DNA from: an uncultured delta proteobacterium | GTDB lineage: Bacteria; Myxococcota; Myxococcia; Myxococcales; Myxococcaceae | NCBI GenBank assembly: GCA_963796055.1 | Contig: CAWCKH010000004.1 | Location: 1,792,001-1,856,000, forward strand | Length of the DNA stretch: 64,000 bases | Reading direction: 5' to 3' | Part shown: one piece after another, positions 1 through 64,000 of the stretch | How the letters are laid out: the number at the start of each line of letters is the position of its first letter | How positions within the stretch are numbered: the first letter of the stretch is position 1 | The notes under the pieces: generated by a model | Seen by the model: the letters and a program-made list of their open reading frames with translations, nothing else | Databases searched by the model: none | What the model was told of the DNA's origin: nothing | Translations under genes and position numbers: made by a program

Positions 1-349
1 CGGGGTCGATGCGCTCCCCGAGCAGCAGCGCGCTCCACAGCAGCGAGCACACCGGCTGGGGGAGCTGAATCTGGCTCACCCGGGCGATCCCGGCCAGGGT
101 GATGAGCCAGGGAAACCCGACCACCACCCCGGCCGCCACCAGGGCGATCCGCCGCCATTGGTCCCCGGTGGGCCACGGCGCCCGGCGTGCCCGGAGCACG
201 CAGGCGGCGAGCACCCCCGCGACCAGCGCACGGCCGAAGGCAACGAAGGTGGCGTCCAGCTCGCGGACCGCGAAGCGGGTGGCGACCACCGTCCCGCTGA
301 ACGTCAGCATGCCCAGCCAGCCGAAGAGGAGCCCGCGTCGCGTTCCCAC
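1..349 (-). CDS. DMT/EamA-family membrane transporter, runs off the window edge
   Basis: Manual translation from GTG at 349: [45 protein letters not shown]...[29 protein letters not shown]. Hydrophobic helices with an EamA-like LLGE end. Not in the ORF track. Confidence 0.7.
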
Positions 350-421
350 GAGGACCCCCGCTGTAACGCCTGCCTGCCGCCTTTCGACAGCACAAGGCTG
401 CTCTTCGCTCACCGGAACACA

Positions 422-453
422 TCGTCAACTCCCGGTCGCTTCCAGGTTGACAA
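422..453. promoter_or_regulatory. Putative BirA (biotin repressor) operator
   Basis: Inverted repeat GTCAAC(424-429)-N16-GTTGAC(446-451) about 50 bp upstream of bioB. Resembles the deltaproteobacterial BirA box TGTCAACC-N14-GGTTGACA. Confidence 0.75.
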
Positions 454-499
454 CGGCGGCCCGGCCGTCGAGCGTCACCCCGGCGGTTTGCCGGAGGAG

Positions 500-1520
500 G
501 TGTCCACGGTGTCGAGCATCCCCAGCGTTCAGCCCGTGCCCGAGGTGATGGTCCGTCACGACTGGACCCTCGCCGAGGTCCGGGCCATCCACGACCTCCC
601 GTTGCTGGAGCTGGTCTACCGTGCGCAGACGGTGCACCGGGCCACGTTCGGCGACCCCACGGTGCAGCTGTGCAGCCTGCTGTCGATCAAGACCGGCGGC
701 TGCCCCGAGGACTGCGCCTACTGCCCGCAGTCGGCCCGTTACCAGACCGGGGTCAAGGCCGAGCGACTGATGGAGACCGGCGACGTCCTCGAGGCTGCCC
801 GCCGGGCGCGGGCCGCCGGGGCCACCCGTTTCTGCATGGGGGCAGCCTGGCGCGAGGTGAAGGACGGTCCCCAGTTCGACCGGGTGCTGTCGATGGTGCG
901 TGGCGTGCGTGCGCTGGGGATGGAGGCCTGCGTGACCCTGGGGATGCTCACCCCCGAGCAGGCGCGACGGCTCAAGGAGGCCGGCCTCTCCGCGTACAAC
1001 CACAACCTCGACACCAGCCCGGAGTTCTACGGGGAGATCATCTCCACCCGCGACGTACCAGGACCGTCTGCGGACCCTGGCCGCGGTGCGCGAGGCGGGC
1101 ATCTCGGTCTGCTCGGGCGGCATCCTGGGAATGGGCGAGTCGGTGGACGACCGCTGCGAGCTGCTGCGAACGCTCGCCAACCAGGAGGTGCACCCGGAAT
1201 CGGTGCCGATCAACGCGCTGGTCGCGGTGCCGGGCACCCCGCTGGAAAAGCAGACGCCCGTCTCACCGGTGGAGATGGTGCGGGCCATCGCCACCGCCCG
1301 GATTCTCATGCCCGCGGCCATGGTGCGGCTGTCCGCCGGACGGATGCAGATGAGCCAGGAGGCCCAGCTGCTGTGCATGATGGCCGGCGCCAACTCGCTC
1401 TTCTTCGGCGAGAAGCTGCTCACCACCGGCAACCCCGAGTACGCCGCAGACATGGCGCTGCTCGAGGGTGCCGGACTGCGGCCGCTCGAGCCGAACCTGG
1501 AACCGCCCGGCAGGCCGTGA
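500..1520 (+). CDS. bioB: Biotin synthase (radical SAM), frameshifted near 1052
   Basis: GGAGGAG before GTG at 500. [11 protein letters not shown] and YNHNLDTS lie in the 158..2689 frame; the C-half ([32 protein letters not shown]) lies in ORF 1086..1520. Confidence 0.92.
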
Positions 1521-2689
1521 GCTCCGTCGCCGACACCTGGGCGCGGGAGGAGCTGGCGGAGCTCGGTCGCCTCGGGCTCTTCCGGACGCTCGAGCCGCTC
1601 GGCTCACCGCAGGGCCCGGTGGTCCGGATCGGGGGGCAGTCGCTGGTGAACTTCTCCTCCAACGACTACCTCGGGCTCGCGGCCGATGAGAGGGTGAAGC
1701 GGGCCTTCGTCGCCGGGCTCGAGCGCTGGGGCGTGGGCGCCGGCGCCTCGCGGCTGGTCGTCGGCGACACCGAGGCGCATCGCCGGCTGGAGGCACGTCT
1801 CGCCGCCTTCGAGGGCACCGAGGCCGCGCTGCTCTTCAACGGTGGGTACCCGGCGAATCTCGGGCTGGTGCAGGCCCTGGTCGGGCGCGGGGACCTGGTG
1901 GTCTCCGATGCCCTCAACCACGCGAGCCTCGTCGACGGGTGCCGCTTGAGCCGGGCCGAGGTGGCGGTGGTCCCCCACGCGGACGTGGACGCGGTCGCCC
2001 GGGCGCTCGCCCGCAATGGCTTCCGCCGGAAGCTGGTGGTGACCGACGCGGTGTTCTCGATGGACGGCGACTCCGCGCCGCTCGGGGCGCTGGCCGCGGT
2101 GTGCGCCCGCGCGGGGGCGGCGCTCCTGGTCGACGAGGCCCACGCGACCGGCGTGCTCGGAGCACGTGGGTCCGGCCTGTGCGAGGCCACCGGCGTCCAG
2201 CCCGACGTCCGGATGGGCACGCTGGGCAAGGCCCTCGGCGGCTTCGGGGCCTACGCGGCGACCACCCGCGCCGTCGCGGACTTCCTGGTCAACCGTGCGC
2301 GCTCGGTGGTCTTCTCCACCACCCTGCCGCCTGCGCTGTGCGAGGCGCTGGTGGTGGCCATCGACGTGCTGGAATCCGACCCGGACGTGCGTCCGCGGCT
2401 CTGGCGCAACATCCGGCGCTTCGTCGAGGGGTTACAGCAGATCGGCTTCCAGGCCGAGCCGCGGAGCGCCATCGTGCCGGTCGTCCTCGGCACTCCGGAG
2501 CGGGCGCTCCGGGCGTCGGCGTTCCTCCGCGAGCAGGGTGTCCTGGCAAAGCCCATCCGTCCCCCCACCGTTCCCGAGGGCACCAGCCGGCTCCGGTTCG
2601 CGCTCTCCGCCGCACACACGGAGGCGCAGATCGACCGCGCGCTCCAGGCACTCGAGGGGGCACGCGCGCATGGACTCGTCGCGGCATGA
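1517..2689 (+). CDS. bioF: 8-amino-7-oxononanoate synthase
   Basis: [48 protein letters not shown] overlap with the bioB stop. Confidence 0.93.
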
Positions 2690-4019
2690 GCGACTGCTCG
2701 AGCTGGACCGGGACCACGTCTGGCACCCGTTCACCCAGATGGCGGTCTGGCCGTCGGACGATCCGCTGATCATCGAGCGCGCCGAGGGCAACGAGCTCGT
2801 CGACGATCTGGGCCGCCGTTACCTCGACGGGGTCAGCTCGCTCTGGTGCAACGTGCACGGGCACCGGAAGCGGGAGATCGACGACGCGGTCCGCGCGCAG
2901 CTGGACCGGGTGGCGCACTCGAGCTTGCTCGGGCTGGCCTCGGTCCCCTCCATCGAGCTGGCGGAGGCCCTGGTCCGGGTCGCTCCCGAGGGCCTCACCC
3001 GGGTGTTCTACTCGGACTCGGGTAGCACCGCGGTCGAGGTCGCGCTGAAGATGGCCTACCAGTACTGGCAACAGCGCGGCCGACCGGAGAAGACGCGCTT
3101 CGCCGCGCTGACCGAGGCCTACCACGGCGACACGGTGGGCTCGGTCTCCGTCGGGGGGATGGCGCTGTTCCACGGCATCTTCCAGGACCTGCTGTTCGAC
3201 GTGGAGCGCCTTCCCAGCCCGAGCCCCTACCACTGGAGCGACGGCGGAGATCCCCTGTCCGGAGCTCTCGGCGCGGCCGAGCGCCTCCTGGAGGAGAAGG
3301 CCGCCACCCTGGCCGCGGTGGTGATCGAGCCGCTGGTGCAGGGCGCGGCGGGAATGTGGATGCACCCCCCAGGGTACCTCCGCGGAATGGCCGACCTGTG
3401 CCGGAAGCACGAGTTGCTGCTCATCTGCGACGAGGTGGCGACCGGCTTCGGCCGCACCGGGACGATGTTCGCGGTGGAGCAGGAGGGAGTCCGGCCCGAC
3501 TTTCTCTGTCTGGCGAAGGGCCTCACGGGCGGCTACCTGCCCCTGGCGGCGACGCTCACCACCCAGCGGGTCTACGAGGCGTTCCTGGGCGAGTTTGCCT
3601 CGGCACGCACCTTCTTCCACGGGCATACCTTCACCGGGAACCCGCTGGCCTGCGCTGCGGCGCTCGCCTCGCTCGGGATCTTCGAGACGGAGCGGGTGCT
3701 GGAGCGCGTCCGGCGGACGGCCGAGGTGCTGCGACCGAAGCTGGCTGCGATCGCCGAGCTCCCGCACGTGGGGGACGTCCGCCAGCGGGGCCTGATGATC
3801 GGCATCGAGCTGGTGCGCGATCGCCGGACGAAGGAGGCGTACGACTACGCCGAGCGCATCGGCCACCAGGTCTGCGTCGCGCTCCGCAGGCGCGGCATCC
3901 TGCTCCGGCCACTCGGTCCGGTGGTGGTGATGATGCCTCCGCTCTCGCTCACCGAGGCGGAGGCGGTGCGGCTCGGCGATGCGGTGCGGGAGGCGATCAT
4001 CGAGGTGACCCAGGGGTGA
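2670..4019 (+). CDS. bioA: Adenosylmethionine-8-amino-7-oxononanoate transaminase
   Basis: [50 protein letters not shown]; operon context. Confidence 0.95.
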
Positions 4020-4744
4020 GGACCGTCGCCGCTGGAGCGCGCGGTCGAGTCCCCCGCGAGAAGCCCTTCCGGGTCTTCGTCACCGCCACCGACACCGGGG
4101 TGGGCAAGACGCAGGTCGCCGCCGCGCTGCTCTCGCTCCTCGCCGACGCGGGGCTGGGGCCTGCGCCCTTCAAGCCCTACGAGAGCGGGTGCACCCGGCT
4201 CTCGCGCCCCGCGGACGCGCTCGCGCTCCGTGCCGCCGCGCGCAGCACCGACTCGCTGGACGACGTCTGTGTCCACCGGTTCCGGGCCCCGCTCGCTCCG
4301 GGGATCGCTGCGGCGCGGATGGGGCGCACCCCGGACTTCCGGGCCGTCCTCGCCGCCTTCCGTGGCTTCGGCGATCGACCGCTGGTGGCCGAGGGCGCGG
4401 GCGGGCTCCTCGTCCCCCTCGATCGGCGACGCGACGTGGTCGACCTCATCGAGGCGCTGGGACTCCCCGCCTTGCTGGTGGCGCGGGCGGGCCTGGGAAC
4501 GCTGAACCACACCGGACTCTCGCTGCGCCTGCTCGCCTCGCGCGGCATCCCGGTGCATGGGGTGGTCCTCTCGCGTGGCTCGCCGGTGGCCGATCCCTCG
4601 GTCGCGGACAACGCGGCGTGGCTCGCGATGCGGCACCGGGTCCCGGTGGTCGGGCCAGTGCCGTACGTCGCGGATCCGGCGCGACGGCGTGAGGCCTTCC
4701 GGAGCGCGCTGCGCCCGCTGCTCGGTTCGATCGCTGCGAGGTGA
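4016..4744 (+). CDS. bioD: Dethiobiotin synthase
   Basis: FVTATDTGVGKT, FKPYESG, AEGAGGLLVP, GLGTLNHT. GTGA overlap with bioA. Confidence 0.92.
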   Translation: MRTVAAGARGRVPREKPFRVFVTATDTGVGKTQVAAALLSLLADAGLGPAPFKPYESGCTRLSRPADALALRAAARSTDSLDDVCVHRFRAPLAPGIAAARMGRTPDFRAVLAAFRGFGDRPLVAEGAGGLLVPLDRRRDVVDLIEALGLPALLVARAGLGTLNHTGLSLRLLASRGIPVHGVVLSRGSPVADPSVADNAAWLAMRHRVPVVGPVPYVADPARRREAFRSALRPLLGSIAAR

Positions 4745-4949
4745 CCGCGGTCGACGTGTGCCTTTCGTCCCCCGGTGTGCGGGTTCGCCGCGGGTCGCCG
4801 CACGTGCTCCGCGGAGGGCCGACAACACGCTCCGGAGCCGGCGCGCAAGTTCTCACCACCTCGGCGCACGGGGCTGTAGCGGCGCCTGCCCGCCCGCCGT
4901 CACCGAATTGGACGCGTCGAGTGTTCCGCGCGACAAGAAGTCTCGACAC

Positions 4950-5228
4950 ATGGGAGACGTCATCGACCTGACGCTGGTGAGCGATGCCAGGCGCTACTTC
5001 CAGAAGCTGCTCGACACCCGGGGCCTCAACTACTTCCTCCGCAAGGACGGTGGGCGGCTCTTCCAGATCGAGCAGAGCAAGGTCGAGATGATCGTCCGCA
5101 CCGCCGCCCGGAGCCGGCCGTCGCACCTGCCGCGGCCCCCGCAGCACGCGGTGGACCACTGCCGGAAGGAGATCCGCCGCGAGCTGATCCGCCGGGTGGT
5201 GGAGGCCATGCTCCAGACCGGGCTCTGA
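4950..5228 (+). CDS. Small hypothetical protein (92 aa)
   Basis: MGDVIDLTLVSDARRYFQKLL...MLQTGL, with protein-like composition and G/C-ending codons. Confidence 0.7.
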   Translation: MGDVIDLTLVSDARRYFQKLLDTRGLNYFLRKDGGRLFQIEQSKVEMIVRTAARSRPSHLPRPPQHAVDHCRKEIRRELIRRVVEAMLQTGL

Positions 5229-5293
5229 GCCACGGGGGCTGAGCGAGTCCGGGCCCGCCGGCCGGCGCGCTGGGGTAGGGTTCCCGGCCGCCC

Positions 5294-6472
5294 GTGTTCT
5301 CCGCCCGGACAGCCTGGGACCGCACGCAGAACCTCCTCTCCGCGCGCCTGGAGATGCTGGTGCGCCGCGGGACGCCGCCGATCGACCTCACCGCCACCAG
5401 TCCCGCCGACTGTGGGCTCGCACCGGACGAAGGGCGGCTCCGCGCGGTGCTCGCCTCGCAACCGCTGGCCGCCTACACGCCCGAGCCACTGGGGCAGCTC
5501 GTCGCCCGGAAGGCCCTGGCGCGCGACCTGACCCGCCTCGGCGCGCACCTCGAGCCGGGGCAGATCGTGCTCTCGGCGTCCACCAGCGAGGCGTATGGCT
5601 GGCTCCTCGCGCTGCTGTGCGATCCGGGGGACTCGGTGCTCGTCCCGGAGCCGAGCTACCCGCTGCTCCCGTTCCTCGCCGAGCTGTCCTCGGTGGAGCT
5701 CCGCGCCTTTCCTCTCCCGGAGGACCCCCTCGGCGCGCTGGACGTCGACGGGCTCGAGGCCATGGCCGACGAGACCACCCGGGCGGTGGTGCTGGTCAGC
5801 CCGGCGAACCCCACCGGATGGGTGCTGGGCGAGACGGACCAGGCGCGCCTGGACGCGCTCTGTGCCCGGCGCGCCTGGGGGCTCGTCGTCGACGAGGTCT
5901 TCGTGGAGTTCCCCCGGCGCGGCCGCTCGCCGAGGTCGGTCGCGGCGCGCCCGGGCGAGGCGCTCACCTTCGTGCTCCAGGGACTCTCCAAGTCCGCGGG
6001 GCTGCCCGGATGGAAGGTGGCGTGGACCACGGTGCTCGGCCCTGCGCCCGAGCGCGACGAGGCGCTCGCCCGGCTGGAGCTGATCGCCGACACCCATCTG
6101 TCCGCTGCCGCCCCCGCGCAGTGCGCGCTCCCGGATCTGCTGTCCGCTTCGCCCGCGTGGCGCTCGCGGGTCGCGCTTCGCCTGGACCAGAACACCCAGA
6201 CGCTCCAGGATGCCCGCCCGGCGGACGCTGCATGGGACGTGATGCCCTCGGCCGGAGGGTGGTCCGCGGTGGTCCGGCTGCCGCACACCGCAGAGGAGAC
6301 CGAGGTGTGTCTCGCGCTGCTGGAGGCTGGCGTCCAGGTGCAGCCTGGACACTTCTACGACTTTCCCCGGGGGCGCTGGCTGGTGCTCTCGCTGCTGCCG
6401 ACGCCGGCGCGCTTCACCGAGGGCGTCCGGCGGATGGCCCGGACGCTGGACCGCCTGTTCTCCGCTCCCTGA
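5294..6472 (+). CDS. PLP-dependent aminotransferase class I/II
   Basis: PEPSYP, SPANPTG, VDEVF, GLSKSAGLPGWK. Confidence 0.88.
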   Translation: MFSARTAWDRTQNLLSARLEMLVRRGTPPIDLTATSPADCGLAPDEGRLRAVLASQPLAAYTPEPLGQLVARKALARDLTRLGAHLEPGQIVLSASTSEAYGWLLALLCDPGDSVLVPEPSYPLLPFLAELSSVELRAFPLPEDPLGALDVDGLEAMADETTRAVVLVSPANPTGWVLGETDQARLDALCARRAWGLVVDEVFVEFPRRGRSPRSVAARPGEALTFVLQGLSKSAGLPGWKVAWTTVLGPAPERDEALARLELIADTHLSAAAPAQCALPDLLSASPAWRSRVALRLDQNTQTLQDARPADAAWDVMPSAGGWSAVVRLPHTAEETEVCLALLEAGVQVQPGHFYDFPRGRWLVLSLLPTPARFTEGVRRMARTLDRLFSAP

Positions 6473-6538
6473 GCGGAAACACGGAAGCCGCCGAGAGTTC
6501 GCCCGGCGGCCTCCGGAAATGCAGCGGATCGGGGCAGG

Positions 6539-6775
6539 CTACCCGTCATCCGGTTCGTGACGCGTGTGGTCCTCCGCCCGCTCCGCCGCTTCCTTGACCT
6601 TCTCGGCCACGCGGTCGAGCTTCTCCTCGGCCTTCTCCTTCAGGTTCTCCCCGGCGTTCTTCATGCTGCCCTTCGCCTGATCGAGCTTGCCCTCGCTCTC
6701 GAGCTTCTCGTCGTCGGTGGCGGCGCCGGCCACTTCCTTGAACTTCCCCTTCACCTTGTCCGTGAGTCCAGCCAT
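6539..6775 (-). CDS. CsbD-family stress response protein
   Basis: DKVKGKFKEVAGAATDDEKLESEGKLDQAKG; AGGAG upstream. Confidence 0.85.
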   Translation of the reverse strand: MAGLTDKVKGKFKEVAGAATDDEKLESEGKLDQAKGSMKNAGENLKEKAEEKLDRVAEKVKEAAERAEDHTRHEPDDG

Positions 6776-6809
6776 TCGCGTCGTCTCCTTTGTCAGGAGA
6801 CGAGCGTGA

Positions 6810-7214
6810 TCACGCCGCGGCGGGGGCGGAACCCCGGGCGGGCGAGGGAGGAAGCGCCGGGCTGGGACAGAAGGCCTTCACCACCGCCAGCATGCGCGTC
6901 AGCTCGAACGGCTTGCGGAGCACGCCCACCACGTTCGGAGATCGGGTCTCGACCGGCGGCCCGCTGAGCAGAACGACCGGGCAGGCGACCTGCACCGGGC
7001 CGGAGGCGAGAGCCTGGAGGATGGCCTCGCTCGCCCCGTCGGGCAGCCGCGCCTCGAGCACCAGCAGACAGCCCGCGCCGAGCCGGCGCAGGGTTGCCAG
7101 GGTGTCCACTTCCCGTGAGACCAGCAGCACCTGGTAGCCGGCCTCGTGGAGCACGTGGAGGAGCACTTCCCGGAGACCGGGGTCGTCCTCCGCCACCACC
7201 ACCGTTCCGCGCAC
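6810..7214 (-). CDS. Single-domain response regulator receiver, possibly atypical
   Basis: VVVAEDDPGLREVL, LLVLEARLPDG (E where the phospho-Asp is expected), VVLLSG, LRKPF. Confidence 0.75.
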   Translation of the reverse strand: MRGTVVVAEDDPGLREVLLHVLHEAGYQVLLVSREVDTLATLRRLGAGCLLVLEARLPDGASEAILQALASGPVQVACPVVLLSGPPVETRSPNVVGVLRKPFELTRMLAVVKAFCPSPALPPSPARGSAPAAA

Positions 7215-7329
7215 GTGCCACCCGCCTTCGTTGGGCCCGTCTGAGGCGCGTCGAATGATGGGTCTGGAGATCGACCGTGTCACCGTGAGCGGATCAGCCC
7301 AGGTGCGCGCAGGTGTCGTCCGATGTCCG

Positions 7330-7527
7330 TCAGTGAGGGTGACCGTGATCCTTGCTGGGGCCGTGCCCGTGCGCGGCATCGCCGTGGCCGTGGTCCTGTT
7401 CGTGGCCCGGGTCATGCGGATGCTCGTGCGTGTGACGGTGGGTATGCGGATGGCTGTGGGTCGTGCCGTCCGCATGCGTATGTTCGTGGGTGTGCTGGTG
7501 CTCGTGTTCGTGGGTGTGCTCGGGCAT
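7330..7527 (-). CDS. Histidine-rich small protein, probable metal binder
   Basis: 24 of 65 residues are His, mostly in HxHxH runs; GGAGG just upstream of the ATG. Confidence 0.75.
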
Positions 7528-7616
7528 GGCGCCTCCGAACCCGGGTCTACGGCGAGCCTGCCGGAACCGACGTCGGCCGTCGAGCGCCTGTCCCCGGTCG
7601 GCGTGACCGAGGCGCT

Positions 7617-8570
7617 ATGGTGCCGTCCGGTCCGATGCGGGTTCCCGCGGTGAGAGCCGGCGCGCTGCGCGGCGAGGCCTACGGCGTCGTCTTCGAGGTC
7701 CGGGTGGACGACCGCCGGCTCCTGCCCGCGGTGCGTGTGCGCTTCCCCCCGGGCTGGAACGTCAGCCGGCAGAGTCCAGCGGTCGTCCTCTCCCTGGTGC
7801 ACGAGGTGCTGCAGGAGGTGTTTGACACCTCCCCCCGGACGGCGGGGCCGTCGCGGCGGACGGGGGGTTCGCGCGGGAGGTCCCGGCCGGTGGTCGGTCT
7901 GTCCGTGCGAGTGGACGGGCAGCGGGTGGCCCGCGGGTTCAGCCATGCGCAAGCCCTGGACGTGCTCGAGAGCGAGCTGCAGCTCACGGTTGCCCGGCTC
8001 GCCCGCCCCGAGGTGTTCGTCCACGCCGGTGTGGTGGCGGTGGACGGGCGCGCCATCCTGGTTCCGGGGCGCTCCGGTGCGGGGAAGACCACCCTGGTGC
8101 GCGCGCTGGTGGAGGCCGGGGCAACGTACTACTCGGATGAGTACGCGGTGCTCGACCGGGAGGGGCGTGTGCATCCGTACGCGCGCCGTCCGAGCGTCCG
8201 GCGGCGGGCTGGACACAAGGAGCGGCACCCGGTTCCGCGGGTCAGAGGTCGCGGGCCGGTTCCGGTGGGGATGATCGTCGAGACGCGGTACTCGACCGGT
8301 GCCCGCTGGGACCCCGTGTCACTGTCGCCGGGCGAGCGCGTGCTGGCGCTGCTGGCGAACACCGTGCCGGCGCGGGATCGCCCGGCCGAGGTGCTCACCG
8401 TGCTGGCGCGTGCCACCGAGGGGACCCTCGGTGTCCGGAGCGACCGCGGCGCGGCGAAGCAGACTGCCCGGCTGCTCATCGCGCTCGCCCGGAGCTCCGA
8501 TGGGCTGGAGCGCGTCCGTCCGCCGAGACCTGCACCTCGAACTGCCGGAGGGCGGAGTCGCCGGCCCTGA
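7617..8570 (+). CDS. HprK-related P-loop kinase
   Basis: FVHAGVVAVDGRAILVPGRSGAGKTTLVRAL...YYSDE (HAG, Walker A, SD[D/E]). Start at 7617 or 7635. Confidence 0.8.
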   Translation: MVPSGPMRVPAVRAGALRGEAYGVVFEVRVDDRRLLPAVRVRFPPGWNVSRQSPAVVLSLVHEVLQEVFDTSPRTAGPSRRTGGSRGRSRPVVGLSVRVDGQRVARGFSHAQALDVLESELQLTVARLARPEVFVHAGVVAVDGRAILVPGRSGAGKTTLVRALVEAGATYYSDEYAVLDREGRVHPYARRPSVRRRAGHKERHPVPRVRGRGPVPVGMIVETRYSTGARWDPVSLSPGERVLALLANTVPARDRPAEVLTVLARATEGTLGVRSDRGAAKQTARLLIALARSSDGLERVRPPRPAPRTAGGRSRRP

Positions 8571-8651
8571 TTGCACCGCGCGGGCCCGGGGACTCGAGAG
8601 ACGAGCCAGCCCCCTGCTGGCGCATCGAGGCCGCACGGGCCCGATCGGACC

Positions 8652-10391
8652 TCAGGAGGTCGCCGCGCCGGAATGCGCGCGTGCCTCGGGATCGGGCGCC
8701 TGCGCCGCGACATCCGCCACCTCCGCCGGGGTCACCGCGACGGGCAGCCGCGCGGCCGCGGCATGCTCCACCATGAGGCGTGCCGCGCAGACCTGGAACA
8801 GGGGACGGAGCAACAGCTTCACCACGGGGAGGAGGGTCAACGCGCGGCTCACCGCGAGCCCAGAGAACTCGAAGGGCTGTTCCTCCACCCGCTCGGAGGG
8901 GCCGTAGAACCGCCGGGCCATCCGTTCCCAGATCCGGCCCCACCAGCGGGGCAGGCCCCAGCGGAAGAGGAACACCCGCTCGGTCAGCGTGAACCACGCC
9001 CGCAGGTACCAGGGTCGGGGTGTGCTCTCCGGCGGAGCCCACGCCCGCGTGCTCCGACCCGCGGTCATCACCACCCACCAGTAAGCCCCCCACAGAGTGG
9101 TCAGCACCGTGGTGAGAATGCGGTGCGGGGGGACGAGCCATCCCACGACGGAGATCAGCGCCGCGCCGGGCAGGAACCCGAGGAAGAACTGCGCGCGCCG
9201 GTTCGCCTTCCGGCGCACCCAGGGGAGGTCGAGCCGGATCTTCGGCCGCATCGGTGGATCCTCGGGTGCCACCTGGACCAGCAGCGACAGATCGCGCGAG
9301 AGCGCATCGTGGAAGTCGCGAGACAGGGCCAGCACGCACGTCTGGGCGATCCCCAGCGACGCGTAGATCGCCGCCAGCAAGGCCAGCACTGCCCCGAGAC
9401 GGCCGGCCAGACCACGCTCATGGCGACGGGCGACCTTCAGCGCCGCCCGCGCCCGCTCCAGCCGCGCCCGCTCCGCAGCGGAGAGGGGATCGGCGCCCTT
9501 GCGCTGCAGCGCCGCCGCGTCCTTCTCCACGTGGTCCAGCTGGCGCTCGAGGCTGCGCCGCGCCCGGCGGGCCTCCCCCGAATTCTTGGGGATCTGCTGC
9601 GCCAGGGCGTCCGCGGCGATGGCGATCTCCTCCAGCCGGTCGCTCACCGCCTCGCGCTCGTCCTTGAGGTCCTGCGCCTCGTCCTCGACCTTCCCCGGGC
9701 CCTTCCCCGCACGGCGCTCCGCGCGCGCAGCCTGCTTCTTGGCCTTCTCGACGGCGGCGGCCACCAGCTCGGCGGTCCGCTTGCCGCGCTCCTCGGGGGA
9801 TGCCTCCTGGAGCGCCTTGATCTTTGCCTCGAGCGTCGTCTCGAGGTCCGTCTCGGCCAAGTCCCCGTCCTCGGCGTCCTCCTCGTCCTCGTCGGCGCTG
9901 TCCGGTTCCGAAGAGCTCGGGGCGGAGGTCGCGGGCCCTCCGGGCGTGTGCCCGGACGCACCGGCTGACGGGGGCGTCTGCTTCGCGGCAGGTGGCGGCG
10001 CCGGGACGGAGGACTTGCGCCTCGTCGGCGGCGCTGGCGGGGGAGCGAGCGCCGGGGGCTCCGACGTTGCCGTCGGCGCCCGGGGTGTCGCCTTGTCCGG
10101 TGCCGCCCCGGAAGGTGCCGGTGTGGGAGCGCCCTCGGCAGCCGGTCGGCTGCCCGCGGAGACGGGCGCGGTGGCTTCCGGCTCCTCCGGACCGAAGGCG
10201 TCGTTCCAGGCCTCGGCGCCCTGTTTCCCGACCCAGAAGATCACCAGCCCGGCCACCAGGGTCAGCGCGGCCTGGAGCAGCACCGTTCGCCAGTACCGGG
10301 ACCACAGCCGCTGGTCCTGGCGCATACGACCAATCAGCTCCCAGGGCTCGCGCACGCCGCGCCAGAACCTGGCGCCTGCCGACTCGGACAT
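8652..10391 (-). CDS. Membrane protein with a long Pro/Ala-rich, acidic and coiled-coil insert
   Basis: ORF 8652..10457; N-terminal TM helix, low-complexity middle, several C-terminal TM segments. Start uncertain. Confidence 0.7.
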   Translation of the reverse strand: MSESAGARFWRGVREPWELIGRMRQDQRLWSRYWRTVLLQAALTLVAGLVIFWVGKQGAEAWNDAFGPEEPEATAPVSAGSRPAAEGAPTPAPSGAAPDKATPRAPTATSEPPALAPPPAPPTRRKSSVPAPPPAAKQTPPSAGASGHTPGGPATSAPSSSEPDSADEDEEDAEDGDLAETDLETTLEAKIKALQEASPEERGKRTAELVAAAVEKAKKQAARAERRAGKGPGKVEDEAQDLKDEREAVSDRLEEIAIAADALAQQIPKNSGEARRARRSLERQLDHVEKDAAALQRKGADPLSAAERARLERARAALKVARRHERGLAGRLGAVLALLAAIYASLGIAQTCVLALSRDFHDALSRDLSLLVQVAPEDPPMRPKIRLDLPWVRRKANRRAQFFLGFLPGAALISVVGWLVPPHRILTTVLTTLWGAYWWVVMTAGRSTRAWAPPESTPRPWYLRAWFTLTERVFLFRWGLPRWWGRIWERMARRFYGPSERVEEQPFEFSGLAVSRALTLLPVVKLLLRPLFQVCAARLMVEHAAAARLPVAVTPAEVADVAAQAPDPEARAHSGAATS

Positions 10392-10473
10392 CGGCGTCAC
10401 CTTCCCACAGCTTCCGCACAGGCCGTAGCCCCAACTTGGGGAGAACTCCTGTGGCAAACGGTGGGGAGACGGC

Positions 10474-10609
10474 TCAGCCCGGCCCGTCCAGCAGCGCTTC
10501 GGCCTCGGCCAGCGAGAACGCCAGGCGGGAGTCGCTCCTCCAACCTCGCCCGCCCCTTGAAGACCACCACCACCCGCTCGCGCGCCGGAAGCGCTCGGAC
10601 CTCGACCAT
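10474..10609 (-). pseudogene. Possible gene remnant with an internal deletion
   Basis: An N-terminus (MVEVRALPARERVVVVFKG) and a C-terminus-like stretch (RLAFSLAEAEALLDGPG*) sit adjacent in different frames. Confidence 0.3.
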
Positions 10610-10692
10610 GTGCGGCGCGAACCCTGATCTGGGCGCGGCGTCCAGGTCAATCAAACTTCCGTGTTCGGATCTGACAGATTGCAATCGAGGTG

Positions 10693-13600
10693 TCAGATCG
10701 GTCCCACCGCGGGCTCGGCTGCGGTGCGCGAGCGCTCCAGCAGTCGCTCCCAGATCCGGTACATCACCGGGAGCAGCAGCAGGGTGAGCGCACAGGCCGA
10801 CAGCGTCCCGGCCACGATGACCACCGCCAGCGGACGCTGGGTCTCGCTTCCGATGCCCCGCGAGAGCGCCGCCGGGACCAGCCCCAGCGCCGCCAGGCTG
10901 GCGGTCATCAGCACCGGTCTGAGCCGTTCCCGCGCTCCGGCGAGGATGGCCTCGTCCAGCGACTCCCCCCGCTCCCGGCGCCCGGCGATGGCCGACAGCA
11001 CCAGCACGCCGTTGAGCGAGGCCTGGCCGATCAGGGCGATGAAGCCCACCGCCGCCGAGACGCTGAGCGGGAAACCGAACGCCCACAGGCCGAACACTCC
11101 GCCCAGCAGCGCGAAGGGCACGTTGAGCAGGGTGAGGACGGCCAGGGGCAGCGAGTCGAAGGCCTTGAAGAGCAGCACCAGGGTGAGGAGCAGGGCCACC
11201 GGCACCACCGTCGCCAGCCGGGCCATGGCCCGCTCCTTGTTCTCGAACTCGCCACCCCACTCGATGGACATGCCCTTGCCCAGGGGTGCTTCGCGCTCCG
11301 CCCGCTCGCGGGCCTCGTTCACGAAGCCGCCCATGTCCCGGCCCCGCACGTTCATCCGGATGCCGATGTAGCGCCGTCCGTTCTCCCGGTTGATGCTCGC
11401 CCGTCCCACGCCGGTCTCCACCTCGGCCAGCGCCGAGAGAGGAATGGTCAAACCTCCATCGACCGGCACGCGCAGCGAGCGGATCTTCTCCACGTCGTCC
11501 CGGTCGGCCGGGGGGAGCCGGAGCACCACGTCGAACTTGCGCTCTCCCTCCCAGAAATCGGCCACCGGCCGGCCGCCGAGCGCGGTCTGGAACACGTGCT
11601 GGAAGTCGCCGAGGTCCATCCCGTATCGCGCCAGCGCCACCCGGTTCGGCTTGACCCGCACTTGAAGCACCGAGGCGCTCTTCACCAGCGCGAGATCTGC
11701 CGCGCCAGGCACCCGGGCGATGGCGGCCTTCACCTTCTCCGCCTGCGTCTGGAGCGCGGCCAGGTCGTCGCCGTACAGCTTCACCGCGATCTGTCCCTGC
11801 TGCCCGCTGATGCTCTCGTTGACGTTGTCGCGGATCGGCTGGCTGAAGTTCGCCTCGATGCCGGGAATCTCCGCGATCCGCTGCTGCAGCCCGTCCAGGA
11901 CGCCGCCCAGCGTCGGGGTCTGGCGCGGCCAGCGGTCCGGCGGCTTCAGCTTGACGAAGAACTCGAGGTTGTTGGCCAGCTTCGCGTCGGTGCCGTCCTC
12001 GGGCCGGCCCAGCTGGGAGAGCACCGATTCGACCGGAGGCGCGCCCTGCAGCAGCTGGGTGATGCGCGGCACCAGCTTCCGGCCCGCGGTGAGCGAGCTG
12101 TTCGCCGGCAGGGTGAAGGTCATGTACAGCGCGCCCTCGTTCAGCTCGGGGAGGAACTCGCTGCCCAGACTGGGCAGGACCAGCGCCGCGCCCGCGAGGA
12201 GCACGCCGACCGCGCCGATGAGCAGGGCAGGGCGGCCGAGGCAGAAGCGCAGGGTGGGCTCGTACCGTCTCGCCACCCAGGAGAGGAGCGGCGACTCGCC
12301 GTGGGTGACCGGCCTCCGCCACACCAGCGCGGCGAGGACCGGCACCAGGGTGACCGAGAAGAACAGCGCCCCGGCCAGCGCCGAGACCACGGTGTTCGCC
12401 ATCGGGGAGAAGATCCGGCCCTCCACCCGCTGGAGGAGGAAGATCGGCAGGTAGGCGGCGATGATGATCAGCAGCGCGAACACCGTCGGCCGCACCACCG
12501 CGGTGGTCGCCTGGCGGATCTTCTCCTCCACCGTCTCGGCCGAGCTCCGCGACAGCGCCATGCGGGCGAGGATGGCCTCGATGATCACCACCCCGCCGTC
12601 GACGATGACCCCGAAGTCCACCGCCCCCATCGAGAGGAGGTTGGCGCTCATCCCCCGAAGGTGGAGGTAGATGAAGGAGGTGAGCAGCGACAGCGGGATC
12701 AGCGTGGCCACGATCAGCGCCGCCCGGAGATCGAGCAGGAAGACGAAGAGGACCAGCGTCACCAGCACCGCGCCCTCGAGCAGGTTCTGGCCCACCGTGC
12801 GGAGGGTGGTGCCGACCAGATCGGTGCGGTCGTAGAAGGGATCGAGCTTCACCCCCTCGGGCGCGAGTCGCCGGTCGATGTCCTGGACCGCGGTCCGGAT
12901 GCGCCCCAGCACCGCGGAAGGGTTCTCGCCCCGCCGCATCAGCACCACGCCCTGCACGGTGTCCATCGACTCGTTGCGGCTGACCACCCCCTGCCGCGGC
13001 GCCCAGCCCTCGGTGACGGTGGCCACGTCCTTGAGGAAGACCGGCGTGCCCCCCTCGGTCGCCAGCCGGACCGCCTTGAGGTCCTCCACGCTGGTGAAGA
13101 GCCCCTCGCTGCGGATGACCAGCTGCTCGGCGCCGCGCTCCAGCACGCCGCCCGAGGCGTTCACGCTGCCGCCTTTGATGCCCTGCTCGAGCGAGGCCAG
13201 GGTCAGCCCGTGGGCGGCCAGCCGCGACGGGTCGGGCTGGACGTGGATCTCCCGCTGGAGCCCCCCGATGCTCACCACGTCGGCCACGCCGTTCACCCGG
13301 AGGAACGCCGGGCGCACCACCCAATCTTGAAGGGTCCGGAGCTTCATCGGGTCCCCGCCCGCGCCGACCAGCGTGTAGCGGTACACCTCGCCGATGGGGG
13401 TGGCGTACGGACCGAGCTGGGGGACGATGCCGTCGGGCAGGTCGGCGTCCCGGAGCCGCTCCAGGACTTGCTGCCTGGCCCACAGCCCGTCCGTCCCGTC
13501 GTTGAAGGTGAGGGTGACCGACGAGAGCCCGAACAAGGACAGATTTCGGAGCCGCGACAGCTGCGGGATGCCGTTCAGCGCCCGCTCCAGCGGCAGTCCG

Positions 13601-13794
13601 AGCTGGCGTTCCACCTCCTCGGCCGGCTGACCCGGGTAGAGGGTGATGACCTGGACCTGCGTCTCGGTGGGATCGGGGAACGCCTCGACGGTCAGGTCGC
13701 GGAACGACAGCCAGCCCCACACCGCGACGATGGCGGTGAGGGAGAGCACCGCCGCCTTGTTCTTGAGCGAGAAGTCGACCAGGTGCTGGAACAC
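10693..13794 (-). CDS. czcA: CzcA/CusA-family heavy-metal efflux RND permease
   Basis: VEAFPD, ANLLSMGAVDFGVIVDG, GSEFLPELNEG, ERLRPVLMTA; 1033 aa. Confidence 0.9.
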   Translation of the reverse strand: MFQHLVDFSLKNKAAVLSLTAIVAVWGWLSFRDLTVEAFPDPTETQVQVITLYPGQPAEEVERQLGLPLERALNGIPQLSRLRNLSLFGLSSVTLTFNDGTDGLWARQQVLERLRDADLPDGIVPQLGPYATPIGEVYRYTLVGAGGDPMKLRTLQDWVVRPAFLRVNGVADVVSIGGLQREIHVQPDPSRLAAHGLTLASLEQGIKGGSVNASGGVLERGAEQLVIRSEGLFTSVEDLKAVRLATEGGTPVFLKDVATVTEGWAPRQGVVSRNESMDTVQGVVLMRRGENPSAVLGRIRTAVQDIDRRLAPEGVKLDPFYDRTDLVGTTLRTVGQNLLEGAVLVTLVLFVFLLDLRAALIVATLIPLSLLTSFIYLHLRGMSANLLSMGAVDFGVIVDGGVVIIEAILARMALSRSSAETVEEKIRQATTAVVRPTVFALLIIIAAYLPIFLLQRVEGRIFSPMANTVVSALAGALFFSVTLVPVLAALVWRRPVTHGESPLLSWVARRYEPTLRFCLGRPALLIGAVGVLLAGAALVLPSLGSEFLPELNEGALYMTFTLPANSSLTAGRKLVPRITQLLQGAPPVESVLSQLGRPEDGTDAKLANNLEFFVKLKPPDRWPRQTPTLGGVLDGLQQRIAEIPGIEANFSQPIRDNVNESISGQQGQIAVKLYGDDLAALQTQAEKVKAAIARVPGAADLALVKSASVLQVRVKPNRVALARYGMDLGDFQHVFQTALGGRPVADFWEGERKFDVVLRLPPADRDDVEKIRSLRVPVDGGLTIPLSALAEVETGVGRASINRENGRRYIGIRMNVRGRDMGGFVNEARERAEREAPLGKGMSIEWGGEFENKERAMARLATVVPVALLLTLVLLFKAFDSLPLAVLTLLNVPFALLGGVFGLWAFGFPLSVSAAVGFIALIGQASLNGVLVLSAIAGRRERGESLDEAILAGARERLRPVLMTASLAALGLVPAALSRGIGSETQRPLAVVIVAGTLSACALTLLLLPVMYRIWERLLERSRTAAEPAVGPI

Positions 13795-13798
13795 GGAC

Positions 13799-14986
13799 CT
13801 ATTGCTCCAGCTCCAGCTCCAGCTGGTTCAGCAGGAGGATGGCGCCCTTGCTGACGTACCGCGCCCCGGGCTCGAGGCCGGCGCGGAGCTCGACCTCGCC
13901 GCTGCGCTGGCGGCCCGGGGTGACGGTCACTCGCTCCAGCTTCCCCTCGCCGCGGGAGACGAACACCACCGAGACCTGCCCGTCGGTAACCACCGCCTCG
14001 GCGGGGACCCGCACCCGCCTCTGCGATGGGTCGGACTGGAGCTCGACGTCGACGAAGGCGTTGGGGCGGAGCGCGCGGTCCTCGTTGCCCGCGCGGATGC
14101 GCACCTCGACGGTGCGCCGCTTGGGGTCGACCACCTCGGAGATGCGGTCGATGGTGCCCGGACGGATGACGCTGCCGGCGCGGGTGCGGATGGTGACCTG
14201 TCCGCCCACCCGCAAGTCGTAGGCGTCGCTCTCCTGCACGTCGGCGAGGACCAGCACCTCGGACAGCTCGGAGATGCGAACCAGGGGGTGGTCCCCGGAG
14301 GGCTGGACCTCCTGGCTCGCCACCACATCCAGGTCGACGACGGTCCCGGAGCGCGGAGCGACGACCCAGAACAGGTTGTCGCCCTCCGGTGCGATCCGGA
14401 GCGACGAGCGCTTGGCGGCCGAGGCGCGTGCGGCCAGCTCGGCCTCGTGGAGGTCCGCCTCGGCGGCGAGGGCGTCCTTCTCGGGGGCGGCGCGGATCTC
14501 CACCAGCTCGCGGGCGCGGGCGGCGATGCGCCGCTTCACCTCGACGTTCGCCCGGGCGGAGGCCATCTCCCTTTCCAGATCTGCCCATGCGGCGGAACGG
14601 ACGTTGAACAGGCGGTCGCCCTCCTGCACCCGATCGCCGATGCGGACCAGTACCCGCTCCACCCGGCCGGGCATCGGAGCGCTGAGGGAGGCGGTCCGCT
14701 TCTCGTCGAAGCTCACCCGCCCGGGCACCGGTGGCGGGGGAAGCGGCGCCGCCTCGGCGGCGGTGGCCAGCTCGACGTAGCGCCACTGCGGCGCCGTTTC
14801 GGGGATCTGGAGCGTGTTGCCCCGGACGGTGATGCGGCGGACGGGCTGGGAGGTTGCCTCGTGCTGGCGGAGCAGGAGCCAGCTGGCGGAGACCAGGGCC
14901 ACCAGGGTGACGCCGCCGCCCACCAGGAGCGAGGGACGGGCGCGCCGGAATCCCCCGAGGGTGCCGGAGCCTGCGTCAGGGGACAT
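13799..14986 (-). CDS. czcB: RND periplasmic adaptor (membrane fusion protein)
   Basis: N-terminal TM, APMPGRVERV, APRSGTV, VDPKRRTVEVR; lies between the TolC and RND genes. Confidence 0.85.
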   Translation of the reverse strand: MSPDAGSGTLGGFRRARPSLLVGGGVTLVALVSASWLLLRQHEATSQPVRRITVRGNTLQIPETAPQWRYVELATAAEAAPLPPPPVPGRVSFDEKRTASLSAPMPGRVERVLVRIGDRVQEGDRLFNVRSAAWADLEREMASARANVEVKRRIAARARELVEIRAAPEKDALAAEADLHEAELAARASAAKRSSLRIAPEGDNLFWVVAPRSGTVVDLDVVASQEVQPSGDHPLVRISELSEVLVLADVQESDAYDLRVGGQVTIRTRAGSVIRPGTIDRISEVVDPKRRTVEVRIRAGNEDRALRPNAFVDVELQSDPSQRRVRVPAEAVVTDGQVSVVFVSRGEGKLERVTVTPGRQRSGEVELRAGLEPGARYVSKGAILLLNQLELELEQ

Positions 14987-16316
14987 GGGGGATGCTCTCG
15001 GGCAAGGGGGGCAGCTCCCCGGCGGTTCGGGCCTGCGCCACGGTGAGGTGGAAGGCGAAGAGGTCGAGATCGGCGGCGTCGAGCTGGAGATCGCCCAGCG
15101 TCCGTCGGGCGAGGAGGAGGTCCGGAAGGGGCGCCCCGCCGCGGGTCACGGCGCTCTCCAGCCGCTGCACCACGTCGCGGGCCAGCGGCAAGGTGCGCTC
15201 CATCAGGCGGCTCCGGCGGGCGAGGGCGGCCGCGCGCTGCTGCTCGAGGGAGGTCAGGTCGCGCACGCTCGACGCCCGGAGCAGCAGCTGCGCTTGCCCG
15301 GCGGCCTCGGCCAGAGCGGAGGCCGCCTTGGCATCCGCCTGACCGTGGTCGAAGAACGGCAGCGGCAGGCTCACGCCGACCATGACGCTCTGGTGCTGGT
15401 TGCCGGAGATGACGAACTGATCGAGCACGTAGCCGATGCGGAAGGTGGGGTCGGGGATCCACCGGTTCCTGGCGAGGTCGAGGCTGGAGCGGGCGGCGGC
15501 CTCCTGGGCCTGGAGCGAGCGCAGGTCGGGCCGCTGATCCAGCGCCGGGGCGGGAGGGCTGGCCGCGAGCCGGGCGGAGAGGAACGCCCGGGCGCCATCG
15601 GTGCTGGCGAAGGGCCGGCAGGGGAGGCCCACGGTCTGAGCGCAGAGGAGGAGCGCAGCGGAGAGCTTCTCCCGCTCCTGGCCGAGGTTGGAGGCGTATT
15701 TCTCGGCCTCGAGCACCGCCCGGTCGACGTCGAGGCCGGCGATGTCACCGCGCTTCTGCCGCTCTCGCTGCAGATCGGCGAGGCGCTGGGCATCGCGCAC
15801 CGTCTCCTCGAGCGCGCCGACGCGGATCTCCGCGGTGGCCACCTCCGAGATGCGCTCCAGCAGGTCGAACCAGCGCTGGCGCAAGGTCTCGACGGCGTCG
15901 AACAGCGCGGCGTCGCGGGTGGCGCGGCTGCCGGCCTGGCGGGGACCGCGCTTGCCGATCTCCAGCGGCTGGTTGAGGGTGAAGGTGTAGTTGGGGACGT
16001 CCTTGAGCTTGTCGAGGCCCGGGGGATTCGTTGGCCCTAAGGCCAGGGTGCCCCACTGGAAGTCGAAGCCCGGATTGGGGAAGACCTCCGAGCGGGTGAC
16101 CTCCGCCTCTGCCTGTCCGAGCCTCGCGCGCGCGGCGACGAGGTCCGGGGAACGGGTCCACAGCAGCTCGACGAGGTCGAGGTCTGCCGGGGAACTGGAA
16201 AGGTCGAGTGACTCCGGATTGGGCGCGGTGGCGGCGAGCGCCACGGCGAGAAGCCAGGAACTGCTGATCAGCACGCGGCGGCACCAGAGCAAGGAGCCTG
16301 CCACCCCGAAATTCAA
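14976..16316 (-). CDS. czcC: TolC-family outer membrane efflux protein
   Basis: FPNP, QPLEIGKRGPR, RPDLR, SLPLPFFD. Real start may be GTG at 16274. Confidence 0.85.
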   Translation of the reverse strand: MNFGVAGSLLWCRRVLISSSWLLAVALAATAPNPESLDLSSSPADLDLVELLWTRSPDLVAARARLGQAEAEVTRSEVFPNPGFDFQWGTLALGPTNPPGLDKLKDVPNYTFTLNQPLEIGKRGPRQAGSRATRDAALFDAVETLRQRWFDLLERISEVATAEIRVGALEETVRDAQRLADLQRERQKRGDIAGLDVDRAVLEAEKYASNLGQEREKLSAALLLCAQTVGLPCRPFASTDGARAFLSARLAASPPAPALDQRPDLRSLQAQEAAARSSLDLARNRWIPDPTFRIGYVLDQFVISGNQHQSVMVGVSLPLPFFDHGQADAKAASALAEAAGQAQLLLRASSVRDLTSLEQQRAAALARRSRLMERTLPLARDVVQRLESAVTRGGAPLPDLLLARRTLGDLQLDAADLDLFAFHLTVAQARTAGELPPLPESIPHVP

Positions 16317-16576
16317 CGGGTTGCCACGGTCCTGGGCGGAGGGATGCCAGTTGCTTGCAGGGGCGGCTGAAGCGGCGTTTCACCGCGAGGCGGGGCGCGA
16401 ATGACAGCGGTGTGGAGCGCCGGGTGCGTCCGGCTTCCCGTCCCGGGCACCGGATGGCAGCGGCTGTCGGGGGCTGTCTTCCTCGTTCGCGCCGCGCGTC
16501 CGCGGGGTGCGGTCAATACCGTTCGCGAGCCCTCGTTGCTCTGGCTGCCAGGCGGGCTGGAGCGTAACCTCGGCGC

Positions 16577-17029
16577 ATGGCCTCATCCCTGGGCTTCGTT
16601 CCGCGGCGGCGGCCGAGCGGACTGGTCAGCGAGCACCTCGACGGTGAGGTGCTGCTGTATGTCGAGGCGACGCACAAGGCGTTCTGTCTCAACCCGGCGG
16701 CGTCGCGGGTCTGGGAGTCGATCGACGGAGCGCGGGACGTCTCGGGCATCGCCCTGCGCACCGCGCTCGATCCGGAGCTGGTCGGCGGCACGCTGCGGGA
16801 GATGGGCGAGGCGGGGCTGCTGGAGGAGGTGCCGGAGCTCCCGGGCGTGGATCTGTCGCGGCGGCGGCTCGTGCGCGCGGGGCTGGTGGCGATCCCGTTC
16901 ATCCTCGCGATCACCGTGCCCCGCGCGGCGGAGGCGGCGTCGTGCGTCACCGGCCTGCCCGGTACACCCTGCGATGACACCCACACCTGCTGCGTGGGCA
17001 TCTGCAACGCCGGGTTCTGCAAACAGTGA
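16577..17029 (+). CDS. PqqD/RRE domain fused to a twin-Arg leader and six-Cys peptide (putative precursor, copy 1)
   Basis: EVLLY...CLNPAASRVWESIDGAR (PqqD-like), then LSRRRLVRAGLVAIPFILAITVPRAAEAA and SCVTGLPGTPCDDTHTCCVGICNAGFCKQ. Confidence 0.8.
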   Translation: MASSLGFVPRRRPSGLVSEHLDGEVLLYVEATHKAFCLNPAASRVWESIDGARDVSGIALRTALDPELVGGTLREMGEAGLLEEVPELPGVDLSRRRLVRAGLVAIPFILAITVPRAAEAASCVTGLPGTPCDDTHTCCVGICNAGFCKQ

Positions 17030-18117
17030 AACTGGACGAGGCACTGGCGCTGGCGATCGCCGGCGCGCTGCGAAGAGCCTGGGCTGACCCCGGTCCACCC
17101 CGCGTGCCGGCGGTGGACGTTCGACGCTGGGCCGAGCGCTTGGTCGAGGGTGGTGTCGCAGGGCTCGCGTGGTGGCGCATCAAGAACACCGAGATGGGGA
17201 CGCTCGCCCAGCTCTTACCGCTGCGCGCAGCGTTTCAGCACCACGCCCTGACGGCGGCCAGGCAGGAACGCGATCTTCCGCATCTTCTGGCTCACTTCAA
17301 TGCCGAAGGGATCGAGCCGATCCTGTTCAAGGGGTGGACCCTCGCGCGACTCTATCCGCACCGCGCGCTCCGTCCGTTCGGTGACTTCGACCTGCTGGTG
17401 CGGGAGTCCGAGGTCGATCGGGCCCGCACGGTTCTGCGCTCCCTCGGACCGGACCTTCAGTCGCGGGCCGATGTAGACACCGCGCGGACGCTGGCGCGCT
17501 ACCTGCCTGATCGAACGGAGGCCGAACTCTTCGGCCGTGCCCGCTCGGAGACGGCCGGTGGTGCTCGGCTCAGGACGCTCGCCGCCGAGGACCACCTCCG
17601 TCTGGTGACGCTGCACCAGCTTCATCACGGGGCCTGGCGGCCGCTGTGGCTGTGTGACGTGGCGTTGTTGCTCGAGGCGCTCCCAGCGGAGTTTTCCTGG
17701 GAGCGGTGCCTCGCAGGCGATCCACGGCTGAGTGAGGGTGTACTGGTCAGCGTGGCGCTCGCGCACGAGTTGCTCGGAGCGACCATTCCGCGCGGAGTGC
17801 CGCAGGTGGCGGTCCCCCGCTGGCTCCGACGTGCGGTGTTCCACGGATGGGCGCATGGCTACGAGAGCATGCCCCCGTCGCTGTACGACCTCCGGAAGCT
17901 GGGGTGGCCAGAGGCGGTGACGGCAATCCGCGCGCGGTGGCCGGATCCGGTGAGCGCGACGGTGCATCTTCGCGCTCCGTTCCGAGCCGTGCCGCGTCCC
18001 GTGGTCCAGCTCACGGAGTGCCTGCGCCGGGCGGCGGCTTTCGTCCGGCGTGATTTGCGCTGGCGTGCGGGTCTGGACGCGCAGCTTGCAACTGTCGGCA
18101 AGGGGGTTGTGCCGTGA
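17026..18117 (+). CDS. Nucleotidyltransferase family protein (NTP_transf_5-like), copy 1
   Basis: GIEPILFKGWTLARLY, RPFGDFDLLV, DHLRL...H, LWLCDV; GTGA-coupled to both neighbours. Confidence 0.82.
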   Translation: MKLDEALALAIAGALRRAWADPGPPRVPAVDVRRWAERLVEGGVAGLAWWRIKNTEMGTLAQLLPLRAAFQHHALTAARQERDLPHLLAHFNAEGIEPILFKGWTLARLYPHRALRPFGDFDLLVRESEVDRARTVLRSLGPDLQSRADVDTARTLARYLPDRTEAELFGRARSETAGGARLRTLAAEDHLRLVTLHQLHHGAWRPLWLCDVALLLEALPAEFSWERCLAGDPRLSEGVLVSVALAHELLGATIPRGVPQVAVPRWLRRAVFHGWAHGYESMPPSLYDLRKLGWPEAVTAIRARWPDPVSATVHLRAPFRAVPRPVVQLTECLRRAAAFVRRDLRWRAGLDAQLATVGKGVVP

Positions 18118-21100
18118 CTGCCTGGAGGGCCCTGAGGGCCGCGCTGCTCATGGTGGCGGCGGCTAGCAGCCCGAGTCTTGCGCAGGTGACCTGCCCCATT
18201 GGGGCGAGCACGTGGCTGGACGGCGCGGGCTCGTGGGTGACCGGAACGAACTGGAATCCGACGGGGGTGCCAGCCCCGAGCGCCGATGTCTGCTTCGATA
18301 CTTCCACGGCCAACCCCACGCTCGCGGCCGGGACCACGACGGTGGGGACGCTGAACGTGCTGTCCACGGGGACCCTCACGTTGACCGGTGGCTCTCTCCG
18401 CAACTTCACGATCAACGGCGGGATCAATGCCGATGGTCCGTTCACCTTCAACAGCATCACCAATGTCATTCCCTCGGCGACTCAAAGCTGGGTGATCAAC
18501 GGGTTCGGAAGCACATTCAATTCTCCGCTATCGGTGCCGGTCCTGACTGCCGCGACGACAACGATCAACGTCACCGGGATCGCTGACCTCACTTTCAACG
18601 TGGCCGCCCCTCGGGGATTTCAGGCGTTCAACTGGGGCGCAGGCGTCCTGACCCTGACGACCAATGGGCTTGGATCAGGCACTCCGATCACCTTGAGTGG
18701 CGCGAATGCGGCACTCCTCGTCAGCTCGACGGCTGCACTGACTCTCGACAATCCCGTCATCGCCACTGCCTCCGGAGAGTTGTTGGCAGTGGACGGAGCG
18801 AGCGGTGTTCAGCACGCGCTCGGGCGTGTGACGGTCTCACCAGGCGTGACGCTCCAAGAGTTGCTGGGGGGCACGAACAACGTCAAGCTCCAGCTCGGTG
18901 GTCTCACGCTCGGCGCGGGCTCGACACTCCTGAAGCAGGACTTCGGCGGCATCTATGTCAATGGGAGCGTGTCCGACACGGCGAGCAGCACGCTGACTCT
19001 GTTCATCGGGTTCACGACCCCCACTGGCTCGCAGCTGGACGAGGGGCTGCACTTCCAGTCGAGCACGACGGTCAACTCGATCATCTCCTCCACCGCGAGT
19101 TTGAACTCGGCGATGGTCGGCGCGGACGGGGCCACCACTCTGACCCTCGCCGGTGTGGTCGATGTGGGGAACGCCGGCCGCCTGATCCTCATCCCCCGGG
19201 GCGGGGCCACCATCCTGTTCGGTCCTTCCTCGTTCAATGCACCGGGCAATCCGAACGACATCCAGCTCCGCGGCACCGCTGGCAACACCGTCGAGTTCAC
19301 CAACGCGGCGGTGACCGCGAACGCAGTCACGGTGTACGACGGGCTCAGTTTCCAGACCGACGCCAACCCACCGCCACCGACGGTCACCTTCTCCACCACG
19401 AGCGGAGCGACCTGGCGGGTTCGTAACGCGGCTCAAAGTCTCCCCGGAGCGCTCACGCTCAACGCCGCTGGGACCGTGGACACGGGAACCGATCTGACCA
19501 TCACCGGGGTGCTTGCCGGGTCCGGAGCGCTCACCAAGACGGGTGCTGGTTCGTTGACCCTCGGGCCGGGGACCCATACCCACAACGGTGGAATCACCGT
19601 GAACGCCGGGACGCTCGAGGTGGACGGAACGCTCACTGGTGAGAACACCATCAGCATCAACAACGGTGGTGGGCTCGCAGGTGCCGGGACGCTGCAGTCG
19701 GGCACCGGGCCGATCACCGTGGCAGCGGGCGCGCGCTACACGCCCGGCAGCGGCGGCACCGGAATACTCGCGACCAATGACCTGAGCCTCAGCGACACCT
19801 CGGTGCTGAACTTCACCGTGGGCACACCGACGACTACGGGTTCGGTCACCGGGGCGCTGCTCCTCGACGGCATCCTCAACATCACGCAGGGCCCGGGCTT
19901 CGCCCAGGGCGTGTACACGATCTTCACCGCGACCGCCGCGATCACCAACAACGATCTTCGTCTGGGCACGGTGCCCACCGGTTTCTCCTACGGCTACGCG
20001 GTCAACGGAAACCAGGTCGAGCTGCACGTCGGTCCGCCCCCCACGGCCGTCGAGATGGTGAAGTCCGATGCCGTCAGCGACGGCAGCTCGGCTCAGGTCG
20101 CCTGGGAAGCAGGGACCGAGGTGCGGAATCTCGGCTACCGCGTGTACCGGGAAGAGAACGGCCGTCGTCAAGAGATCAGCGGACTGATCGCCGGCTCATC
20201 GTTACGGGCGGGATTCGACCCCCTCGCCGGCCGCAACTACGGCTTTGTTGACCCGAGCGGATCGTGGGGAGCCCGCTACTGGATCGAGGCCATCGGTCTG
20301 GACGGGAAGAGCCAGTGGTTCGGGCCGGTGAACGCTCGGCGTGGAGACTTGCCCCAGACGCGTGTGCAATCCGCTGCGCTCGTGGCAAAGGTCGGGGCGT
20401 CGGCGCTGGTCGCCTCCGTTGAACGGCCCAGCGCTCGCCAGGTGGACCCACCGGGTGTCGATCGCTCTTGGCGAGATCCGAACCTGAGGCGACAGTGGGA
20501 GATCGCGGCCAGCTCGACTGCGGTGAAGCTCCTCGTCCATCAGGACGGCGTGTACCGGGTCAGCGCAGACCAGCTCGTCCAGGCCGGCCTTCCTGCGGGG
20601 ACTCCGCTCGGCTCGCTGAGGCTCTGGTCGGGCGGTAGCCCCGTCGCGTTCCGCGTGGTCGGGAATGCTGTCGAATTCTTCGGGCAGGCCGCGGACACCC
20701 GGTACACCGACACCCGGGTGTACTGGCTCACCACTGGGCTGGGCCAACCGATCTCGATCAAGGCGGCTCCGACGGCGAACGCCACGGGCGCAGCCGGCAG
20801 CTTCCTCGAAACGCTCGAGATTCGCGACCGTACGCTGTACCTCGCGGCACTCCTGAACGCAGAGACGGATGGCTTCTTCGGGGAACCGCTCATCGGAACG
20901 AGCCCGATGGAGCGCGTGTTCTCCACTCCTGCGCTGGCGGTGGTGGCGAGCGACCCCGCCGTGCTGGAGGTGAGCGTCCAGGGGCTCACCAACGGTAACC
21001 ACACGATCGACGTCACCGTGAACGGGCTCGTCGTGGGGACCGTCCACAGTGTGTTCCAGGACGTGGCGAAGGCCCGCTTCATGGTTCCGCCTGGGCTGCT

Positions 21101-22598
21101 GGTGGCGGGAGACAACAAGGTCACCCTGGTTGGGCGCACTAGCTCCGAGATCGCGATCGAGATCTCGCAGCGGCTCACCTACCCACGTCAGTACATTTTG
21201 GGTGGCCCGCTCCGTTTCACGGCTCCGACTGGATTGGCGCTGACGCTCGCCGGCGCGGACGCATCCACTCACGTCCTCGACATCACCAACGTCCTCTCCC
21301 CTGCGGCCGTCGCGCTCACCAGCACTTCGGGAGGGGCGCGTCTGATCGCTAGTGGCTCGGGTACACGCATCCTCTACGCCTACCGCGATTCCGACGTGCG
21401 CTCTCCCGCCTGGGTGCAGAACGTCTCGAGTGCCTGGCACAACTCCAGCGGCGCCGATCTGGTCATCATCGGTCAGCGGGATCTCCTACCGAGCCTCCGT
21501 CCGCTCGCGGAACAGCGGGCGAGTGAGGGCTTGAAGGTCGCGCTGGTCGACGTCACTGACGTGTACGACGAATTCTCTGCGGGCGAGAAGGATGCGATGG
21601 CCATCCGCGCATTCCTCTCGGCGGCGATGGAGCGGTGGTCGACGCCGCCCCGCTTCGTGCTTCTCGTCGGATCGGCCACCTTCGATCCGCGCGGCTGGCT
21701 CGGACAGCCGGAGCTCGACCAGGTCCCGACGGTGCTGGTGCAGACTCGCTACCTCGAGACGGCATCGGATGACGCACTCGTCACCTTCCACGGCACCGTC
21801 CCTGACTTGGCGATCGGGCGGCTACCGCTCTCCACGCCAGCGGCGATGGAAGCGGCTGTGGCAAAGATCGTCGGGCGCAAGCTGGCGGGCGGCGAGGACA
21901 CGCTGCTCCTGATACGCGATCGGGACGGCACCATCTCGTTCTCCGCAGCCTCAGCCGAGGTGCGGGCTGCAGTCTCAAGCTGGAAGGCGCAGGACTTCCC
22001 ACGCGGCGCCGATGACGCCGCTACTCATTCCGCCCTGCTTGACGCACTTCGCAGTGGTCCGATCGCCGTCGACTACCAGGGTCACGGAGCGGAGGACTTC
22101 TGGGCCGGACGGATATTGGCGTCCACGGATGCCGATGCTCTGGCCGGTGCCGGCACGAGTTCGCTCGTGGTCGCCGCCACGTGTCTGAACGCGTACTTCC
22201 TGGACATCGGTCGCGAGAGCTTGGGCGCCGCGATGCTCAGGACCCCAGAAGGCGGCGCCTGGGGCGTCTGGGCGTCCTCCGCCCTGACACTTCCAACCGA
22301 CCACGCGCTGCTGAGCAAAACGCTGCTCTCCGCGGTGCTGAACGACGGGATGACGCTCGGGGAGGCGACCCTCAAGGCCAAGCAGGCGGTGAGTGATCTC
22401 GACGTTCGTGCCACCTTCCACCTCCTCGGCGACCCGAGCGCCCGGGCCGTGGCCACGCGGAGCTCTGCACTCACGATCTCGAAGCCGAAGAGCTCCTCGG
22501 CCGGCGGCTGCAATACCCCGGGTGGTCCGCTCTCGGCGCTGGCGCCGCTGGTCTTGGCCGTCCTGGCGCTCTCGCTCCGCCGCCGCTCGGTCTCCTGA
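18114..22598 (+). CDS. Secreted beta-helix / C25 (gingipain-like) cysteine peptidase with MYXO-CTERM-type tail, paralog 1 (1494 aa)
   Basis: Signal peptide; autotransporter-type repeat LTKTGAGSLTL; VYDEFS, RFVLLVG, ASDD, IGRLP, YQGHG, ATCLNAYF, LLGDPS; tail GGC-linker-TM-RRR. Confidence 0.85.
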   Translation: MTAWRALRAALLMVAAASSPSLAQVTCPIGASTWLDGAGSWVTGTNWNPTGVPAPSADVCFDTSTANPTLAAGTTTVGTLNVLSTGTLTLTGGSLRNFTINGGINADGPFTFNSITNVIPSATQSWVINGFGSTFNSPLSVPVLTAATTTINVTGIADLTFNVAAPRGFQAFNWGAGVLTLTTNGLGSGTPITLSGANAALLVSSTAALTLDNPVIATASGELLAVDGASGVQHALGRVTVSPGVTLQELLGGTNNVKLQLGGLTLGAGSTLLKQDFGGIYVNGSVSDTASSTLTLFIGFTTPTGSQLDEGLHFQSSTTVNSIISSTASLNSAMVGADGATTLTLAGVVDVGNAGRLILIPRGGATILFGPSSFNAPGNPNDIQLRGTAGNTVEFTNAAVTANAVTVYDGLSFQTDANPPPPTVTFSTTSGATWRVRNAAQSLPGALTLNAAGTVDTGTDLTITGVLAGSGALTKTGAGSLTLGPGTHTHNGGITVNAGTLEVDGTLTGENTISINNGGGLAGAGTLQSGTGPITVAAGARYTPGSGGTGILATNDLSLSDTSVLNFTVGTPTTTGSVTGALLLDGILNITQGPGFAQGVYTIFTATAAITNNDLRLGTVPTGFSYGYAVNGNQVELHVGPPPTAVEMVKSDAVSDGSSAQVAWEAGTEVRNLGYRVYREENGRRQEISGLIAGSSLRAGFDPLAGRNYGFVDPSGSWGARYWIEAIGLDGKSQWFGPVNARRGDLPQTRVQSAALVAKVGASALVASVERPSARQVDPPGVDRSWRDPNLRRQWEIAASSTAVKLLVHQDGVYRVSADQLVQAGLPAGTPLGSLRLWSGGSPVAFRVVGNAVEFFGQAADTRYTDTRVYWLTTGLGQPISIKAAPTANATGAAGSFLETLEIRDRTLYLAALLNAETDGFFGEPLIGTSPMERVFSTPALAVVASDPAVLEVSVQGLTNGNHTIDVTVNGLVVGTVHSVFQDVAKARFMVPPGLLVAGDNKVTLVGRTSSEIAIEISQRLTYPRQYILGGPLRFTAPTGLALTLAGADASTHVLDITNVLSPAAVALTSTSGGARLIASGSGTRILYAYRDSDVRSPAWVQNVSSAWHNSSGADLVIIGQRDLLPSLRPLAEQRASEGLKVALVDVTDVYDEFSAGEKDAMAIRAFLSAAMERWSTPPRFVLLVGSATFDPRGWLGQPELDQVPTVLVQTRYLETASDDALVTFHGTVPDLAIGRLPLSTPAAMEAAVAKIVGRKLAGGEDTLLLIRDRDGTISFSAASAEVRAAVSSWKAQDFPRGADDAATHSALLDALRSGPIAVDYQGHGAEDFWAGRILASTDADALAGAGTSSLVVAATCLNAYFLDIGRESLGAAMLRTPEGGAWGVWASSALTLPTDHALLSKTLLSAVLNDGMTLGEATLKAKQAVSDLDVRATFHLLGDPSARAVATRSSALTISKPKSSSAGGCNTPGGPLSALAPLVLAVLALSLRRRSVS

Positions 22599-22783
22599 GG
22601 CCGGACGTTGTGAACCGGCGCGCTCTGCGCCGTGGGTCACCACCGACTTGGTGGCCCGCGCCGACCCCGCATCCCACCTCTGCGGGGAATGTCGGACCGC
22701 GTCGGCAAACTACCGACTGAACTTCGAGCTCTCTCCATGTCGTCGACGCGCAGAGGCGCTTTCTCGACGGAGCGTCGGAGTGT

Positions 22784-22811
22784 CTGCGAGGATGCGGGCA
22801 TCGATTCTGCA
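22784..22811 (+). promoter_or_regulatory. Putative sigma54 (-24/-12) promoter
   Basis: GG(22797-98)-N10-GC(22809-10) within CTGCGAGGATGCGGGCATCGATTCTGCA; a near copy occurs at 28862. Confidence 0.55.
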
Positions 22812-22823
22812 CCCTGACCCTTG

Positions 22824-23279
22824 ATGCCGAACCGACCCAAGGCCCGGACGGACCAGCTCCTCGTCCAGAGAACTGGACAGGACACCCTGGTCTACGACGA
22901 GCGGACCCACCGGGCGCACTCCCTCGATGCGAGGGCGGCACGGGTGTGGGAGCTCTGCGACGGCGCACGGACCGAGCCCGAGATCGCGCAGGCTTACGGC
23001 GAGGGCGCAGCAGGCGAGGCGGTGGTGAGCTGGACGCTGGCAGCGCTTGAGAAATCCGCGCTCCTCGAGGACGACAGCGGAGTGGAGGCGCGGGCGGCAC
23101 TGAGCCGGCGGGCGCTGATGAGGACCGTCGGGCTCGCGGCGATCCCGGTCATCATGGCGATCACCGCTCCGCGGGCGCGGGCGGCCGTGTCGAGTTGCTC
23201 GAACGGTGGGCAGCAGTGCTCGACGAAGCCGTGCTGCCCCATGTTGACCTGTGACACCCAGACCTTCACCTGTCAGTGA
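22824..23279 (+). CDS. PqqD/RRE domain fused to a twin-Arg leader and six-Cys peptide (putative precursor, copy 2)
   Basis: TLVYDERTHRAHSLDARAARVWELCDGART, then LSRRALMRTVGLAAIPVIMAITAPRARAA and VSSCSNGGQQCSTKPCCPMLTCDTQTFTCQ. Confidence 0.82.
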   Translation: MPNRPKARTDQLLVQRTGQDTLVYDERTHRAHSLDARAARVWELCDGARTEPEIAQAYGEGAAGEAVVSWTLAALEKSALLEDDSGVEARAALSRRALMRTVGLAAIPVIMAITAPRARAAVSSCSNGGQQCSTKPCCPMLTCDTQTFTCQ

Positions 23280-24280
23280 CCGCGGTGGCACATCCCCTGG
23301 CGATGGCGTTGCGCGACACCTTCCGCACCCAGGCGGTCGGGCCGATGTCGCTCGCCCCTGAGCTCGTCCGCTCTGCCGAAGTGACTGGAGTCGAGGCGCT
23401 GCTGCTGCGGCGTCGAGAGGACGTGCCATCCGGGACGGAGCGCTTCCAGAGTCTGGAGTACCTTCGTCGCGAGCGCTGGCTGGCCTCGGTCTTCACCGCG
23501 CTCGAGTCCCACGGAATCCGGGCGGTCACGTTCAAGGGCTGGGCTCTCGCCCGCCTCTACGGCCGACCCGGGCTGCGGCCGGTCGGCGACGTGGACCTCG
23601 CCGTCCGTCCCGAAGACTTCGGACACGCGCGGACGGTACTCGCCGCCTTCCAGGGCGAGAACGAGGTCGATCTCCAGTCGGACCTCTCGCGGTACCTTCC
23701 TGACCGGAGCCCGGAGGCGCTGCTGACCTGCGCCCAGGCCGTCGAGGTCGCCGGTGGTCACATCCAGGTACTGGGTCCCGCCGACCACCTCCGTCTGGTT
23801 TGTCTCCACCAGCTCCACCACGGATCCTGGCGGCCTCTTTGGCTGTGCGACGTGGCGGTGCTGCTCGAGTCATTGCCGGCGGACTTCTCCTGGGCGGAGT
23901 GCCTTCATGGGAGCCGGCACCTGGGAGAGGGCGTGCTCGCCTGCGTGGGTCTCGCCTGCGAATGGCTGGGCGCAAGACCGACGGTGCCGCCGCCGGAGGC
24001 CGTCGTCCCGGAGTGGTTCCGCCGTGCGGTCGGGAGTGCATGGGACCGGGGCTACCGTCCGTCTCCGGAGCGGCTCGAGGGCATCTCGCTGGCCCGGCTT
24101 CCAGAAGCGCTCAGGGCACGCTGGCCGGATCCACTGTCCTCGACGCTCCATCTGGACGCACCTTTCCACCGGGTACCGAGACTGCCGATCCAGGTTGCGG
24201 AGCTGGTCCGCCGCAGCTCGCGCCACGCCGTCCGCCGGTGGCGGTCGCGCGGAGCGGGGGTGGGAAGGGGGGAGTCGTGA
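23276..24280 (+). CDS. Nucleotidyltransferase family protein (NTP_transf_5-like), copy 2
   Basis: FKGWALARLY, RPVGDVDLAV, DHLRLVCLHQLHHGSWRPLWLCDV; clear paralog of 17026..18117. Confidence 0.82.
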   Translation: MTAVAHPLAMALRDTFRTQAVGPMSLAPELVRSAEVTGVEALLLRRREDVPSGTERFQSLEYLRRERWLASVFTALESHGIRAVTFKGWALARLYGRPGLRPVGDVDLAVRPEDFGHARTVLAAFQGENEVDLQSDLSRYLPDRSPEALLTCAQAVEVAGGHIQVLGPADHLRLVCLHQLHHGSWRPLWLCDVAVLLESLPADFSWAECLHGSRHLGEGVLACVGLACEWLGARPTVPPPEAVVPEWFRRAVGSAWDRGYRPSPERLEGISLARLPEALRARWPDPLSSTLHLDAPFHRVPRLPIQVAELVRRSSRHAVRRWRSRGAGVGRGES

Positions 24281-27200
24281 GAAGACTGATTCCGTTCGCG
24301 TTGCTTGCAGTCGCACTGGCTGCGCCACGGGCGCATGCCGTCGCCAAAACCTGGAACGGCAGCGTCAACATCCAGTGGAACAACGGCGCCAACTGGACGC
24401 CCGCCGGAGTTCCGACCGCCGCGGATGACGTGACGATCAACGTCCCAGGCACGGTCCGGATCTCGAACAATCCGATCGCCGCCGATGCGGTCGCAGCATC
24501 GCTGACCATCGGTGCGGCGGTCACGATGAATCGCGGCAACGGCCACATCCTCACCGTGACCAACGGCATCAATGTCAACTCGACCTCTGACGTGTTGATC
24601 CAGGTGCCGTTCACCGCGGCGAGCCTGAGCAAGAGCGGCACCGGAAATCTGACCCTGAACGGAGCCGCCCTGTCCGGGACGACGCCGCAGGTCAGCGGGA
24701 CGGTCGACGTGACCGGCGGGACACTGACCCTCAACGGCGGGAACGATCTGACCACCGGCGGAGCGGTGAACGTCAGCACGGGCGCGACCCTGGCTCGCAA
24801 CGGTGCCGGCTTCCTGAACGCGGGTGGAGCGGTGACCGTCGATGGAGGAGCGATGACCTTCGCCGCCGGTGGTGGTCTCGCCGCCAGTGCGACGGTCACC
24901 GTCATGGGCGGGGGAACCGTGTCCTTCGCCGGAGGCGGCGGTCTCACCTCGGGCGGCGCGGTGACCGTCACTGGTGGGACGATGAGCTTCGCGGCCGCTG
25001 GTGGTCTCACCTCGGGCGGAGGAGTGAACGTCACCGGCGGAACGATCACCTTCGCTGGCGGTGGCGATCTCGCATCGGCGACTTCGATGGTCACCGTGGG
25101 GGCCGGCGGCACTCTGGCATTTCCCGGCAATGCCAACCTCGGCGCGGGCGACGTGATCGTGAACGGCGGAATCGTCTCCTTTGGCGGGAACGGAGATCTC
25201 ATTGCCACCGGAGGAGTGACGGTGACCGGAGGAGGGAGTCTCTCCTTCGGTGGGAACGGCGACATCACCGCTCAGAGCTTCACGCTGGCCTCGGGCTCGT
25301 CATTCACCTTGAACTTCGCCACCGGTGGCAACCCGACGAACATCAACCTCACCGGCGGGACCGGAGCCCTGGGCGGGACCGTCAACATCACCGGGACTCC
25401 GAACGCAGCCAGCTTCAACATCCTCACCGGTGCGAGCACGGTGGACATCACCGGGGTGATGCTCGGGAGCGCGCCGAGCGGATTGGCGTTCGGGTTCCGC
25501 CCACTGGGAACCAGCACCGTCGTGCTCGACGTGACGGTCAACCCCATCGCTCCGGATGGCACCGCCTCGGCCACTGGAAGCTGCCCGGGACCGATGACCT
25601 GGCAGCACACCATCTCCGCAACCGCCAACGACCGCTACCTGCTGGTCGGAGTGTCGACGGGCACCAGCGCCGTCACCCCGACGGCGGTGAGCTTCGGCGC
25701 CCAGCCAATGGGCCTCATCGCCAGCCGGGTCAATGGCAGCTCGGGCGCGTTCATCTATGGCCTGGTGGCCCCGGGGCGTGGAACGGGGACCATCACCGTC
25801 ACCCTCCCCGCAGGCCCATGCAGCGTGGTCGCCGGCTCGCTCTCGTATACGGGGGTCCTTCAGGCCAGCTCGACGGGCACCGCCGCCACCGCCGCGGGGA
25901 CGGGGACCAGCGCCTCGGCGTCGCCTTCGACCGTCCAGGGGGACAAGGTCATCGCCGTCCTGGCGTCCAACGGGGCCACCTCCGCGACCCCGCAGGCCGG
26001 AGCGACCGTCCGCTGGTCTGCGATCCAGGGCACGGTGCTCGGCGCGGGTGATACCGCGAGCCGCAGCGGGGCAGGCACTTTCAACGTGACCATGAGCTGG
26101 ACCCTGAGCCCGTCGAGCGAGTTCGCGCTCGCGTCGGTCCCCATCCATGCGGCAGCGCCCACTCGGGTGATGGAGATCGCGGCATCGGTTCGGCGCTCGG
26201 GGACGGCCCTGGCGGTGTCCGTGCGGTCTGGGCCCAGGTCGGACCTGGTGGGCTTTCGCGTGTGGCGCGAGGCCGCTGGGCAGCGTGAGCTCCTCACCCC
26301 AGGTCTGGTGGAGGGTCCGGTACTCACCTCACGGGCCAGCCTGCTGGCAGGCTCTGAGAGCGGCTGGGTCGATGCCCGACCCGTCCCCGGTGCGAACTAT
26401 CTGATCGAGGCGCTCCACCTCAACGGTCGGACCACCTGGTCGCGGGCGGCACCTGGCGCGGGTCCGGCTCCCCCCGTGGCCTCGGCTCTGCTGGCGTCGC
26501 CGGCCAGTGCGGTGGTGGTTCACCAGCCCGCGCTTCGCGTGAGCGCCGCCGAGCCCGTGTCTCGCAGATCCGCGCTGGTGATGCAGGGCACCCAGTGGCA
26601 GCTCGCCGCGGACGCCGCGGTGAAGATGAGGGTGTCCACGGCGGGCCTGGTCCGCGTCCCGGCCGAGCTGCTCTTCGCCGCCGGCATTCCCGTCGGTGCC
26701 GCGGCGTCCTCGATCCAGCTGTTCCGCGGTGGGCGCCCAGTCCCCCGGACCGTCGACGCCTCGGACGGCGTTACGCTGCGGAGCGGGGACGCAGTGGAGT
26801 TCTACGGCTACCCGATGGACACGCGCTACTCCGGCTCCGCCGTCTACTGGCTGACCGCAGGCAAGGGTGTGGGCGTGGAGGTCCCGAGCACCGGGTGGAT
26901 CGCGCCGGGCGCGGCCACCCGCTCGTATCTCGCCTCAGCCGAGGTCCGGGAGCGCCTCACCTGGTTTGGCGCCGCAAGAAACGGCGACGCCGAGAAGTTC
27001 TTCGGGCCGGCGGTCCACTCCACCGCCCGGCAGCGGACGATTCCGGTCGACGCCCTTGACGTCTCGGGGGCGGGGGCACGGCTCGAGCTCGCGTTCCAGG
27101 GTTTGACCGAGATCCCCCACGCAGTGTCGGTGAGCGTGAACGGCCTCCCTGTCGCCTCGGTGACCTTCGACGGGAATACACCCCATTCGGCGCTGGTCCC

Positions 27201-28761
27201 TCTTCCGCCGGGGACCTTGGTGGCCGGGGACAACACCGTCGAGCTGGTCGCGCCCGGCTCGGCGGACATCTCGCTCGAGCAGTACGTCCGGCTGGTCTAC
27301 CCGCGCTTCACGGTCCGCGGCTCGGGCGCGCTGGAGTTCACCCTCGCCGGAGGAGCTGCCACCCGCCTGGACGGCTTCGATCCGGGGCTCACCCGCGTGC
27401 TGGACATCACCGACCCGGACGCCCCCGTGCGCCTGACGACCTGGGACGAATCGGGAGCTGCGGCGGTGGCTGCACCAGGGTCGGGTTCCCGGCGGCTCTT
27501 GGCCTATCTCCCGACGGACGTGGCGTCCCCGGTTTCGGTGGTGGCCAATCGTCCCAGCAGCTGGCACTCCGCGGAGGGCGCGGACCTGATCATCGTGGGT
27601 CCGGCCTCGCTCCTCCCGGAGGCGCAGGCGCTGGTCGACGCGCGCAGGGCACAGGGCCTTTCGGTGGCGCTGGTGGATGTCGAGGATGTGCAGGACGAGT
27701 TCGCCTCCGGTGAGAAGAGCGCCGATGCCCTGCGTGGCTTCCTCCAGCAGGCGCTGGGGGCCTGGGCGCGGCCACCGCGCTACATTCTCCTGCTCGGCTC
27801 GGCCACCTATGACCCCCGTGACTACCTCAGGCTGGGCGGAGACCTGGTCCCCAGCGGCACCGTGCAGACCGAAGTGCAGATGAACGGGCAGACCGAGGCG
27901 CTCGAGGCAGCCTCGGACAGTTGGTTCCTGGGCGTCCCGGGTGCGGGGGCCCTTAGCATCGGGCGTCTTCCGGTGAGGACTGCGGAGGAGACCCGGGCAG
28001 TGGTGGCGAAGATCGTCGGGCGGCGGGATGCGGATGCGAAGGCGAACGTCCTGCTGGTCTCCGACCGTGCGGGGACCAGCGACTTCCCGGAGATGAGCGC
28101 CGACCTTCGGGCCGTGCTCCCGGACGCCCAGGCGACGGTGCTGGTGCGGGGGTCGGACACGGACCAGGTGCTGCACCAGCGGATGCTGGAAGCACTCCGG
28201 GCCAGTCCGGCCCTGGTGAACTACATCGGCCACGCCGCGGAGACGTTCTGGAGCGACCCCACCGCCCCCCTCTTCAGCGTCGACGACGTGTCCGCGGTCG
28301 CTGGAAACCAGCCCGGCTTGTGGATCGACATGAGCTGCCTCACCGCGTTCTTCCAGGATCCGCGTCGTCAGAGCCTGGACGTCGCGACCTTGTTGGCCTC
28401 CGAAGGTGGGGCCTGGGGCACCTGGGGCAGCACGGCGAAGACCTACCCGGGCGATCACGCAGGCCTGAATCGGGCGCTGGTGCGCGCGCTGCTGATCGAA
28501 GGGAAGACGCTCGGCGAAGCAACTCGTGACGCTCTCGCCTCCGCCACCGACCCGCAAGTGCAGTCGACGTTCGTGCTGCTCGGCGACCCGAGCGCCCGCG
28601 CCGTGGCCACGGCGGCGCTCGAGGTGGCCCCCCCGAAGCCGTCCGCCTCCTCCGGGTGCAGCGCGACTCCCGCTGGGTCCGGCACCCTGGCGCTCCTTGC
28701 CATCGGCCTCTGGTGGGCCGCGGCGCGACGCCGCGTCCGAGTGGGGGTCCGGCGCGAATAG
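24277..28761 (+). CDS. Secreted beta-helix / C25 cysteine peptidase with MYXO-CTERM-type tail, paralog 2 (1494 aa from GTG 24277)
   Basis: Signal peptide RRLIPFALLAVALAAPRAHA; VQDEF, IGRLP, NYIGHA, MSCLTAFF, LLGDPS; tail SGC-TM-RRR. The upstream part of ORF 23800 is shadow of the NTase gene. Confidence 0.85.
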   Translation: MRRLIPFALLAVALAAPRAHAVAKTWNGSVNIQWNNGANWTPAGVPTAADDVTINVPGTVRISNNPIAADAVAASLTIGAAVTMNRGNGHILTVTNGINVNSTSDVLIQVPFTAASLSKSGTGNLTLNGAALSGTTPQVSGTVDVTGGTLTLNGGNDLTTGGAVNVSTGATLARNGAGFLNAGGAVTVDGGAMTFAAGGGLAASATVTVMGGGTVSFAGGGGLTSGGAVTVTGGTMSFAAAGGLTSGGGVNVTGGTITFAGGGDLASATSMVTVGAGGTLAFPGNANLGAGDVIVNGGIVSFGGNGDLIATGGVTVTGGGSLSFGGNGDITAQSFTLASGSSFTLNFATGGNPTNINLTGGTGALGGTVNITGTPNAASFNILTGASTVDITGVMLGSAPSGLAFGFRPLGTSTVVLDVTVNPIAPDGTASATGSCPGPMTWQHTISATANDRYLLVGVSTGTSAVTPTAVSFGAQPMGLIASRVNGSSGAFIYGLVAPGRGTGTITVTLPAGPCSVVAGSLSYTGVLQASSTGTAATAAGTGTSASASPSTVQGDKVIAVLASNGATSATPQAGATVRWSAIQGTVLGAGDTASRSGAGTFNVTMSWTLSPSSEFALASVPIHAAAPTRVMEIAASVRRSGTALAVSVRSGPRSDLVGFRVWREAAGQRELLTPGLVEGPVLTSRASLLAGSESGWVDARPVPGANYLIEALHLNGRTTWSRAAPGAGPAPPVASALLASPASAVVVHQPALRVSAAEPVSRRSALVMQGTQWQLAADAAVKMRVSTAGLVRVPAELLFAAGIPVGAAASSIQLFRGGRPVPRTVDASDGVTLRSGDAVEFYGYPMDTRYSGSAVYWLTAGKGVGVEVPSTGWIAPGAATRSYLASAEVRERLTWFGAARNGDAEKFFGPAVHSTARQRTIPVDALDVSGAGARLELAFQGLTEIPHAVSVSVNGLPVASVTFDGNTPHSALVPLPPGTLVAGDNTVELVAPGSADISLEQYVRLVYPRFTVRGSGALEFTLAGGAATRLDGFDPGLTRVLDITDPDAPVRLTTWDESGAAAVAAPGSGSRRLLAYLPTDVASPVSVVANRPSSWHSAEGADLIIVGPASLLPEAQALVDARRAQGLSVALVDVEDVQDEFASGEKSADALRGFLQQALGAWARPPRYILLLGSATYDPRDYLRLGGDLVPSGTVQTEVQMNGQTEALEAASDSWFLGVPGAGALSIGRLPVRTAEETRAVVAKIVGRRDADAKANVLLVSDRAGTSDFPEMSADLRAVLPDAQATVLVRGSDTDQVLHQRMLEALRASPALVNYIGHAAETFWSDPTAPLFSVDDVSAVAGNQPGLWIDMSCLTAFFQDPRRQSLDVATLLASEGGAWGTWGSTAKTYPGDHAGLNRALVRALLIEGKTLGEATRDALASATDPQVQSTFVLLGDPSARAVATAALEVAPPKPSASSGCSATPAGSGTLALLAIGLWWAAARRRVRVGVRRE
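24715..25290 (+). repeat. About nine degenerate 21-22 aa Gly-rich coding repeats
   Basis: Units such as GGTMSFAAAGGLTSGGGVNVT, GGTVSFAGGGGLTSGGAVTVT and GGIVSFGGNGDLIATGGVTVT. Confidence 0.75.
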
Positions 28762-28861
28762 GTCGATTGACCGGGAAGGATCGCCGTGCTCTCGCGCGCC
28801 CGCCGCGCACACCTCGGTAGGTTCGGAGCGTCGACCGCATCCTCGACCGGGGCAGATCGCC

Positions 28862-28890
28862 CTGCGAAGATGCAGGGCATCGAACCTGCA
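28862..28890 (+). promoter_or_regulatory. Putative sigma54 (-24/-12) promoter
   Basis: GG(28876-77)-N10-GC(28888-89) within CTGCGAAGATGCAGGGCATCGAACCTGCA. Confidence 0.55.
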
Positions 28891-28905
28891 AACGGCTCGC
28901 CGCTG

Positions 28906-31900
28906 ATGTGGTCTCGAGACAGGCTCCACCGGCGGTGCGGCAGGAGCGCGGCCCGAAGGCCGAGCGCCCGTCGTCCCACGGCACTGCTCTCGTTGGGGCT
29001 GGCGGCAGCGGTGCTGCTGTCGACGGAGGTCCGAGCCGCCGCGGTGAATTGGCAGGCCGGAAGCGGCGCCTGGAACAACGGTGTCAACTGGTCGACGGGG
29101 ACCGTTCCGACCTCGAACGACGACGTCACCATCAATTCGGCGGTCACCGTCCAGGTGAACAACCAGGGCGGCAACGCGGTCGCCCGCACTCTCACCCTCG
29201 GATCGGGCGCGGCCCTGACCCGGGCGAACGGAAGGACGCTCGCGGTCGGTCAGGGCATCAACGTTGCCTCCGGCAACGCCACCCTGAACATTCCCTTCAC
29301 CGCCGGAACCCTCAGCAACACCGGTACCGGCACCCTGACCGTCGGCCAGTCCGGGACCGTGACCGGCAACGTCGGGGTGAGTGACGGGGGAACCCTCGCT
29401 TTTACCGGAACCGCCACTTTGGGCGCCGGAAGCTTCACCCTCGCATCGGGTTCGGCGCTGACCTTGAACTTCTCGAACACGACCACGGTCGCGCTCCTCA
29501 CCGTCTCGGGCAACGCGACGGTGGCCGGGACGCTGAACCTCACCGGCTCCACCCCCAGCCTCGCCGGAAGCCCGTACCACCTCGTCAGGTCCACCGGCGG
29601 CACGATCGACTTCACCGGGCTCTCGCTTGGCACCGTTCCGGGAGGCCGCACCTTCGGGTTCCGCGTCCTGGGAACCGACCTGGTCATGGATGTCACGCAG
29701 AACCCGATCGCGATCGACTCGGTCACCTCGACCACCGGGACCTGCGCCGCGGGGACAGTCAGCTGGCAGCACACCATCGGCGCCACGGCAAACGACCGGC
29801 TGCTGATCGTCGGTGTCTCGACCGGAAGCAACTCGGGCAGCGCGTTGCCCACCTCGGTGAGGTACGGGACCCAGACCCTGACCGCGCGAGGCGGAGACAA
29901 CGCCGGAACCACGCAGGTGCAGATCTACACGCTGCTCGCGCCTCCGCGGGGGACGAACACGGTGACGCTGACCTTTCCGGGAGGCAGCACCTGCTTCGCG
30001 GTTGCGGGCTCGGTCTCCTACACGGGTGTGAGCCAGTCCAACCCGATCGGCGGAGTGGTCAGCGACACCGAGACCGGGAACACCCCGCTGCTGGCGACCA
30101 TCGACGTGAACGTGCAGCCCCATTACAAGGTGTTCGCCGTCCTCTCCTCGAACACCGCGACGTCGGCCACCCCGGTCCAGTCGAACGTGACGGCGCGCTG
30201 GTCCGCGCTCAACGGGACCGAGTTCGGAACCGCCGAGACCCTGGCCTACGGGGGAAACAACAACACCACCATCACTCTCTCGTACAACATGGGCCCGCCC
30301 AGCTCGACCTTCTGGTCGCTCTCGGCCATGCCGATCCACCCGGCGAATCCAAACGCTGCGGCGCCACCCGCGCCCGTCGTCCGGTGGTCGGCCGGGGGTG
30401 CCGCGCTTTCCTGGAGCCTGGACGCCACCTCGGATGTGGTGGGCTTCCGCGTCTGGAGAGAGGCCGCTGGGCAGCGGGTGCTCCTCACGCCGGGGCTCCT
30501 TGCCGGCCCACTGCTCGCCAGCAGGGCGACATTGCTCGCCGGCTCGCAACCCGGATGGGTCGACCGGAGCCCGGTTCCGAGTGCCACGTACCTGGTCGAG
30601 TCACTGCACCGGGACGGAAGCACCCGCTGGACGCCCGCCGTCGCCGGCTCCGGTACGGCTCCTGCCCTCTCCTCGGAGCTCGTCGCGGTTTCTCCCTCGT
30701 CGCTGCTCCGTGCACTGCCAGGGCTGCGGGTCGAGCCTGCCGACCTTCCGGCGCTACCGCCGCGGCCTGGCTCCCGGGAGCTCCAGTGGGAGCTCGCCGC
30801 GGGCCACGCGGTCAAGCTTGTCGTCTCGCGGCCGGGTGTGGTCCGCGTGTCTGCGGAGTCGCTTTTCGCTGCAGAGATTCCGGTCGGAACTCCGGCTTCC
30901 TCGCTCCAGCTGTTCCGCGAGGGGCGCCCGGTTGGCCGCACCGTGCTCACCACAGACGGAGCAACGCTCCAGCCGGGCGACTCGGTCGAGTTCTACGGTC
31001 ATGGGATGGACACGCGGTACTCGGGCTCGGCGGTCTACTGGCTGACCACCGGAGCCGGACGAGGCAGGGAGATCCCAACGGTGTCGGCGCCGTCGCAGGG
31101 TGTCGACACCGGCTCGTTCATGGCCGCGACCGAGATCCGGGAGCGGTTGACCTGGTTCGGCGCGGCCCGGAACGGAGACGCAGAGAAGTTCTTCGGGCCC
31201 GCCGTGCACAGCCAGGCCCGCACGCGGACGATCTCCGCCGAGGGGCTCGACGTCGCCGGCAGCGGAGCGCAGCTGGAGGTCGCGCTCCAGGGCGTCACCG
31301 AGGTGCCTCACGCGGTCAACGTGAGTCTCAACGGTCTGTCGCTCGGAACCCTCTCGTTCGAGGGCGCGGTGCCCGGGCGGGCGACCTTCGGGGTGCCGCC
31401 TGGAGCGCTCATCCCGGGGGACAACGAGATCGAGCTGGTGGCGCCCGCCGCCTCCGACATCTCCCTGGAAGAGTTCGTCCGGCTGGTCTACCCGCGGCAG
31501 ACGCTCCGGGGCTCGGGTGCGCTGGACTTCAGGCTTCAGGGCGGGAGTGCCACGCTCCTCAAGGGCTTCGACCCCACGCTTACGCGGGTCCTCGATGTGA
31601 CCGACCCGGAGGCCCCCGTGCAGCTCGTCACCTGGGACCTCTCCAGCGACGCGGCGGTCGCGGCCCCCGGCTCGGGCCCTCGGCACCTGCTGGCGTACAT
31701 CCCGGGCGATACCACTCCTCCGGCGTCGGTGCGCGTCAACCATCCGAGCAGCTGGCACGCGGCCGAGGGGGCGGACCTGGTCATCGTCGGTCCGGCCGGG
31801 CTCTTCGGTGCAGTGAAGCCCCTGGTGGAGCGGCGGCAGTCGGAGGGGCTGCGGGTGGCCCTGGTGGACATCGAGGACGTCCAGGACGAGTTCGCCTCCG

Positions 31901-32922
31901 GGGAGAAGAGCGCCGAGGCCTTGCGCCGCTTCCTGGCCCAGGCGCTCGAGGCGTGGACGGTCCCGCCCCGATTTCTGTTGCTGCTCGGCGCTGCCACGTA
32001 CGATCCGCGGGACTACCTCGGGCTCGGGGGAGACCTCGTCCCCAGCGCGGTCGTCCAGACCGACGCGCTCGAGGCGGTCTCCGACAGCTGGTTCCTGGGC
32101 GTCTCGGGGGCCGAGTCAGTCTCCATCGGTCGGCTTCCGGTGCACAACGTGGCCGAGACCGAGGTCGTGGTGGCGAAGATCCTGAACCGCCGCGAGGGAG
32201 ACGCACGCTCGCCGGTGCTGCTTGCCTCCGACGCCCTGGGCACGAGCGACTTCCCGGAGATGACAGCGGACCTGCGCGCTTCCCTTCCCGATGCCGCAGC
32301 CACCGTGCTGGTGCGGGGAACGGATCCCGACGATGTCCTGCATCAGCGCTTCGTGGACGCCGCTCGGAGCGGCCCCGCCCTGGTCAACTACGCCGGGCAT
32401 GCGTCCGAGCTCTTCTGGAACGGCCATCTGCACTCCATCGAGGACGCCGAGACGCTCGCCGGGGGAGGCACGAGCCTCTGGATTCACATGACCTGTCTCA
32501 CCGGTTTCTTCCAGGATCCGCGACGGCAGAGTCTCGCCGTGGCGACTCTGCTTGCCCCGAGCGGAGGAGCCTGGGGCGCGTGGGGGAGCACGTCCATGAC
32601 GTATCCGACGGAGCACTCGGCGCTGAACCGGGCGCTGGTGAAGGGACTCCTCCTCGAGGGGAAGACCCTGGGCGAGGCGACGCGCGAGGCGCTGGCGGGA
32701 ACGACGGATGTGGACCTGGCAAACACCTTCGTGCTGCTCGGGGATCCGAGCGCGCGTGCGGTGGCGGCGAAGTCGTCGGCACTCAGGGTCAGCGGAAAGT
32801 CCTCAAGCGCGCTCGGCTGTAGCACCGCTGGTCACGGAACCGGCAGCCTCGCCCTGCTCGCGGCCGTGGCGCTTTGGCTCGCCCTTTCCCGAGGGCGGGC
32901 GATGGTCCTCGGAAAGCGCTGA
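28906..32922 (+). CDS. Secreted C25 cysteine peptidase with MYXO-CTERM-like tail, paralog 3
   Basis: Signal peptide ending TEVRA; NYAGHA, MTCLTGFF, LLGDPS; tail LGC-TM-RGR. Closest to paralog 2. Start uncertain (ORF opens at 28786). Confidence 0.85.
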   Translation: MWSRDRLHRRCGRSAARRPSARRPTALLSLGLAAAVLLSTEVRAAAVNWQAGSGAWNNGVNWSTGTVPTSNDDVTINSAVTVQVNNQGGNAVARTLTLGSGAALTRANGRTLAVGQGINVASGNATLNIPFTAGTLSNTGTGTLTVGQSGTVTGNVGVSDGGTLAFTGTATLGAGSFTLASGSALTLNFSNTTTVALLTVSGNATVAGTLNLTGSTPSLAGSPYHLVRSTGGTIDFTGLSLGTVPGGRTFGFRVLGTDLVMDVTQNPIAIDSVTSTTGTCAAGTVSWQHTIGATANDRLLIVGVSTGSNSGSALPTSVRYGTQTLTARGGDNAGTTQVQIYTLLAPPRGTNTVTLTFPGGSTCFAVAGSVSYTGVSQSNPIGGVVSDTETGNTPLLATIDVNVQPHYKVFAVLSSNTATSATPVQSNVTARWSALNGTEFGTAETLAYGGNNNTTITLSYNMGPPSSTFWSLSAMPIHPANPNAAAPPAPVVRWSAGGAALSWSLDATSDVVGFRVWREAAGQRVLLTPGLLAGPLLASRATLLAGSQPGWVDRSPVPSATYLVESLHRDGSTRWTPAVAGSGTAPALSSELVAVSPSSLLRALPGLRVEPADLPALPPRPGSRELQWELAAGHAVKLVVSRPGVVRVSAESLFAAEIPVGTPASSLQLFREGRPVGRTVLTTDGATLQPGDSVEFYGHGMDTRYSGSAVYWLTTGAGRGREIPTVSAPSQGVDTGSFMAATEIRERLTWFGAARNGDAEKFFGPAVHSQARTRTISAEGLDVAGSGAQLEVALQGVTEVPHAVNVSLNGLSLGTLSFEGAVPGRATFGVPPGALIPGDNEIELVAPAASDISLEEFVRLVYPRQTLRGSGALDFRLQGGSATLLKGFDPTLTRVLDVTDPEAPVQLVTWDLSSDAAVAAPGSGPRHLLAYIPGDTTPPASVRVNHPSSWHAAEGADLVIVGPAGLFGAVKPLVERRQSEGLRVALVDIEDVQDEFASGEKSAEALRRFLAQALEAWTVPPRFLLLLGAATYDPRDYLGLGGDLVPSAVVQTDALEAVSDSWFLGVSGAESVSIGRLPVHNVAETEVVVAKILNRREGDARSPVLLASDALGTSDFPEMTADLRASLPDAAATVLVRGTDPDDVLHQRFVDAARSGPALVNYAGHASELFWNGHLHSIEDAETLAGGGTSLWIHMTCLTGFFQDPRRQSLAVATLLAPSGGAWGAWGSTSMTYPTEHSALNRALVKGLLLEGKTLGEATREALAGTTDVDLANTFVLLGDPSARAVAAKSSALRVSGKSSSALGCSTAGHGTGSLALLAAVALWLALSRGRAMVLGKR

Positions 32923-32979
32923 CTCTCCGAGGCCTCGGCCGAGGAGCTCTCGCGCCGCCCTAAGTGATCGGCATTGCCG

Positions 32980-34323
32980 CTAGTCCTCGAGCCGCTTGAG
33001 GAACGTCGGGTAGCTGAGCCCCAGCACCCGTGCCGCCTCCACCCGCCGCCCGCTGAGCTGGCCGAGCACGTGCCGCACGTAGCGCTTCTCAATCTCCTCC
33101 AGCGGCCGGGGGTCGCCGGTCACCACGAAGCTCCCCGCCGGCGCCGAGCCCTCCACCGGCTCGCGCATGGTCTGCAGCAGCGAGAGCGACAGCTCGGGCC
33201 CGGGCTCCAGCACCAGCGCCCGCTCGAGCACGTTCCGCAGCTCGCGCACGTTCCCCGGAAAGGGGTAGTTCTGCAGCCGGGCCCGGGCCTGCTCCCCCAG
33301 CCGGAACCCCTTCCGCCCCAGCTCGCGGCCCAGCTCCACGAGCAGCGTCTCGGCCAGCGGGATGACGTCCTCGGGCCGGTCCCGCAACGCCGGAACGTGG
33401 ATCGCGAACACGCTCAGCCGGAACCAGAGGTCCTCGCGGAAGCGGCCCTCGCGGATCTCCAGCTCGAGATTCCGGTTGGTCGCCGCCACCACCCGCGCGG
33501 TGCTGCTCTCCTCGCCGCTGCTCCCCACCCGCCGGAACCGCCCCGAGTCGAGGAAGGTGAGCAGCTTGGCCTGCAGCGGCAGCGGCAGCTCGCCCACCTC
33601 GTCGAGGAACAGCGTGCCCCCGCTGGCCACCTCCACCAGCCCGCGGCGCGCCTGCTTGGCGTCGGTGAAGGCCCCCTTCTCGTGGCCGAAGAGCTCAGAC
33701 TCGACGGTGCTCTCGGGCAGCGCGGCACAGTTCACCTGGACGAAGGGTGCTTCCTCGCCGGCCCCCTGGGCGTGGACGTGGCGGGCCAGCACCTCCTTGC
33801 CGGCACCGGTGGGCCCGAGGAGGAACACCGGGCTCCGGGGCGAGGTTGCGATGCGCTCCAGCATCTCCAGCACCTGACGCATCGCCGCCGACCGGGGCGG
33901 CACCAGGCGGCGGCGTCCGGACAGCTCGGCCTCCACCCGGCTCAGGCGCTCGCGGAGGTTCTGCTCGCCCATGGCCCGCTGGGCGCGCATCACCAGATCG
34001 GTGAGGTCCACCGGCTTGGCCACGTAGTCGGCCGCTCCGGCACGGATGGCGTCCACCGCGCTCTGGATGTCTCCGTGCGCGGTCACCATCACCACCGGTG
34101 TTCCCGGGAGCTGGGCCTTCAGTTCCGGCAAGTAGTCCAGCCCGTCGCCGTCGGGCAGCCGGCGGTCCAGGACCACCAGCTCGGGGGCGGCCCGTTCCAC
34201 CGCCTCGCGCGCCTCGTGGAGCGAGCGCGCCAGCACCACCGGATGCCCCTCCCTCGACAGCGCCGCCTGCGCCAGCGAGGAGAAGCCCCGATCATCATCG
34301 ACCAGAAGGATGGACCTGCTCAT
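32980..34323 (-). CDS. Sigma54-dependent NtrC-family response regulator
   Basis: Receiver domain, GPTGAGKE, ESELFGHEKGAFTDA, FLDEVGEL, PGNVREL, C-terminal HTH. Confidence 0.92.
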   Translation of the reverse strand: MSRSILLVDDDRGFSSLAQAALSREGHPVVLARSLHEAREAVERAAPELVVLDRRLPDGDGLDYLPELKAQLPGTPVVMVTAHGDIQSAVDAIRAGAADYVAKPVDLTDLVMRAQRAMGEQNLRERLSRVEAELSGRRRLVPPRSAAMRQVLEMLERIATSPRSPVFLLGPTGAGKEVLARHVHAQGAGEEAPFVQVNCAALPESTVESELFGHEKGAFTDAKQARRGLVEVASGGTLFLDEVGELPLPLQAKLLTFLDSGRFRRVGSSGEESSTARVVAATNRNLELEIREGRFREDLWFRLSVFAIHVPALRDRPEDVIPLAETLLVELGRELGRKGFRLGEQARARLQNYPFPGNVRELRNVLERALVLEPGPELSLSLLQTMREPVEGSAPAGSFVVTGDPRPLEEIEKRYVRHVLGQLSGRRVEAARVLGLSYPTFLKRLED

Positions 34324-35975
34324 GAGGGAGTCGTTCCCAGCCCGAGCTGCACCGTGAAGCGGCTCCCCGTCGCCGTTCGCTCGAACGCCAGCGACCCGCC
34401 CTGTCGTTCCACCGCCTGACGGGCCATGGAGAGCCCGAGCCCGATGCCCCTCGGCTTGGTCGTCACGAAGGGCTGGAACAGGCCGGCCTCGAACCCCGGC
34501 GGTGGACCACCGGCATTATCCTCCACCTCGACCCGGACGGCACCATCCACCCGGCGGGTGGTGATGCGAACCCGGGGATGGGGCTGTCTTCCCAGGTCCT
34601 TGGCCACCACCGCAGCCTCCATCGCATTGCGGAGCAGGTTGTCCAGGGCGGTCACCAGGAGCAGCGGATCGCAGTAGATCTCGAAGCGAGGTGTCGAGCT
34701 CCGACGTCACCTCCACCTCCTCCGCCTCGGGTAGGACGCGGAGCGACTCCACCGCCTCGTTCACCAGCTGACCCACCGGCGTGAGCGAGAGCTGGGCATT
34801 GGCCGGCTTGCCGAAATTGAGCAACGAGGTGGCGAGGTGGCTCAGCCGGTCGATTTGCCCCCGCATCGTCTTCACCGGCAGGGTGCGCTCGCCATCCCGG
34901 GCGAGCATCGAGGCCGCCGCCTTCATCCCGTTGAGCGAGTTCTTCACCTCGTGGGCGATGAGCGAGGCCGCCTGGCCGAGTGCCGCCAGCTTCTCGGCCT
35001 GGGCGAGCGCCTCGTCCATCTCCCGGTAGCGCAGGTAGGTGCGCCGGAGGAACCAGCTGAACAGCACCACGGTGACCGTCTGCCCCACCAGCACCAGGAG
35101 CATCTGCCAGAAGAACCGCCAGCGGACCGGGGCCAGCATCGGCGTCTCCTCGGCCACCAGCAGCAGCCGCAGCCCGGTGTCACCCACCCGCGTGGCCGCG
35201 GCGTACTCTGGCTTTCCGGAGAGATCGGTGGTCATCGCCCGGCCGCGGCGGAGGAGATCCCCGAGCCGCTCGGGAAAGCCCGCGGCGCCGGTCCACACCG
35301 GTGGCGTGGCCGGGAGCAGCACGTCACCTCGGTCGGTGGCGACCACCAGGATGGAGCCCTCGGCGGTGGCCGCTCCCCCGGGGAGACCGCGCTTGCCGGC
35401 GTCGACCAGGCCCACCACCGCGCCCGACAGTCGCCCGTCGCGGATCACCGGGGCGGCCACGACGAAGGTGCGGCTCCCCGGCTCGAGGGCGTCCACCACC
35501 GGGTGGTCGGTCCGGAGCAGTCGCTGGAACCACCGATCCTGTGCGCGGGAGAGGGGGGAAGCACTCCGCGCGGCTCGCTCCACACCGGGAGGCCCGAGCC
35601 GTCGAGGAACAGCACCGCGGAGAAGAAGGGCGAGTTGTGGTGGGTGAACTCCAGCAGCTCGCGCTCGGGCTGGAGGTTCTCGTCGAGCAGGTCTACTTGA
35701 GGGCGAGAAGCGAGCCGCTCCAGCTCGTGCTCCAGGGTCCCGAAGTGCAGCGCCAGGGCCTCGGCATAGACGGCGGCCTCACGGGCCACGCGCGTCCGGA
35801 GCAGCACCTGGGTTTCCCGGACCTCGTTGAGGTAGGTCAGCAGCGGGCCGATCAGGGCGATGACGCCCACCGCCACCAGGCCGATCAGCACCGAGCGCCC
35901 CAGGCGCTGGTCCGCCTCGCTCCCGGCCAACGAGCGCCTGGTCTCCGCTGCCGTCAGGTTGTCCGACACCGCCAC
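34320..35975 (-). CDS. Sensor histidine kinase, two frameshifts (~35555 and ~34685)
   Basis: Split across ORFs 35445..35975 (TM and sensor), 34516..35583 (TM, AHEVKNSL) and 34320..34655 (NLLRNA, EDNAGG, GIGLGL). Confidence 0.85.
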
Positions 35976-35981
35976 CCGAGA

Positions 35982-37352
<1,371 letters not shown>

Positions 37353-37427
37353 GGGTCGAACGCCTCACATACACGGGAAGTGCCCGTCTCGCATCCCTGT
37401 CGGACGGGCGGCTGCTACTGTGCCCTC

Positions 37428-38294
37428 ATGACCGCCGAGTCTCGCCCACGGGTCTGTCTGCTCACCGGGGCCACCCTGGGGATCGGCCGGGCGGCGGCCG
37501 AGGCCCTGGCGCCGATGGGAATGGAGCTGGTCCTGGTGGCCCGCGACCGGGCCCGGCTGGAGGCCCTGGCCGCCGAGCTTCGGCGGAGGACCCCGGGGGC
37601 GAAGGTGGGAGTCCTGGCGGGCGACCTCTCCCGGACGGCCGAGGTACGCCGCATCGCCCGGGAGTTCCGGGCGACCCACGACCGGCTGCACGTGCTGCTC
37701 AACAACGCCGGGGCGATGTTCGCCCGTCGGGAGGTCACCCCGGAGGGCCTGGAGCGGACGCTGGCGCTGAACCACCTGGCCTACTTCGTCTTGACGGAGG
37801 AGCTGCTGCCGCTGCTGAAGAGCTCCGCGCCATCGCGCATCGTGAACGTCAGCTCGGACGCACACCTCGGGACGCGCATCGACTTCGAGGACCTCATGTC
37901 CGCGCGCGGGCGGTACCGGGCGTTCGCGGTGTACGGACGCACCAAGCTGATGAACATCCTCTTCACCCGTGAGCTGGCGCGGCGGCTGGAGGGCACGGGC
38001 GTGACGGTGAACGCGATGCATCCGGGCTTCGTCCGGAGCGGGTTCGGTCACAACAACCCGGGTCTCCTCGGGACGCTGGTGAAGTGGGGGCAGGCCTTCG
38101 CCCGGACCCCGGAGCAGGGCGCCCGGACCCTGGTGTACCTGGCGACCTCGCCCGCGGTGGAGGGCGTGACGGGCCGGTACTTCTTCGACGAGCGAGAGCG
38201 CCGCACGAGTCCCGAGGCCCAGGACATGGAGGCGGCGCGCCGGCTGTGGGAGGTCAGCGTGCGGCTCGCCGGTCCGTCCGCCGCCGCTGCATGA
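37428..38294 (+). CDS. Short-chain dehydrogenase/reductase (retinol dehydrogenase-like)
   Basis: TGATLGIG, NNAG, YGRTK, HPGFVRS. Confidence 0.88.
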   Translation: MTAESRPRVCLLTGATLGIGRAAAEALAPMGMELVLVARDRARLEALAAELRRRTPGAKVGVLAGDLSRTAEVRRIAREFRATHDRLHVLLNNAGAMFARREVTPEGLERTLALNHLAYFVLTEELLPLLKSSAPSRIVNVSSDAHLGTRIDFEDLMSARGRYRAFAVYGRTKLMNILFTRELARRLEGTGVTVNAMHPGFVRSGFGHNNPGLLGTLVKWGQAFARTPEQGARTLVYLATSPAVEGVTGRYFFDERERRTSPEAQDMEAARRLWEVSVRLAGPSAAAA

Positions 38295-39610
38295 GGAAGG
38301 CGCGGAACGCGCGGCGCCGCTGGCGCTGGCCACTGGTGCTGCTGGGTGCGCTGGCGCTCCTGGCGCTGGTCCCGTTCTCGCGCCTGGGGCGCGGACCGCG
38401 CGTCAGGGAGGTGGGGCATGGCTCCGGGATCGGGCCGCTCCGGGCGGGCGCGGCCAGGGTGGAGATGGCCATCCCGCTCCCGGTCCCGGCGGTGGGCTAC
38501 GGACTGGTCCGGCCGGAGGTGAGCCGGGTGGCGCTCCCGATCTTCGCCCGGGCGGTGGTGCTCGCCTCGGACGATGAGCGGGTGGGGCTGGTCACCCTGG
38601 ACCTGCTGCTCGCCGACCAGGGCCTGGTGGAGGCGATCCGGCGCAGCGCGTCCGGCCTCGGCCTCTCCGCGCTGTGGGTCGCGGCCACGCACACCCACTC
38701 GTCCGCCGGCGGCTTCGCCTGGAATCCAGTGGCCCAGGTGGTCGCCACCGGGCGCTTCCGCACCGACGTCCGGTCCCGGGTGGTGGAGGCGGCGACGCGC
38801 GCGCTGACCACGGCGGTGTCTTCCGTGCAGCCGGTCGAGGCGCTGGCCGGGATGTCCGAGCTGCTCACGGGGACCGCGAGCCGCGACGAGTTTCCGGAGG
38901 TGGATCGGCGGCTCACCCGCATCCAGCTCCAGGGTGCGCGGGGGCCGGTGGCGCAGCTGCTGGTGCTCGCAGCGCATCCCACGCTCGTGGCCCGGCCGCC
39001 GCCGGGGCTGGATCCGGACTGGGCGGGGCGGCTGGCCGGCGCCCAGGAACGCGGAGAGCAGGGCATCACCCTGGTGCTCCAGGGCAGCGTGGGGAACGTG
39101 AGCGTTCGGCGGGAGTCGGCCGGCTCCGCCGAGCCCGCCGAGGCCTTCGCGCGGCTGGTGGAGACGGTGTTGCCGTCGGTGCCGCTCCACCCGGCGGGGA
39201 GCGGCCTGTCGCATGCGCGGCTGGAGGTGGCGTTGCCCGGTCCGGACGCCTCCCGGCTCGTGCCCTGGGGGCTGGCGACGCTGGTCGACAACGTGGCGCT
39301 CTGGCCCTGGGCGCCGGGGTGGGCGGAACTGGCGGAGCTGCGCATCGGCTCGGTGCGGCTGCTCGGGGTGCCGGCGGAGACGACGGCGGCCTCGGGCAAG
39401 GTGCTCGAGGCGGCAGCCGGGGGCGCCCGGGCCGTGTCGCTGGTGAACGGCTACCTCGGCTACGTGGAGCCCTCGGACCGGGTGGCCCGCGGGGGCGGGG
39501 AGTCCCGGCGGCAGCTCTACGGCCCGGGATTGCTCGAGGCGCTCCGGTTCGGGACCGAGGCGACCCGGGCGGCGCTCCGCCCCGGGGCGGAGGCGAGCTC
39601 AACCCGTTGA
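38291..39610 (+). CDS. Neutral/alkaline ceramidase-like protein with N-terminal anchor
   Basis: LRAGAAR, ARAVVL, ATHTHSS, AAHPT, QGSVGN, PAE, NGYLGY. Confidence 0.65.
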   Translation: MRKARNARRRWRWPLVLLGALALLALVPFSRLGRGPRVREVGHGSGIGPLRAGAARVEMAIPLPVPAVGYGLVRPEVSRVALPIFARAVVLASDDERVGLVTLDLLLADQGLVEAIRRSASGLGLSALWVAATHTHSSAGGFAWNPVAQVVATGRFRTDVRSRVVEAATRALTTAVSSVQPVEALAGMSELLTGTASRDEFPEVDRRLTRIQLQGARGPVAQLLVLAAHPTLVARPPPGLDPDWAGRLAGAQERGEQGITLVLQGSVGNVSVRRESAGSAEPAEAFARLVETVLPSVPLHPAGSGLSHARLEVALPGPDASRLVPWGLATLVDNVALWPWAPGWAELAELRIGSVRLLGVPAETTAASGKVLEAAAGGARAVSLVNGYLGYVEPSDRVARGGGESRRQLYGPGLLEALRFGTEATRAALRPGAEASSTR

Positions 39611-39612
39611 AA

Positions 39613-42154
39613 TCATTGGCCCCGGAGCCACACCGAGACCTCCGGAGCCAGCCGCTCGCGGAGCGCGACGTCCTGGGCGAGCCGCTCGAGGGTCTGGGCG
39701 ACGGCCTGCTGCGCCTCGGGGATGGGGTGCGCCTCGAGGAAGGCGCGGGCCTCATCGAGGTGCCGCCGCTCGCGCAGGTTCCCCAGCGCCTCCACCACCC
39801 GACGGAGCAGCATCGGCGCCTGCGCGGTCTTCTCGATCACCGTCGACCAGCGGTCGCGCAGCAGCTTCCAGCTCCCCTCGCGTGCCGCCCGGTTCGCCAG
39901 CAACCCGTGGATGACGGAGTGGAAGTCCTGGAGGGGCACCACGGGGTCGAAGATCATCCCCTGGCCGCGCTCGACCGGCCCGGGCCTCTCGAAGGCGGTC
40001 AGCGATATGAGATATCGCCGCTTCACCGCCGGGTCGGGCTCGCGAGGGAAGGCGGCCCGGAGGCGGTCGAACAGCTCGTTGTCGCCTTCACGGGCGGTGA
40101 CGGCCACCGCGGTGTCCAGCAGGTTCGGGTCGAGCGCGGTGCGCTGCCCGTTGAGCACCCGGTCCACCCGCGGCGCCGCCTCGGCGAGGACCGAGCGCGC
40201 GCGTGCCACCCCGGCCACGGCCCGGAGCAGCGCCGCGCGCCGGAGCCGGTCCTGGTCGGTCTCGCCGGCCACCGGATCCCAGCCCATCGACCGGAAGCGG
40301 GGGAGAAACAGCCGCTCGACCAGGCGCCGGAATCGCTCCAGCTCCTCCCCGTCCACCAGCCGCGCCTCGACGTAGGCCAGCCGGCCCACCAGCTCGTCGA
40401 GCACCGCGTGGTCGGACTCCTCCCCGAACGCCAGCACCAGGTCGAGGAAGTCCGAGATGCTCGCGCGCCCGGCGCGCACCAGCGCCCACTGGTCAGCGAG
40501 CAGGCCGATACGTTCGGCCGGGAGCAGCGCGCCCAGCGACTTGCCGAGCGCGGCGAGCAGCTCGGCGAGAGTACGCCACGCGGTAGAAGCCGGTGGAGCC
40601 CGCGTTGGCGTCCAGCCACTTCACCGGGCCCGCGGCCTCGAGCGTGACCTCGCCGGTCCGCCTCTCCATCAGGAAGGTCCGGGTGTGTCGGCCACGGTCG
40701 TCGCCCCAGGCCAGGACCAGCGGGACCGGCCAGGTCTCCGGACCGCTCAGGCCCGGCTCGGAGAAGAAGCGCTCCTGCGAGAGCCGCACCCGGCTGCCCT
40801 CGAGCGTGACACTCACCACCGGATAGCCGCTCTGGCGGATCCAGGCGTTCGCCAGCTCGACCACCGGCGCCTTCGAGGCCTTCGCCAGCGCACCCCAGAG
40901 GTCGTCGGCGACCGCGTTGGCGCGCGCGTGCTGGCGCATGTAGTCGCGGATTCCGGCGCGGAACGCCTCCTCGCCGAGGAAGCCCTCGATCATCCGGAGG
41001 ACCGCGCCGCCCTTCTCGTAGGTGATGGCGTCGAAGCTCTCGGTCGCCTCGGCGGCGTTGGCCACCGTGCCGCGGATGGGGTGGGTCGAGCGGAGCGCGT
41101 CCAGGTGCAGCGCGGTCGCCTTGCCCGCGTCGAAGTCGAGCCACACCCGCCAGTCCGGGCGCCAGCGGTCGACGATCTTGTAGGCCATCCAGGTGGCGAA
41201 CGCCTCGTTCAGCCAGAGGTCGTCCCACCAGACCATCGTCACCCAGTTCCCGAACCACTGGTGGGCCAGCTCGTGCGTGACCACCTCGGCGACGCGCTTC
41301 TGCACCGCCAGCGGCGCGGTGGCCGGATCGACCAGCAGCGCCAGCTCGCGGTAGGTGATGAGCCCGGCGTTCTCCATCGCCCCGGCTTCGAACTCGGGGA
41401 TGCCGACCTGGTCGAGCTTTCCGAAGGCGTACGGCAGCCCGAAGTACTCCTGGAGCATGGGCAACACCGCCAGCGCGGTCTGCTGCCCGAACCCGAGGAG
41501 GGCCCGCTTCTCCTCCAGGGACCAGGTGCGGACGGGGACGCCGGCAGCCATCTCCTCCGAGGTGGAGACCAGGGGTCCGACGACCAGGGCGATCAGGTAG
41601 CTCGGGAGCACCTCGGTCTCGGCGAAGCGCACCTTGCGATGCGGACCGTCGAGCTCCTCGGCGAGGACCCGGCCATTGCTCAGCGCCACGAGCTTCGGGG
41701 GCACCTTCACCGTGAGGGCCCAGGTGCACTTGAACGCAGGCTCGTCGAAGCAGGGAAACACCCGGCGGGCGTCCGCGGCCTCGAACTGGGTCGCTGCGAC
41801 CGAGCCTGCCAGGTAGAGCCCCCGGAGCCCGTCGGTGAAGCGACCGCTCCACTGCAGCACGAGCCACGCCTCCCCTCCGGGGAGCTCGGCATCGAGGTCG
41901 AGGGCCACGGTCTCGCTCACCGGCCGGACGTGGACGCTGGGGCGGAAGACCCGGCCGGCGGCGTGCACCTCGGCATGCGAGATTTGCAGCGCCACCGCGT
42001 GGAGCACGATGCTCCGGACCGGTTGCTCCACCCAGAGCGTCAGCTCGGCGTCGCCGGCGAAGGTGCGCGCGTCCAGGTCCAGGCTGACCGTCGCCTGGAA
42101 GCGCCGCGGGAGGACGTCCCGGGAGAGGCGGAAGTTGCGGTCGTCGGTCGTCAC
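39613..42154 (-). CDS. M1-family aminopeptidase with ERAP1-like C-domain, frameshift near 40567
   Basis: ATQFEAADARR, GAMENAG, HELAHQWFGN...E, YEKG; C-terminal part in ORF 39613..40479. Confidence 0.9.
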
Positions 42155-42348
42155 AGGGCCCGGAGACTCGCACGGGCCGGGCCTCCGGGAGAGGACGAAT
42201 CGCCACCGGGCGGTCCGGTGGCGCCGCCCGGCGTCGACGGGGTGACCCTCCAGGGCGAGGCGTCCGGTCAGGGTCCAACGCAATGCGCCAGGGTCGGTCC
42301 GAGGATGGGTGCGCCGTGGCACGGCTGTGCCCCGTCAGGGGTGCCGCC

Positions 42349-42891
42349 TCAGTCGTGATCGCACTCGTCGGTGTGAACGTGCCCGCCTGCCAGCTCGGCC
42401 GCGCGCTCCTTCTGGAGCTTCTGCATCCGCTTGCGAATCAGCCCACGCTTGAGCTGCGACAGGTGCTCCACGAACGTCGTCCCCCCGAGGTGGTCGATCT
42501 CGTGCTGCAGGACGTGGGCCAGCCGCCCCTCCGCCGACAGGTCGTGCTGGGCCCCGGTCCGGTCCTGATAACGCACCTTCACCTTGGCGAAGCGCGGGGT
42601 CTGCTCCCACTCGTGCGGGACCGACAGGCAGCCCTCCTCGAGGCTGAGCGGCTCGCTCCGCTCCAGCACCACCGGGTTCGCGATCTCGAAGAACGTCCCG
42701 TCCTCCCGGCCGACCCAGGCGATGGAGAGCGGAACGCCGATCTGGTTGGCGGCGATGCCAATCCCCTCCGCGGCGCGCAACGACTCCATCATCTCCTCGA
42801 GCAGCGGGTCGAGCGCAGGACCGAACTCGGTCACCGGACGGGTTCGTGTGGACAGCACCTTGTCGGGCCAGATGACGATCGGCTTGGGCAT
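42349..42891 (-). CDS. def: Peptide deformylase
   Basis: GIGIAANQIG, EGCLSV, QHEIDHL. Confidence 0.95.
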   Translation of the reverse strand: MPKPIVIWPDKVLSTRTRPVTEFGPALDPLLEEMMESLRAAEGIGIAANQIGVPLSIAWVGREDGTFFEIANPVVLERSEPLSLEEGCLSVPHEWEQTPRFAKVKVRYQDRTGAQHDLSAEGRLAHVLQHEIDHLGGTTFVEHLSQLKRGLIRKRMQKLQKERAAELAGGHVHTDECDHD

Positions 42892-42962
42892 CTTTCCTTG
42901 GGGCGGCTCTCTAGCGCAGGCTCGTCTCTGCTTCACCCCGGATTCGACGCGAGGAGCTCTCG

Positions 42963-43614
42963 ATGGCCTGGCTCATGTCCCGGATGTACGACCATCTCCT
43001 GGAGGGCGCCGAGCGGTCGGGACTGCGGGACTGGCGGCGCGCGCTGCTCGGAGCGCGCCCGGGGGGAAGTGCTCGAGCTCGGTGCCGGCACCGGAAGCAA
43101 CCTGGCCCTCTACCCATCCACCGTCACCCGTCTGGTGGTCTCGGAGCCCGATCGGCACATGCGCCAGATCCTCGAGGGCAAGCTCGCCGGTCGCCCCCAG
43201 GTCGAGGTCGTCGACGCGCCCGCCGAGGCGCTGCCCTTTGCCGCGCAGAGCTTCGACACGGTGGTGGCCACCCTCGTCCTCTGCTCGGTGCGGGACCCCT
43301 CGGCCGTCCTTTCCGAGATCCGCCGCGTGCTGCGACCTGGCGGAACGCTCCTCTTCCTGGAGCACGTCGCGGCGCCCGCCGGGACCTGGACCCGCCGCGT
43401 GCAGGGCGTGCTCGAGCCGGTGTGGAAGCGCGTCGCCAGCAACTGCCACCTGACCCGCGAGACCGGACCGCTGCTCGAGGCCGCCGGCTTCCAGCTCGCG
43501 CCGTGCACCGAGGAGCTGATCCCGGGGTCGACCACCCTGAGCGGGCGGAGCATCCGCGGAGTCGCGCATCCGCTCACCCTGGGTAGAGCCCGGCCCCGTC
43601 CTGGAAACGCTTGA
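42963..43614 (+). CDS. Class I SAM-dependent methyltransferase, frameshift near 43055
   Basis: MAWLMSRMYD in one frame; VLELGAGTG, FDTVV, LCSV, LRPGG...EH in the other. Confidence 0.82.
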
Positions 43615-43676
43615 CAGCGGGGGGGAGCGCCCTGCCTCAATGCCGACCCTTCTCCGAGGGAGGGAGGCTCACCCAG

Positions 43677-45785
43677 ATGGCAGTCGACCCCGCCGCGCCA
43701 CACCCCGCCGCCGCCGCGCCGTCCAGTGCCGCCGCCGACACCGGGTCCGACTTCCAGCCCTACGTCCCCGACGACGTCCGGCTCCCGGAGTTCACGCCCA
43801 AGGCCGTCCTCGTCGGAGTCTTCTTCGGCCTGCTCTTCGGTGCGTCCACGGTGTACCTGGCGCTGAAGGCGGGGCTGACGGTCTCGGCGTCCATTCCGGT
43901 CGCGGTGCTGTCCATCTCGCTGCTGAAGAAGCTCGGCGGCTCTACCATCCTCGAGAACAACATCGTCCAGACCATCGGCTCGGCGGGGGAGAGCATCGCC
44001 TCGGGGGTGGTCTTCACCCTGCCGGGGTTCCTCTTCCTCGCCGCCGATTCGCGCACCCACCAGAGCGTGGGCGCCCCCTACTTCAGCTACCCGGTCATCT
44101 TCACCCTGGCGGTGCTGGGCGGCATCCTGGGGGTGCTGATGATGATCCCGCTGCGCCGGGCGCTGATCGTCAACGAGCACAAGAACCTGCCCTACCCCGA
44201 GGGGACGGCCTGCGCCCAGGTGCTCATCGCCGGTGAGAAGGGTGGGGCGATGGCGGCCACCGCCTACCGTGGCCTGGGCTTCGCGGTGGTGTACGCGCTG
44301 CTGCAACAGGTGTTCAAGGTGATCGCCGACACGCCGGGGTACGTGACCCGCGCCACCAGCCGGGTGTTCCCCGCCGCGACCGTCAACGCGAGCATCACCC
44401 CCGAATACCTCGGGGTGGGCTACATCATCGGCCCTCGCATCGCCGGGGTCCTGGTCGCGGGCGGCGTGCTGGCGTGGCTGGGGCTCATCCCGCTGCTCGC
44501 CTCGCTGGTCCCGCCGCAGGTGGTGGCCGTCCAGCTGCACAAGCTGGGCTACCTCCCGGATCTCATGAAGGCCGGCCGCTACGGCTGGAACCCCACGACC
44601 CATTCCTTCAGCGAACTGAACGTCGCCATCTACTACGCGTACGTCCGGCAGATCGGTGCAGGGGCAGTGGCGGCGGGCGGCTTCATGACCCTGCTCAAGA
44701 CGCTGCCCACCATCATCAGCAGCTTCAAGAGCAGCGTCGCCGCGCTGAAGGCCGGGCGGCAGGGCGTGACCGCGCGACGGACCGAGGACGACCTGCCCCT
44801 CACCGTCACCATCGGGGGCAGCGTGCTCCTGGTGCTGATCATGGCCTTCCTGCCGTTCATCCCCGGAACCTTCCTCGGCCGGCTGGTGCTCGGGGTCCTG
44901 ATCATCGTCTTCGGCTTCTTCTTCGTCACCGTGGCCTCGCGCATCGTGGGAATCATCGGGACCAGCAGCAGCCCGGTCTCGGGCATGACCATCGCCACGC
45001 TGATGGCCACCTGCCTGCTCTTCCTGGCCCTGGGGTGGACCAGCGATCCCTACCAGCCGATGGCGCTCTGCGTGGGCGGCATCGTGTGCGTGGCGGCGGC
45101 CAACGCCGGAGCGACGTCGCAGGATCTCAAGACCGGCTTCCTCGTCGGCGCGACACCCAAGTACCAGCAGATCGGCCTGATCATCGGCGTGGTCGCCGCC
45201 TCGCTCATCATCGGCATCACCGTGACCGCGCTGGACAAGCCGACCCTGGACGCGTCCACCGGCACGGTGCTCCACCAGATCGGCACCACCCGGTTCCCGG
45301 CGCCGCAGGGCACCTTGATGGCCACGCTCATCCGCGGGCTGCTCTCGGCCAACCTGGACTGGCAGTTCGTGCTGGTCGGCGTCTTCCTCGCGCTCACCGT
45401 GGAGCTGTGCGGGGTCTCGCCGCTGTCGTTCGCGGTGGGCGCCTACCTGCCGCTGTCCACCACGCTTCCCATCTTCTGCGGCGGCGTGGTGAAGGCCATC
45501 GTGGACCGGACCAGCGGGAAGAGGGCGACCGCGTCGCACGAGGACGAGCTCGGCTCGGGCAGCCTATTCGCCACCGGCCTGGTGGCGGGCGGCACCTTGC
45601 TGGGCGTCGCAGTGGCGCTGCTGTCCATCTCCCCCGCCATCGAGGAGGTCCTCGGAAAGCTCGATGTCAGCGGTGCGCTGGTCGGAGCGCTGGGGAAGGG
45701 CGGGTTCGAGCTCCTCGGGGTGGCGTTCTTCGTCTTCATGGCGGTGGTGCTGTACCGGACGGCTAAGAAGCCGCTGGAGGGCTGA
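43677..45785 (+). CDS. OPT-family oligopeptide transporter
   Basis: YLALKAGLTVSASIP, LENNIVQTIGSAGES, YPEGTACA, QDLKTG, APQG. Confidence 0.92.
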   Translation: MAVDPAAPHPAAAAPSSAAADTGSDFQPYVPDDVRLPEFTPKAVLVGVFFGLLFGASTVYLALKAGLTVSASIPVAVLSISLLKKLGGSTILENNIVQTIGSAGESIASGVVFTLPGFLFLAADSRTHQSVGAPYFSYPVIFTLAVLGGILGVLMMIPLRRALIVNEHKNLPYPEGTACAQVLIAGEKGGAMAATAYRGLGFAVVYALLQQVFKVIADTPGYVTRATSRVFPAATVNASITPEYLGVGYIIGPRIAGVLVAGGVLAWLGLIPLLASLVPPQVVAVQLHKLGYLPDLMKAGRYGWNPTTHSFSELNVAIYYAYVRQIGAGAVAAGGFMTLLKTLPTIISSFKSSVAALKAGRQGVTARRTEDDLPLTVTIGGSVLLVLIMAFLPFIPGTFLGRLVLGVLIIVFGFFFVTVASRIVGIIGTSSSPVSGMTIATLMATCLLFLALGWTSDPYQPMALCVGGIVCVAAANAGATSQDLKTGFLVGATPKYQQIGLIIGVVAASLIIGITVTALDKPTLDASTGTVLHQIGTTRFPAPQGTLMATLIRGLLSANLDWQFVLVGVFLALTVELCGVSPLSFAVGAYLPLSTTLPIFCGGVVKAIVDRTSGKRATASHEDELGSGSLFATGLVAGGTLLGVAVALLSISPAIEEVLGKLDVSGALVGALGKGGFELLGVAFFVFMAVVLYRTAKKPLEG

Positions 45786-45812
45786 TGAGGGTGGTCTCGG
45801 CGACGAGGCCCG

Positions 45813-46679
45813 TCAGACCGGAAGCTCTCCTACGGTGAGCCGGCCGAGCGCGGCGGCGTCGGCCACCGCCTCGATGTCGACGATCCGTCCCTCGGCGATG
45901 GTGGGGATGAGGACGACGAGAACTCGGCCACGGGGCGCGACGACGATGCCCAGCTCCCCATCGACCAGCGCTGCCGTCGCGACCTGCGCGCGTCCCTTGA
46001 ACATCGCCGCGACCGCCTCGGCGCCGCGGAGCTCCGGCGCCGACCCGAGGCGGACCGCCGCGGGATCCGCCCGGAAGACCACCTCGGGGTCGAGGATGGC
46101 CAGGAGCGTGGTCAGGTCTCCCTGCCTCGAAGCGGCGAGGAACGCCTCCACCAGCCTCCGCTCGGCGCCGAGCTCGGCGTCCTTCCCGACGCCCTGGACC
46201 CGGCGCCGAGCGCGGCTCGCGAGCTGCCGGGCGGCGACCGGGGAGCGATCGACGATGCGGGCGATGTCCTCGAAGGACACGTCGAAGAGGTCATGGAGCA
46301 CGAAGGCCACGCGTTCGGCGGGTGCGAGCCGCTCCAGCACCACCATCAGCGCGACCCCGACTGCATCCGCGGTTCGCGCGTCCTGCTCGGGGTCCACCGG
46401 CGCGGCCTGCCGCTCGGCCACGGCCACCGCGTCCGCCTCGGGCGCCTCGCGGCGAGAGCGTCGCGCGCGCAGCATGTCCAGGCACACCCTGGCAACCACG
46501 GTGGTGAGCCACCCGCTCAGGTTCTCCACCGTCTCCGTGCCCGAGCGACTGAAGCGGAGCCAGGCCTCCTGGACCGCGTCCGCGGCCTCGCTGCCCGAGC
46601 CGAGGATCCGCTCGGCCACCTGCTCCAGCCGGGAGCGATGGCTCTCGAAGCGCTCGGCCATCCAGGTCTGCTCGTCCAT
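45813..46679 (-). CDS. ECF sigma factor, ECF41/SigJ type with SnoaL-like C-terminal extension
   Basis: DAVQEAWLR, WLTTVVARVCLDML, LERLAPAERVAFVLHD, RQLASRARR, VEAFLAA. Confidence 0.9.
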   Translation of the reverse strand: MDEQTWMAERFESHRSRLEQVAERILGSGSEAADAVQEAWLRFSRSGTETVENLSGWLTTVVARVCLDMLRARRSRREAPEADAVAVAERQAAPVDPEQDARTADAVGVALMVVLERLAPAERVAFVLHDLFDVSFEDIARIVDRSPVAARQLASRARRRVQGVGKDAELGAERRLVEAFLAASRQGDLTTLLAILDPEVVFRADPAAVRLGSAPELRGAEAVAAMFKGRAQVATAALVDGELGIVVAPRGRVLVVLIPTIAEGRIVDIEAVADAAALGRLTVGELPV

Positions 46680-46680
46680 C

Positions 46681-46707
46681 GGTCACCTTTCTCGCACCAG
46701 GTTCGTC
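46681..46707 (+). promoter_or_regulatory. ECF41-type promoter for the CMD gene
   Basis: GGTCACC-N16-CGTC; the ECF41 consensus is TGTCACA-N16-CGTC. Confidence 0.7.
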
Positions 46708-46715
46708 ATCCGGGT

Positions 46716-46742
46716 GACGAGGCGCGCTGGAACGATGTGACC
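46716..46742 (-). promoter_or_regulatory. ECF41-type autoregulatory promoter for the sigma gene
   Basis: Minus strand reads GGTCACA-N16-CGTC. Confidence 0.72.
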
Positions 46743-46780
46743 GGGATGGCCCCGGAGCGCTGCTCCGTCCGATGGGAGAC

Positions 46781-47236
46781 ATGACGATGCAGTCGAGGAT
46801 GAAGCACCCAGTGGAGCTCCTGCCCGAGGCAATGAAGGCGCTGCAGGCGCTGGACGGCTCGGCCGAGAGGCTGCCCTATGTGATCCGGAAGCTCGTGGAC
46901 CTGAGGGCCAGTCAGATCAACGGCTGCAGCATGTGCGTGGACATGCACGCCCGCGAGCTGAAGCGGGCAGGAGAGACAGACCAGCGCATCTTCGCCGTGG
47001 CCGCCTGGCGCGACACGCCCTGGTTCACCGACGCGGAGCGGGCGGCGCTCGCGTTGACCGAGGCCGTGACCCGGCTTCCCGACCGCGACGACCCGGTGCC
47101 CGACCCGATCTGGAAGGAGGCCGCGCGGCACTACGACGCCCCGGCGCTCGCGGCACTGCTGGTCCAGATCGCGCTGATCAACGTCTGGAACCGACTCAAC
47201 GTGCCCATCCGCCAGGTGGCTGGCGCCGCCTGGTGA
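46781..47236 (+). CDS. Carboxymuconolactone decarboxylase/AhpD-family protein
   Basis: LRASQINGCSMCVDMH, ERAALALTEA, INVWNRL; typical ECF41 partner. GGAG before ATG 46781. Confidence 0.9.
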   Translation: MTMQSRMKHPVELLPEAMKALQALDGSAERLPYVIRKLVDLRASQINGCSMCVDMHARELKRAGETDQRIFAVAAWRDTPWFTDAERAALALTEAVTRLPDRDDPVPDPIWKEAARHYDAPALAALLVQIALINVWNRLNVPIRQVAGAAW

Positions 47237-47527
47237 TGCAGCGCCCGGGGTCGGGCTATCGTCGTGGGCTTGGAGAGCGGGGCGGGCCACCGGCAGAGCG
47301 AGTTGCTCGGTGTTCTGGGGTCGCTGGTCTGGTTCTCCTTGCGGTCTGTCGTTTCTACCGGAGCGGCTGGGTGGCGACGGTACTGAAGACGCTCACCCTC
47401 GGCGTCCTGGATCTGGCCATCTCGGTGGTGGTGGTGCTGCTGACGATGCTGGTCGCGCTGCTCGGAACCTGAGCCGCTGGTGGCGTCGGCCGATGCGGTC
47501 CGGGCGGTCGCCAGCCGCGGTCGACCG

Positions 47528-48805
47528 ATGCTTGGATGGGAGCCCGTGGCCCGTCTCTCCGTGCTCGTCCTCCTGGTGCTCCTCGGCTGTGGAGGAGGAG
47601 GAGAGGGCACTGGCCCGGATGCCGGGCCCGCGGGTGTCGAGCTCGCGCCGTCCCCGGGGTCACCAGACCTGCCGCTCCATGGTGCCTCGCTGGAGCAGGC
47701 GCGGGCGTTCCGGGCGGGCGACGAGGTCTTCGAGTTTCCGTTCGAACCCGTCGACGGGCTGGGGCCGGTGTACGTCCGCCCATCGTGCACCGGGTGCCAC
47801 CTGCGCGGCGGCCGCGGACCGGGCCAGACGCAGCGCATGGCGGTGGTGTCGTCGACCACCGGAGCGCCGGTCGGGCCCGTGCCGTTCGGCCCGCTGGTGC
47901 GTCCGCTGGTGACGGCGGGAGCGGTGACCCCGGTGCTCCCGCCGGACGGAGGTCTGCCCGACGGCACCGTGGTCCAGGTCACGACCCGGGTGCCCGCCCC
48001 GGTGCTCGGTGGGGCGTACCTCGAGGCCATCGCGGATTCCGAGATCGAGCGGGTGGCCGCGGAGCAGTCGCTCCGCAGCGACGGCATCCACGGCCGGGTG
48101 CACCGGGTGTCCTTCCACTCGCAGGCATCGATCGACCCGCGGTTCCCTTCCCACGCCCCGGGCGAGACGGAGCTCATCGGACGCTTCGGAGTGAAGGCGC
48201 GCCTGGCGACGCTCGACGACGTGGTGGCGGACGGGCTCCAGGGCGACCTCGGGCTCACCAGCAGCCTGCGGTCGTCCGAGCTCCCGAACCCCTCCGAGCT
48301 CCCGAACCCCGATGGGCTCGGGGACGATCTGCTGCCGGGCGTGGACGTGCCCGACGCGCAGCTCGGCGCGCTGGTGGCGTACACGCGGCTGCTGGACATC
48401 CCGCCGCGTCCGGCGCCGGATGCCCGAGGCGCTGGACTCTTCGATTCGGTGGGCTGTGCGGTGTGCCACGTCCCGAGCCTCCGCACGCGCGCGGACTGGC
48501 CGACGCCGCAGCTCGCGGGCATCGACGCCCCGGTGTTCACGGACCTGCTCCTGCACGACATGGGCGCCGACCTCGCGGACGGTCAGGAGGAGGAGGGCGC
48601 GGGCACGCGCGAGTTCCGGACCGCCCCGCTCATCGGGGTCGGGTACCTCCGGACGTTCCTTCACGACGGTCGGGCGACCACCCTCCGCGACGCGGTGCTC
48701 GCCCACGGCGGCCCCGGGTCGGAGGCGGCCGGGACGGTCCAGCGCTTCCAGGCGCTCCCCCCGGCAGACCAGGAGGCGCTGCTCGCCTTCGTCGCCGGCT
48801 TGTGA
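47528..48805 (+). CDS. Di-heme oxidoreductase (DHOR-family) lipoprotein
   Basis: Lipobox LLGC, GLGP, CTGCH, GRFG, CAVCH, TDLLLHDMG, FLHDGRA. Start uncertain. Confidence 0.85.
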   Translation: MLGWEPVARLSVLVLLVLLGCGGGGEGTGPDAGPAGVELAPSPGSPDLPLHGASLEQARAFRAGDEVFEFPFEPVDGLGPVYVRPSCTGCHLRGGRGPGQTQRMAVVSSTTGAPVGPVPFGPLVRPLVTAGAVTPVLPPDGGLPDGTVVQVTTRVPAPVLGGAYLEAIADSEIERVAAEQSLRSDGIHGRVHRVSFHSQASIDPRFPSHAPGETELIGRFGVKARLATLDDVVADGLQGDLGLTSSLRSSELPNPSELPNPDGLGDDLLPGVDVPDAQLGALVAYTRLLDIPPRPAPDARGAGLFDSVGCAVCHVPSLRTRADWPTPQLAGIDAPVFTDLLLHDMGADLADGQEEEGAGTREFRTAPLIGVGYLRTFLHDGRATTLRDAVLAHGGPGSEAAGTVQRFQALPPADQEALLAFVAGL

Positions 48806-48816
48806 GGCCAAGTCGG

Positions 48817-49695
48817 TCAGCGGCCGATCGTCGCGTCGAACACCTTCCAGGACACCCCCCCGCGGAGGTCGCGGAGCACGACGTAGATCTGGACCGGGGT
48901 CGGGGTGTCGTGGGTGCGGAACCGGATGTCGCTGGTGGCGTTCGGGTCCTCGGGGATGGGCTCGGCCGATCGAAAGTCCACCACCTCCGCCGCGGTCGAC
49001 TCCCAGCTGTAACTGAAGCGCTCGTGCTGGATGCCGCCGTCCAGCCCGACGTAGGTCTCGATGCTGGCGGGCCCCCCGTCCGGGATGTGCGGGTACAGCC
49101 GGATCTCCTGGTTCAGCGGCAGCACCGCACCCTGCAGGGGACCGCCGTCGGGCAAGGTGACGTCGAGCAGCTCCGGGTTGTGGTTCAGCGGCCCGGAGAA
49201 GCGCACCGCGAGCCGGTAGATGCCCCGCTCCCGGTTCGAGGGGTCGTTCCCCGCGTCCGGCCTCACCAGCTCGTACCCGATGGTGATCTGCGCCACGCCC
49301 GGCTCACCGACGTTGATCCCGCCGTCGATCGTACCGGCGGCGCCGAAGGCGGCCTGGAGGAACGCCTGCACCTCCGGTCGGGAGGCGTCGAGCACCAGGT
49401 CGGGCAGGTCCACCCCGTTGCTCCCCGGGCAGTCGAAGTTCACGGCGAACGGGTTTCCGGGGCCGCAGAGCGCGAGCCGGAAGGTCAGTCCGGCATCCGG
49501 ATACGCGAGCGGCGAGAAGGTGATCGGTGGCGGCAGCCCGCCATCGCGCAGGTCCGCCTCCGGCGGGTCGGCCCGGAGCGCGAGCAGGCGCACCCGGTCG
49601 AGCAGCTGGCTCTGCTTCTCGAGGTCCGGACCGCAGCTCACCCCGAGCAGCAGCCCCAGACCACCGACCCCCAGAGCGACCCACCCGTGCCGCAT
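48817..49695 (-). CDS. Lipoprotein coupled to the TonB-dependent receptor
   Basis: Signal peptide ending GVSC; RLLALRADPPE, NHNP, VVLRDLRGGVSW; overlaps the receptor stop. Confidence 0.75.
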   Translation of the reverse strand: MRHGWVALGVGGLGLLLGVSCGPDLEKQSQLLDRVRLLALRADPPEADLRDGGLPPPITFSPLAYPDAGLTFRLALCGPGNPFAVNFDCPGSNGVDLPDLVLDASRPEVQAFLQAAFGAAGTIDGGINVGEPGVAQITIGYELVRPDAGNDPSNRERGIYRLAVRFSGPLNHNPELLDVTLPDGGPLQGAVLPLNQEIRLYPHIPDGGPASIETYVGLDGGIQHERFSYSWESTAAEVVDFRSAEPIPEDPNATSDIRFRTHDTPTPVQIYVVLRDLRGGVSWKVFDATIGR

Positions 49696-52340
49696 CACCA
49701 CGTCCCCTTGATGCCCAGGATGGGCACGATCGGAAGGCCCTCGAACTGGGCGCTCTGCGCGTAGTTGTAGCTGTACTGCGTGCCCTCGACGCTCCGGGTG
49801 TTGGTCACGTTCTGGATGTCCAGGTAGAGGTCGAGCGACCAGTTGTCGAAGACCCAGATCTTGTCGATCCGCACGTCGAGCTGGGCGAAGTTCGGGAGCC
49901 GGTACGAGTTCACCGGTCCGTACAGCGGCACGTAGCTGTCGGTGAGGTCGTCCTTCACCGCCCCCACCACCGGCGTGCGTGGATTGCCGGTGGCGTAGCG
50001 GAACCGGCCGCCGATCTCCCATCCCGCGCCGAGCTTGTAGCTGGCAATGGCGGTGAGCACGTGCGTCTGGTCGAAGTCGAACAGCCTCCAGGTCGCGCCC
50101 GGGCGGTCGATGCGCTCGCTCTTGGAGAAGGTGTAGGCGATCCACCCGAACAGCCGCTTGGTCAACGCCTGCCGGAAGAGCACCTCGAACCCGTAGATGC
50201 GGCCCCGGCCCTCGTTGACCAGGTTTTGGGGAACCAGCTGCCCATTCCGCTCGATGAGCGCGCTGGTGCTGACCGGCATGTCCCAGAGCCGGTTGTAGAA
50301 GCCCTCGAGGCTCAGGAAGAGGTCGGGGCGGATGTTCCACTCCACGCCCAGGCTGGTCTGCAGCGCATAGTGGCTCCCCAGGTCCGGGTTGCCGAACACC
50401 GGGTCCGCCTCGCCGGCCTGGAGCGAAGGCGGGGCGTGGTAGAGCCCGACACCGGCCTTGAGCGTCACCTCGGGCGCCACGGTCCAGCGCACCGCCAGCC
50501 GCGGGTCCGCCGTCAGGAGCGGCCTCTGCTGGAGCCGGATGGTGACGACGTCCAGCCGCACGCCCGGGACGAGGAGCAGGTTGGGGAAGGGACGTAGCCG
50601 CAGCTCGGTCCACAGCCCGAGCTGGCTCTGCCAGAACGGTGAATCGGCGTAGAGCAGCTGGCGGGTGGGCCCGAAGTAGGAGGGCTCGCCCTCGCGCGGC
50701 GCCTGACCGAGCACGGCGCGGATCGTCCCATGGGTGTACGTCCAGTCCACGCCCACCGCGGGGGTGATCCCTTCGGCGAGCCGCAGCTCGGCGGTGCTCC
50801 GCAGCGCCCAGGTGCTCACGCCGAGCGTGAGTCCGCGCTCTCCGCCGATGTTGAGGTCCACCTCGGTCCGATCGAAGCCGCCGATGCTGTCCACCCGCCA
50901 CGCTCCGTCGACGAAGGTGTGCCGCAGCCGGAACTGGTTGAACCCGGTCTCGTTCTTGAAGTCGCGGCCGAGGGTGGGATCACCCGCGAGGGAGCTCTTG
51001 GTGATGAGCTCCAGCGCGTCCTGGCTGTGGAGCCCGAGCAGCTGAAAGGTGTTCTTCCCGTTCGGCTTCCAGGTCAGCTTGAGCTGCGCGTCGTCGTACC
51101 GGGGCGCGACGGTGAAGCTCGGCGAGTCCTCCTTGAGGAACAGCGGCAGGATGAGGTCGATGTACGAGCGCCGGTACGCTGCGGCGATGCTCAGGGTGTC
51201 GGTGATCGGCGTCTCGAGGACGACGTTGGCGTTGTAGGCGTTGACCTCGAGCACCCCGTGGAACCCGTCGGTCTTCGGATTCCGGCTCTTCACGTCCACC
51301 ACTCCGCCCACCACGCCGCCGTAGTAGGTGGAGAAGTTGCCCGGCAGGTAGTCCACCGACTCGAGCAGCTCGCTGTTGTACACCGCGGTCAGCCCTCCGA
51401 AGTGGAAGAGCAGGGGGATGCGCTCGCCGTCGAGGAAGATGCCCGAGTCACGCGGGCTGGTGCCGCGGATGACGATCAGTCCGCCGTTCAGCGGGGGCCG
51501 GGCCACCCCCGGGAGGTTCTGGATGACCTTCAGCGCGTCGCCAGTGGTGCCGGGGATCCGCTGGATCTCCTGGAGCGAGATGGTGGTCTGGCTGACCTCC
51601 TTCTTCTCGCGCGCGCCCCGCACCACCGTCTCGTAAGGGGAGAAGAAGGTGCGGAGCACGTGGTAGGTGGCCTGCGTCTGCTGCCCGGGATCGATGCGCT
51701 CGGTGGTCTCGAAGCGCTGGAACTCGCTGGCGGTGATGACCACCTGCACGTTGCCCGGGGGCAGGTCGCGAAACGCGAACTGCCCGCGCTCGTCGGTGAC
51801 GGCGCTCATCCCCAGCGCGGGGAGCGCCACCTCGGCCCCGGCGAGCGGCCTCCGGTTGCCGCGCTCGAGGACGCGGCCGGTGAAGTTCACCGGCCCCTCC
51901 TGCTTGACCTGGGCCTGCGGGGCCCGCAGCACGAAGTCGTAGGCGTAGGTGATGCGCACCGCGCTCGGCTTGCCGTCGATCTCCGCGGGCGTGAAGCGGA
52001 ACTGGCGGATCGCCGCGAGCGCCGCCTCGTCGAAGCCGTGCCCGGCGGGCTCCACGACCTCGGCGCGGGTCACCTCCCCCGTCGCCGAGATGTCGATGCT
52101 CAGCAGGACCCGCCCCTCGAGCTTCTGGGCCTCCGCCTCGGGTGGGTAGGCCGCCTCGACGAAGCGCTCCACCGCGGGGGGTCTGGTCAGCAACGGCTCC
52201 GGGGGCTTCGCCGCCTCGCCGGCAGGGGCAGGGGCAGGGGCGGGCTCGCCCGGCGGTGGAGGCGTCTGGGCGAGCGCCAGCGCCGGAGCACAGACCAGCG
52301 CTGTCACCCACCAGGCCCGGGGCCGCCTCGACACGCTCAC
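49695..52340 (-). CDS. TonB-dependent receptor with fused N-terminal TonB-C and carboxypeptidase-regulatory-like domains
   Basis: AYPPEA...GFDEAALAAIRQFRFTPA (TonB-C), plug GDALKVIQNLPGV, barrel ending IKGTW. Confidence 0.88.
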   Translation of the reverse strand: MSVSRRPRAWWVTALVCAPALALAQTPPPPGEPAPAPAPAGEAAKPPEPLLTRPPAVERFVEAAYPPEAEAQKLEGRVLLSIDISATGEVTRAEVVEPAGHGFDEAALAAIRQFRFTPAEIDGKPSAVRITYAYDFVLRAPQAQVKQEGPVNFTGRVLERGNRRPLAGAEVALPALGMSAVTDERGQFAFRDLPPGNVQVVITASEFQRFETTERIDPGQQTQATYHVLRTFFSPYETVVRGAREKKEVSQTTISLQEIQRIPGTTGDALKVIQNLPGVARPPLNGGLIVIRGTSPRDSGIFLDGERIPLLFHFGGLTAVYNSELLESVDYLPGNFSTYYGGVVGGVVDVKSRNPKTDGFHGVLEVNAYNANVVLETPITDTLSIAAAYRRSYIDLILPLFLKEDSPSFTVAPRYDDAQLKLTWKPNGKNTFQLLGLHSQDALELITKSSLAGDPTLGRDFKNETGFNQFRLRHTFVDGAWRVDSIGGFDRTEVDLNIGGERGLTLGVSTWALRSTAELRLAEGITPAVGVDWTYTHGTIRAVLGQAPREGEPSYFGPTRQLLYADSPFWQSQLGLWTELRLRPFPNLLLVPGVRLDVVTIRLQQRPLLTADPRLAVRWTVAPEVTLKAGVGLYHAPPSLQAGEADPVFGNPDLGSHYALQTSLGVEWNIRPDLFLSLEGFYNRLWDMPVSTSALIERNGQLVPQNLVNEGRGRIYGFEVLFRQALTKRLFGWIAYTFSKSERIDRPGATWRLFDFDQTHVLTAIASYKLGAGWEIGGRFRYATGNPRTPVVGAVKDDLTDSYVPLYGPVNSYRLPNFAQLDVRIDKIWVFDNWSLDLYLDIQNVTNTRSVEGTQYSYNYAQSAQFEGLPIVPILGIKGTW

Positions 52341-52450
52341 CCTCTCCCGCGCGCGGAACCCTCGGGCCCCGGGCGCCTTGGCGGACAGGTGATGCCCGCT
52401 CCGACCCGCCCAGGCAACGAGAACCGGTGCGAGGAGTCGGGATTCCCTCT

Positions 52451-53245
52451 TCAGGGCGAGGTCGGCCGGGGAGCGCCTGGCGTTTCCGACTCCGACACCA
52501 GCAGGACGCGCCCCCCGAGCGACGGCCCGGCCGGGCTGAACGGTGCTCCCGTGCCCGGATGGTATGCGGCCTGGAACCGCAGCCCCACGCTCTCCATCAA
52601 CCGCACCAGCTCGGTGATGGTGTACACCCGGACGGAGGCTGACTTCTGGCCCGAGCCGCGGGGACCCGCCCAGAACCAGGTGGTCTCGACCCTGCCGGCG
52701 ACCGGATCGAACCGGGGCTGCTCGAGCAGCAGCGTCCCGTCGGGCAGACGATGCGCGGGGGTCGACTCCCGGGAGAGCCGCGCGGCCAGGACGTCGCGGT
52801 GATTCGTGTCCACGACCACCTTCCCCCCGGGCCTCACCGCGGCGGCGAGGGTCCCGAGGATGGCCGCGTCGTCGGCCTCGGTGCCGTACCCCAGCGAGCT
52901 GAACAGGCTCAGGGCGACGTCGAACCCCGAGTCCGCCAGCGGCGCTCGCAGGTCCTGCCGGAGGAAACGGAGCCGCGCGGCATCGAGGTCACCGCGCCGG
53001 CGTTCCGCCTCTGCCAGGAGCGGAGCAGATTGGTCCACCCCGAGGACGCGCGCACCCAGCCGGGCGAGCGGGAGGCTCACCCGCCCGTACCCGCAGCCGG
53101 CGTCGAGCACCCGGCACCCCTCGGAGAGGCCGAGGATTCGCCACAGCGCCGCGGCCAGCTCCTCCCCGGGTCCCGACACCTCGGCCCACAGGCGCAGGTA
53201 GTCCTCGTCGAAGAACTGCTCCCACCAGGGGCCGACGCTGGTCAT
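52451..53245 (-). CDS. Class I SAM-dependent methyltransferase
   Basis: VLDAGCGYGR, GVDQS, FSSLGY, RPGG. Confidence 0.85.
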   Translation of the reverse strand: MTSVGPWWEQFFDEDYLRLWAEVSGPGEELAAALWRILGLSEGCRVLDAGCGYGRVSLPLARLGARVLGVDQSAPLLAEAERRRGDLDAARLRFLRQDLRAPLADSGFDVALSLFSSLGYGTEADDAAILGTLAAAVRPGGKVVVDTNHRDVLAARLSRESTPAHRLPDGTLLLEQPRFDPVAGRVETTWFWAGPRGSGQKSASVRVYTITELVRLMESVGLRFQAAYHPGTGAPFSPAGPSLGGRVLLVSESETPGAPRPTSP

Positions 53246-53264
53246 GGCCAGCGGCCGCCGGGAC

Positions 53265-55047
53265 TCACTTCAGACGGGAGAGGAGCAGCTTGCGCTGGAG
53301 CTGGAGCGTCTCCGGCGCGGTCTTGCCCAGCATCTCGAAGAACTCGCCCTCGTCGGTGAGCTCCTTCTTCCACTCGTCGTCGTGGATGGCGGTGGCCTCG
53401 TCCACCTTCTCGTGCGGGATGTCCAGCCCCGAGAGGTCCAGGTCACCGGCCTTGGGGACCCAGCCGAAGAAGGTCTCCTGGCCGCCGACGCGGACGTGCG
53501 CCCGGTCGACGATCCACTTCAGCACCCGCATGTTCTCGCCGAAGCCCGGCCAGAGGAACTTGCCGTCCTTCCCCTTCCGGAACCAGTTCACCTGGAAGAG
53601 CTTGGGCGGGTACGGAATCTTCTTCTGCATGTCCAGCCAGTGCTGGAGGTACTCGCCCATGTTGTACCCGCAGAAGGGGAGCATCGCCATCGGGTCGCGG
53701 CGCACGACGCCGACCTTCCCGGTCGCGGCAGCGGTGGTCTCCGAGCCGAGCGTGGCGCCGAGGAACACGCCGTGGGCCCAGTTGAAGCTCTGGAGCACCA
53801 GGGGAATGGTGGTCGCCCGGCGCCCGCCGAAGACGATCGCGCTGATCGGCACGCCCTCGGGGTCGTTGACGTGCTTGCTCAGCACCGGGTTGTTGGTCAT
53901 CGGCGCGGTGAAGCGCGAGTTGGGGTGGGCGGCCTTCTCGGTCGAACCCTTCTTCCAGGGCCGCCCCTGCCAGTCGGTGAGCTCGTCGGGGACCTCGCCG
54001 TCGATCCCCTCCCACCACACGTCACCGTCCTTGGTCATCGCGACGTTGGTGAAGATGGTGTCCCGGGCGATGGTCTTCATCGCGTTCGGGTTGGAGGCGA
54101 AGTTGGTGCCGGGCGCGACGCCGAAGTATCCGTTCTCCGGGTTGACCGCCCACAGCCGGCCGTCCTTGCCGACCCGCATCCAGGCGATGTCGTCGCCCAC
54201 GGTCCAGACCTTCCACCCCGCGAACCGCCTGGGGGGAATCATCATCGCGAAGTTGGTCTTCCCGCAGGCCGAGGGGAACGCACCGGTCACGTAGGTCATC
54301 TGACCGTCGGGGCTCTCGACGCCGAGGATCAGCATGTGCTCGGCGAACCAGCCCTCGTCCTTGCCCAGCCAGCTGCCGATGCGGAGGGCGAGGCACTTCT
54401 TGCCCAGCAGCGCGTTGCCGCCGTAGCCGGAGCCGAAGCTCCAGATGGTGTTGTCCTCGGGGAAATGACAGATGTACCGGCGCTCGGGGTTGAGATCGCC
54501 CGGTGCAGTGCAGGCCCCGGTTGAAGTCGTTGGAGTCGCCGAGCATGTCCAGCGCGGCCTTCCCCATGCGGGTCATGATCCGCATGTTGAGGACGACGTA
54601 GACGCTGTCGGTGATCTCGATGCCCACCTTCGAGATCGGCGAGCCGATCGGCCCCATGACATACGGGATGACGTACAGGGTCCGGCCCTTCATCGAGCCG
54701 TCGAAGAGCTTGGTCAGCTTCCCGTAGGCCTCGTCGGGAGGCATCCAGTTGTTGGTCGGCCCCGCGGCCTCCTTGGTCCTGGTGCAGATGAAGGTGAGGT
54801 GCTCCACCCGCGCCACGTCGTTGGGGTTCGAGCGGTGGAGGTAGCAGCCTGGCCGCTTCTGCGGATTGAGTGGGATCAGCACTCCGGTGTCGACCGCATG
54901 CTTCGTGAGGCGCTCCTTCTCGGCCTCCGACCCGTCGCACCACACGACGCGGTCCGGCTGGACGAGCGCGGCGCAATCGCGCACCCAGTCGAGCAGAGCC
55001 TTGTTCCGAGTCAGCGTCGTCGCGCTCCCGTCAATCTGGCTCGCCAT
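53265..55047 (-). CDS. pckG: Phosphoenolpyruvate carboxykinase (GTP), frameshift near 54500
   Basis: DVARVE and TDSVYVV in the N-part; [43 protein letters not shown] and AHPNSRF in the C-part. Confidence 0.93.
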
Positions 55048-55314
55048 CAGTTCATCTCCCAAACGAATCCGTCCGGAGGGCCGTGTCTAATACATGCTCC
55101 GGGGGGTTGTGCCCGAATGTGTCGCTGAACCAGGGCGGCGCATCGGGTGAAGCACCTTGTGCGCTCATCCGGTGGATAAGCAAGGCCTGCGCGTGCTGAC
55201 GCGGCGCGAAAGCGCAGCGCATCGAACGCGGCCCGGGCTCGGCGGGCGAGCGCCGCAGGAGCAACGTGGCGTGCTCGGCCCTCGATGCCTCGGCAAGGCG
55301 CCCGGCGCGGTGTC

Positions 55315-55356
55315 AGACACCTCTGTCGAGACACCTCTGTCGAGACACCTCTGTCG
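55315..55356. repeat. Three perfect tandem 14-bp repeats (AGACACCTCTGTCG)
   Basis: Copies at 55315, 55329 and 55343, each containing GACA-N4-TGTC; intergenic. Confidence 0.9.
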
Positions 55357-55556
55357 ACCGGTGCACGCGACCTGCTGGCCTGCTTCTGTGCCCTGCTCGT
55401 CACCGCCAGTCATCGAGCGGGGGTCTGTCCCGGCGTGCCCTTCGCACGAGCTCCTCCGGATCACGCGATTGTCGCCTCGGGACCCGCGCGCGTGGTGTGC
55501 GTGCGGGTGTGCCGGGCGGGGCCGTCAGGTGGGGACTGCTAACATCCGCCGCCCCG

Positions 55557-56999
55557 ATGGCTCTCCCTGCCGTGTCCTCCGGTTCCGAGACCCTGACCTA
55601 CACCCGTGACCACTCGAAGCGCCGCGCGCTGATCGGCTCGATCATCACCGGCACCACCATCGAGTGGTACGACTTCTACCTCTTCGGGACGCTGGGGGCG
55701 GTCATCGGGCCGCACTTCTTCCCGACCAGCAATGCCATCGTGGGGTGGCTCACCTGGCTCGCGACCTATGCCACCGGCTTTCTCATTCGACCTGTCGGGG
55801 CCGTGTACTTCGGACGGATGGGAGATCTCCGGGGGAGGAAGAGCGCCTTCCTCGCGACCCTGCTCCTGATGGGCGGAGCGACCACGGCCATCGGCCTGCT
55901 GCCAGGTTACGCGAAGATCGGGTGGGTTGCTCCGGCGCTGCTGGTCTTGATGAGACTGTTGCAGGGATTCGCTCTCGGCGGCGAATACGGCGGCGCGGTC
56001 ATCTACGTGGCCGAGAACGTCCCGGACGGCGAGCGCGGCTACTACACCAGCTACGTGCAAGTCACGGCAACGCTCGGGCTGTTCATCTCCATGCTCGTGC
56101 TCATGGCGGTCCGGACCTTCCTCGGTCCGGCGGAGTTCGCGGCCCGGGGATGGCGGCTTCCGTTCGTCTTCTCGCTGTTCCTGCTCGGCATCGCGGGCTG
56201 GGTTCGATCCCAGCTGGCCGAGTCCCCGCTCTGGGAACGGCTCCGGCGCGAGAACCGACTGGCGCGCGAACCACTGGTCGAGGCGGGACGGAACTGGAAG
56301 AAGCTGGCCCTGGCCCTCTTCGCCGCCACCGCCGGTCAGGGCGTCATTTGGTACACCGCCCAGTTCTTCTCGCTGCAGTTCATGACCAAGATGATCGGGG
56401 TCCCATTGGAGAAGGCCACGCTCATCCTCGCGGTGGCGCTCCTGTGCGGAATGCCGTTCTTCGTGGTCTTCGGCGCGCTGTCCGACGTCATCGGCCGCAA
56501 GCGGCTCATCGTGGTGGGCAATCTGCTCGCGGCGATCGGGTTCTTCCCCATCTACGTCGCGATGCAGAAGGTCTCCCATCCGCTGAACGAGGTGGCGATG
56601 ACCGCCCTGCTCTTCGTCCAGCTGCTCCTGGTCACGATGACCTACGGGCCGATCGCCGCCTTCCTGGTCGAGCTCTTCCCGGCCCGCTCGCGGTACGTCT
56701 CGCTCTCCATCCCGTACCACCTGGGCAACGGCATCTTCGGCGGGCTCACCGGGTACCTCGCCACGAGGATCGCGGTGGGCGCGAACAACATGTTCGTCGG
56801 GCTGGCGTTCCCTTGTACCGTGGCGCTGATCACCGCCGTGCTCGGAGCGCTCTTCCTGCCCGAGACGTCGAGGACCCGCATCTGGGCCGAAGTGCGCCAG
56901 CACGCGGGTTCCGGAACCGGTCCGTACCCGACCCGCGAGCCCACCGGCCCGCACGTGCGTCCTCCGAGCGGCGTCCACCTCGTCCCGCCGGAAGCCTGA
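55557..56999 (+). CDS. MFS transporter, MHS (metabolite:H+) family
   Basis: GTTIEWYDF, FGRMGDLRGRK, QGFALGGEYGGA, SDVIGRK, ELFPARSRY. Confidence 0.9.
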   Translation: MALPAVSSGSETLTYTRDHSKRRALIGSIITGTTIEWYDFYLFGTLGAVIGPHFFPTSNAIVGWLTWLATYATGFLIRPVGAVYFGRMGDLRGRKSAFLATLLLMGGATTAIGLLPGYAKIGWVAPALLVLMRLLQGFALGGEYGGAVIYVAENVPDGERGYYTSYVQVTATLGLFISMLVLMAVRTFLGPAEFAARGWRLPFVFSLFLLGIAGWVRSQLAESPLWERLRRENRLAREPLVEAGRNWKKLALALFAATAGQGVIWYTAQFFSLQFMTKMIGVPLEKATLILAVALLCGMPFFVVFGALSDVIGRKRLIVVGNLLAAIGFFPIYVAMQKVSHPLNEVAMTALLFVQLLLVTMTYGPIAAFLVELFPARSRYVSLSIPYHLGNGIFGGLTGYLATRIAVGANNMFVGLAFPCTVALITAVLGALFLPETSRTRIWAEVRQHAGSGTGPYPTREPTGPHVRPPSGVHLVPPEA

Positions 57000-57018
57000 G
57001 GAGGCGCCTCCCCGGCGT

Positions 57019-57618
57019 TCAGTGAATCGCCGCGCGGATCGGCAGGCGGCGGACGAGCTCCGCCTCCGCCGCGAGGAGCTGCTCCAGCCGGACCGGCACT
57101 GCCTCCCCGTGCACCCGCGAGGCCAGGCGCAGGAACAGCGTCTGGTGACCGTCCTCGCTCCGCGCGAGCTCGCCGTAGAACCGGCGCAGGTCGGCGTCGG
57201 GGAGCCCCTCGGCGAGCAGCCCTAGGCGCTCGCAGCTCCGGGCCTCGATGATCGCGGCGACCAGGAACCGGTCCAGCTGCCGCTGGGCCGCGGGCGTCCG
57301 AACCAGGTCTTGAAGACCCTGGGCGTACGGATCTCCGGGGTCACGGCCGAGCGCCAGGCCCCGCCGCTCGAGCAGCTGGAGCACCCGCGCCAGGTGACTG
57401 CTCTCCTCCCGCGCCAGCCGCGCCATCTGCCCGGGCAGCCCCGGTACCTCGGGGTAGACCTGCAGCAACGACAGCGCGTTCGCCGCCGCCTTCTTCTCGC
57501 AGTGGGCGTGGTCGATCAGCACCTGGTCGAGGTGCCTGAGCGCCTGCCGGAGCCAGCGCGGATCCGTCTCGCAGCGGAGCGTGACGCGGGCGCCGTCGGC
57601 CGGAATCCGGGAGCTCAT
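57019..57618 (-). CDS. miaE: tRNA-(ms2io6A) hydroxylase
   Basis: DHAHCEKKAA, AREESSH, IEARSCER, SEDGH. Confidence 0.88.
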   Translation of the reverse strand: MSSRIPADGARVTLRCETDPRWLRQALRHLDQVLIDHAHCEKKAAANALSLLQVYPEVPGLPGQMARLAREESSHLARVLQLLERRGLALGRDPGDPYAQGLQDLVRTPAAQRQLDRFLVAAIIEARSCERLGLLAEGLPDADLRRFYGELARSEDGHQTLFLRLASRVHGEAVPVRLEQLLAAEAELVRRLPIRAAIH

Positions 57619-57668
57619 CGCCCGGGGGTCCTACCGCGCCCCGGGTCCGGCCGTCACCAGGGAGGGCC

Positions 57669-58616
57669 TCAGCGGAACAGGATCCGCTGGACGTGGTCCG
57701 GGTCCACCGGCACCGGCGCCCGCGGGAGCCGATCCAGCGCGAACCCGGACACCAGCGACTCGAGCGAGACGGGCCCTCCGTCGCCCAGCCCTGCCCATCC
57801 GGCGAGCAGACCGATGAGGCGCCCGGGGGCCACGCCCCGTTCCCGCAGCTCGCGGAGGCTCGGCGTCCCGGCGCGCTTCGCGAGCCGCTTGCCATCCGGG
57901 CCGAGGAGCAGCGGGACGTGCGCGTACGCCGGTACCGGAAGCCCGAGCGCCTGGCAAAGCTGCACCTGCCGCGGGGTGGAGGCGAGCAGGTCGTCGCCGC
58001 GGAGCACGTGGGTGATGCCCATTGCGGCGTCGTCGACCACCACCGCCAGCTGGTAGCTGGGGACCCCGTCGTTCCGGAGAACCACGAAGTCGCCCACCTC
58101 CTGCGCCACGTCCTGGACGAAGCTCCCGTGGAGCAGGTCGTGCACCTCGGTCGGTCCCTCATGCGGGCGGAAGCGCCATGCCGGGGGACGTCGTCGGGCC
58201 CGCTCGGCGCTCTCCTCCGCGGCGAGGCCCAGGCAGGTGCCCGGATAGCGTGGTCCCTCGTCGGCCGGGCCGTGGGGGGCGGCGACCGCGCGGGCAATCT
58301 CGCTCCGCGTGCAGTGACAGGGGTAGACCCGCCCGGCGGCCAGGAGCCGGTCGAGGGCACCCCGGTAGAGGGCCAGCCGCTCGCTCTGCCGGACGGGAGT
58401 GCCGTCGAAGCCGAGCCCGAGCCAGTGCAGGTCGGCGAGGAGCGCCTCGGTGAGCTCGGGTCGCGACCGTGCCGTGTCCAGGTCCTCGATGCGCAGGAGG
58501 AATTCCCCGCCCCGGGAGCGGGCCCACAGCCAGCCGAGCACCGCCGCCCAGGCATTGCCGAGGTGGAGCCGCCCGGTGGGACTCGGGGCGAACCGGCCGC
58601 GATGGGTCGCCGTCAC
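57669..58616 (-). CDS. gluQ: Glutamyl-queuosine tRNA(Asp) synthetase
   Basis: RFAPSPTGRLHLGN, RIEDLD, CHCTR, YQLAVVVDD, RLAKR; short, with no anticodon-binding domain. Confidence 0.9.
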   Translation of the reverse strand: MTATHRGRFAPSPTGRLHLGNAWAAVLGWLWARSRGGEFLLRIEDLDTARSRPELTEALLADLHWLGLGFDGTPVRQSERLALYRGALDRLLAAGRVYPCHCTRSEIARAVAAPHGPADEGPRYPGTCLGLAAEESAERARRRPPAWRFRPHEGPTEVHDLLHGSFVQDVAQEVGDFVVLRNDGVPSYQLAVVVDDAAMGITHVLRGDDLLASTPRQVQLCQALGLPVPAYAHVPLLLGPDGKRLAKRAGTPSLRELRERGVAPGRLIGLLAGWAGLGDGGPVSLESLVSGFALDRLPRAPVPVDPDHVQRILFR

Positions 58617-58686
58617 GCTATGGGAAGACGTGCCACACCCCCCCTGTGACCCGCAATCCCGACCTTTGCTAAGAGCCCGGCGCTCG

Positions 58687-59541
58687 ATGCGGTTCCTCCA
58701 CTTCTCCGACGTCCACGTCACCGCCGACTACCGGCAGAAGGGACTGCTGCGGCTCGGATGGCGCCGGTGGCTCGCCCTGGGGGAGCTGACGTTCGGCGGC
58801 CGGGCCCGGGCCTTCGCCCGCGCGCCACAGACCATCCGCCGCATCCTCCAGGACGCCACCACCCTCGAGGTGGACCACGCCATCCTCTCCGGAGACCTGA
58901 CCGCCTACGCGCTGCCCGAGGAGTTCCAGGGGGCGCGGGAAGCCCTGGGCGAGTGGGCGGATGAGCCGCGCCGCTTCACGGTCATCCCCGGGAACCACGA
59001 CCGGTACACCCCGGGCGCCCACCGCACCCGCCGCTTCGAGCAGAGCTTCGGGAACCTCCTGGTCTCCGACCTGCCCGACGTGGCGGTCGAGGAGGGCTTC
59101 CCGTTCGTGCGGCTCCTCGGCGAGCACGACGCGGTGATTGGGCTGCAGTCGGCCCGGGTGCCGTACTTCCCCGGGCTCTCGTACGGCATCGTGGGCCGGA
59201 GGCAGCGGGAAGCGCTGGCGGCGCTCGTTCGTCGCCCCGAGCTCGCCGGCCGCGCGGTGCTGGTGGTCGTCCACCACGCCCCCTTCGGACAGCTGGGCAA
59301 ACCCGACCGGTTGCTCCACGGCCTGGTCGACGCCCCGGCCCTCCTGGCGCTGCTCCCGGGCGAGCGGTTCGCGCTGCTTCACGGGCACATCCACCAGCGG
59401 TACCACTTTCCCGCCACCGAGCACCGGCCTCACATCTTCGGCGCGGGCTCGTCGACCGAGGCGGGGCACGAGGGCTACTGGCTCATCGAGACCTCGGGCG
59501 GGCGCATCGCCCACTGCGAGAAGCGAAGCCTCGCCGCCTGA
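58687..59541 (+). CDS. Calcineurin-like metallophosphoesterase
   Basis: SDVH, GDLT, GNHD, HH, GHIH. Confidence 0.88.
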   Translation: MRFLHFSDVHVTADYRQKGLLRLGWRRWLALGELTFGGRARAFARAPQTIRRILQDATTLEVDHAILSGDLTAYALPEEFQGAREALGEWADEPRRFTVIPGNHDRYTPGAHRTRRFEQSFGNLLVSDLPDVAVEEGFPFVRLLGEHDAVIGLQSARVPYFPGLSYGIVGRRQREALAALVRRPELAGRAVLVVVHHAPFGQLGKPDRLLHGLVDAPALLALLPGERFALLHGHIHQRYHFPATEHRPHIFGAGSSTEAGHEGYWLIETSGGRIAHCEKRSLAA

Positions 59542-59669
59542 CCGGCCCCCCTCGCAGCGAGCGCCGGCACGGGATCGCTCCAGAGGCCCGGGAAGCGCCC
59601 ACGGGCGGCGCAGAGCGAGGGCGCGGTGACGAGGCGACCGGGTGAGCGACGGGCGGGTGTCCCGGCCCA

Positions 59670-61043
59670 TCAGCCCGCGGCGGCCGAGACCGGCGCTCCC
59701 GCGCGCGGCGGCGCGATGCTCTCCGCCAGCGCGAGCGACTCGCGCACGCAGTCGGCGATCCCCGGTCCGCGGAAGGCGTTCCCGGCGAGGAGCAGCCGCG
59801 GATGGCTCCGCAAGGTGGTGGCGATCGCATCCATCCGGGCCTGGTGCCCGACCTCGTACTGCGGAATCGCCTGCGGCCAGCGCACGATTCTCACCAGATC
59901 TGGTGGCCGGGTGACGTGGAGCATCGTCGCGAGCTCGGCGCGGACCAGCTCCACCAGCTCCGGGTCGGGCAGCGCCGCCCACTCGGCCCCGTGCGCCCCG
60001 CCGACGAGCGTGGTGAGCAACGTTCCGCCGCCGGGTGCGCGGAACGGGTAGGCCGAGGAGACGAAGATCACTCCCAGGACCCGCCGTCGCTCGCGCGCCG
60101 GCACCAGCACCCCGAAGCCCTGCGGGTCCGGGTCGAGCGCGGGGCGCCAACCGAAGTGCACCACCGAGACCGGCACCGAGTGGATTGCCTCCAGCGCGGT
60201 GGCGATGCTCGCGTCCAGTGGCCGCAGGAGCTCGGCCGAGACCCGCGGCGGGACGGCGAGGACGACGCGCTCGAACCGCTCCGCGCCACCGTCCCAGCGG
60301 ACCTGCCAGCCTCCGGCCGCAGGCTCCAGCGCCTGGATCCTCACTCCGAGCCGGACCGCGTCTCCCAGCGCGGCACCGAGCGCCCGCGGCAGCGTCTCCA
60401 GTCCCCCGTCGAAGGAGGCGAGTCGCGGAGCCGCCGTCCGCGGTCCACCGCGGCGCATGGCCCGGGCCGCGAGGAGCAGGCTCCGGTGGCCGCGCTCCAT
60501 CTCGTGCAGGCGGGGGAAGGCCGCGCGCACGCTCAGCCGTTCGGAGTCACCGGCGAAGATGCCGGTCTGCACCGCGTCGAGCAGCGTCTCGGTGACGTGG
60601 CGACCGAGGTGTCTCCGGCCGAACTGGGCCAGGCTCTCGTCCACTCCGTGCGGTCCGCGACGGCTGAATGGCTCGAGGAGCAGTCGCAGCTTGGCCCACC
60701 AGGGGACGATGCTCGAGACGAGGAGCTGGGGCGGCTTCGTGGGGAGGAACCGGAGCTTGCCCCGGACGAAGAGCGCGCGACGCTCGGCCGCGGCCGAGGC
60801 TGGCCGCAGCTGCTCGGCGATCCCCAGACGCTCCGCGACCCGGGCCACCGCTCCTTCCCGGTCGAGCAATCCGTTCGGGCCTGCCTCGAGCACGAACCCA
60901 TCGTCGAGCCAGGAGCGGATCTGTCCGCCGACGCGGTCGGAGGCCTCGAGCACCGTCACCGCGGTGCCGCGGTCGCGCAGCGCCCAGGCGAGCGTCAGGC
61001 CCGAGATACCAGCTCCGACCACGGCGGTGCGCAGGTGTGGCAC
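59670..61043 (-). CDS. hemG: Protoporphyrinogen/coproporphyrinogen oxidase (HemY/HemG type)
   Basis: VVGAGISGL, GGQI, EAGPN, GFGVL, AIPQYEVGH. Confidence 0.9.
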   Translation of the reverse strand: MPHLRTAVVGAGISGLTLAWALRDRGTAVTVLEASDRVGGQIRSWLDDGFVLEAGPNGLLDREGAVARVAERLGIAEQLRPASAAAERRALFVRGKLRFLPTKPPQLLVSSIVPWWAKLRLLLEPFSRRGPHGVDESLAQFGRRHLGRHVTETLLDAVQTGIFAGDSERLSVRAAFPRLHEMERGHRSLLLAARAMRRGGPRTAAPRLASFDGGLETLPRALGAALGDAVRLGVRIQALEPAAGGWQVRWDGGAERFERVVLAVPPRVSAELLRPLDASIATALEAIHSVPVSVVHFGWRPALDPDPQGFGVLVPARERRRVLGVIFVSSAYPFRAPGGGTLLTTLVGGAHGAEWAALPDPELVELVRAELATMLHVTRPPDLVRIVRWPQAIPQYEVGHQARMDAIATTLRSHPRLLLAGNAFRGPGIADCVRESLALAESIAPPRAGAPVSAAAG

Positions 61044-61121
61044 GGCACGTTCCTACTCCATCGCCCGGGGAGGGGCGCGCTTTCCCTCGCGGGCCGGATG
61101 GGCGGTGCTTATCTCACCCGC

Positions 61122-61802
61122 ATGCGCTTCGTCGTCACCGGTGCCAACCGGGGGATCGGGCTGGAGTTCGTCAAGCAATTGACAGCGCGAGGCGAGGAGG
61201 TCGACGCGACCGCCCGCGACCCCGAGGACGCCTCCGAGCTGCGTGCCCTGGTGCAGCCGGGCGCCCGCCTCCGGGTCCACCGGCTCGACGTGGCGGACGA
61301 CGCGAGCGTCGCCGCATTCGCCGAGCAGCTGCCGCCGGGCCCGGTGGACGTGTTGATCAACAATGCCGGGGTCTCGGGGGTGAAGGGCGGGGAGCCAATC
61401 GATCCCGCCGACATCCTCCGCGTCTTCAACGTGAACGCGGTGGGCTCGCTCCGGGTGGTGCGCGCGCTCCTGCCTCGGCTGCGCGCAGGCAGGGGCAAGA
61501 AGATCGCCAACCTCACCAGCGTGCTGGGCAGCATCAGCGAGGCCACCGGCGGGCGCTACGCCTACCGGATGAGCAAGGCGGCGCTGAACATGGCCACCCG
61601 GCTGCTGGCGGAGGATCTGCGCGGCGAGGGATTCCGCGCCGTGGCGCTGCATCCGGGCTGGGTGCAGACCCGCATGGGCGGAAGCGCCGCGCCGGTGCCG
61701 CCCGAGCAGTCCGTCCGCGGGCTGCTCCGCATCATCGACGGCCTCACTGCCGAGCAGAGCGGTCGCACCTTCGACTTCCAGGGACGGGAGATTCCCTGGT
61801 GA
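61122..61802 (+). CDS. csgA: SDR oxidoreductase, probable ortholog of the myxobacterial C-signal protein CsgA
   Basis: TGANRGIG, GPVDVLINNAGVSG, YAYRMSKAALNM, HPGWVQT, ending FDFQGREIPW; hemG and pdxH as neighbours. Confidence 0.8.
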   Translation: MRFVVTGANRGIGLEFVKQLTARGEEVDATARDPEDASELRALVQPGARLRVHRLDVADDASVAAFAEQLPPGPVDVLINNAGVSGVKGGEPIDPADILRVFNVNAVGSLRVVRALLPRLRAGRGKKIANLTSVLGSISEATGGRYAYRMSKAALNMATRLLAEDLRGEGFRAVALHPGWVQTRMGGSAAPVPPEQSVRGLLRIIDGLTAEQSGRTFDFQGREIPW

Positions 61803-61878
61803 CGCCGCGCCTCCGGGCTCAGCCCCCCGCACCAGGGGGACGCCTGCGGAGCGGCGCAGGGGCGCCGCGCGTCCAGGC

Positions 61879-62460
61879 TCAGGGGTAGAGCCGCTCCTCC
61901 GTCCACGGCGCTTCGCGCGACACACGGCGGAACAGGTGCCGGTCGTGCAGGCGGAACGGGCCGGACTTCCAGAACTCGATGCGGTCCGGCTCCAGCCGGA
62001 ATCCGGACCAGTTCCGGGGGCGGGGAACCTCGCGCCCGGCGTACCGGGCCTCCACCTCCGCCACCGCCGCCTCGAGGACCGCGCGGCTGGCCAGCGGCTC
62101 GCTCTGTCTCGAGGCCCAGGCGCCGATCTGGCTCCCGCGCGGGCGGGTGGCGAAGTACGCATCGGCCTCCTCGTCCGAGACCTGCGTCGCCCGGCCCTCG
62201 ATCCGCACCTGCCGCTCCAGGGGCTTCCAGTGGAAGCTGAGCGCGGCCCAGGGATTGGCCCGCAGCTCGCGGAACTTCCGCGAGTCGAGGTTGCCGTAGA
62301 ACACGAAGCCCTCGCGGTCGAAGCCCTTGAGGAGCACCACCCGCGCGCTGGGTCGTCCCCCCGGTCCCACCGTGGAGAGCACCATGGCGTTGGGGTCCAC
62401 CGGGACCGCGGCCTCGGCCTCACGGAACCACTCCTCGAATTGCTGAAACGGGTCCGTCAT
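61879..62460 (-). CDS. pdxH: Pyridoxamine 5'-phosphate oxidase
   Basis: RVVLLK, SRK, RQVRIEG, SQIGAWAS, EFW...RLHDR. Confidence 0.93.
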   Translation of the reverse strand: MTDPFQQFEEWFREAEAAVPVDPNAMVLSTVGPGGRPSARVVLLKGFDREGFVFYGNLDSRKFRELRANPWAALSFHWKPLERQVRIEGRATQVSDEEADAYFATRPRGSQIGAWASRQSEPLASRAVLEAAVAEVEARYAGREVPRPRNWSGFRLEPDRIEFWKSGPFRLHDRHLFRRVSREAPWTEERLYP

Positions 62461-62531
62461 GCGGCCCTCCATACCAGAGGCGGGCCGCACTCGGGCGTTG
62501 ACGGCTTTCCAGCAGCGGGCATGGTGGGCCG

Positions 62532-63974
62532 ATGAAGATTCTCTACGTCGCCTCCGAGGCCGCGCCCTACAGCAAGTCGGGCGGCCTGGGCGACGTGGCG
62601 CACGCGCTGCCGCGCGCGCTGTCGGCGAGAGGGCACCAGGTCCGGGTGGTGACGCCGCTCTATGCCTCGGCCCGGGTGACCAACGCCGAGGACTCCGGAC
62701 GCTCCATCCGGTTGCGCTTCCCCTTCGGCGAGCAGCGCGCCGCGATCCGGCTGGCCCGTCCGGCCCCCCGCCACGAGGTCTGGTTCCTGGACCATCCGGG
62801 ATTCTTCGCTCGCCCCGGTCTCTACGGCGACTCGAGCGGGGAGTACGGCGACAACCACCGGCGCTTCGCCTTCCTCTCGGTGGGTGCGCTCGCCGCGGCG
62901 CAGGTGATGCAGTTCGCGCCGGACGTGGTGCACCTCAACGACTGGCAGACTGGGCTCGCCGCGCTGGCGCTGGCGCGCGGGTTCCGCGGCACCGCGGTGG
63001 GAGAGGCGAGCAGCCTCTTCACCATCCACAACCTCGCCTACCAGGGGCTGTTCCCCAAGGAGGTGATGGGGGACCTGGGTCTGCCCTGGGATGTCTTCAC
63101 CCCCTCGGGCCTCGAGTTCTACGACCAGGCGAACTTCATGAAGGCCGGCCTGGCCTTCGCCGACGCGCTGAGCACGGTGAGCCCCACCTACGCCCAGGAG
63201 ATCCAGACCGAGGGTTACGGCTGCATGCTGGAGGGGACGCTCCGGGCGCGGGCCCACGATCTGCACGGCATCCTCAACGGCATCGACGTGCACGAGTGGG
63301 ACCCGCGGGCCGACCCGTACCTCCCCGCGCCCTTCGACGTGGACGACCTGTCGGGGAAGGCGGTCTGCAAGGCCGAGCTGCGGCATCGCTTCGGGTTGCC
63401 GGATCCGGACTACGTCTCCAGTGCGCCGCTGTTCGGCGTCATCACCCGGCTCACCGGGCAGAAGGGCATCTCGCTGCTGCTGGAGGCGATTCCCACCTTG
63501 CTCGACCGCGGGGCCGAGGTGGTGGTGCTCGGCAACGGCGAGCGATGGTACGAGGACGGGCTGCGGGCGCTGGCCGCGGCTCGCCCCGACGGGTTTCGCG
63601 CCTTCATCGGCTTCGACCCCTCGCTCTCCCACCTGGTGGAGGGCGGGGCGGACTTCTTCCTGATGCCCTCGCTCTACGAGCCCTGCGGGCTGAACCAGAT
63701 GTACTCGCTGCGGTACGGGACGGTGCCGGTGGTGCGGGCCACCGGGGGCCTCGAGGACACGGTGCGGGACGCGGACCTCCCTGGCGGCACCGGCTTCAAG
63801 TTCGGCGACTTCGACGTGGGTGGGCTGCTCTGGGCGAGCGGTCGAGCGATGGACTGGTGGTGGCATCGGCGTGACGCGCTCGATGCGCTGCGGTTGCGCG
63901 GGATGGCCCAGGACTGGTCATGGGAGAGCTCGGCCGCGGCCTATGAACAGCTGTACGCCTCGCTCCCCGGCTGA
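62532..63974 (+). CDS. glgA: Glycogen synthase
   Basis: KSGGLGDV, NDWQT, TIHNLAYQG, PSLYEPCGLNQ. Confidence 0.95.
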   Translation: MKILYVASEAAPYSKSGGLGDVAHALPRALSARGHQVRVVTPLYASARVTNAEDSGRSIRLRFPFGEQRAAIRLARPAPRHEVWFLDHPGFFARPGLYGDSSGEYGDNHRRFAFLSVGALAAAQVMQFAPDVVHLNDWQTGLAALALARGFRGTAVGEASSLFTIHNLAYQGLFPKEVMGDLGLPWDVFTPSGLEFYDQANFMKAGLAFADALSTVSPTYAQEIQTEGYGCMLEGTLRARAHDLHGILNGIDVHEWDPRADPYLPAPFDVDDLSGKAVCKAELRHRFGLPDPDYVSSAPLFGVITRLTGQKGISLLLEAIPTLLDRGAEVVVLGNGERWYEDGLRALAAARPDGFRAFIGFDPSLSHLVEGGADFFLMPSLYEPCGLNQMYSLRYGTVPVVRATGGLEDTVRDADLPGGTGFKFGDFDVGGLLWASGRAMDWWWHRRDALDALRLRGMAQDWSWESSAAAYEQLYASLPG

Positions 63975-64000
63975 TACGACCCCGGGCCGGCATGAGCAGT

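Follow-up and report, generated by a model that had tools for sequence, protein, structure and literature searches.

Why does a twin-arginine segment lie some 92 residues into a protein, behind a folded domain, and what does it do there? Two genes in the window (the whole 64,000-nucleotide stretch of Myxococcaceae DNA analysed here) raise this question. Precursor 1 (16577..17029, + strand) encodes 150 residues comprising an RRE domain (residues 7-84), a linker, a twin-arginine leader (residues 93-120) and a six-cysteine core, and precursor 2 (22824..23279, + strand; 151 residues) has the same architecture and is 40% identical to it. The internal leader or export signal of precursor 1 (16853..16939, + strand) translates to LSRRRLVRAGLVAIPFILAITVPRAAEAA and that of precursor 2 (23100..23186, + strand) to LSRRALMRTVGLAAIPVIMAITAPRARAA, each beginning at residue 93 of its open reading frame. 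In precursor 1, the segment contains the arginine pair 95-96, the invariant Pro107, a modelled strand at 109-113, and Pro115. Cleavage is predicted after A-E-A (residue 120), which would leave a mature core of about 30 residues (16937..17026, + strand) with a serine at position 2 as the candidate kinase site; in precursor 2, predicted cleavage after A-R-A would place the core serine at position 3.

The two precursors share 19 of 29 residues in the segment, 29 of 84 in the RRE and 9 of 29 in the core, and the mean column entropies over 150 homologues are 1.75, 2.00 and 2.31 bits, respectively. Both measures confirm what the preliminary description had read from the letters, namely that both proteins carry an LSRR-type segment about 92 residues in that is conserved above the cores.

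Genomic setting and extent of the family

Each precursor is followed by an NTP_transf_5 nucleotidyltransferase. The first (17026..18117, + strand; PF14907, E = 4e-30) has a start that overlaps the precursor 1 stop, and the second (23276..24280, + strand) is 47% identical to it. Three C25 (gingipain/PorU-like) proteins lie on the same strand. C25 protein 1 (18114..22598; PF01364, E = 1e-60; NF033707 below its cut-off) shows in its sequence a signal peptide, the His and Cys motifs of the catalytic site and a tail that is MYXO-CTERM-like, and similar tails are found in C25 protein 2 (24277..28761; TIGR03901, E = 0.011) and C25 protein 3 (28786..32922). We rejected C25 as an obligatory partner: of 10 Myxococcota genomes that encode a fused precursor of full length, 7 contain a C25 match, and a match above the cut-off is present in 74 of 301 genomes.

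An HprK-related kinase (7635..8570, start uncertain, + strand; TIGR04352, E = 8e-18, below the cut-off) lies 8 kb from the precursors, with opposite-strand genes including an RND efflux operon in between. It is 46% identical to a Blastocatellia cluster kinase, whose single match in the genome it is, and no other gene in the genome is orthologous to the conserved cluster kinase. A third precursor paralog is found elsewhere in the genome, without an adjacent kinase or nucleotidyltransferase. RRE, leader and core are fused in frame in all three paralogs, the genome's only RRE matches to the family profile.

The precursor family is very large (6,461 clusters at 50% identity) and unstudied, its members being annotated only as PqqD-family or hypothetical proteins, and it probably exports its peptide after modifying it within the cell. 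We collected 369 sequences and left out 3 duplicates and 17 that could not be parsed, giving 349; removal of 3 mis-parsed sequences gave the 346 used for covariation and proline-spacing counts. ESM Atlas searches with the whole protein returned PqqD-bearing clusters only, and those with leader plus core returned nothing above 0.76. A search among longer proteins for an RRE-leader fused to known exported enzymes (7,998 candidates scored) gave only P0268 (587 residues), which resembles a pair of reading frames run together and contains no additional Pfam domain; we take this as a weak negative. Relatives of a 71-residue unfused precursor were searched for and none was found. The family profile also has a weak match to the N terminus of the arsenite oxidase AioB (E = 0.88), which we did not count as evidence.

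The upstream domain is an RRE that appears to hold the hydrophobic stretch

The upstream domain is a PqqD-like RRE of the lasso B1 type. PF05402 matches it in both precursors, at E = 6e-4 in one, which falls short of the curated cut-off, and at 2e-5 in the other, which passes it, and the model shows a three-strand, three-helix winged fold (strands 16-21, 24-29 and 34-38; helices 40-48, 55-62 and 66-78). Its best structural matches are TbiB1 and the B1 protein of 6JX3 (Z = 9.0); against 5V1U and 6JX3, the r.m.s.d. is 1.8-2.1 across 75-77 residues. A plain PqqD reading was rejected.

Residues 109-113 are modelled as a strand both in the full-length AlphaFold model and in a model lacking the core, where only the RRE sheet is left for it to pair with. 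Confidence in the leader is modest (blocks at 73-81 in the full model and 64-69 without the core), and we read these models as secondary structure only. Covariation points to the same contact. The top covarying pair joins residue 36 in RRE strand 3 to leader residue 111 (z = 9.2 overall and 8.7 in 138 representatives), while the best RRE-leader pair in three shuffles reaches 4.1-4.5, and all 101 representatives with His36 have Ser or Thr at 111. Clear covariation is limited to this one RRE-leader pair, and no coupling between the RR helix and the RRE rises above the shuffles, which indicates that the masked part is the h-region. Thus, the RRE appears to grip the Pro-x-Ile strand within the hydrophobic region (residues ~104-113) rather than the arginine pair. 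The intramolecular RRE-leader contact suggested in the preliminary description is therefore favoured by two models and by covariation, in a refined form in which the h-region is held and coupling to RR is not seen.

Kinase, nucleotidyltransferase and the candidate modification site

A Ser or Thr lies 15 residues after the invariant proline in 320 of 346 members and is missing in 26; Thr occupies the site in 57 of 349. Among 78 GTDB members, 58 have Ser or Thr there and 12 have Asn. The unfused relative L154 has Gly at the site, and L153 has a Ser one residue later. The spacing equals that between P-13 and S3 of LppA, whose Ser is phosphorylated by a kinase; LppK rejected Thr (PMC13381572). On the basis of sequence and homology, we predict that the Ser after the cut is a phosphorylation site.

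The precursor family is a variation on the logic of LPP and phosphorylated lasso clusters. With the LPP clusters of Bacillota (LppA/K/B/S/D/N) it shares a lasso-type RRE, a kinase of HprK-like type, an NTP transferase, location in polysaccharide loci, the lack of a lasso cyclase, and a conserved leader with a variable core, as well as a Pro-x-Val/Ile motif whose Pro is followed 15 residues later by a Ser, immediately past the cut, and signal-peptidase-type cleavage (PMC13381572). The RRE is discrete in LPP, whereas here it is fused to the precursor. Of the LPP leader YxxPxVLxHQxIxFETxxS, only Pro-x-Val/Ile and the Ser spacing recur in the fused family, whose leader instead combines a twin-arginine n-region with a hydrophobic stretch and AxA. 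Further differences are the mostly disulfide-rich cores, the Gram-negative hosts (Myxococcota and Acidobacteriota), the frequent C25 neighbours, and a SipW-like LppS and an ABC exporter that were not found in the loci. No S26-type peptidase motif was found in the window or in loci L026-L150, but one is present in five discrete-RRE loci; many of the metagenome loci are short; ABC exporter matches near precursors in 79 GTDB loci amount to 3 open reading frames, each at least 5 kb away.

The phosphorylated lasso peptides paeninodin, pseudomycoidin and Bsf of Bradymonas, the last of which is phosphorylated on Ser3, likewise have a B1-type RRE fold, a kinase and a nucleotidyltransferase (PMC10368454), but here the RRE is in cis and the cores lack a lasso layout. 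We rejected a lasso peptide reading, as no macrolactam cyclase or B2 peptidase is among the recurrent neighbours (for B2, as seen with models other than its own), and the genome's Asn_synthase matches are far from all three precursors. Bufferins resemble the family in that a RiPP precursor leaves by a general pathway via a signal peptide, but they differ in having an N-terminal Sec signal dispensable for modification, a separate RRE-like protein and MNIO chemistry (PMC11626156). The HPr-rel-A models (TIGR04352 kinase and TIGR04353 PqqD-family chaperone) describe the same kind of kinase and PqqD-type domain and both match weakly, but the scores are far under the cut-offs (64.6 versus 200 and 21 versus 35) and the model chaperone is a stand-alone domain of ~74 positions. 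In the 79 GTDB loci, a nucleotidyltransferase neighbours the precursor in 61, a kinase in 51 and polysaccharide genes in 44.

Chaperones of the TorD/DmsD type hold Tat signals, and the RRE could be a built-in proofreading chaperone for a Tat signal on an unmodified peptide, with the kinase and nucleotidyltransferase acting on, for instance, polysaccharide or C25-protein biogenesis. The structural and Tat evidence fits this equally well, as do the members that lack the Ser/Thr, the third paralog with no enzymes nearby, the polysaccharide setting of the loci and the finding that LppN was inactive in the LPP study (PMC13381572). However, the fixed 15-residue spacing matches LppA, the kinase-precursor-nucleotidyltransferase gene order is kept from Acidobacteriota to Myxococcota, and a 30-residue core without a cofactor offers little to proofread. 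We consider this explanation improbable.

The segment resembles a Tat signal

The segment has the layout of a Tat signal peptide: hydrophobic-S-R-R-x-hydrophobic-hydrophobic-R/K, an uncharged stretch and AxA, with a basic residue ahead of the cut in 176 of 349 members. At least 13 uncharged residues are present in 344 of 349 and a possible signal peptidase I site in 334 of 349. R95 is found in 150 of 150 homologues and R96 in 148, with no Lys in 300 RR cells; these homologues were gathered with profiles that include RR, so the counts carry selection bias. Position 100, by contrast, has Arg in 85 and Lys in 42. The variability of RR that would have counted against the preliminary description is thus not seen. 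When the genome's genes of at least 150 residues (from a rough gene prediction) were screened for an RR context, at least 13 uncharged residues and AxA at residues 80-110, only 5 of 3,917 were picked out, three of them from this family, so the internal layout is not due to chance. Only 262 of 349 family members pass a Tat-like rule.

There are also differences from known Tat signals. Ahead of the segment lies a folded, soluble domain to which the h-region appears to bind, the passenger is ~30 residues, and the internal proline pair is fixed (an invariant Pro, with a second at +8 in 342 of 346), followed by Ala at +13 in 307 of 349. Phe is seldom seen two residues after RR (3 of 345), and the hydrophobicity of the h-region exceeds that of the genome's N-terminal Tat-like signals (2.24 versus 1.73). 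PF10518 and TIGR01409 do not match the segment at E up to 10, and TIGR02811 matches weakly, in the second copy only (E = 0.12-0.48). The true-looking N-terminal RR signals of DUF1552 proteins likewise fall below the PF10518 cut-off. With a leader-only profile run against 401 Myxococcota genomes, the next matches after the family and one unfused relative are N-terminal RR signals, and all ten of the next-best matches checked are DUF1552 proteins with RRxFL-type signals. These have the same internal Pro pattern without an RRE, and the internal Pro alone therefore proves nothing.

RR is at residue 95 rather than at the N terminus, for which the Streptomyces Rieske protein with its internal Tat signal is a precedent (PMC13186574). 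In the unfused relatives L153 and L154, SRR with YxxPxV or WxxPxI lies near the N terminus, beside an RRE and a kinase. The aromatic residue of [YW]xxP becomes aliphatic in the fused family, where the position three before Pro is Val, Ala, Ile or Leu, with Phe in 3 of 349 and Tyr and Trp not among the six commonest residues. We rejected the idea, raised earlier, that an internal start before RR operates generally. Four codons upstream of RR, the conserved Val is encoded by GTC in 17 and GTG in 8 cases (elsewhere 171 and 137), and start codons accompanied by a Shine-Dalgarno-like word are present in 6 of 36 genes from myxobacteria and 6 of 70 from GTDB loci, which is within the range of the controls. 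TatC is encoded in this genome and in 29 of 29 other carriers, but its occurrence in 11 of 14 control genomes means that its presence says little.

The Tat-like appearance of a RiPP leader could be incidental, with the arginines binding a tailoring enzyme or setting topology and the segment acting as an internal Sec/SRP signal that is then cut. The silence of the curated Tat models, the high hydrophobicity and the scarcity of Phe agree with this, and disulfide cores form after export, so a route for folded proteins is not needed. However, a topology role would tolerate Lys, of which RR has none, and the distance from RR to Pro varies (11-20), unlike that of an enzyme contact fixed on the RRE. 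One unfused relative carries SRRGFVAK, and the nearest profile matches are the RRxFL-type signals. An incidental resemblance is therefore unlikely.

An uncleaved type II anchor, with the RRE inside and the cystine-knot core outside, possibly as a sensor or inhibitor for C25 proteins, would suit the 19-residue window above hydropathy 1.6 in 305 of 349 members and the Tat-dependent internal anchor of the Rieske protein, but is very unlikely given that the uncharged run of both window proteins spans no more than 15-16 residues, and given the retained Pro and Ala positions, and a layout that recurs in unfused relatives and DUF1552 signals. The membrane anchor offered as an alternative in the preliminary description thus becomes the less likely one because 334 of 349 members retain a site of the signal-peptidase type.

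The core is a predicted knottin-like mini-protein

The cysteines of core 1 follow the knottin-like spacing C-x8-C-x5-CC-x3-C-x4-C, and its model contains a C-terminal hairpin (pLDDT 90-94). Six cysteines are present in 280 of 349 cores and an even number in 342. Matches to cystine-knot sequences are weak (E = 0.03-1), with PF07740 on 2 of 120 homologues. The core is thus predicted to be a six-cysteine, knottin-like, disulfide-rich mini-protein.

Proposed mechanism and significance

Features of a RiPP leader and those of a Tat signal come together in the segment, and both roles gain computational support; the earlier proposal that one segment serves as both is strengthened by these computed marks, namely RR conservation, the RRE contact and the Ser spacing. 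We therefore favour, with a probability of roughly 0.6, a RiPP-type precursor whose cis RRE grips an internal leader that doubles as a Tat signal, with modification by the kinase and nucleotidyltransferase followed by export. Each gene would encode a RiPP-type precursor that carries its RRE in the same chain. Within the cytoplasm, this domain would fold back and take the Pro-x-Ile strand as a fourth strand of its sheet, as the models and covariation suggest. This would hide the hydrophobic stretch and, judging from homology and spacing, offer the Ser/Thr at Pro+15 to the HprK-like kinase, after which the nucleotidyltransferase would act, as in LPP and phosphorylated lasso pathways. Upon release by the RRE, TatBC would take the twin-arginine signal while the RRE stays on the cytoplasmic side, and housekeeping signal peptidase I would cut at AxA. 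The ~30-residue core, with a modified Ser at position 2-3, would be freed into the periplasm, where three disulfides may form. Fusion and the general Tat and signal peptidase machinery would thereby take over what LPP assigns to a discrete RRE, a dedicated peptidase and an ABC exporter. The product may well act on the surface of the cell, in concert with the C25 proteins and exopolysaccharide genes encoded nearby.

A more elaborate version, which we consider doubtful, is self-gated secretion, in which the cis RRE sequesters the internal Tat h-region until the kinase and nucleotidyltransferase have decorated the Ser next to the cut, which triggers its release to TatBC; the C25 proteins, as PorU-like transpeptidases, would attach the exported hypervariable knottins to exopolysaccharide or the cell surface. 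Bacteria would then have a widespread system of knottin display in which export is coupled to modification.

If the favoured reading of a cis-bound leader and Tat signal is right, a single stretch of 29 residues serves at once as the RiPP leader that an RRE binds and as a Tat signal, and a folded, soluble domain before a Tat signal would be natural and common rather than an engineered oddity. The system would allow a direct test of coupling between modification and export, and would provide the NTP_transf_5 enzymes of the LPP and paeninodin pathways, as yet unexplained, with a simple substrate. It would also open up thousands of disulfide-rich mini-proteins in Acidobacteriota and Myxococcota.

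Architecture and distribution of the fused precursors

The window encodes two precursors on the plus strand, precursor 1 (16577-17029, 150 residues) and precursor 2 (22824-23279, 151 residues), and a third paralog lies outside it in the same genome (G000:C4:704891-705328). The observed arrangement of RRE, internal leader and core is real, and at the sequence level the fusion, its motifs and its neighbours are established. In both window proteins the leader begins at residue 93 and is better conserved than the core (19/29 versus 9/29 identical), as the preliminary description had stated; overall identity is 40% and that of the RRE 29/84. The N-terminal domain matches PqqD in profile comparison and is predicted to adopt a lasso B1 RRE-like fold (model pLDDT 89; top structural matches TbiB1 and 6JX3). 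By a single rule, 5 of the 3,917 predicted genes of the genome carry a Tat-like segment at residues 80-110, three of which are the paralogs.

A two-protein profile retrieves 6,461 clusters (50% identity) at E up to 0.001 and 3,666 up to 1e-10, of which the best 150 were examined; the weaker matches may include stand-alone RREs. Close homologues (71-73% identity) are named in their source as Myxococcaceae or Vicinamibacteria proteins. An RRE-only pattern finds 475 relatives in GTDB genomes, the best 80 of which (79 loci) are mostly from Blastocatellia. A full-length fused copy is present in 10 of 301 Myxococcota genomes, with RRE-only matches in many more. In one genome (L113:11081-13105, G205) the transposase of an insertion sequence interrupts the precursor gene within the RRE, which is an accident and not a natural split.

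The cores are hypervariable, with a median length of 32 residues, and cysteines are even in number in 342 of 349 members, six in 280 and absent in three. Since some cores are collagen-like or Thr/Pro-rich, the module carries diverse passengers. P0167, P0170, P0238 and L194:1173-1799 have collagen-like Gly-Pro-Thr repeats or Thr-rich or Pro/Thr-rich cores with no cysteine knot.

Twin-arginine character of the leader

Tat signals follow a twin-arginine consensus in which the pair is not replaceable by Lys, and signal peptidase cleavage obeys the -3/-1 rule. The preliminary description had made its reading of the leader as a Tat signal depend in part on conservation of the pair (residues 95-96 here). 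Among 150 aligned members, the first Arg is present in all and the second in 148, with Lys in none; at position 100, by contrast, 85 have Arg and 42 Lys. The distance from the pair to the invariant Pro 107 varies from 11 to 20, as would be expected of an elastic h-region and unlike a fixed enzyme contact. An uncharged stretch of 13 or more residues is found in 344 of 349 members, and 334 have a sequence that could serve signal peptidase. Some features count against a Tat signal. The curated Tat models run on the segment gave no match, and our own Tat-like rule is passed by 262/349. Phe is rare at its place in the motif, where Leu and Ala are also common in the N-terminal RR signals of the genome, and the h-region is more hydrophobic than theirs.

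An uncleaved membrane anchor displaying the core outside, as suggested earlier, is less likely: the two window proteins have an uncharged run of just 15-16 residues, and the family keeps the pattern of a cut site. Internal initiation before the pair finds no support, codon use giving no sign of a second start.

With a leader-only profile, the family ranks first across 401 Myxococcota genomes, followed by N-terminal twin-arginine signals; all ten of these examined were DUF1552 proteins. The myxobacterial DUF1552 signals (L172-L185) share L-P-x-L-x-S-L..P..AxA with the family leader and are a possible source of it. TatC is encoded in the genome and in 29/29 carriers versus 11/14 controls, which says little because most controls have it too. 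An internal Tat signal is known from a Streptomyces Rieske protein (PMC13186574), and the candidate signal is likewise internal here.

A predicted contact between the RRE and the leader

The full AlphaFold model of the precursor places a strand at residues 109-113, as read from secondary structure alone, the tool giving no contact list. This strand is retained, at lower confidence (blocks 64-69), when residues 1-122 are modeled with the core removed, and its predicted partner must therefore be the RRE sheet. In mean-field covariation (347 rows, effective 193), 36-111 is the top pair of the whole protein (z 9.2; 8.7 in 138 representatives alone), whereas three shufflings of the leaders gave a best RRE-leader pair of only z 4.1-4.5. 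Ser/Thr 111 accompanies His 36 in 101/101 representatives. Residue 36 sits in RRE strand 3, the leader-binding place in RREs (PMC7470986). Beyond 36-111, no RRE-leader pair rose above the shuffles, nor did any pair involving the twin arginines. A contact of the RRE with its own leader in cis, as proposed, is thus indicated for the h-region, which would be the part that is masked; no coupling to the twin arginines was seen.

A predicted kinase site

A second Pro follows Pro 107 at +8 in 342/346 members, and Ser/Thr stands at +15 in 320/346 (close myxobacterial members 130/130, representatives 132/138, GTDB members 58/78). In the linear polyphosphorylated peptide (LPP) precursor, P-13 is the RRE-bound Pro and S3 the phosphorylated residue (PMC13381572), the same distance of 15. 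Two differences count against the parallel: LppK left S3T unmodified, whereas Thr is common at the family site, and the aromatic residue of [YW]xxP is aliphatic here. Asn replaces Ser/Thr in 12/78 GTDB members, and in a Blastocatellia subgroup it is followed by Cys (L029, L035, L038, L051, L052, L054, L072, L091, L094 and L101), which could mark a different modification.

Gene neighborhood

Of the 79 GTDB loci, 61 contain an NTP_transf_5 (NTase) gene, 51 encode an HprK-like kinase, 44 have a polysaccharide gene and 33 a C25 (gingipain/PorU-like) protein bearing the His and Cys motifs; the commonest order is kinase, precursor, NTase. In the window, an NTase lies directly 3' of each precursor, followed by C25 proteins, while the sole kinase orthologue is 8 kb upstream, past opposite-strand genes. 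These include an RND efflux operon (10693-16316, minus; outer membrane factor, adaptor and AcrB/CusA-type pump); related clusters at L109, L111 and L114 are flanked by another RND operon. A short His-rich repetitive reading (about 7330-7530, minus; HEHTHEH-type) stands in head-to-head orientation to the kinase gene; it was read from DNA alone, in a frame different from the listed long ORF.

PorU has a sortase role. All four C25 genes of the genome adjoin the three precursors; across the phylum, C25 was ruled out as a necessary or specific partner. The three window proteins (18114-22598, 24277-28761 and 28786-32922) are large and secreted, with intact His and Cys motifs and variable beta-strand-repeat N-terminal parts. 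They also have MYXO-CTERM-like tails, which would suit a myxobacterial host; in Acidobacteriota, related proteins stop after the C25 domain and lack such a tail. When S26-type peptidases were sought by motif, the window and L026-L150 (125 stretches, many of them short) gave none, while five loci with a discrete RRE, a radical SAM enzyme and C25 were positive. The one housekeeping signal peptidase I gene is far from the precursors. ABC transporter matches in the GTDB loci number three ORFs, all at least 5 kb away.

Unfused relatives

L153 encodes an unfused 71-residue peptide (9570-9782) with SRR, YxxPxV and AAA; beside it are a gene that fuses radical SAM to an RRE and a kinase gene. With its Cys-rich precursor and SPASM-containing fusion, this cluster (L153:9570-12217, G062:C408) may specify a RiPP that resembles sactipeptides or ranthipeptides and has a Tat-type leader. 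A 76-residue reading in L154 (G053:C21, 9162-9392, minus) has SRRGFVAK, WxxPxI and ALA, with an NTase-like gene on one side and, on the other, genes for a kinase, a methyltransferase and a discrete RRE; its core is His-rich, and the product is possibly a metal-binding peptide. Ala lies 13 residues past the Pro in both, as in 307/349 fused members. Their layout appears ancestral, though they are examples and not a rate, coming from 13 stretches picked by RRE or weak leader matches. A recurring Myxococcota cassette (L155:919-6904, L186-L189, also L190) has a discrete RRE, a radical SAM/SPASM enzyme and C25, usually an HprK-like kinase and in five loci a small S26-type peptidase; no small twin-arginine precursor was found near it.

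Proposed mechanism

We consider it somewhat probable (roughly 0.6) that one segment is both RRE-bound RiPP leader and Tat signal. The RRE would bind the leader h-region in cis and position the Ser for the kinase and NTase; the leader would then be released to Tat, signal peptidase I would cut the exported precursor, and core disulfides would form outside. The tailoring logic resembles that of LPPs and phospho-lasso peptides, but the family fails membership of either. In the open literature searched, we found no description of an RRE/PqqD-fused precursor with a twin-arginine leader, although the RRE-Finder supplements could list such proteins. The fusion of RRE, Tat-like leader and core is a variation on LPP/phospho-lasso tailoring with an apparently undescribed architecture, and its product may have a surface role together with the C25 proteins and exopolysaccharide.

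Follow-up and report, generated by a model that had tools for sequence, protein, structure and literature searches.

A bacterial precursor family uniting an RRE domain, a twin-arginine leader and a knottin-like core, with a candidate kinase and nucleotidyltransferase tailoring set

Two paralogous genes of an uncultured myxobacterium, both in the window (the whole stretch of 64,000 nucleotides that was analysed), encode, on our reading, precursors of what is probably an exported, knottin-like RiPP that chaperones itself and is phospho(glyco)sylated; the RRE domain would bind its own leader, the core would be disulfide-knotted and a Ser would be tagged. The observed basis is the RRE-leader-core anatomy, the coupling to PF14907 genes, the linkage to a kinase and the intact catalytic motifs. 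The precursors, the nearby kinase, the nucleotidyltransferases and the sortase-like surface enzymes likely make sugar-phosphate-tagged exported peptides together, and the best reading of the tailoring set is that it is related to those of LPP (linear polyphosphorylated peptides) and pseudomycoidin. RRE, export leader and core are united in a single chain, contrary to the usual arrangement in RiPPs, the precursors of which are usually separate from the RRE that binds them.

Precursor genes and six-cysteine cores

Precursor 1 (16577..17029, + strand; RRE at about aa 8-85, SRR leader from 16856) and precursor 2 (22824..23279, + strand; SRR leader from 23103) are 150-aa proteins with the same order of PqqD/RRE domain, SRR-hydrophobic-AxA leader and C-terminal core. 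Core 1 (16940..17026, + strand) and core 2 (23187..23276, + strand) run up to the stop codons of ORFs 16577-17029 and 22824-23279, and both frames appear coding-like because their third-position GC is 0.91 and 0.86, respectively. The cores are real and have the Cys spacing originally noted: 8, 5, 0, 3, 4 in core 1 (C-X8-C-X5-CC-X3-C-X4-C, with a Ser immediately N-terminal to Cys I) and 6, 4, 0, 4, 6 in core 2 (C-X6-C-X4-CC-X4-C-X6-C, with a conserved Ser before Cys I). Across all six frames of the 5.53-Mb genome the C-terminal C-C-CC-C-C pattern occurs five times; three occurrences are precursors (two in the window and one at C4:704.9 kb) and the remaining two look like off-frame noise. These three precursors are also the genome's only PqqD matches. 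At the third locus both kinase and nucleotidyltransferase are missing, which counts against the preferred reading.

A conserved leader with a variable core had been proposed, and the identities between the paralogues bear this out (leader 20/29, RRE 28/78, core 11/29, of which 6 are Cys). The further statement that the loops differ almost completely applies only to this pair of paralogues; each core closely resembles its orthologues, the core 1 type being found in L088 and L092 and the core 2 type in L004-L029. The six cysteines are conserved among homologues, at 90% or more in 50 aligned sequences.

Probable disulfide bonding and knottin likeness

Cys numbers in the family range from 2 to 14 and are even in 142 of the 144 Cys-bearing representatives and in all 99 precursors of the genome-scan loci. 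With 55 of 199 cores set aside because of gaps, Cys I was missing in 6 of the 144 gap-free cores, 5 of which also lack Cys IV, and Cys IV lay off its column despite the presence of Cys I in 15/144. Disulfides are likely, given the nearly constant even parity, the joint loss of Cys I and IV and the weak match of the predicted model to knottins; periplasmic oxidases would form the bonds Cys I-IV, II-V and III-VI. Both cores have the C-C-CC-C-C order with spacing in the knottin range. A C-terminal antiparallel hairpin is predicted in each (E26-28/E31-33 in core 1, a strand pair in core 2); the AF2 model of core 1 (pLDDT 75) has this hairpin, and core 2 reaches pLDDT 95-97 across the core in the full precursor model. 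Foldseek returned no knottin match at E ≤ 0.001, its match to 6GFT having an E-value of 0.65 (TM 0.69 by target, rmsd 2.2); 5EPM and 2N3P also matched weakly, and sequence matches to knottins were weak (E ≥ 0.08). These three structures, which we take to be inhibitor cystine knot peptides (spider and conus toxins, sponge asteropsins), share with the window cores the Cys frame, the C-terminal hairpin and this weak structural match. The window cores differ from them in being bacterial, RRE-fused and neutral in their loops, with connectivity that is predicted and with channel or protease targets unsupported. Of the original interpretation, a knottin-like disulfide core on a leader-core precursor is supported by Cys parity, I/IV co-loss and weak knottin matches, and a toxin or C25-inhibitor role is not supported.

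Binding of a metal or Fe-S cluster by the cysteines would explain the use of Tat, the usual cargo of which is cofactor-loaded proteins, and would make the RRE a proofreading chaperone. An adjacent RND pump resembles the heavy-metal CzcA/CusA type on our reading of its sequence (Pfam gives only ACR_tran). This RND block is nevertheless on the other strand and is absent between kinase and precursor in G276, and the even Cys numbers, the paired loss of Cys I and IV, the Cys-free cargoes and the lack of CxxC motifs in the window cores all argue against metal binding, which we hold to be very unlikely.

An RRE domain predicted to hold its own leader

All 75 aligned members match PqqD at E ≤ 1, and Foldseek places the lasso RRE TbiB1 at the top (ranks 1-5), with 6JX3 at rank 7. 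Lasso leaders add a strand onto separate RREs. In the AF2 precursor model (pLDDT 87.9) residues 111-114, within the leader, form a strand. Covariation across 249 precursors, a set of about 210 effective sequences that overlaps with those behind the AF2 strand, placed H33 (RRE strand 3) with A113 (leader) as the top pair, at 3.4 against 2.38 for the next, and S79-I111 as the fifth. Against this signal, precursor P0002 itself has His with Ala at the covarying pair, the common pairing being His with Ser/Thr. On model and covariation, each RRE is predicted to bind the twin-arginine leader of its own precursor. The hydrophobic stretch of the leader would add a strand to RRE strand 3, holding back export and presenting the Ser.

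The same stretch could instead be an uncleaved membrane anchor; the protein would then be a bitopic sensor, its RRE/winged-helix domain in the cytoplasm and its Cys domain in the periplasm. Its 13-residue hydrophobic mean of 2.3-2.6 and weak winged-helix Pfam matches in some members agree with such a topology. Against it, the segment is short and lies between two near-invariant Pro, a conserved Ala-x-Ala precedes the Ser, and covariation and model put the segment on the RRE as a strand, so that we regard an anchor as quite unlikely.

Leader, predicted export and the putative acceptor serine

The leader consensus is SRR-x-L..G..A..P..S/T..AP.AA.A.S. The RR pair is present in 246/249 precursors, and the position of Tat's usual Phe is taken by Leu, Val or Met (Phe in 9/249). 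The TAT_signal profile matched only 3/75 members. The twin-arginine motif is internal. The genome encodes both tatC and a VKOR gene. Under the preferred reading of a self-chaperoned precursor, Tat would export the modified C-terminal part and signal peptidase would cut at AxA. An export signal lying 90 residues inside a protein is unusual and counts against reading the leader as a Tat signal.

A Ser/Thr occupies a fixed, putative acceptor position in 75/75 members (a set chosen for six-Cys cores), in 138/148 and in 80/99; in 9/99 acidobacterial precursors the position is Asn, in some cases beside kinase and nucleotidyltransferase.

Kinase, nucleotidyltransferases and related RiPP systems

A putative HprK-like Ser kinase with HAG, P-loop and SDE motifs is encoded at 7635..8570 (+ strand; start estimated, open frame from 7323). 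Its match to TIGR04352 (E 2e-17) is under the cut-off and that to PF07475 is weak. It lies 9 kb upstream in the window genome, a distance that counts against its place in the preferred reading, and its orthologue stands directly before a precursor in G276 and G102. PF14907 nucleotidyltransferase 1 (17026..18117, + strand) overlaps the stop of precursor 1 (GTGA) and has intact FKG and GDxD motifs; nucleotidyltransferase 2 (23276..24280, + strand) overlaps the stop of precursor 2 and likewise retains GDxD. Such a gene adjoins the precursor in 23/26 close metagenome loci, the three misses ending at most 60 bases from the precursor. Within 10 kb of the precursor at 80 mostly acidobacterial loci we found a nucleotidyltransferase at 57, a kinase at 45 and a C25 gene at 23; common neighbours were glycosyltransferases (20 and 18 of 80 loci) and an O-antigen ligase (13/80). 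These nucleotidyltransferases, together with the kinase and the RRE fused to each precursor, set the mechanism; the original description mentions none of them.

As in LPP, an HprK-like kinase and an NTP transferase are found at precursor loci. LPP of Bacillota (PMC13381572) combines RRE, HprK-like kinase and NTP transferase without a cyclase, as here, is often found in polysaccharide loci, and has a phosphorylated Ser near the mature N-terminus (S3) and signal-peptidase-type cleavage, both as predicted for the window precursors. Its RRE is discrete, its leader is of the YxxP kind, and it has an SpI peptidase of its own along with an MsbA-like exporter. In the window, by comparison, RRE and precursor are fused, with a leader of twin-arginine/AxA type and a Cys-rich core, and PorU-like C25 genes accompany them; the LPP leader motif YxxPxVLxHQ is absent from the family leader consensus, and a scan of the cassette ORFs turned up neither a dedicated SpI peptidase nor an MsbA-like/ABC exporter. 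The main text of the LPP paper (PMC13381572) contains none of the words twin-arginine, disulfide and C25. A lasso cyclase (macrolactam) and a B2 peptidase were likewise absent among the ORFs scanned from 1 to 38 kb of the window.

In the phosphoglycosylated lasso peptide pseudomycoidin (PMC6993621), PsmK (HprK-like) phosphorylates a Ser, and the attachment of one or two hexoses to the phosphate depends on PsmN, an uncharacterised NTP transferase whose DxD is essential. The window shares an HprK-like kinase and a DxD NTP transferase, its enzymes keeping GDxD; the modified Ser would be N-terminal here and is C-terminal there, and rigidity here would come from disulfides. By analogy with both systems, the kinase would phosphorylate the mature peptide at its +2/+3 Ser/Thr, and a hexose on that phosphate would require the nucleotidyltransferase; the Ser adjoining the predicted cleavage site likely carries both phosphate and sugar. 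In LPP, phosphorylation was lost when the Ser was changed to Thr (PMC13381572). Thr is common at the acceptor position here, which counts against LPP-like phosphorylation. Deletion of lppN was without effect in the same study (PMC13381572), which also counts against this reading. Precursor, kinase and nucleotidyltransferase offer a compact substrate for probing the chemistry of PF14907 enzymes, the role of which was left unresolved in LPP.

Family size, cargo variety and function

The precursor family is large, with 1,503 clusters (50% identity) at E ≤ 1e-10, mostly from uncultured bacteria, and forms a natural library of bacterial knottin-like scaffolds. No description of an RRE-leader-knottin precursor family was found in the literature searched. 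The SRR leader also precedes Cys-free, collagen-like and Hint-domain cargo. The same Cys module recurs outside the family, in a tandem Cys-rich repeat protein of the same genome (G000:C4:854.4-856.4 kb; C-x6-C-x5-CC-x3-C-xn-C unit, about 11 copies), so the framework is not confined to eukaryotes. In such myxobacterial repeat proteins the unit is arrayed in a predicted lipoprotein without RRE or leader, whereas the window precursors carry one terminal copy.

The cores might act as diffusible toxins, antimicrobials or signals that have diversified in the manner of venom knottins. A conserved leader with a variable core, several paralogues per genome, a nearby RND efflux block and weak Pfam matches at E ≤ 1 to Conotoxin (26/75) and Toxin_12 (17/75) speak for it. 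The repeat lipoprotein itself passes the Conotoxin_I2 cut-off, however, so the conotoxin-type matches reflect the Cys pattern. The loops consist mainly of G/S/P/T/A, carry little net charge (-2 to +2 in 50/61 cores) and lack any conserved basic or aromatic residue; orthologous cores stay alike from strain to strain, and no immunity-like gene was seen in the cassette. Together with the variety of cargo on the same leader, this leaves the originally proposed toxin role unsupported, and we consider any such diffusible role unlikely. A tagged, exported knottin-like peptide would instead be a cell-envelope tag or handle and not a weapon, the least certain step of our reading.

PorU-like C25 proteins as candidate partners

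Each precursor and nucleotidyltransferase pair is followed by one or more C25 proteins. C25 protein A (18114..22598, + strand) comprises a signal, a beta-repeat passenger, an Ig-like domain, a PorU-like C25 domain (catalytic His at 22083, Cys at 22182) and a MYXO-CTERM-like tail. The dyad is intact in protein B (likely start 24277, 24277..28761, + strand; open frame from 23800), which has a weak MYXO-CTERM match, and in protein C (28786..32922, + strand; start uncertain, perhaps 28906), which has a MYXO-CTERM-like tail; His and Cys are invariant in 41/41 C25 sequences. Such tails occur on myxobacterial C25 proteins, those of Acidobacteriota being without them. By sequence profile the window C25 proteins are closer to PorU, the sortase of the T9SS (E 4e-43), than to gingipains (gingipain R, 5e-20), at 144-172 bits against the 420-bit cut-off of the full-length PorU model NF033707. 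They share with PorU (PDB 6ZA2) the C25 catalytic region with its His/Cys dyad and the preceding domain; unlike in PorU, the C25 domain follows a variable passenger and an Ig-like domain in the same chain.

The suggestion that the cores inhibit the adjacent C25 cysteine proteases draws on tight linkage, with all four full C25 genes of the genome at precursor loci, on C25 sub-lineages that track precursor types in a quick tree, and on one core type found in 18/23 C25-linked against 5/57 other acidobacterial loci (a post hoc motif among non-independent kin); some knottins do inhibit proteases. The C25 proteins are, however, PorU-like rather than gingipain-like, the loops hold no conserved P1-type residue, and most family loci have no C25 gene nearby (57/80, or 30/46 of the full-length ones). 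Among 18 other Myxococcales C25 loci, the C25 homologues adjoin a kinase, nucleotidyltransferase or stand-alone RRE in 7 and a fused knottin precursor in none. The inhibitor claim therefore finds no support, and we rate it as hardly probable.

The C25-precursor link recurs in Acidobacteriota; its absence from most loci there counts against the preferred reading as well. Within the reading of a tagged exported peptide, the co-encoded PorU-like C25 proteins are likely partners, which in the simplest case would link their variable passengers to the peptide's new N-terminal amine, and the family points to a possible job for such proteins outside Bacteroidota. PorU has been implicated in the cleavage of cargo and its attachment to an N-seryl sugar amine on A-LPS (PMC7468200). 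A tentative and rather unlikely extension is an anchoring system outside Bacteroidota, in which an envelope-tied phosphoglycosylated knottin would be the amine acceptor and PorU-like C25 domains would cut off and ligate their own passenger; if true, the anchoring part played by the N-seryl sugar in A-LPS would fall to a RiPP.

Precursor genes of the source genome

The six-cysteine cores lie where the original prediction placed them (16940-17026 and 23187-23276), and their spacings were verified as 8, 5, 0, 3 and 4 residues in core 1 and 6, 4, 0, 4 and 6 in core 2. They form the C-terminal 29-30 residues of ORFs 16577-17029 (precursor 1) and 22824-23279 (precursor 2); the six-Cys precursor genes in the window are real. 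The N-terminal part of both products is a PqqD/RRE domain (Pfam E-values 6e-4 and 2e-5), followed by an SRR-hydrophobic-Pro-Ala-x-Ala leader, a Ser and the core. The precursors are identical at 20/29 leader positions and 28/78 RRE positions versus 11/29 core positions, which bears out the predicted pattern of conserved leader and variable core. One close homologue carries the source label Myxococcaceae.

Across six frames of the 5.53-Mb genome, the C-terminal C-C-CC-C-C pattern occurs five times, three of them in genes of the RRE-leader-core type. The third precursor (L001:9877-10335, (-) strand in this locus; 704.9-705.3 kb of contig C4 of the source genome, G000) lies directly after the fourth C25 gene, overlapping the stop of the 1,858-aa C25 protein; no kinase or nucleotidyltransferase was found near C4:704.9-705.3 kb. 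The view of this frame as a mostly eukaryotic trait did not hold, as a predicted lipoprotein of the same genome (G000:C4:854418-856352, L002) has ~11 tandem copies of the same six-Cys unit and itself scores above the Conotoxin_I2 cut-off. Another protein (C4:183980-185857, L003) carries one such unit at its end.

Each window precursor is followed by a PF14907 nucleotidyltransferase gene whose start overlaps the precursor stop; downstream of it lie one C25 gene in cassette 1 and two in cassette 2. All four full-length C25 genes of the genome are at precursor loci, and the window C25 proteins have a signal, a variable passenger and an Ig-like domain, keep the His/Cys dyad intact and carry a MYXO-CTERM-like tail. 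An HprK-like kinase gene (about 7635-8570) lies upstream of precursor 1, set off by an opposite-strand block (8652-16316, (-) strand) that encodes a predicted membrane protein and a CzcA/CusA-like RND pump; further upstream, a response regulator is encoded. A comparable block separates kinase and precursor at loci L007 and L013; in genomes G276 and G102, as in genus g6, the kinase immediately precedes a precursor. Upstream of the g6 kinase, its own strand encodes a different RND pump. Elsewhere in the window, biotin synthase is apparently in two frames (158-2689 and 936-1520), the first part in frame with a downstream bioF-like aminotransferase, and this split appears to be a frameshift or assembly error. 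In G176 (L131:10081-12105), a precursor is interrupted by a 451-aa opposite-strand ORF, transposase-like in appearance.

Core fold prediction

We aligned 199 distinct short cores, removed 55 for gaps and analyzed 144. An even Cys number was found in 142/144 Cys-bearing representatives (from the best 150 clusters) and in 99/99 precursors from the 80 loci described below; metal binding by these cysteines is, in our assessment, quite improbable. All six Cys are present in 115/144 cores. Cys I is absent in 6/144, five of which also lack Cys IV, the joint loss that a I-IV bond predicts; in 15/144, Cys IV is out of column despite the presence of Cys I, mostly shifted rather than lost. AlphaFold2 (AF2) modelled full-length precursor 2 with a pLDDT of 87.9 (core 95-97) and core 1 alone with a pLDDT of 75.3 and a hairpin at the C-terminal end. 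Foldseek with the precursor model returned nothing at E ≤ 0.001; its top matches were the lasso RRE TbiB1 and 6JX3, and its small-peptide matches included 6GFT (TM-score 0.69 by target, rmsd 2.2), 5EPM, 2N3P and 1I26, which we take to be cystine knots. From Cys parity, I/IV co-loss, AF2 models and these peptide matches, a cystine knot in the cores is likely.

Predicted leader recognition, modification and export

Leader residues 111-114 form a strand in the AF2 model of precursor 2. The strongest covariation in a set of 249 precursors (about 210 effective) joins leader A113 to H33 of RRE strand 3 (score 3.4 vs 2.38 for the next); S79-I111 ranks fifth, the remaining top pairs lie inside the RRE, and His is paired with Ser/Thr in 210/249. 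Modelled strand and covariation, two predictions that draw on shared data, fit a leader added as an extra strand to RRE strand 3. Lasso RRE complexes bind their leaders in this way.

The seventh residue past the second conserved Pro is Ser/Thr in 75/75, 138/148 and 80/99 precursors (Asn in 9/99), and would become the second or third residue once the peptide is mature. Acidobacterial C25-linked precursors at L154, L156, L166, L188, L189 and L205 share a conserved core type and have Asn in place of the Ser/Thr. For the linear polyphosphorylated peptides (LPP) of Bacillota, one study reports S3 phosphorylation by the HprK-like LppK, its loss in S3T and no change upon lppN deletion (PMC13381572); for pseudomycoidin, another study reports that hexoses on phosphoserine require PsmN with an intact DxD (PMC6993621). 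GDxD is kept in both window nucleotidyltransferases. By analogy, the fused RRE-leader-core precursor is probably tailored as in LPP and pseudomycoidin, whose tailoring set would work alike here. It falls outside LPP and lasso peptides, however: the RRE is fused, the leader is twin-arginine, and there is no dedicated peptidase or cyclase among the window ORFs scanned.

RR is present in 246/249 precursors, but the Phe of the Tat motif is rare. We consider a membrane-sensor role for the precursor very unlikely. The genome has both tatC and a VKOR gene. The tatC match (G000:C4:2159759-2160853) consists of two pieces in one 547-aa frame with a long insertion.

Family distribution

A phmmer search gave 4,859 clusters at E ≤ 0.001, of which 1,503 also passed E ≤ 1e-10. 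Details refer to the best 150 of the 4,859, a sample biased towards knottin-like cores: 70 have the plain C-C-CC-C-C frame and six are Cys-free (one a fragment, some collagen-like). The same RRE-leader precedes a knottin-like core and then a Hint domain in P0126, and Gly-rich, collagen-like, Cys-free cargo in P0091, P0092 and P0195. Among the matches listed for 301 Myxococcales genomes, leader and core were covered only in genera g1, g6 and g20, the others being RRE-only.

A one-motif scan of species genomes retained the best 80 of 541 relatives, mainly Acidobacteriota (other labels: Nitrospinota, 1; Clostridia, 1; unclassified, 2). Within 10 kb of these precursors we found a nucleotidyltransferase in 57/80, a kinase in 45/80 and C25 in 23/80 (33/46, 29/46 and 16/46 of the full-length loci), followed by glycosyltransferases and O-antigen ligase. 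Close metagenome loci (n = 26, some duplicates) had a nucleotidyltransferase in 23/26 and C25 in 13/26, the misses being mostly on short contigs. In the main texts of the open-access literature searched, no description of an RRE-leader-knottin family was found.

Role of the C25 proteins

The C25 profile matches PorU far better than gingipain R (E-values 4e-43 vs 5e-20), at scores under the PorU model cut-off. In a quick tree, a branch with support 96 sets the precursor-linked myxobacterial C25s apart, and their sub-lineages track precursor types; these C25s share 33-39% identity with acidobacterial ones over about 800 residues. PorU is implicated as a sortase attaching cargo to an N-seryl sugar (PMC7468200); a sortase-anchor function of the C25/peptide pair is a tentative and rather unlikely proposal, and most family loci, against a C25 link, have no nearby C25.

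In a reverse test on 18 other Myxococcales C25 loci, 0/18 had a fused precursor and 7/18 had a kinase, nucleotidyltransferase or stand-alone RRE match, some of these loci also encoding radical SAM proteins and S24 peptidases. C25 thus goes with this tailoring chemistry rather than with the knottin, and we therefore favor C25 handling the modified peptide over being a target that it inhibits. The proposal that the cores inhibit the adjacent C25 proteases is disfavored on these grounds and has a low probability, as has their proposed action as toxins or signals.

At L231:7837-13800 and at L224, L227, L228, L233 and L239, the neighbours of C25 include genes for stand-alone RREs, radical SAM proteins, HprK-like kinases, nucleotidyltransferases and S24 peptidases. 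L231 encodes a separate short precursor peptide that contains three Cys and has a YxPP motif in its leader, and Myxococcales loci of this type appear to encode a radical-SAM system resembling LPP, together with a PorU-like partner.

Follow-up and report, generated by a model that had tools for sequence, protein, structure and literature searches.

A duplicated RRE-peptide, nucleotidyltransferase and C25 module in a myxobacterium points to a variant of kinase-tailored phospho-RiPPs

The described systems closest to this locus modify ribosomal peptides with a kinase and a nucleotidyltransferase (NTase). Linear polyphosphorylated peptides (LPPs) are encoded by lppA-K-B-S-D-N clusters, often located in capsule loci, and are polyphosphorylated on Ser3; when expressed heterologously, LppN showed no activity (Popov et al. 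2026; PMC13381572). In the Bradymonas bsf lasso system BsfK phosphorylates core Ser3 (PMC10368454), and in the pseudomycoidin (psm) pathway PsmN is needed for the hexose on phospho-Ser (PMC6993621). Neither pseudomycoidin nor paeninodin showed antibacterial activity, and the literature gives the function of LPPs and of phospho-peptides of the paeninodin type as unknown. The C25 enzyme PorU (PDB 6za2) is the sortase of type IX secretion, which cuts X/(G,S,A)(V,L,I), with PT/A as the site in HBP35, and accepts peptide amines if A-LPS is missing (PMC4560394, PMC7468200). Here we analyse a stretch of 64,000 nucleotides of myxobacterial DNA (the window) that carries relatives of both kinds of system, in a gene arrangement for which no published description was found.

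Locus layout and module duplication

Seven forward-strand open reading frames (ORFs) form two modules, each in the order RRE-peptide, NTP_transf_5 NTase, C25 protein, followed by a third C25 gene (Table 1). The original prediction of a three-gene order occurring twice, with GTGA overlaps at all four internal junctions and a third protease paralog behind, was confirmed by the ORFs and Pfam. Four-base overlaps are common in GC-rich operons, so that the junctions are a sign of coupling and not a rarity. Identity between the copies is 40% for the RRE-peptide, 47% for the NTase and 40% for the C25 module, which rules out a recent tandem duplication or an assembly artefact; on sequence comparison the modules read as old, diverged paralogs. 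Within the genus they fall into matching clades in three of three gene trees, a pattern that co-duplication alone would also give. Near-identical soil DNA contigs covered 14–29 of 30 bins with zero spanning the locus, and may stem from the source campaign.

The HprK-like kinase alluded to in the original prediction is present, but outside the 16577–32922 span, 8 kb upstream of the modules and separated from them by an oppositely oriented RND efflux operon. It carries Walker A and SDE motifs and matches an HMM of 44 neighbour kinases (E 2e-70); it is below detection with Pfam (E 0.001) and scores 63.7 bits on TIGR04352 against a cut-off of 200. In 9 of the 19 stretches examined from myxobacteria, the kinase and RRE-peptide genes are directly adjacent. 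For the NTase, no solved-structure relative was found by sequence.

The window's genome holds four C25 genes and three RRE-peptide genes, all linked, the fourth C25 being paired with an RRE-peptide and no kinase or NTase. TatC is present, the sole S26 and S24 matches are both unlinked to the modules, and nothing exceeds the cut-off for lasso B2 (PF13471) across this genome, in line with the original remark that no such protease is visible in the window. A simple scan found no sigma-54 promoter of at least 6/8 within 400 bases upstream, for genes of the window's genome or 20 relative positions, and no enrichment (2/43 kinases, 1/35 C25 and 3/99 RRE ORFs vs. 0.017 per window).

Table 1 Features of the locus (positions within the window)
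Feature	Position	Strand	Basis and remarks
HprK-related peptide kinase	about 7617..8570	+	Start ATG 7617 or 7635, uncertain
RRE-peptide 1, 150 aa	16577–17029	+	ORF; three-part build
RRE-peptide 1: RRE/PqqD domain, aa 1–88	16577..16840	+	Foldseek, VIA
RRE-peptide 1: predicted internal twin-arginine signal doubling as leader, aa 94–120	16856..16936	+	Motif, model strand
RRE-peptide 1: 30-aa core, C-C-CC-C-C, Ser122	16937..17029	+	Homolog conservation
NTP_transf_5 nucleotidyltransferase 1	17026..18117	+	Pfam; motif KG..GDxD intact
C25a	18114..22598	+	Pfam Peptidase_C25; PorU match
RRE-peptide 2, 151 aa	22824..23279	+	Same three-part build; Ser at core +3
NTP_transf_5 nucleotidyltransferase 2	23276..24280	+	Pfam, motif
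C25b	24277..28761	+	Architecture as C25a; motif variant PTRV; His1319, Cys1354
C25c	28786..32922	+	Peptidase_C25; probable start ATG 28870 (comparison with relative G237); motif variant PNAA

Anatomy of the RRE-peptide

The small protein combines in one gene an RRE domain, an internal twin-arginine signal and a six-cysteine core of knottin pattern. As had been proposed, its N-terminal domain, as modelled, folds as a lasso-type RRE: the model has three strands followed by three helices, is superposable on lasso B1 proteins, and matches TbiB1 with a Foldseek E of 1.8e-4 (VIA Z 9.4, rmsd 2.0 across 80 residues). The HMM searches suggested at the outset were positive for NTP_transf_5 in both NTases and for Peptidase_C25 in all three large proteins; PqqD (cut-off 23.4 bits) was exceeded by RRE-peptide 2 (25.2) and missed by RRE-peptide 1 (20.6), and MYXO-CTERM stayed under its cut-off. 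A diverse alignment raised the model pTM from 0.60 to 0.75, whereupon signal residues 109–112 form a strand. NisB with its leader is the only structure match reaching model residue 116, and strand 109–112 aligns into that entry.

Two arginines followed by P-x-[VILFM]-x5-P occur in 224 of 245 sequences. The −3/−1 rule fits best after P+13 (168/224), which places the proline at −14, the position that it has in the lasso leader of Bsf; in RRE-peptide 1, Pro107 is at −14 and Ile109 at −12 relative to the predicted AxA cut. Position −17 of the family is V/I/L/A instead of the YxxP tyrosine. An alignment of 115 diverse sequences shows no exception to Arg95 and at least 90% conservation of Arg96, and the Tat features are all present (S/T-R-R-x-hydrophobic consensus, h-region, AxA). 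The signal region matches the AioB N-terminus weakly (profile E 0.59).

Serine or threonine stands at P+15, i.e., core +2, in 207 of 224 homologs against a background of 18%. At position +1, 157 of the 224 have A/G/S, 30 have Val and 15 have Gln. Six cysteines and Ser122 are invariant among 71 close homologs, and Ser122, core +2 of RRE-peptide 1, is the predicted kinase target. Past their first two to three residues the cores are hypervariable and a few lack any Cys, but the Cys count is even in 217/224 and, among 99 cores parsed, the C-C-CC-C-C framework of knottins (ICK) is more frequent than any other (50 cores); profile matches to solved small disulfide peptides of knottin-like type are weak (E 0.01–0.5). 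Cores are larger in loci with MauE-thioredoxin, at a median of 10 Cys (n = 21) compared with 6 (n = 70).

Distribution, neighbours and C25 proteins

The RRE-peptide family comprises 3,683 clusters at 50% identity, mostly from Acidobacteriota and some from Myxococcota. Neighbourhoods were compared across 78 loci, drawn from the best 80 of 100 confirmed hits of a 12-sequence seed requiring HKAHCLNxT, which biases them to Blastocatellia. An NTase is a neighbour in 60, a kinase in 43, either in 63, polysaccharide genes in 38 and a C25 gene in 28, leaving 50 of the 78 without C25. AsnB neighbours occur in 11 loci; the one scanned scored higher with an EPS amidotransferase model than with a lasso cyclase model, both under cut-off. 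No S24/S26 peptidase was detected in 78 + 20 loci with a three-sequence HMM, whereas non-Tat relatives carry an S24/S26-like peptidase. ABC motifs appeared in 6 of the 78 loci only, all in opposite-strand proteins of about 234–262 aa, and no recurrent immunity or dedicated exporter gene was found in RRE-peptide loci. Extra tailoring candidates include a cupin-like protein, for which no solved-structure relative was found by sequence, and CxxCxxCC proteins; genomes carry one to six variable RRE-peptide paralogs. One non-fused relative (L133) has SRR and YxxPxV, and a homolog search with its precursor gave no match.

In 30 genomes a C25 domain lies within 11 kb of 26 of 79 RRE-peptide genes, against 1.3 expected, and within 2.5 kb of 17 of them, against 0.3 expected, kin genomes not being independent samples; linkage is thus about 20-fold above chance. 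Conversely, 79 of 114 C25 genes lack an RRE-peptide in the surrounding 11 kb, 24 C25 matches stand against 5 RRE-peptides in one genome, and 6 of the 30 genomes, which are incomplete MAGs, have no C25. Within Myxococcota, 3 of 16 RRE-peptide genomes lack C25 and most of 74 C25 genomes lack an RRE-peptide. The one-to-one stoichiometry of C25 and peptide hinted at by the window's genome is contradicted by the counts across the 30 genomes. C25 genes also flank other, unrelated RRE systems, e.g., a locus with a lasso-like precursor (L135), and six loci combine C25 and RRE-peptide with no kinase or NTase. The expected linkage of the genes recurs across phyla, and the idea of a cognate surface protease retains the C25 enrichment but loses obligate pairing. 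Kinase, RRE-peptide and NTase make up the system's core, with C25 as a strongly enriched, non-obligate partner.

By sequence, the C25 proteins are PorU-like. A variable passenger precedes the enzyme, and a conserved PT/A motif marks the boundary of the two. C25a has a signal peptide, a passenger of beta-strand repeats, PT/AV ahead of an Ig domain (Pro643, nt ~20040), a PorU-like module with His1324 and Cys1357, and a MYXO-CTERM-like tail. The match to PorU aligns His and Cys and includes a PorU-like N-terminal region, although the NCBIfam model NF033707 scores 144–172 bits, under its cut-off of 420. MYXO-CTERM is hit by the second C25 only (16.3 bits, cut-off 20), the other two tails having, by eye, a similar GC-hydrophobic-basic make-up, and C25c is 63% identical to C25b over the module. 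At the passenger boundary Pro is found in 30, Thr/Ser in 37 and Ala in 22 of 41 sequences, and the motif is degenerate in three of the four C25s of the window's genome (PTRV, PNAA, PNAV). No separate cargo with a PT/A-Ig domain was found in that genome beyond its four C25s. In one relative (G276), a PT/A-Ig cargo protein adjoins a passenger-less C25.

Interpretation and comparison with known systems

Kinase and NTase are near-constant neighbours, and both the LPP peptidase and exporter and the lasso enzymes are absent; the RRE-peptide system therefore most likely represents a new phospho-RiPP variant of LPP-like kind, with a cis-acting RRE and Tat export. In the proposed mechanism the RRE would bind in cis to the signal of the same protein, Ser/Thr at core +2/+3 would receive phosphate from the HprK-like kinase, and the NTase would cap it. 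Export would run through Tat, signal peptidase I would free the core, and disulfides would form in the periplasm. The PorU-like C25 would then cleave at PT/A and ligate the passenger so released from itself to the new N-terminal amine of the peptide, which would thereby take the place, as a ribosomal product, of the type IX seryl-sugar linker. We give this whole reading, exported LPP-like peptide plus ligation of the C25 passenger, a probability of roughly 0.4. Cis leader binding, phosphorylation, Tat export and periplasmic disulfide formation are probable. The later steps, the NTase product and transpeptidation of the passenger onto the peptide, are tentative overall; the product may be a phospho-sugar, weakly suggested by analogy with PsmN. 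It is rather unlikely, if conceivable, that a self-chaperoning, Ser2-phospho-glycosylated Tat peptide serves, in a widespread surface-anchoring system, as covalent linker for giant passengers moved by self-cleaving PorU-like sortases. In favour of the whole reading are the RRE fold, the leader register, the conserved Ser/Thr, the kinase and NTase neighbours, the PorU match with its boundary motif, the enriched C25 linkage, the two-gene C25 and RRE-peptide units, the matching clades and the frequent A/G/S at core +1. Counted against it are the non-obligate C25, the degenerate PT/A, Val or Gln at core +1, the aliphatic residue in place of the YxxP tyrosine, inactive LppN, and the lasso-like precursor beside C25 in L135, whose N-terminal amine would go into ring closure.

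A common role at the cell surface might instead be why peptide and C25 share loci, the peptide being an exported phospho(glyco)-knottin of LPP-like type with its own capsule or biofilm-matrix role and the C25s being self-processing sortase-adhesins that anchor passengers, PorU-like, to a polysaccharide amino-sugar. The majority of C25 genes without a nearby peptide gene, the association of C25 with several unrelated RRE systems, the polysaccharide genes in 38/78 loci, including an AsnB-type amidotransferase like WbpS, and the capsule loci of LPP clusters all agree with this. However, two-gene units of C25 and RRE-peptide recur in two phyla, and among 31 other window ORFs scanned no polysaccharide gene was found bar one glycogen-synthase-type glycosyltransferase at the far end; we consider such a division of roles rather unlikely, if a serious competitor. 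Knottin frameworks are frequent protease inhibitors, and the tight C25-peptide pairs and prevalent C-C-CC-C-C pattern would suit a cognate inhibitor or timing regulator of C25 whose binding is switched by the phospho-modification. That role is improbable given hypervariable, occasionally Cys-free cores, a conserved part that is the N-terminal Ser/Thr and no reactive loop, and the many C25s without a partner peptide.

We attach little credence to the RR motif being part of an RRE leader and no Tat signal, with C25 or another protease as leader peptidase. RRE systems normally hand over to a peptidase, the loci lack a dedicated one, and a domain of 88 residues precedes the signal, which is thus internal, yet the arginine conservation and full set of Tat features speak for export, 50/78 loci are C25-free, and the C25 bears its own signal peptide, which places it in a compartment other than that of the RRE. 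The chance is equally slim that the peptide is secreted in free form, as a signal or antagonist, with an incidental C25 link: the variable paralogs, knottin-like matches and extra tailoring candidates fit, whereas the 20-fold C25 linkage, the lack of a recurrent immunity or exporter gene and the inactivity of pseudomycoidin and paeninodin against bacteria do not. The predicted order of modification followed by export fits the anatomy, refined to a probable Tat route built into the leader.

One gene of the family supplies a substrate whose target residue is predicted, and three genes therefore suffice for assaying the kinase and the NTase. If the RRE binds a Tat signal in cis, the recognition of RiPP leaders would be linked to Tat quality control. 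PorU-like enzymes are numerous outside Bacteroidota, with up to 24 matches per Blastocatellia genome, and the RRE-peptide is a candidate acceptor for them; its carriers are abundant, mostly uncultured soil lineages.

No published description of the arrangement was found, in keeping with the original remark that no characterised pathway of this architecture is known. With kinase, RRE-peptide and NTase at its core, the system most likely belongs as a variant with the phospho-RiPPs tailored by kinase and NTase (LPP, Bsf, pseudomycoidin) and is not a precedent-free pathway. LPPs share the RRE, HprK-like kinase and NTP transferase in the absence of a cyclase, a Ser 15 residues past the RRE-binding Pro (S/T in 207/224 here), variable C-terminal cores and signal-peptidase-type leader removal. 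They differ in being from Bacillota, not Acidobacteriota/Myxococcota, and in having a discrete RRE and a separate precursor with a YxxPxV leader, where here the RRE is fused in cis, the YxxP tyrosine is missing, the core is disulfide-rich and C25 is a partner; a twin-arginine signal with AxA replaces LppS and LppD, and neither the S26 SpI-like leader peptidase nor the MsbA-like exporter was found in RRE-peptide loci. Lasso peptides with kinase or NTase (bsf, psm, paeninodin) have the nearest RRE fold (B1, as in TbiB1) and, in Bsf, the same Pro −14 and aliphatic −12, whereas the present loci have no B2 protease, cyclase, ABC exporter or ring-forming Asp/Glu pattern. The HPr-rel-A system (TIGR04352, TIGR04353) likewise pairs an HprK-related kinase with a PqqD-family protein, but both scores are far below cut-off (63.7/200; 21/35) and the PqqD protein here has its own signal and core. 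With PorU the C25 proteins share the His-Cys dyad module and a PT/A-type motif ahead of an Ig-like domain; they differ in a cargo-like passenger fused to the enzyme, a C-terminal tail that is MYXO-CTERM-like or missing where PorU has a T9SS CTD, and scores under the NCBIfam cut-offs (172 vs. 420 bits). If the linker reading were true, the peptide would be a counterpart of the seryl-sugar A-LPS anchor beyond the type IX system and would give the kinase/NTase phospho-RiPPs of capsule loci a function.

Duplicated module and RRE-peptide family

Re-reading of ORFs and junctions upheld the original observation of seven ORFs and four GTGA overlaps, with two occurrences of the order RRE-peptide (a small protein with an RRE/PqqD domain, an internal twin-arginine signal and a Cys core), nucleotidyltransferase (NTase) and PorU-like protease (C25). 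Module genes match the Pfam families PqqD, NTP_transf_5 and Peptidase_C25; homologs bear the name "PqqD family protein", Myxococcaceae bacterium. The 5.5-Mb genome carrying the window (98.5% complete) has three genes for RRE-peptides and four for C25 proteins. Of the latter, the fourth lies 1.1 Mb off in GTGA overlap with the third RRE-peptide gene, with no other enzyme alongside. At 40-47% sequence identity, modules 1 and 2 are old paralogs. Their genes fall in matching clades of the RRE, NTase and C25 trees of the genus; module 2 has a starred clade in all three, module 1 in the NTase tree only. The kinase gene (Table) abuts an RRE-peptide gene in 9 of 19 stretches from 15 related genomes, and the RND operon occupies the same place in stretches of four genomes (G090, G316, G398, G329).

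The proposed identity of the N-terminal domain was borne out by the structural model, in which residues 1-88 take a fold close to that of TbiB1, an RRE of a lasso system (Foldseek E 1.8e-4; VIA Z 9.4, rmsd 2.0, 80 residues). Past residue 88 follow S-R-R, a hydrophobic stretch, AxA and a six-Cys core, C-C-CC-C-C. A profile from 71 close homologs matched 3,683 clusters (E <= 1e-10) among 1.84 billion representatives; below the best 150 matches, part of these clusters may be plain RREs. The RR motif recurs in 134/145 distant homologs and the six-Cys pattern in 50/99 of their fully parsed cores. With a profile of 115 diverse members, the first part matches PqqD/TbiB1, the middle the N-terminal Tat signal of AioB, a Rieske subunit (E 0.59), and the last small disulfide peptides (E 0.01-0.5); these matches are weak, yet each appears at a fitting place. 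Among Myxococcota the fusion is patchy (16/401 genomes). One member (P0122) carries, by eye, a Hint/intein-like domain after the core. According to PMC12710340, 21% of PF05402 proteins exceed discrete RRE length without another domain.

Gene neighbourhoods and predicted maturation

A GTDB scan gave 78 loci. Most are of Blastocatellia; a handful carry the labels Binatia, Gemmatimonadota, Methylomirabilis, Chloroflexia, Planctomycetota, Nitrospinota or Clostridia. Linkage of the three gene types across genomes, as originally predicted, held for the NTase (60 loci) and only partly for C25 (28); the kinase occurs in 43 loci, polysaccharide genes in 38, and nine lack kinase, NTase and C25 alike. 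The corresponding counts for the 36 loci of 20 kb are 30, 15, 26, 22 and two. Kinase, RRE-peptide, NTase is the most frequent order. MauE-thioredoxin is found in 17 loci, where cores are longer and richer in Cys, and an even number of Cys in 217/224 cores is consistent with periplasmic disulfides. Neither a recurrent S24/S26 peptidase nor a co-oriented ABC exporter was found in RRE-peptide loci, whereas an S24/S26-like gene accompanies the non-Tat RRE systems next to other myxobacterial C25 genes; this complementarity supports processing via Tat and the housekeeping signal peptidase. The genome carrying the window encodes a Tat component and that peptidase.

Locations of features in the window and at fetched loci (L-numbers)
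Feature	Location	Strand	Remarks
HprK-related kinase	window ~7617-8570		separated from module by RND efflux operon
CzcCBA-like RND efflux operon	window 10693-16316	-	inserted between kinase and RRE-peptide
Sigma-54 response regulator, sensor kinase	window 32980-35975	-	sensor kinase split across three ORFs, possible frameshifts; single 551-aa ORF in G237
Family members, same leader	L127:9995-10534; L049:1182-1802		Cys-free collagen-like or Pro/Thr-rich cores
Unannotated 430-450 aa protein	L114:10892-12250		16/78 loci; cupin domain resembling cysteine dioxygenase (TM 0.57-0.68, Atlas structure); candidate extra tailoring enzyme
CxxCxxCC-domain protein	L109:11681-12889		10/78 loci; weakly similar to FliB lysine methylase
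Ig-repeat-like ORF, genus g6	L036:10540-12600 region; L038, L041 equivalents		apparently between two RRE-peptide genes; visible as antisense frames only; C25 missing in G189 and G070
Run of S24/S26-like peptidase, discrete RRE, radical SAM, Cys precursor, kinase, C25	L130:8002-10765; L131:8864-11844		presumably SynChlorMet-like; precursor 55-58 aa, YxxPxL; similar gene sets in L132, L143, L149
Two tandem C25 genes, then lasso-like precursor	L135:7-12417		WxxPxL leader; NTase and Asn_synthase-type gene on opposite strand
Non-fused relative	L133:9537-12217		separate twin-arginine precursor, canonical YxxPxV at -14; also kinase, and rSAM/SPASM with C-terminal RRE
C-type-lectin protein (Ig domain, MYXO-CTERM-like tail) facing passenger-less C25	L138:1210-6352		possible split cargo/sortase pair

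In 224/245 sequences RR is followed by P-x-[VILFM]-x5-P. With a diverse alignment, AlphaFold modelled residues 109-112 as a strand, and the pTM of 0.60 improved to 0.75. Alignment to the NisB-leader entry reaches residue 116 of the model and residue 1020 of the chain; from the length of NisB, we take the latter to be leader. A cut after P+13, i.e., 13 residues past the leader Pro, agrees best with the -3/-1 rule (168/224, against 133/224 after P+15). Pro then falls at -14 and V/I at -12, the positions held by Pro and Leu in the leader of the lasso peptide Bsf (PMC10368454); described RRE motifs include LxxP variants (PMC12710340). Ser/Thr stands at P+15 in 207/224 (background 18%), a Pro-to-Ser spacing identical to the consensus of linear polyphosphorylated peptides (LPP), whose Ser is reported to be polyphosphorylated by an HprK-like kinase (PMC13381572), and the described BsfK target, Ser3 (PMC10368454), has the same position as the Ser of window peptide 2. 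By this position-exact analogy we consider the RiPP half well supported (probability about 0.75): the RRE domain would bind its own leader in cis, the kinase would phosphorylate Ser/Thr at core +2/+3, Tat would export the peptide for cleavage by the housekeeping signal peptidase, and core disulfides would form. For the NTase we tentatively propose a phospho-sugar product by analogy with PsmN of pseudomycoidin, described as required for hexose on phospho-Ser (PMC6993621); the LPP transferase LppN is described as inactive in B. subtilis (PMC13381572).

C25 proteins and their proposed acceptor

The C25 proteins match the sortase PorU (E 1e-9) with aligned His and Cys, both invariant in 41/41 modules, and comprise a signal peptide, a variable passenger, an Ig-like domain (55/73 proteins) and the PorU-like module. 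Residues opening the Ig domain in the 41 modules include Pro (30), Thr/Ser (37) and Ala (22); the described cleavage site of PorU in its cargo is X/(G,S,A)(V,L,I), with PT/A in HBP35, and the enzyme is described as joining cargo to amines, with medium peptides accepted when A-LPS is absent (PMC4560394). Acidobacterial C25s terminate at the catalytic domain without an anchor, so a released passenger would require an acceptor. We tentatively prefer that C25 would ligate its passenger onto the exported peptide. Its main rival, which we consider somewhat less likely, is that passengers are anchored to polysaccharide; the natural PorU acceptor is given as a seryl- or glycyl-sugar (PMC7468200).

In 30 genomes picked for carrying RRE-peptide (three hits from a single divided gene, and likewise a split peptide hit, were merged before counting), 26/79 RRE-peptide genes lie <= 11 kb from a C25 domain, against 1.3 expected; only 35/114 C25 genes are near an RRE-peptide, and no C25 was found in six of these genomes. 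C25 also adjoins rSAM-type and lasso-type RRE clusters. C25 is thus a companion that recurs with kinase/RRE/NTase peptide systems at large and is not a fixed member of the RRE-peptide system. Blastocatellia-type genomes (G419, G430, G401-G403) have 11-24 C25 hits each, with proteins up to ~3,300 aa.

Relation to known systems

Largely open-access literature yielded nothing on the RRE-peptide system, whether approached through a PqqD/C25/nucleotidyltransferase set, a twin-arginine knottin with PqqD/RRE, NTP_transf_5 with PqqD, HPr-rel-A, PorU outside Bacteroidota, or RRE-signal peptide fusions; the PMC12710340 datasets and LPP supplements may list such fusions. The system is not a lasso cluster. 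It would operate like an LPP, but its RRE is fused and the leader peptidase LppS and exporter LppD are absent, and for these reasons we place it outside LPP membership.
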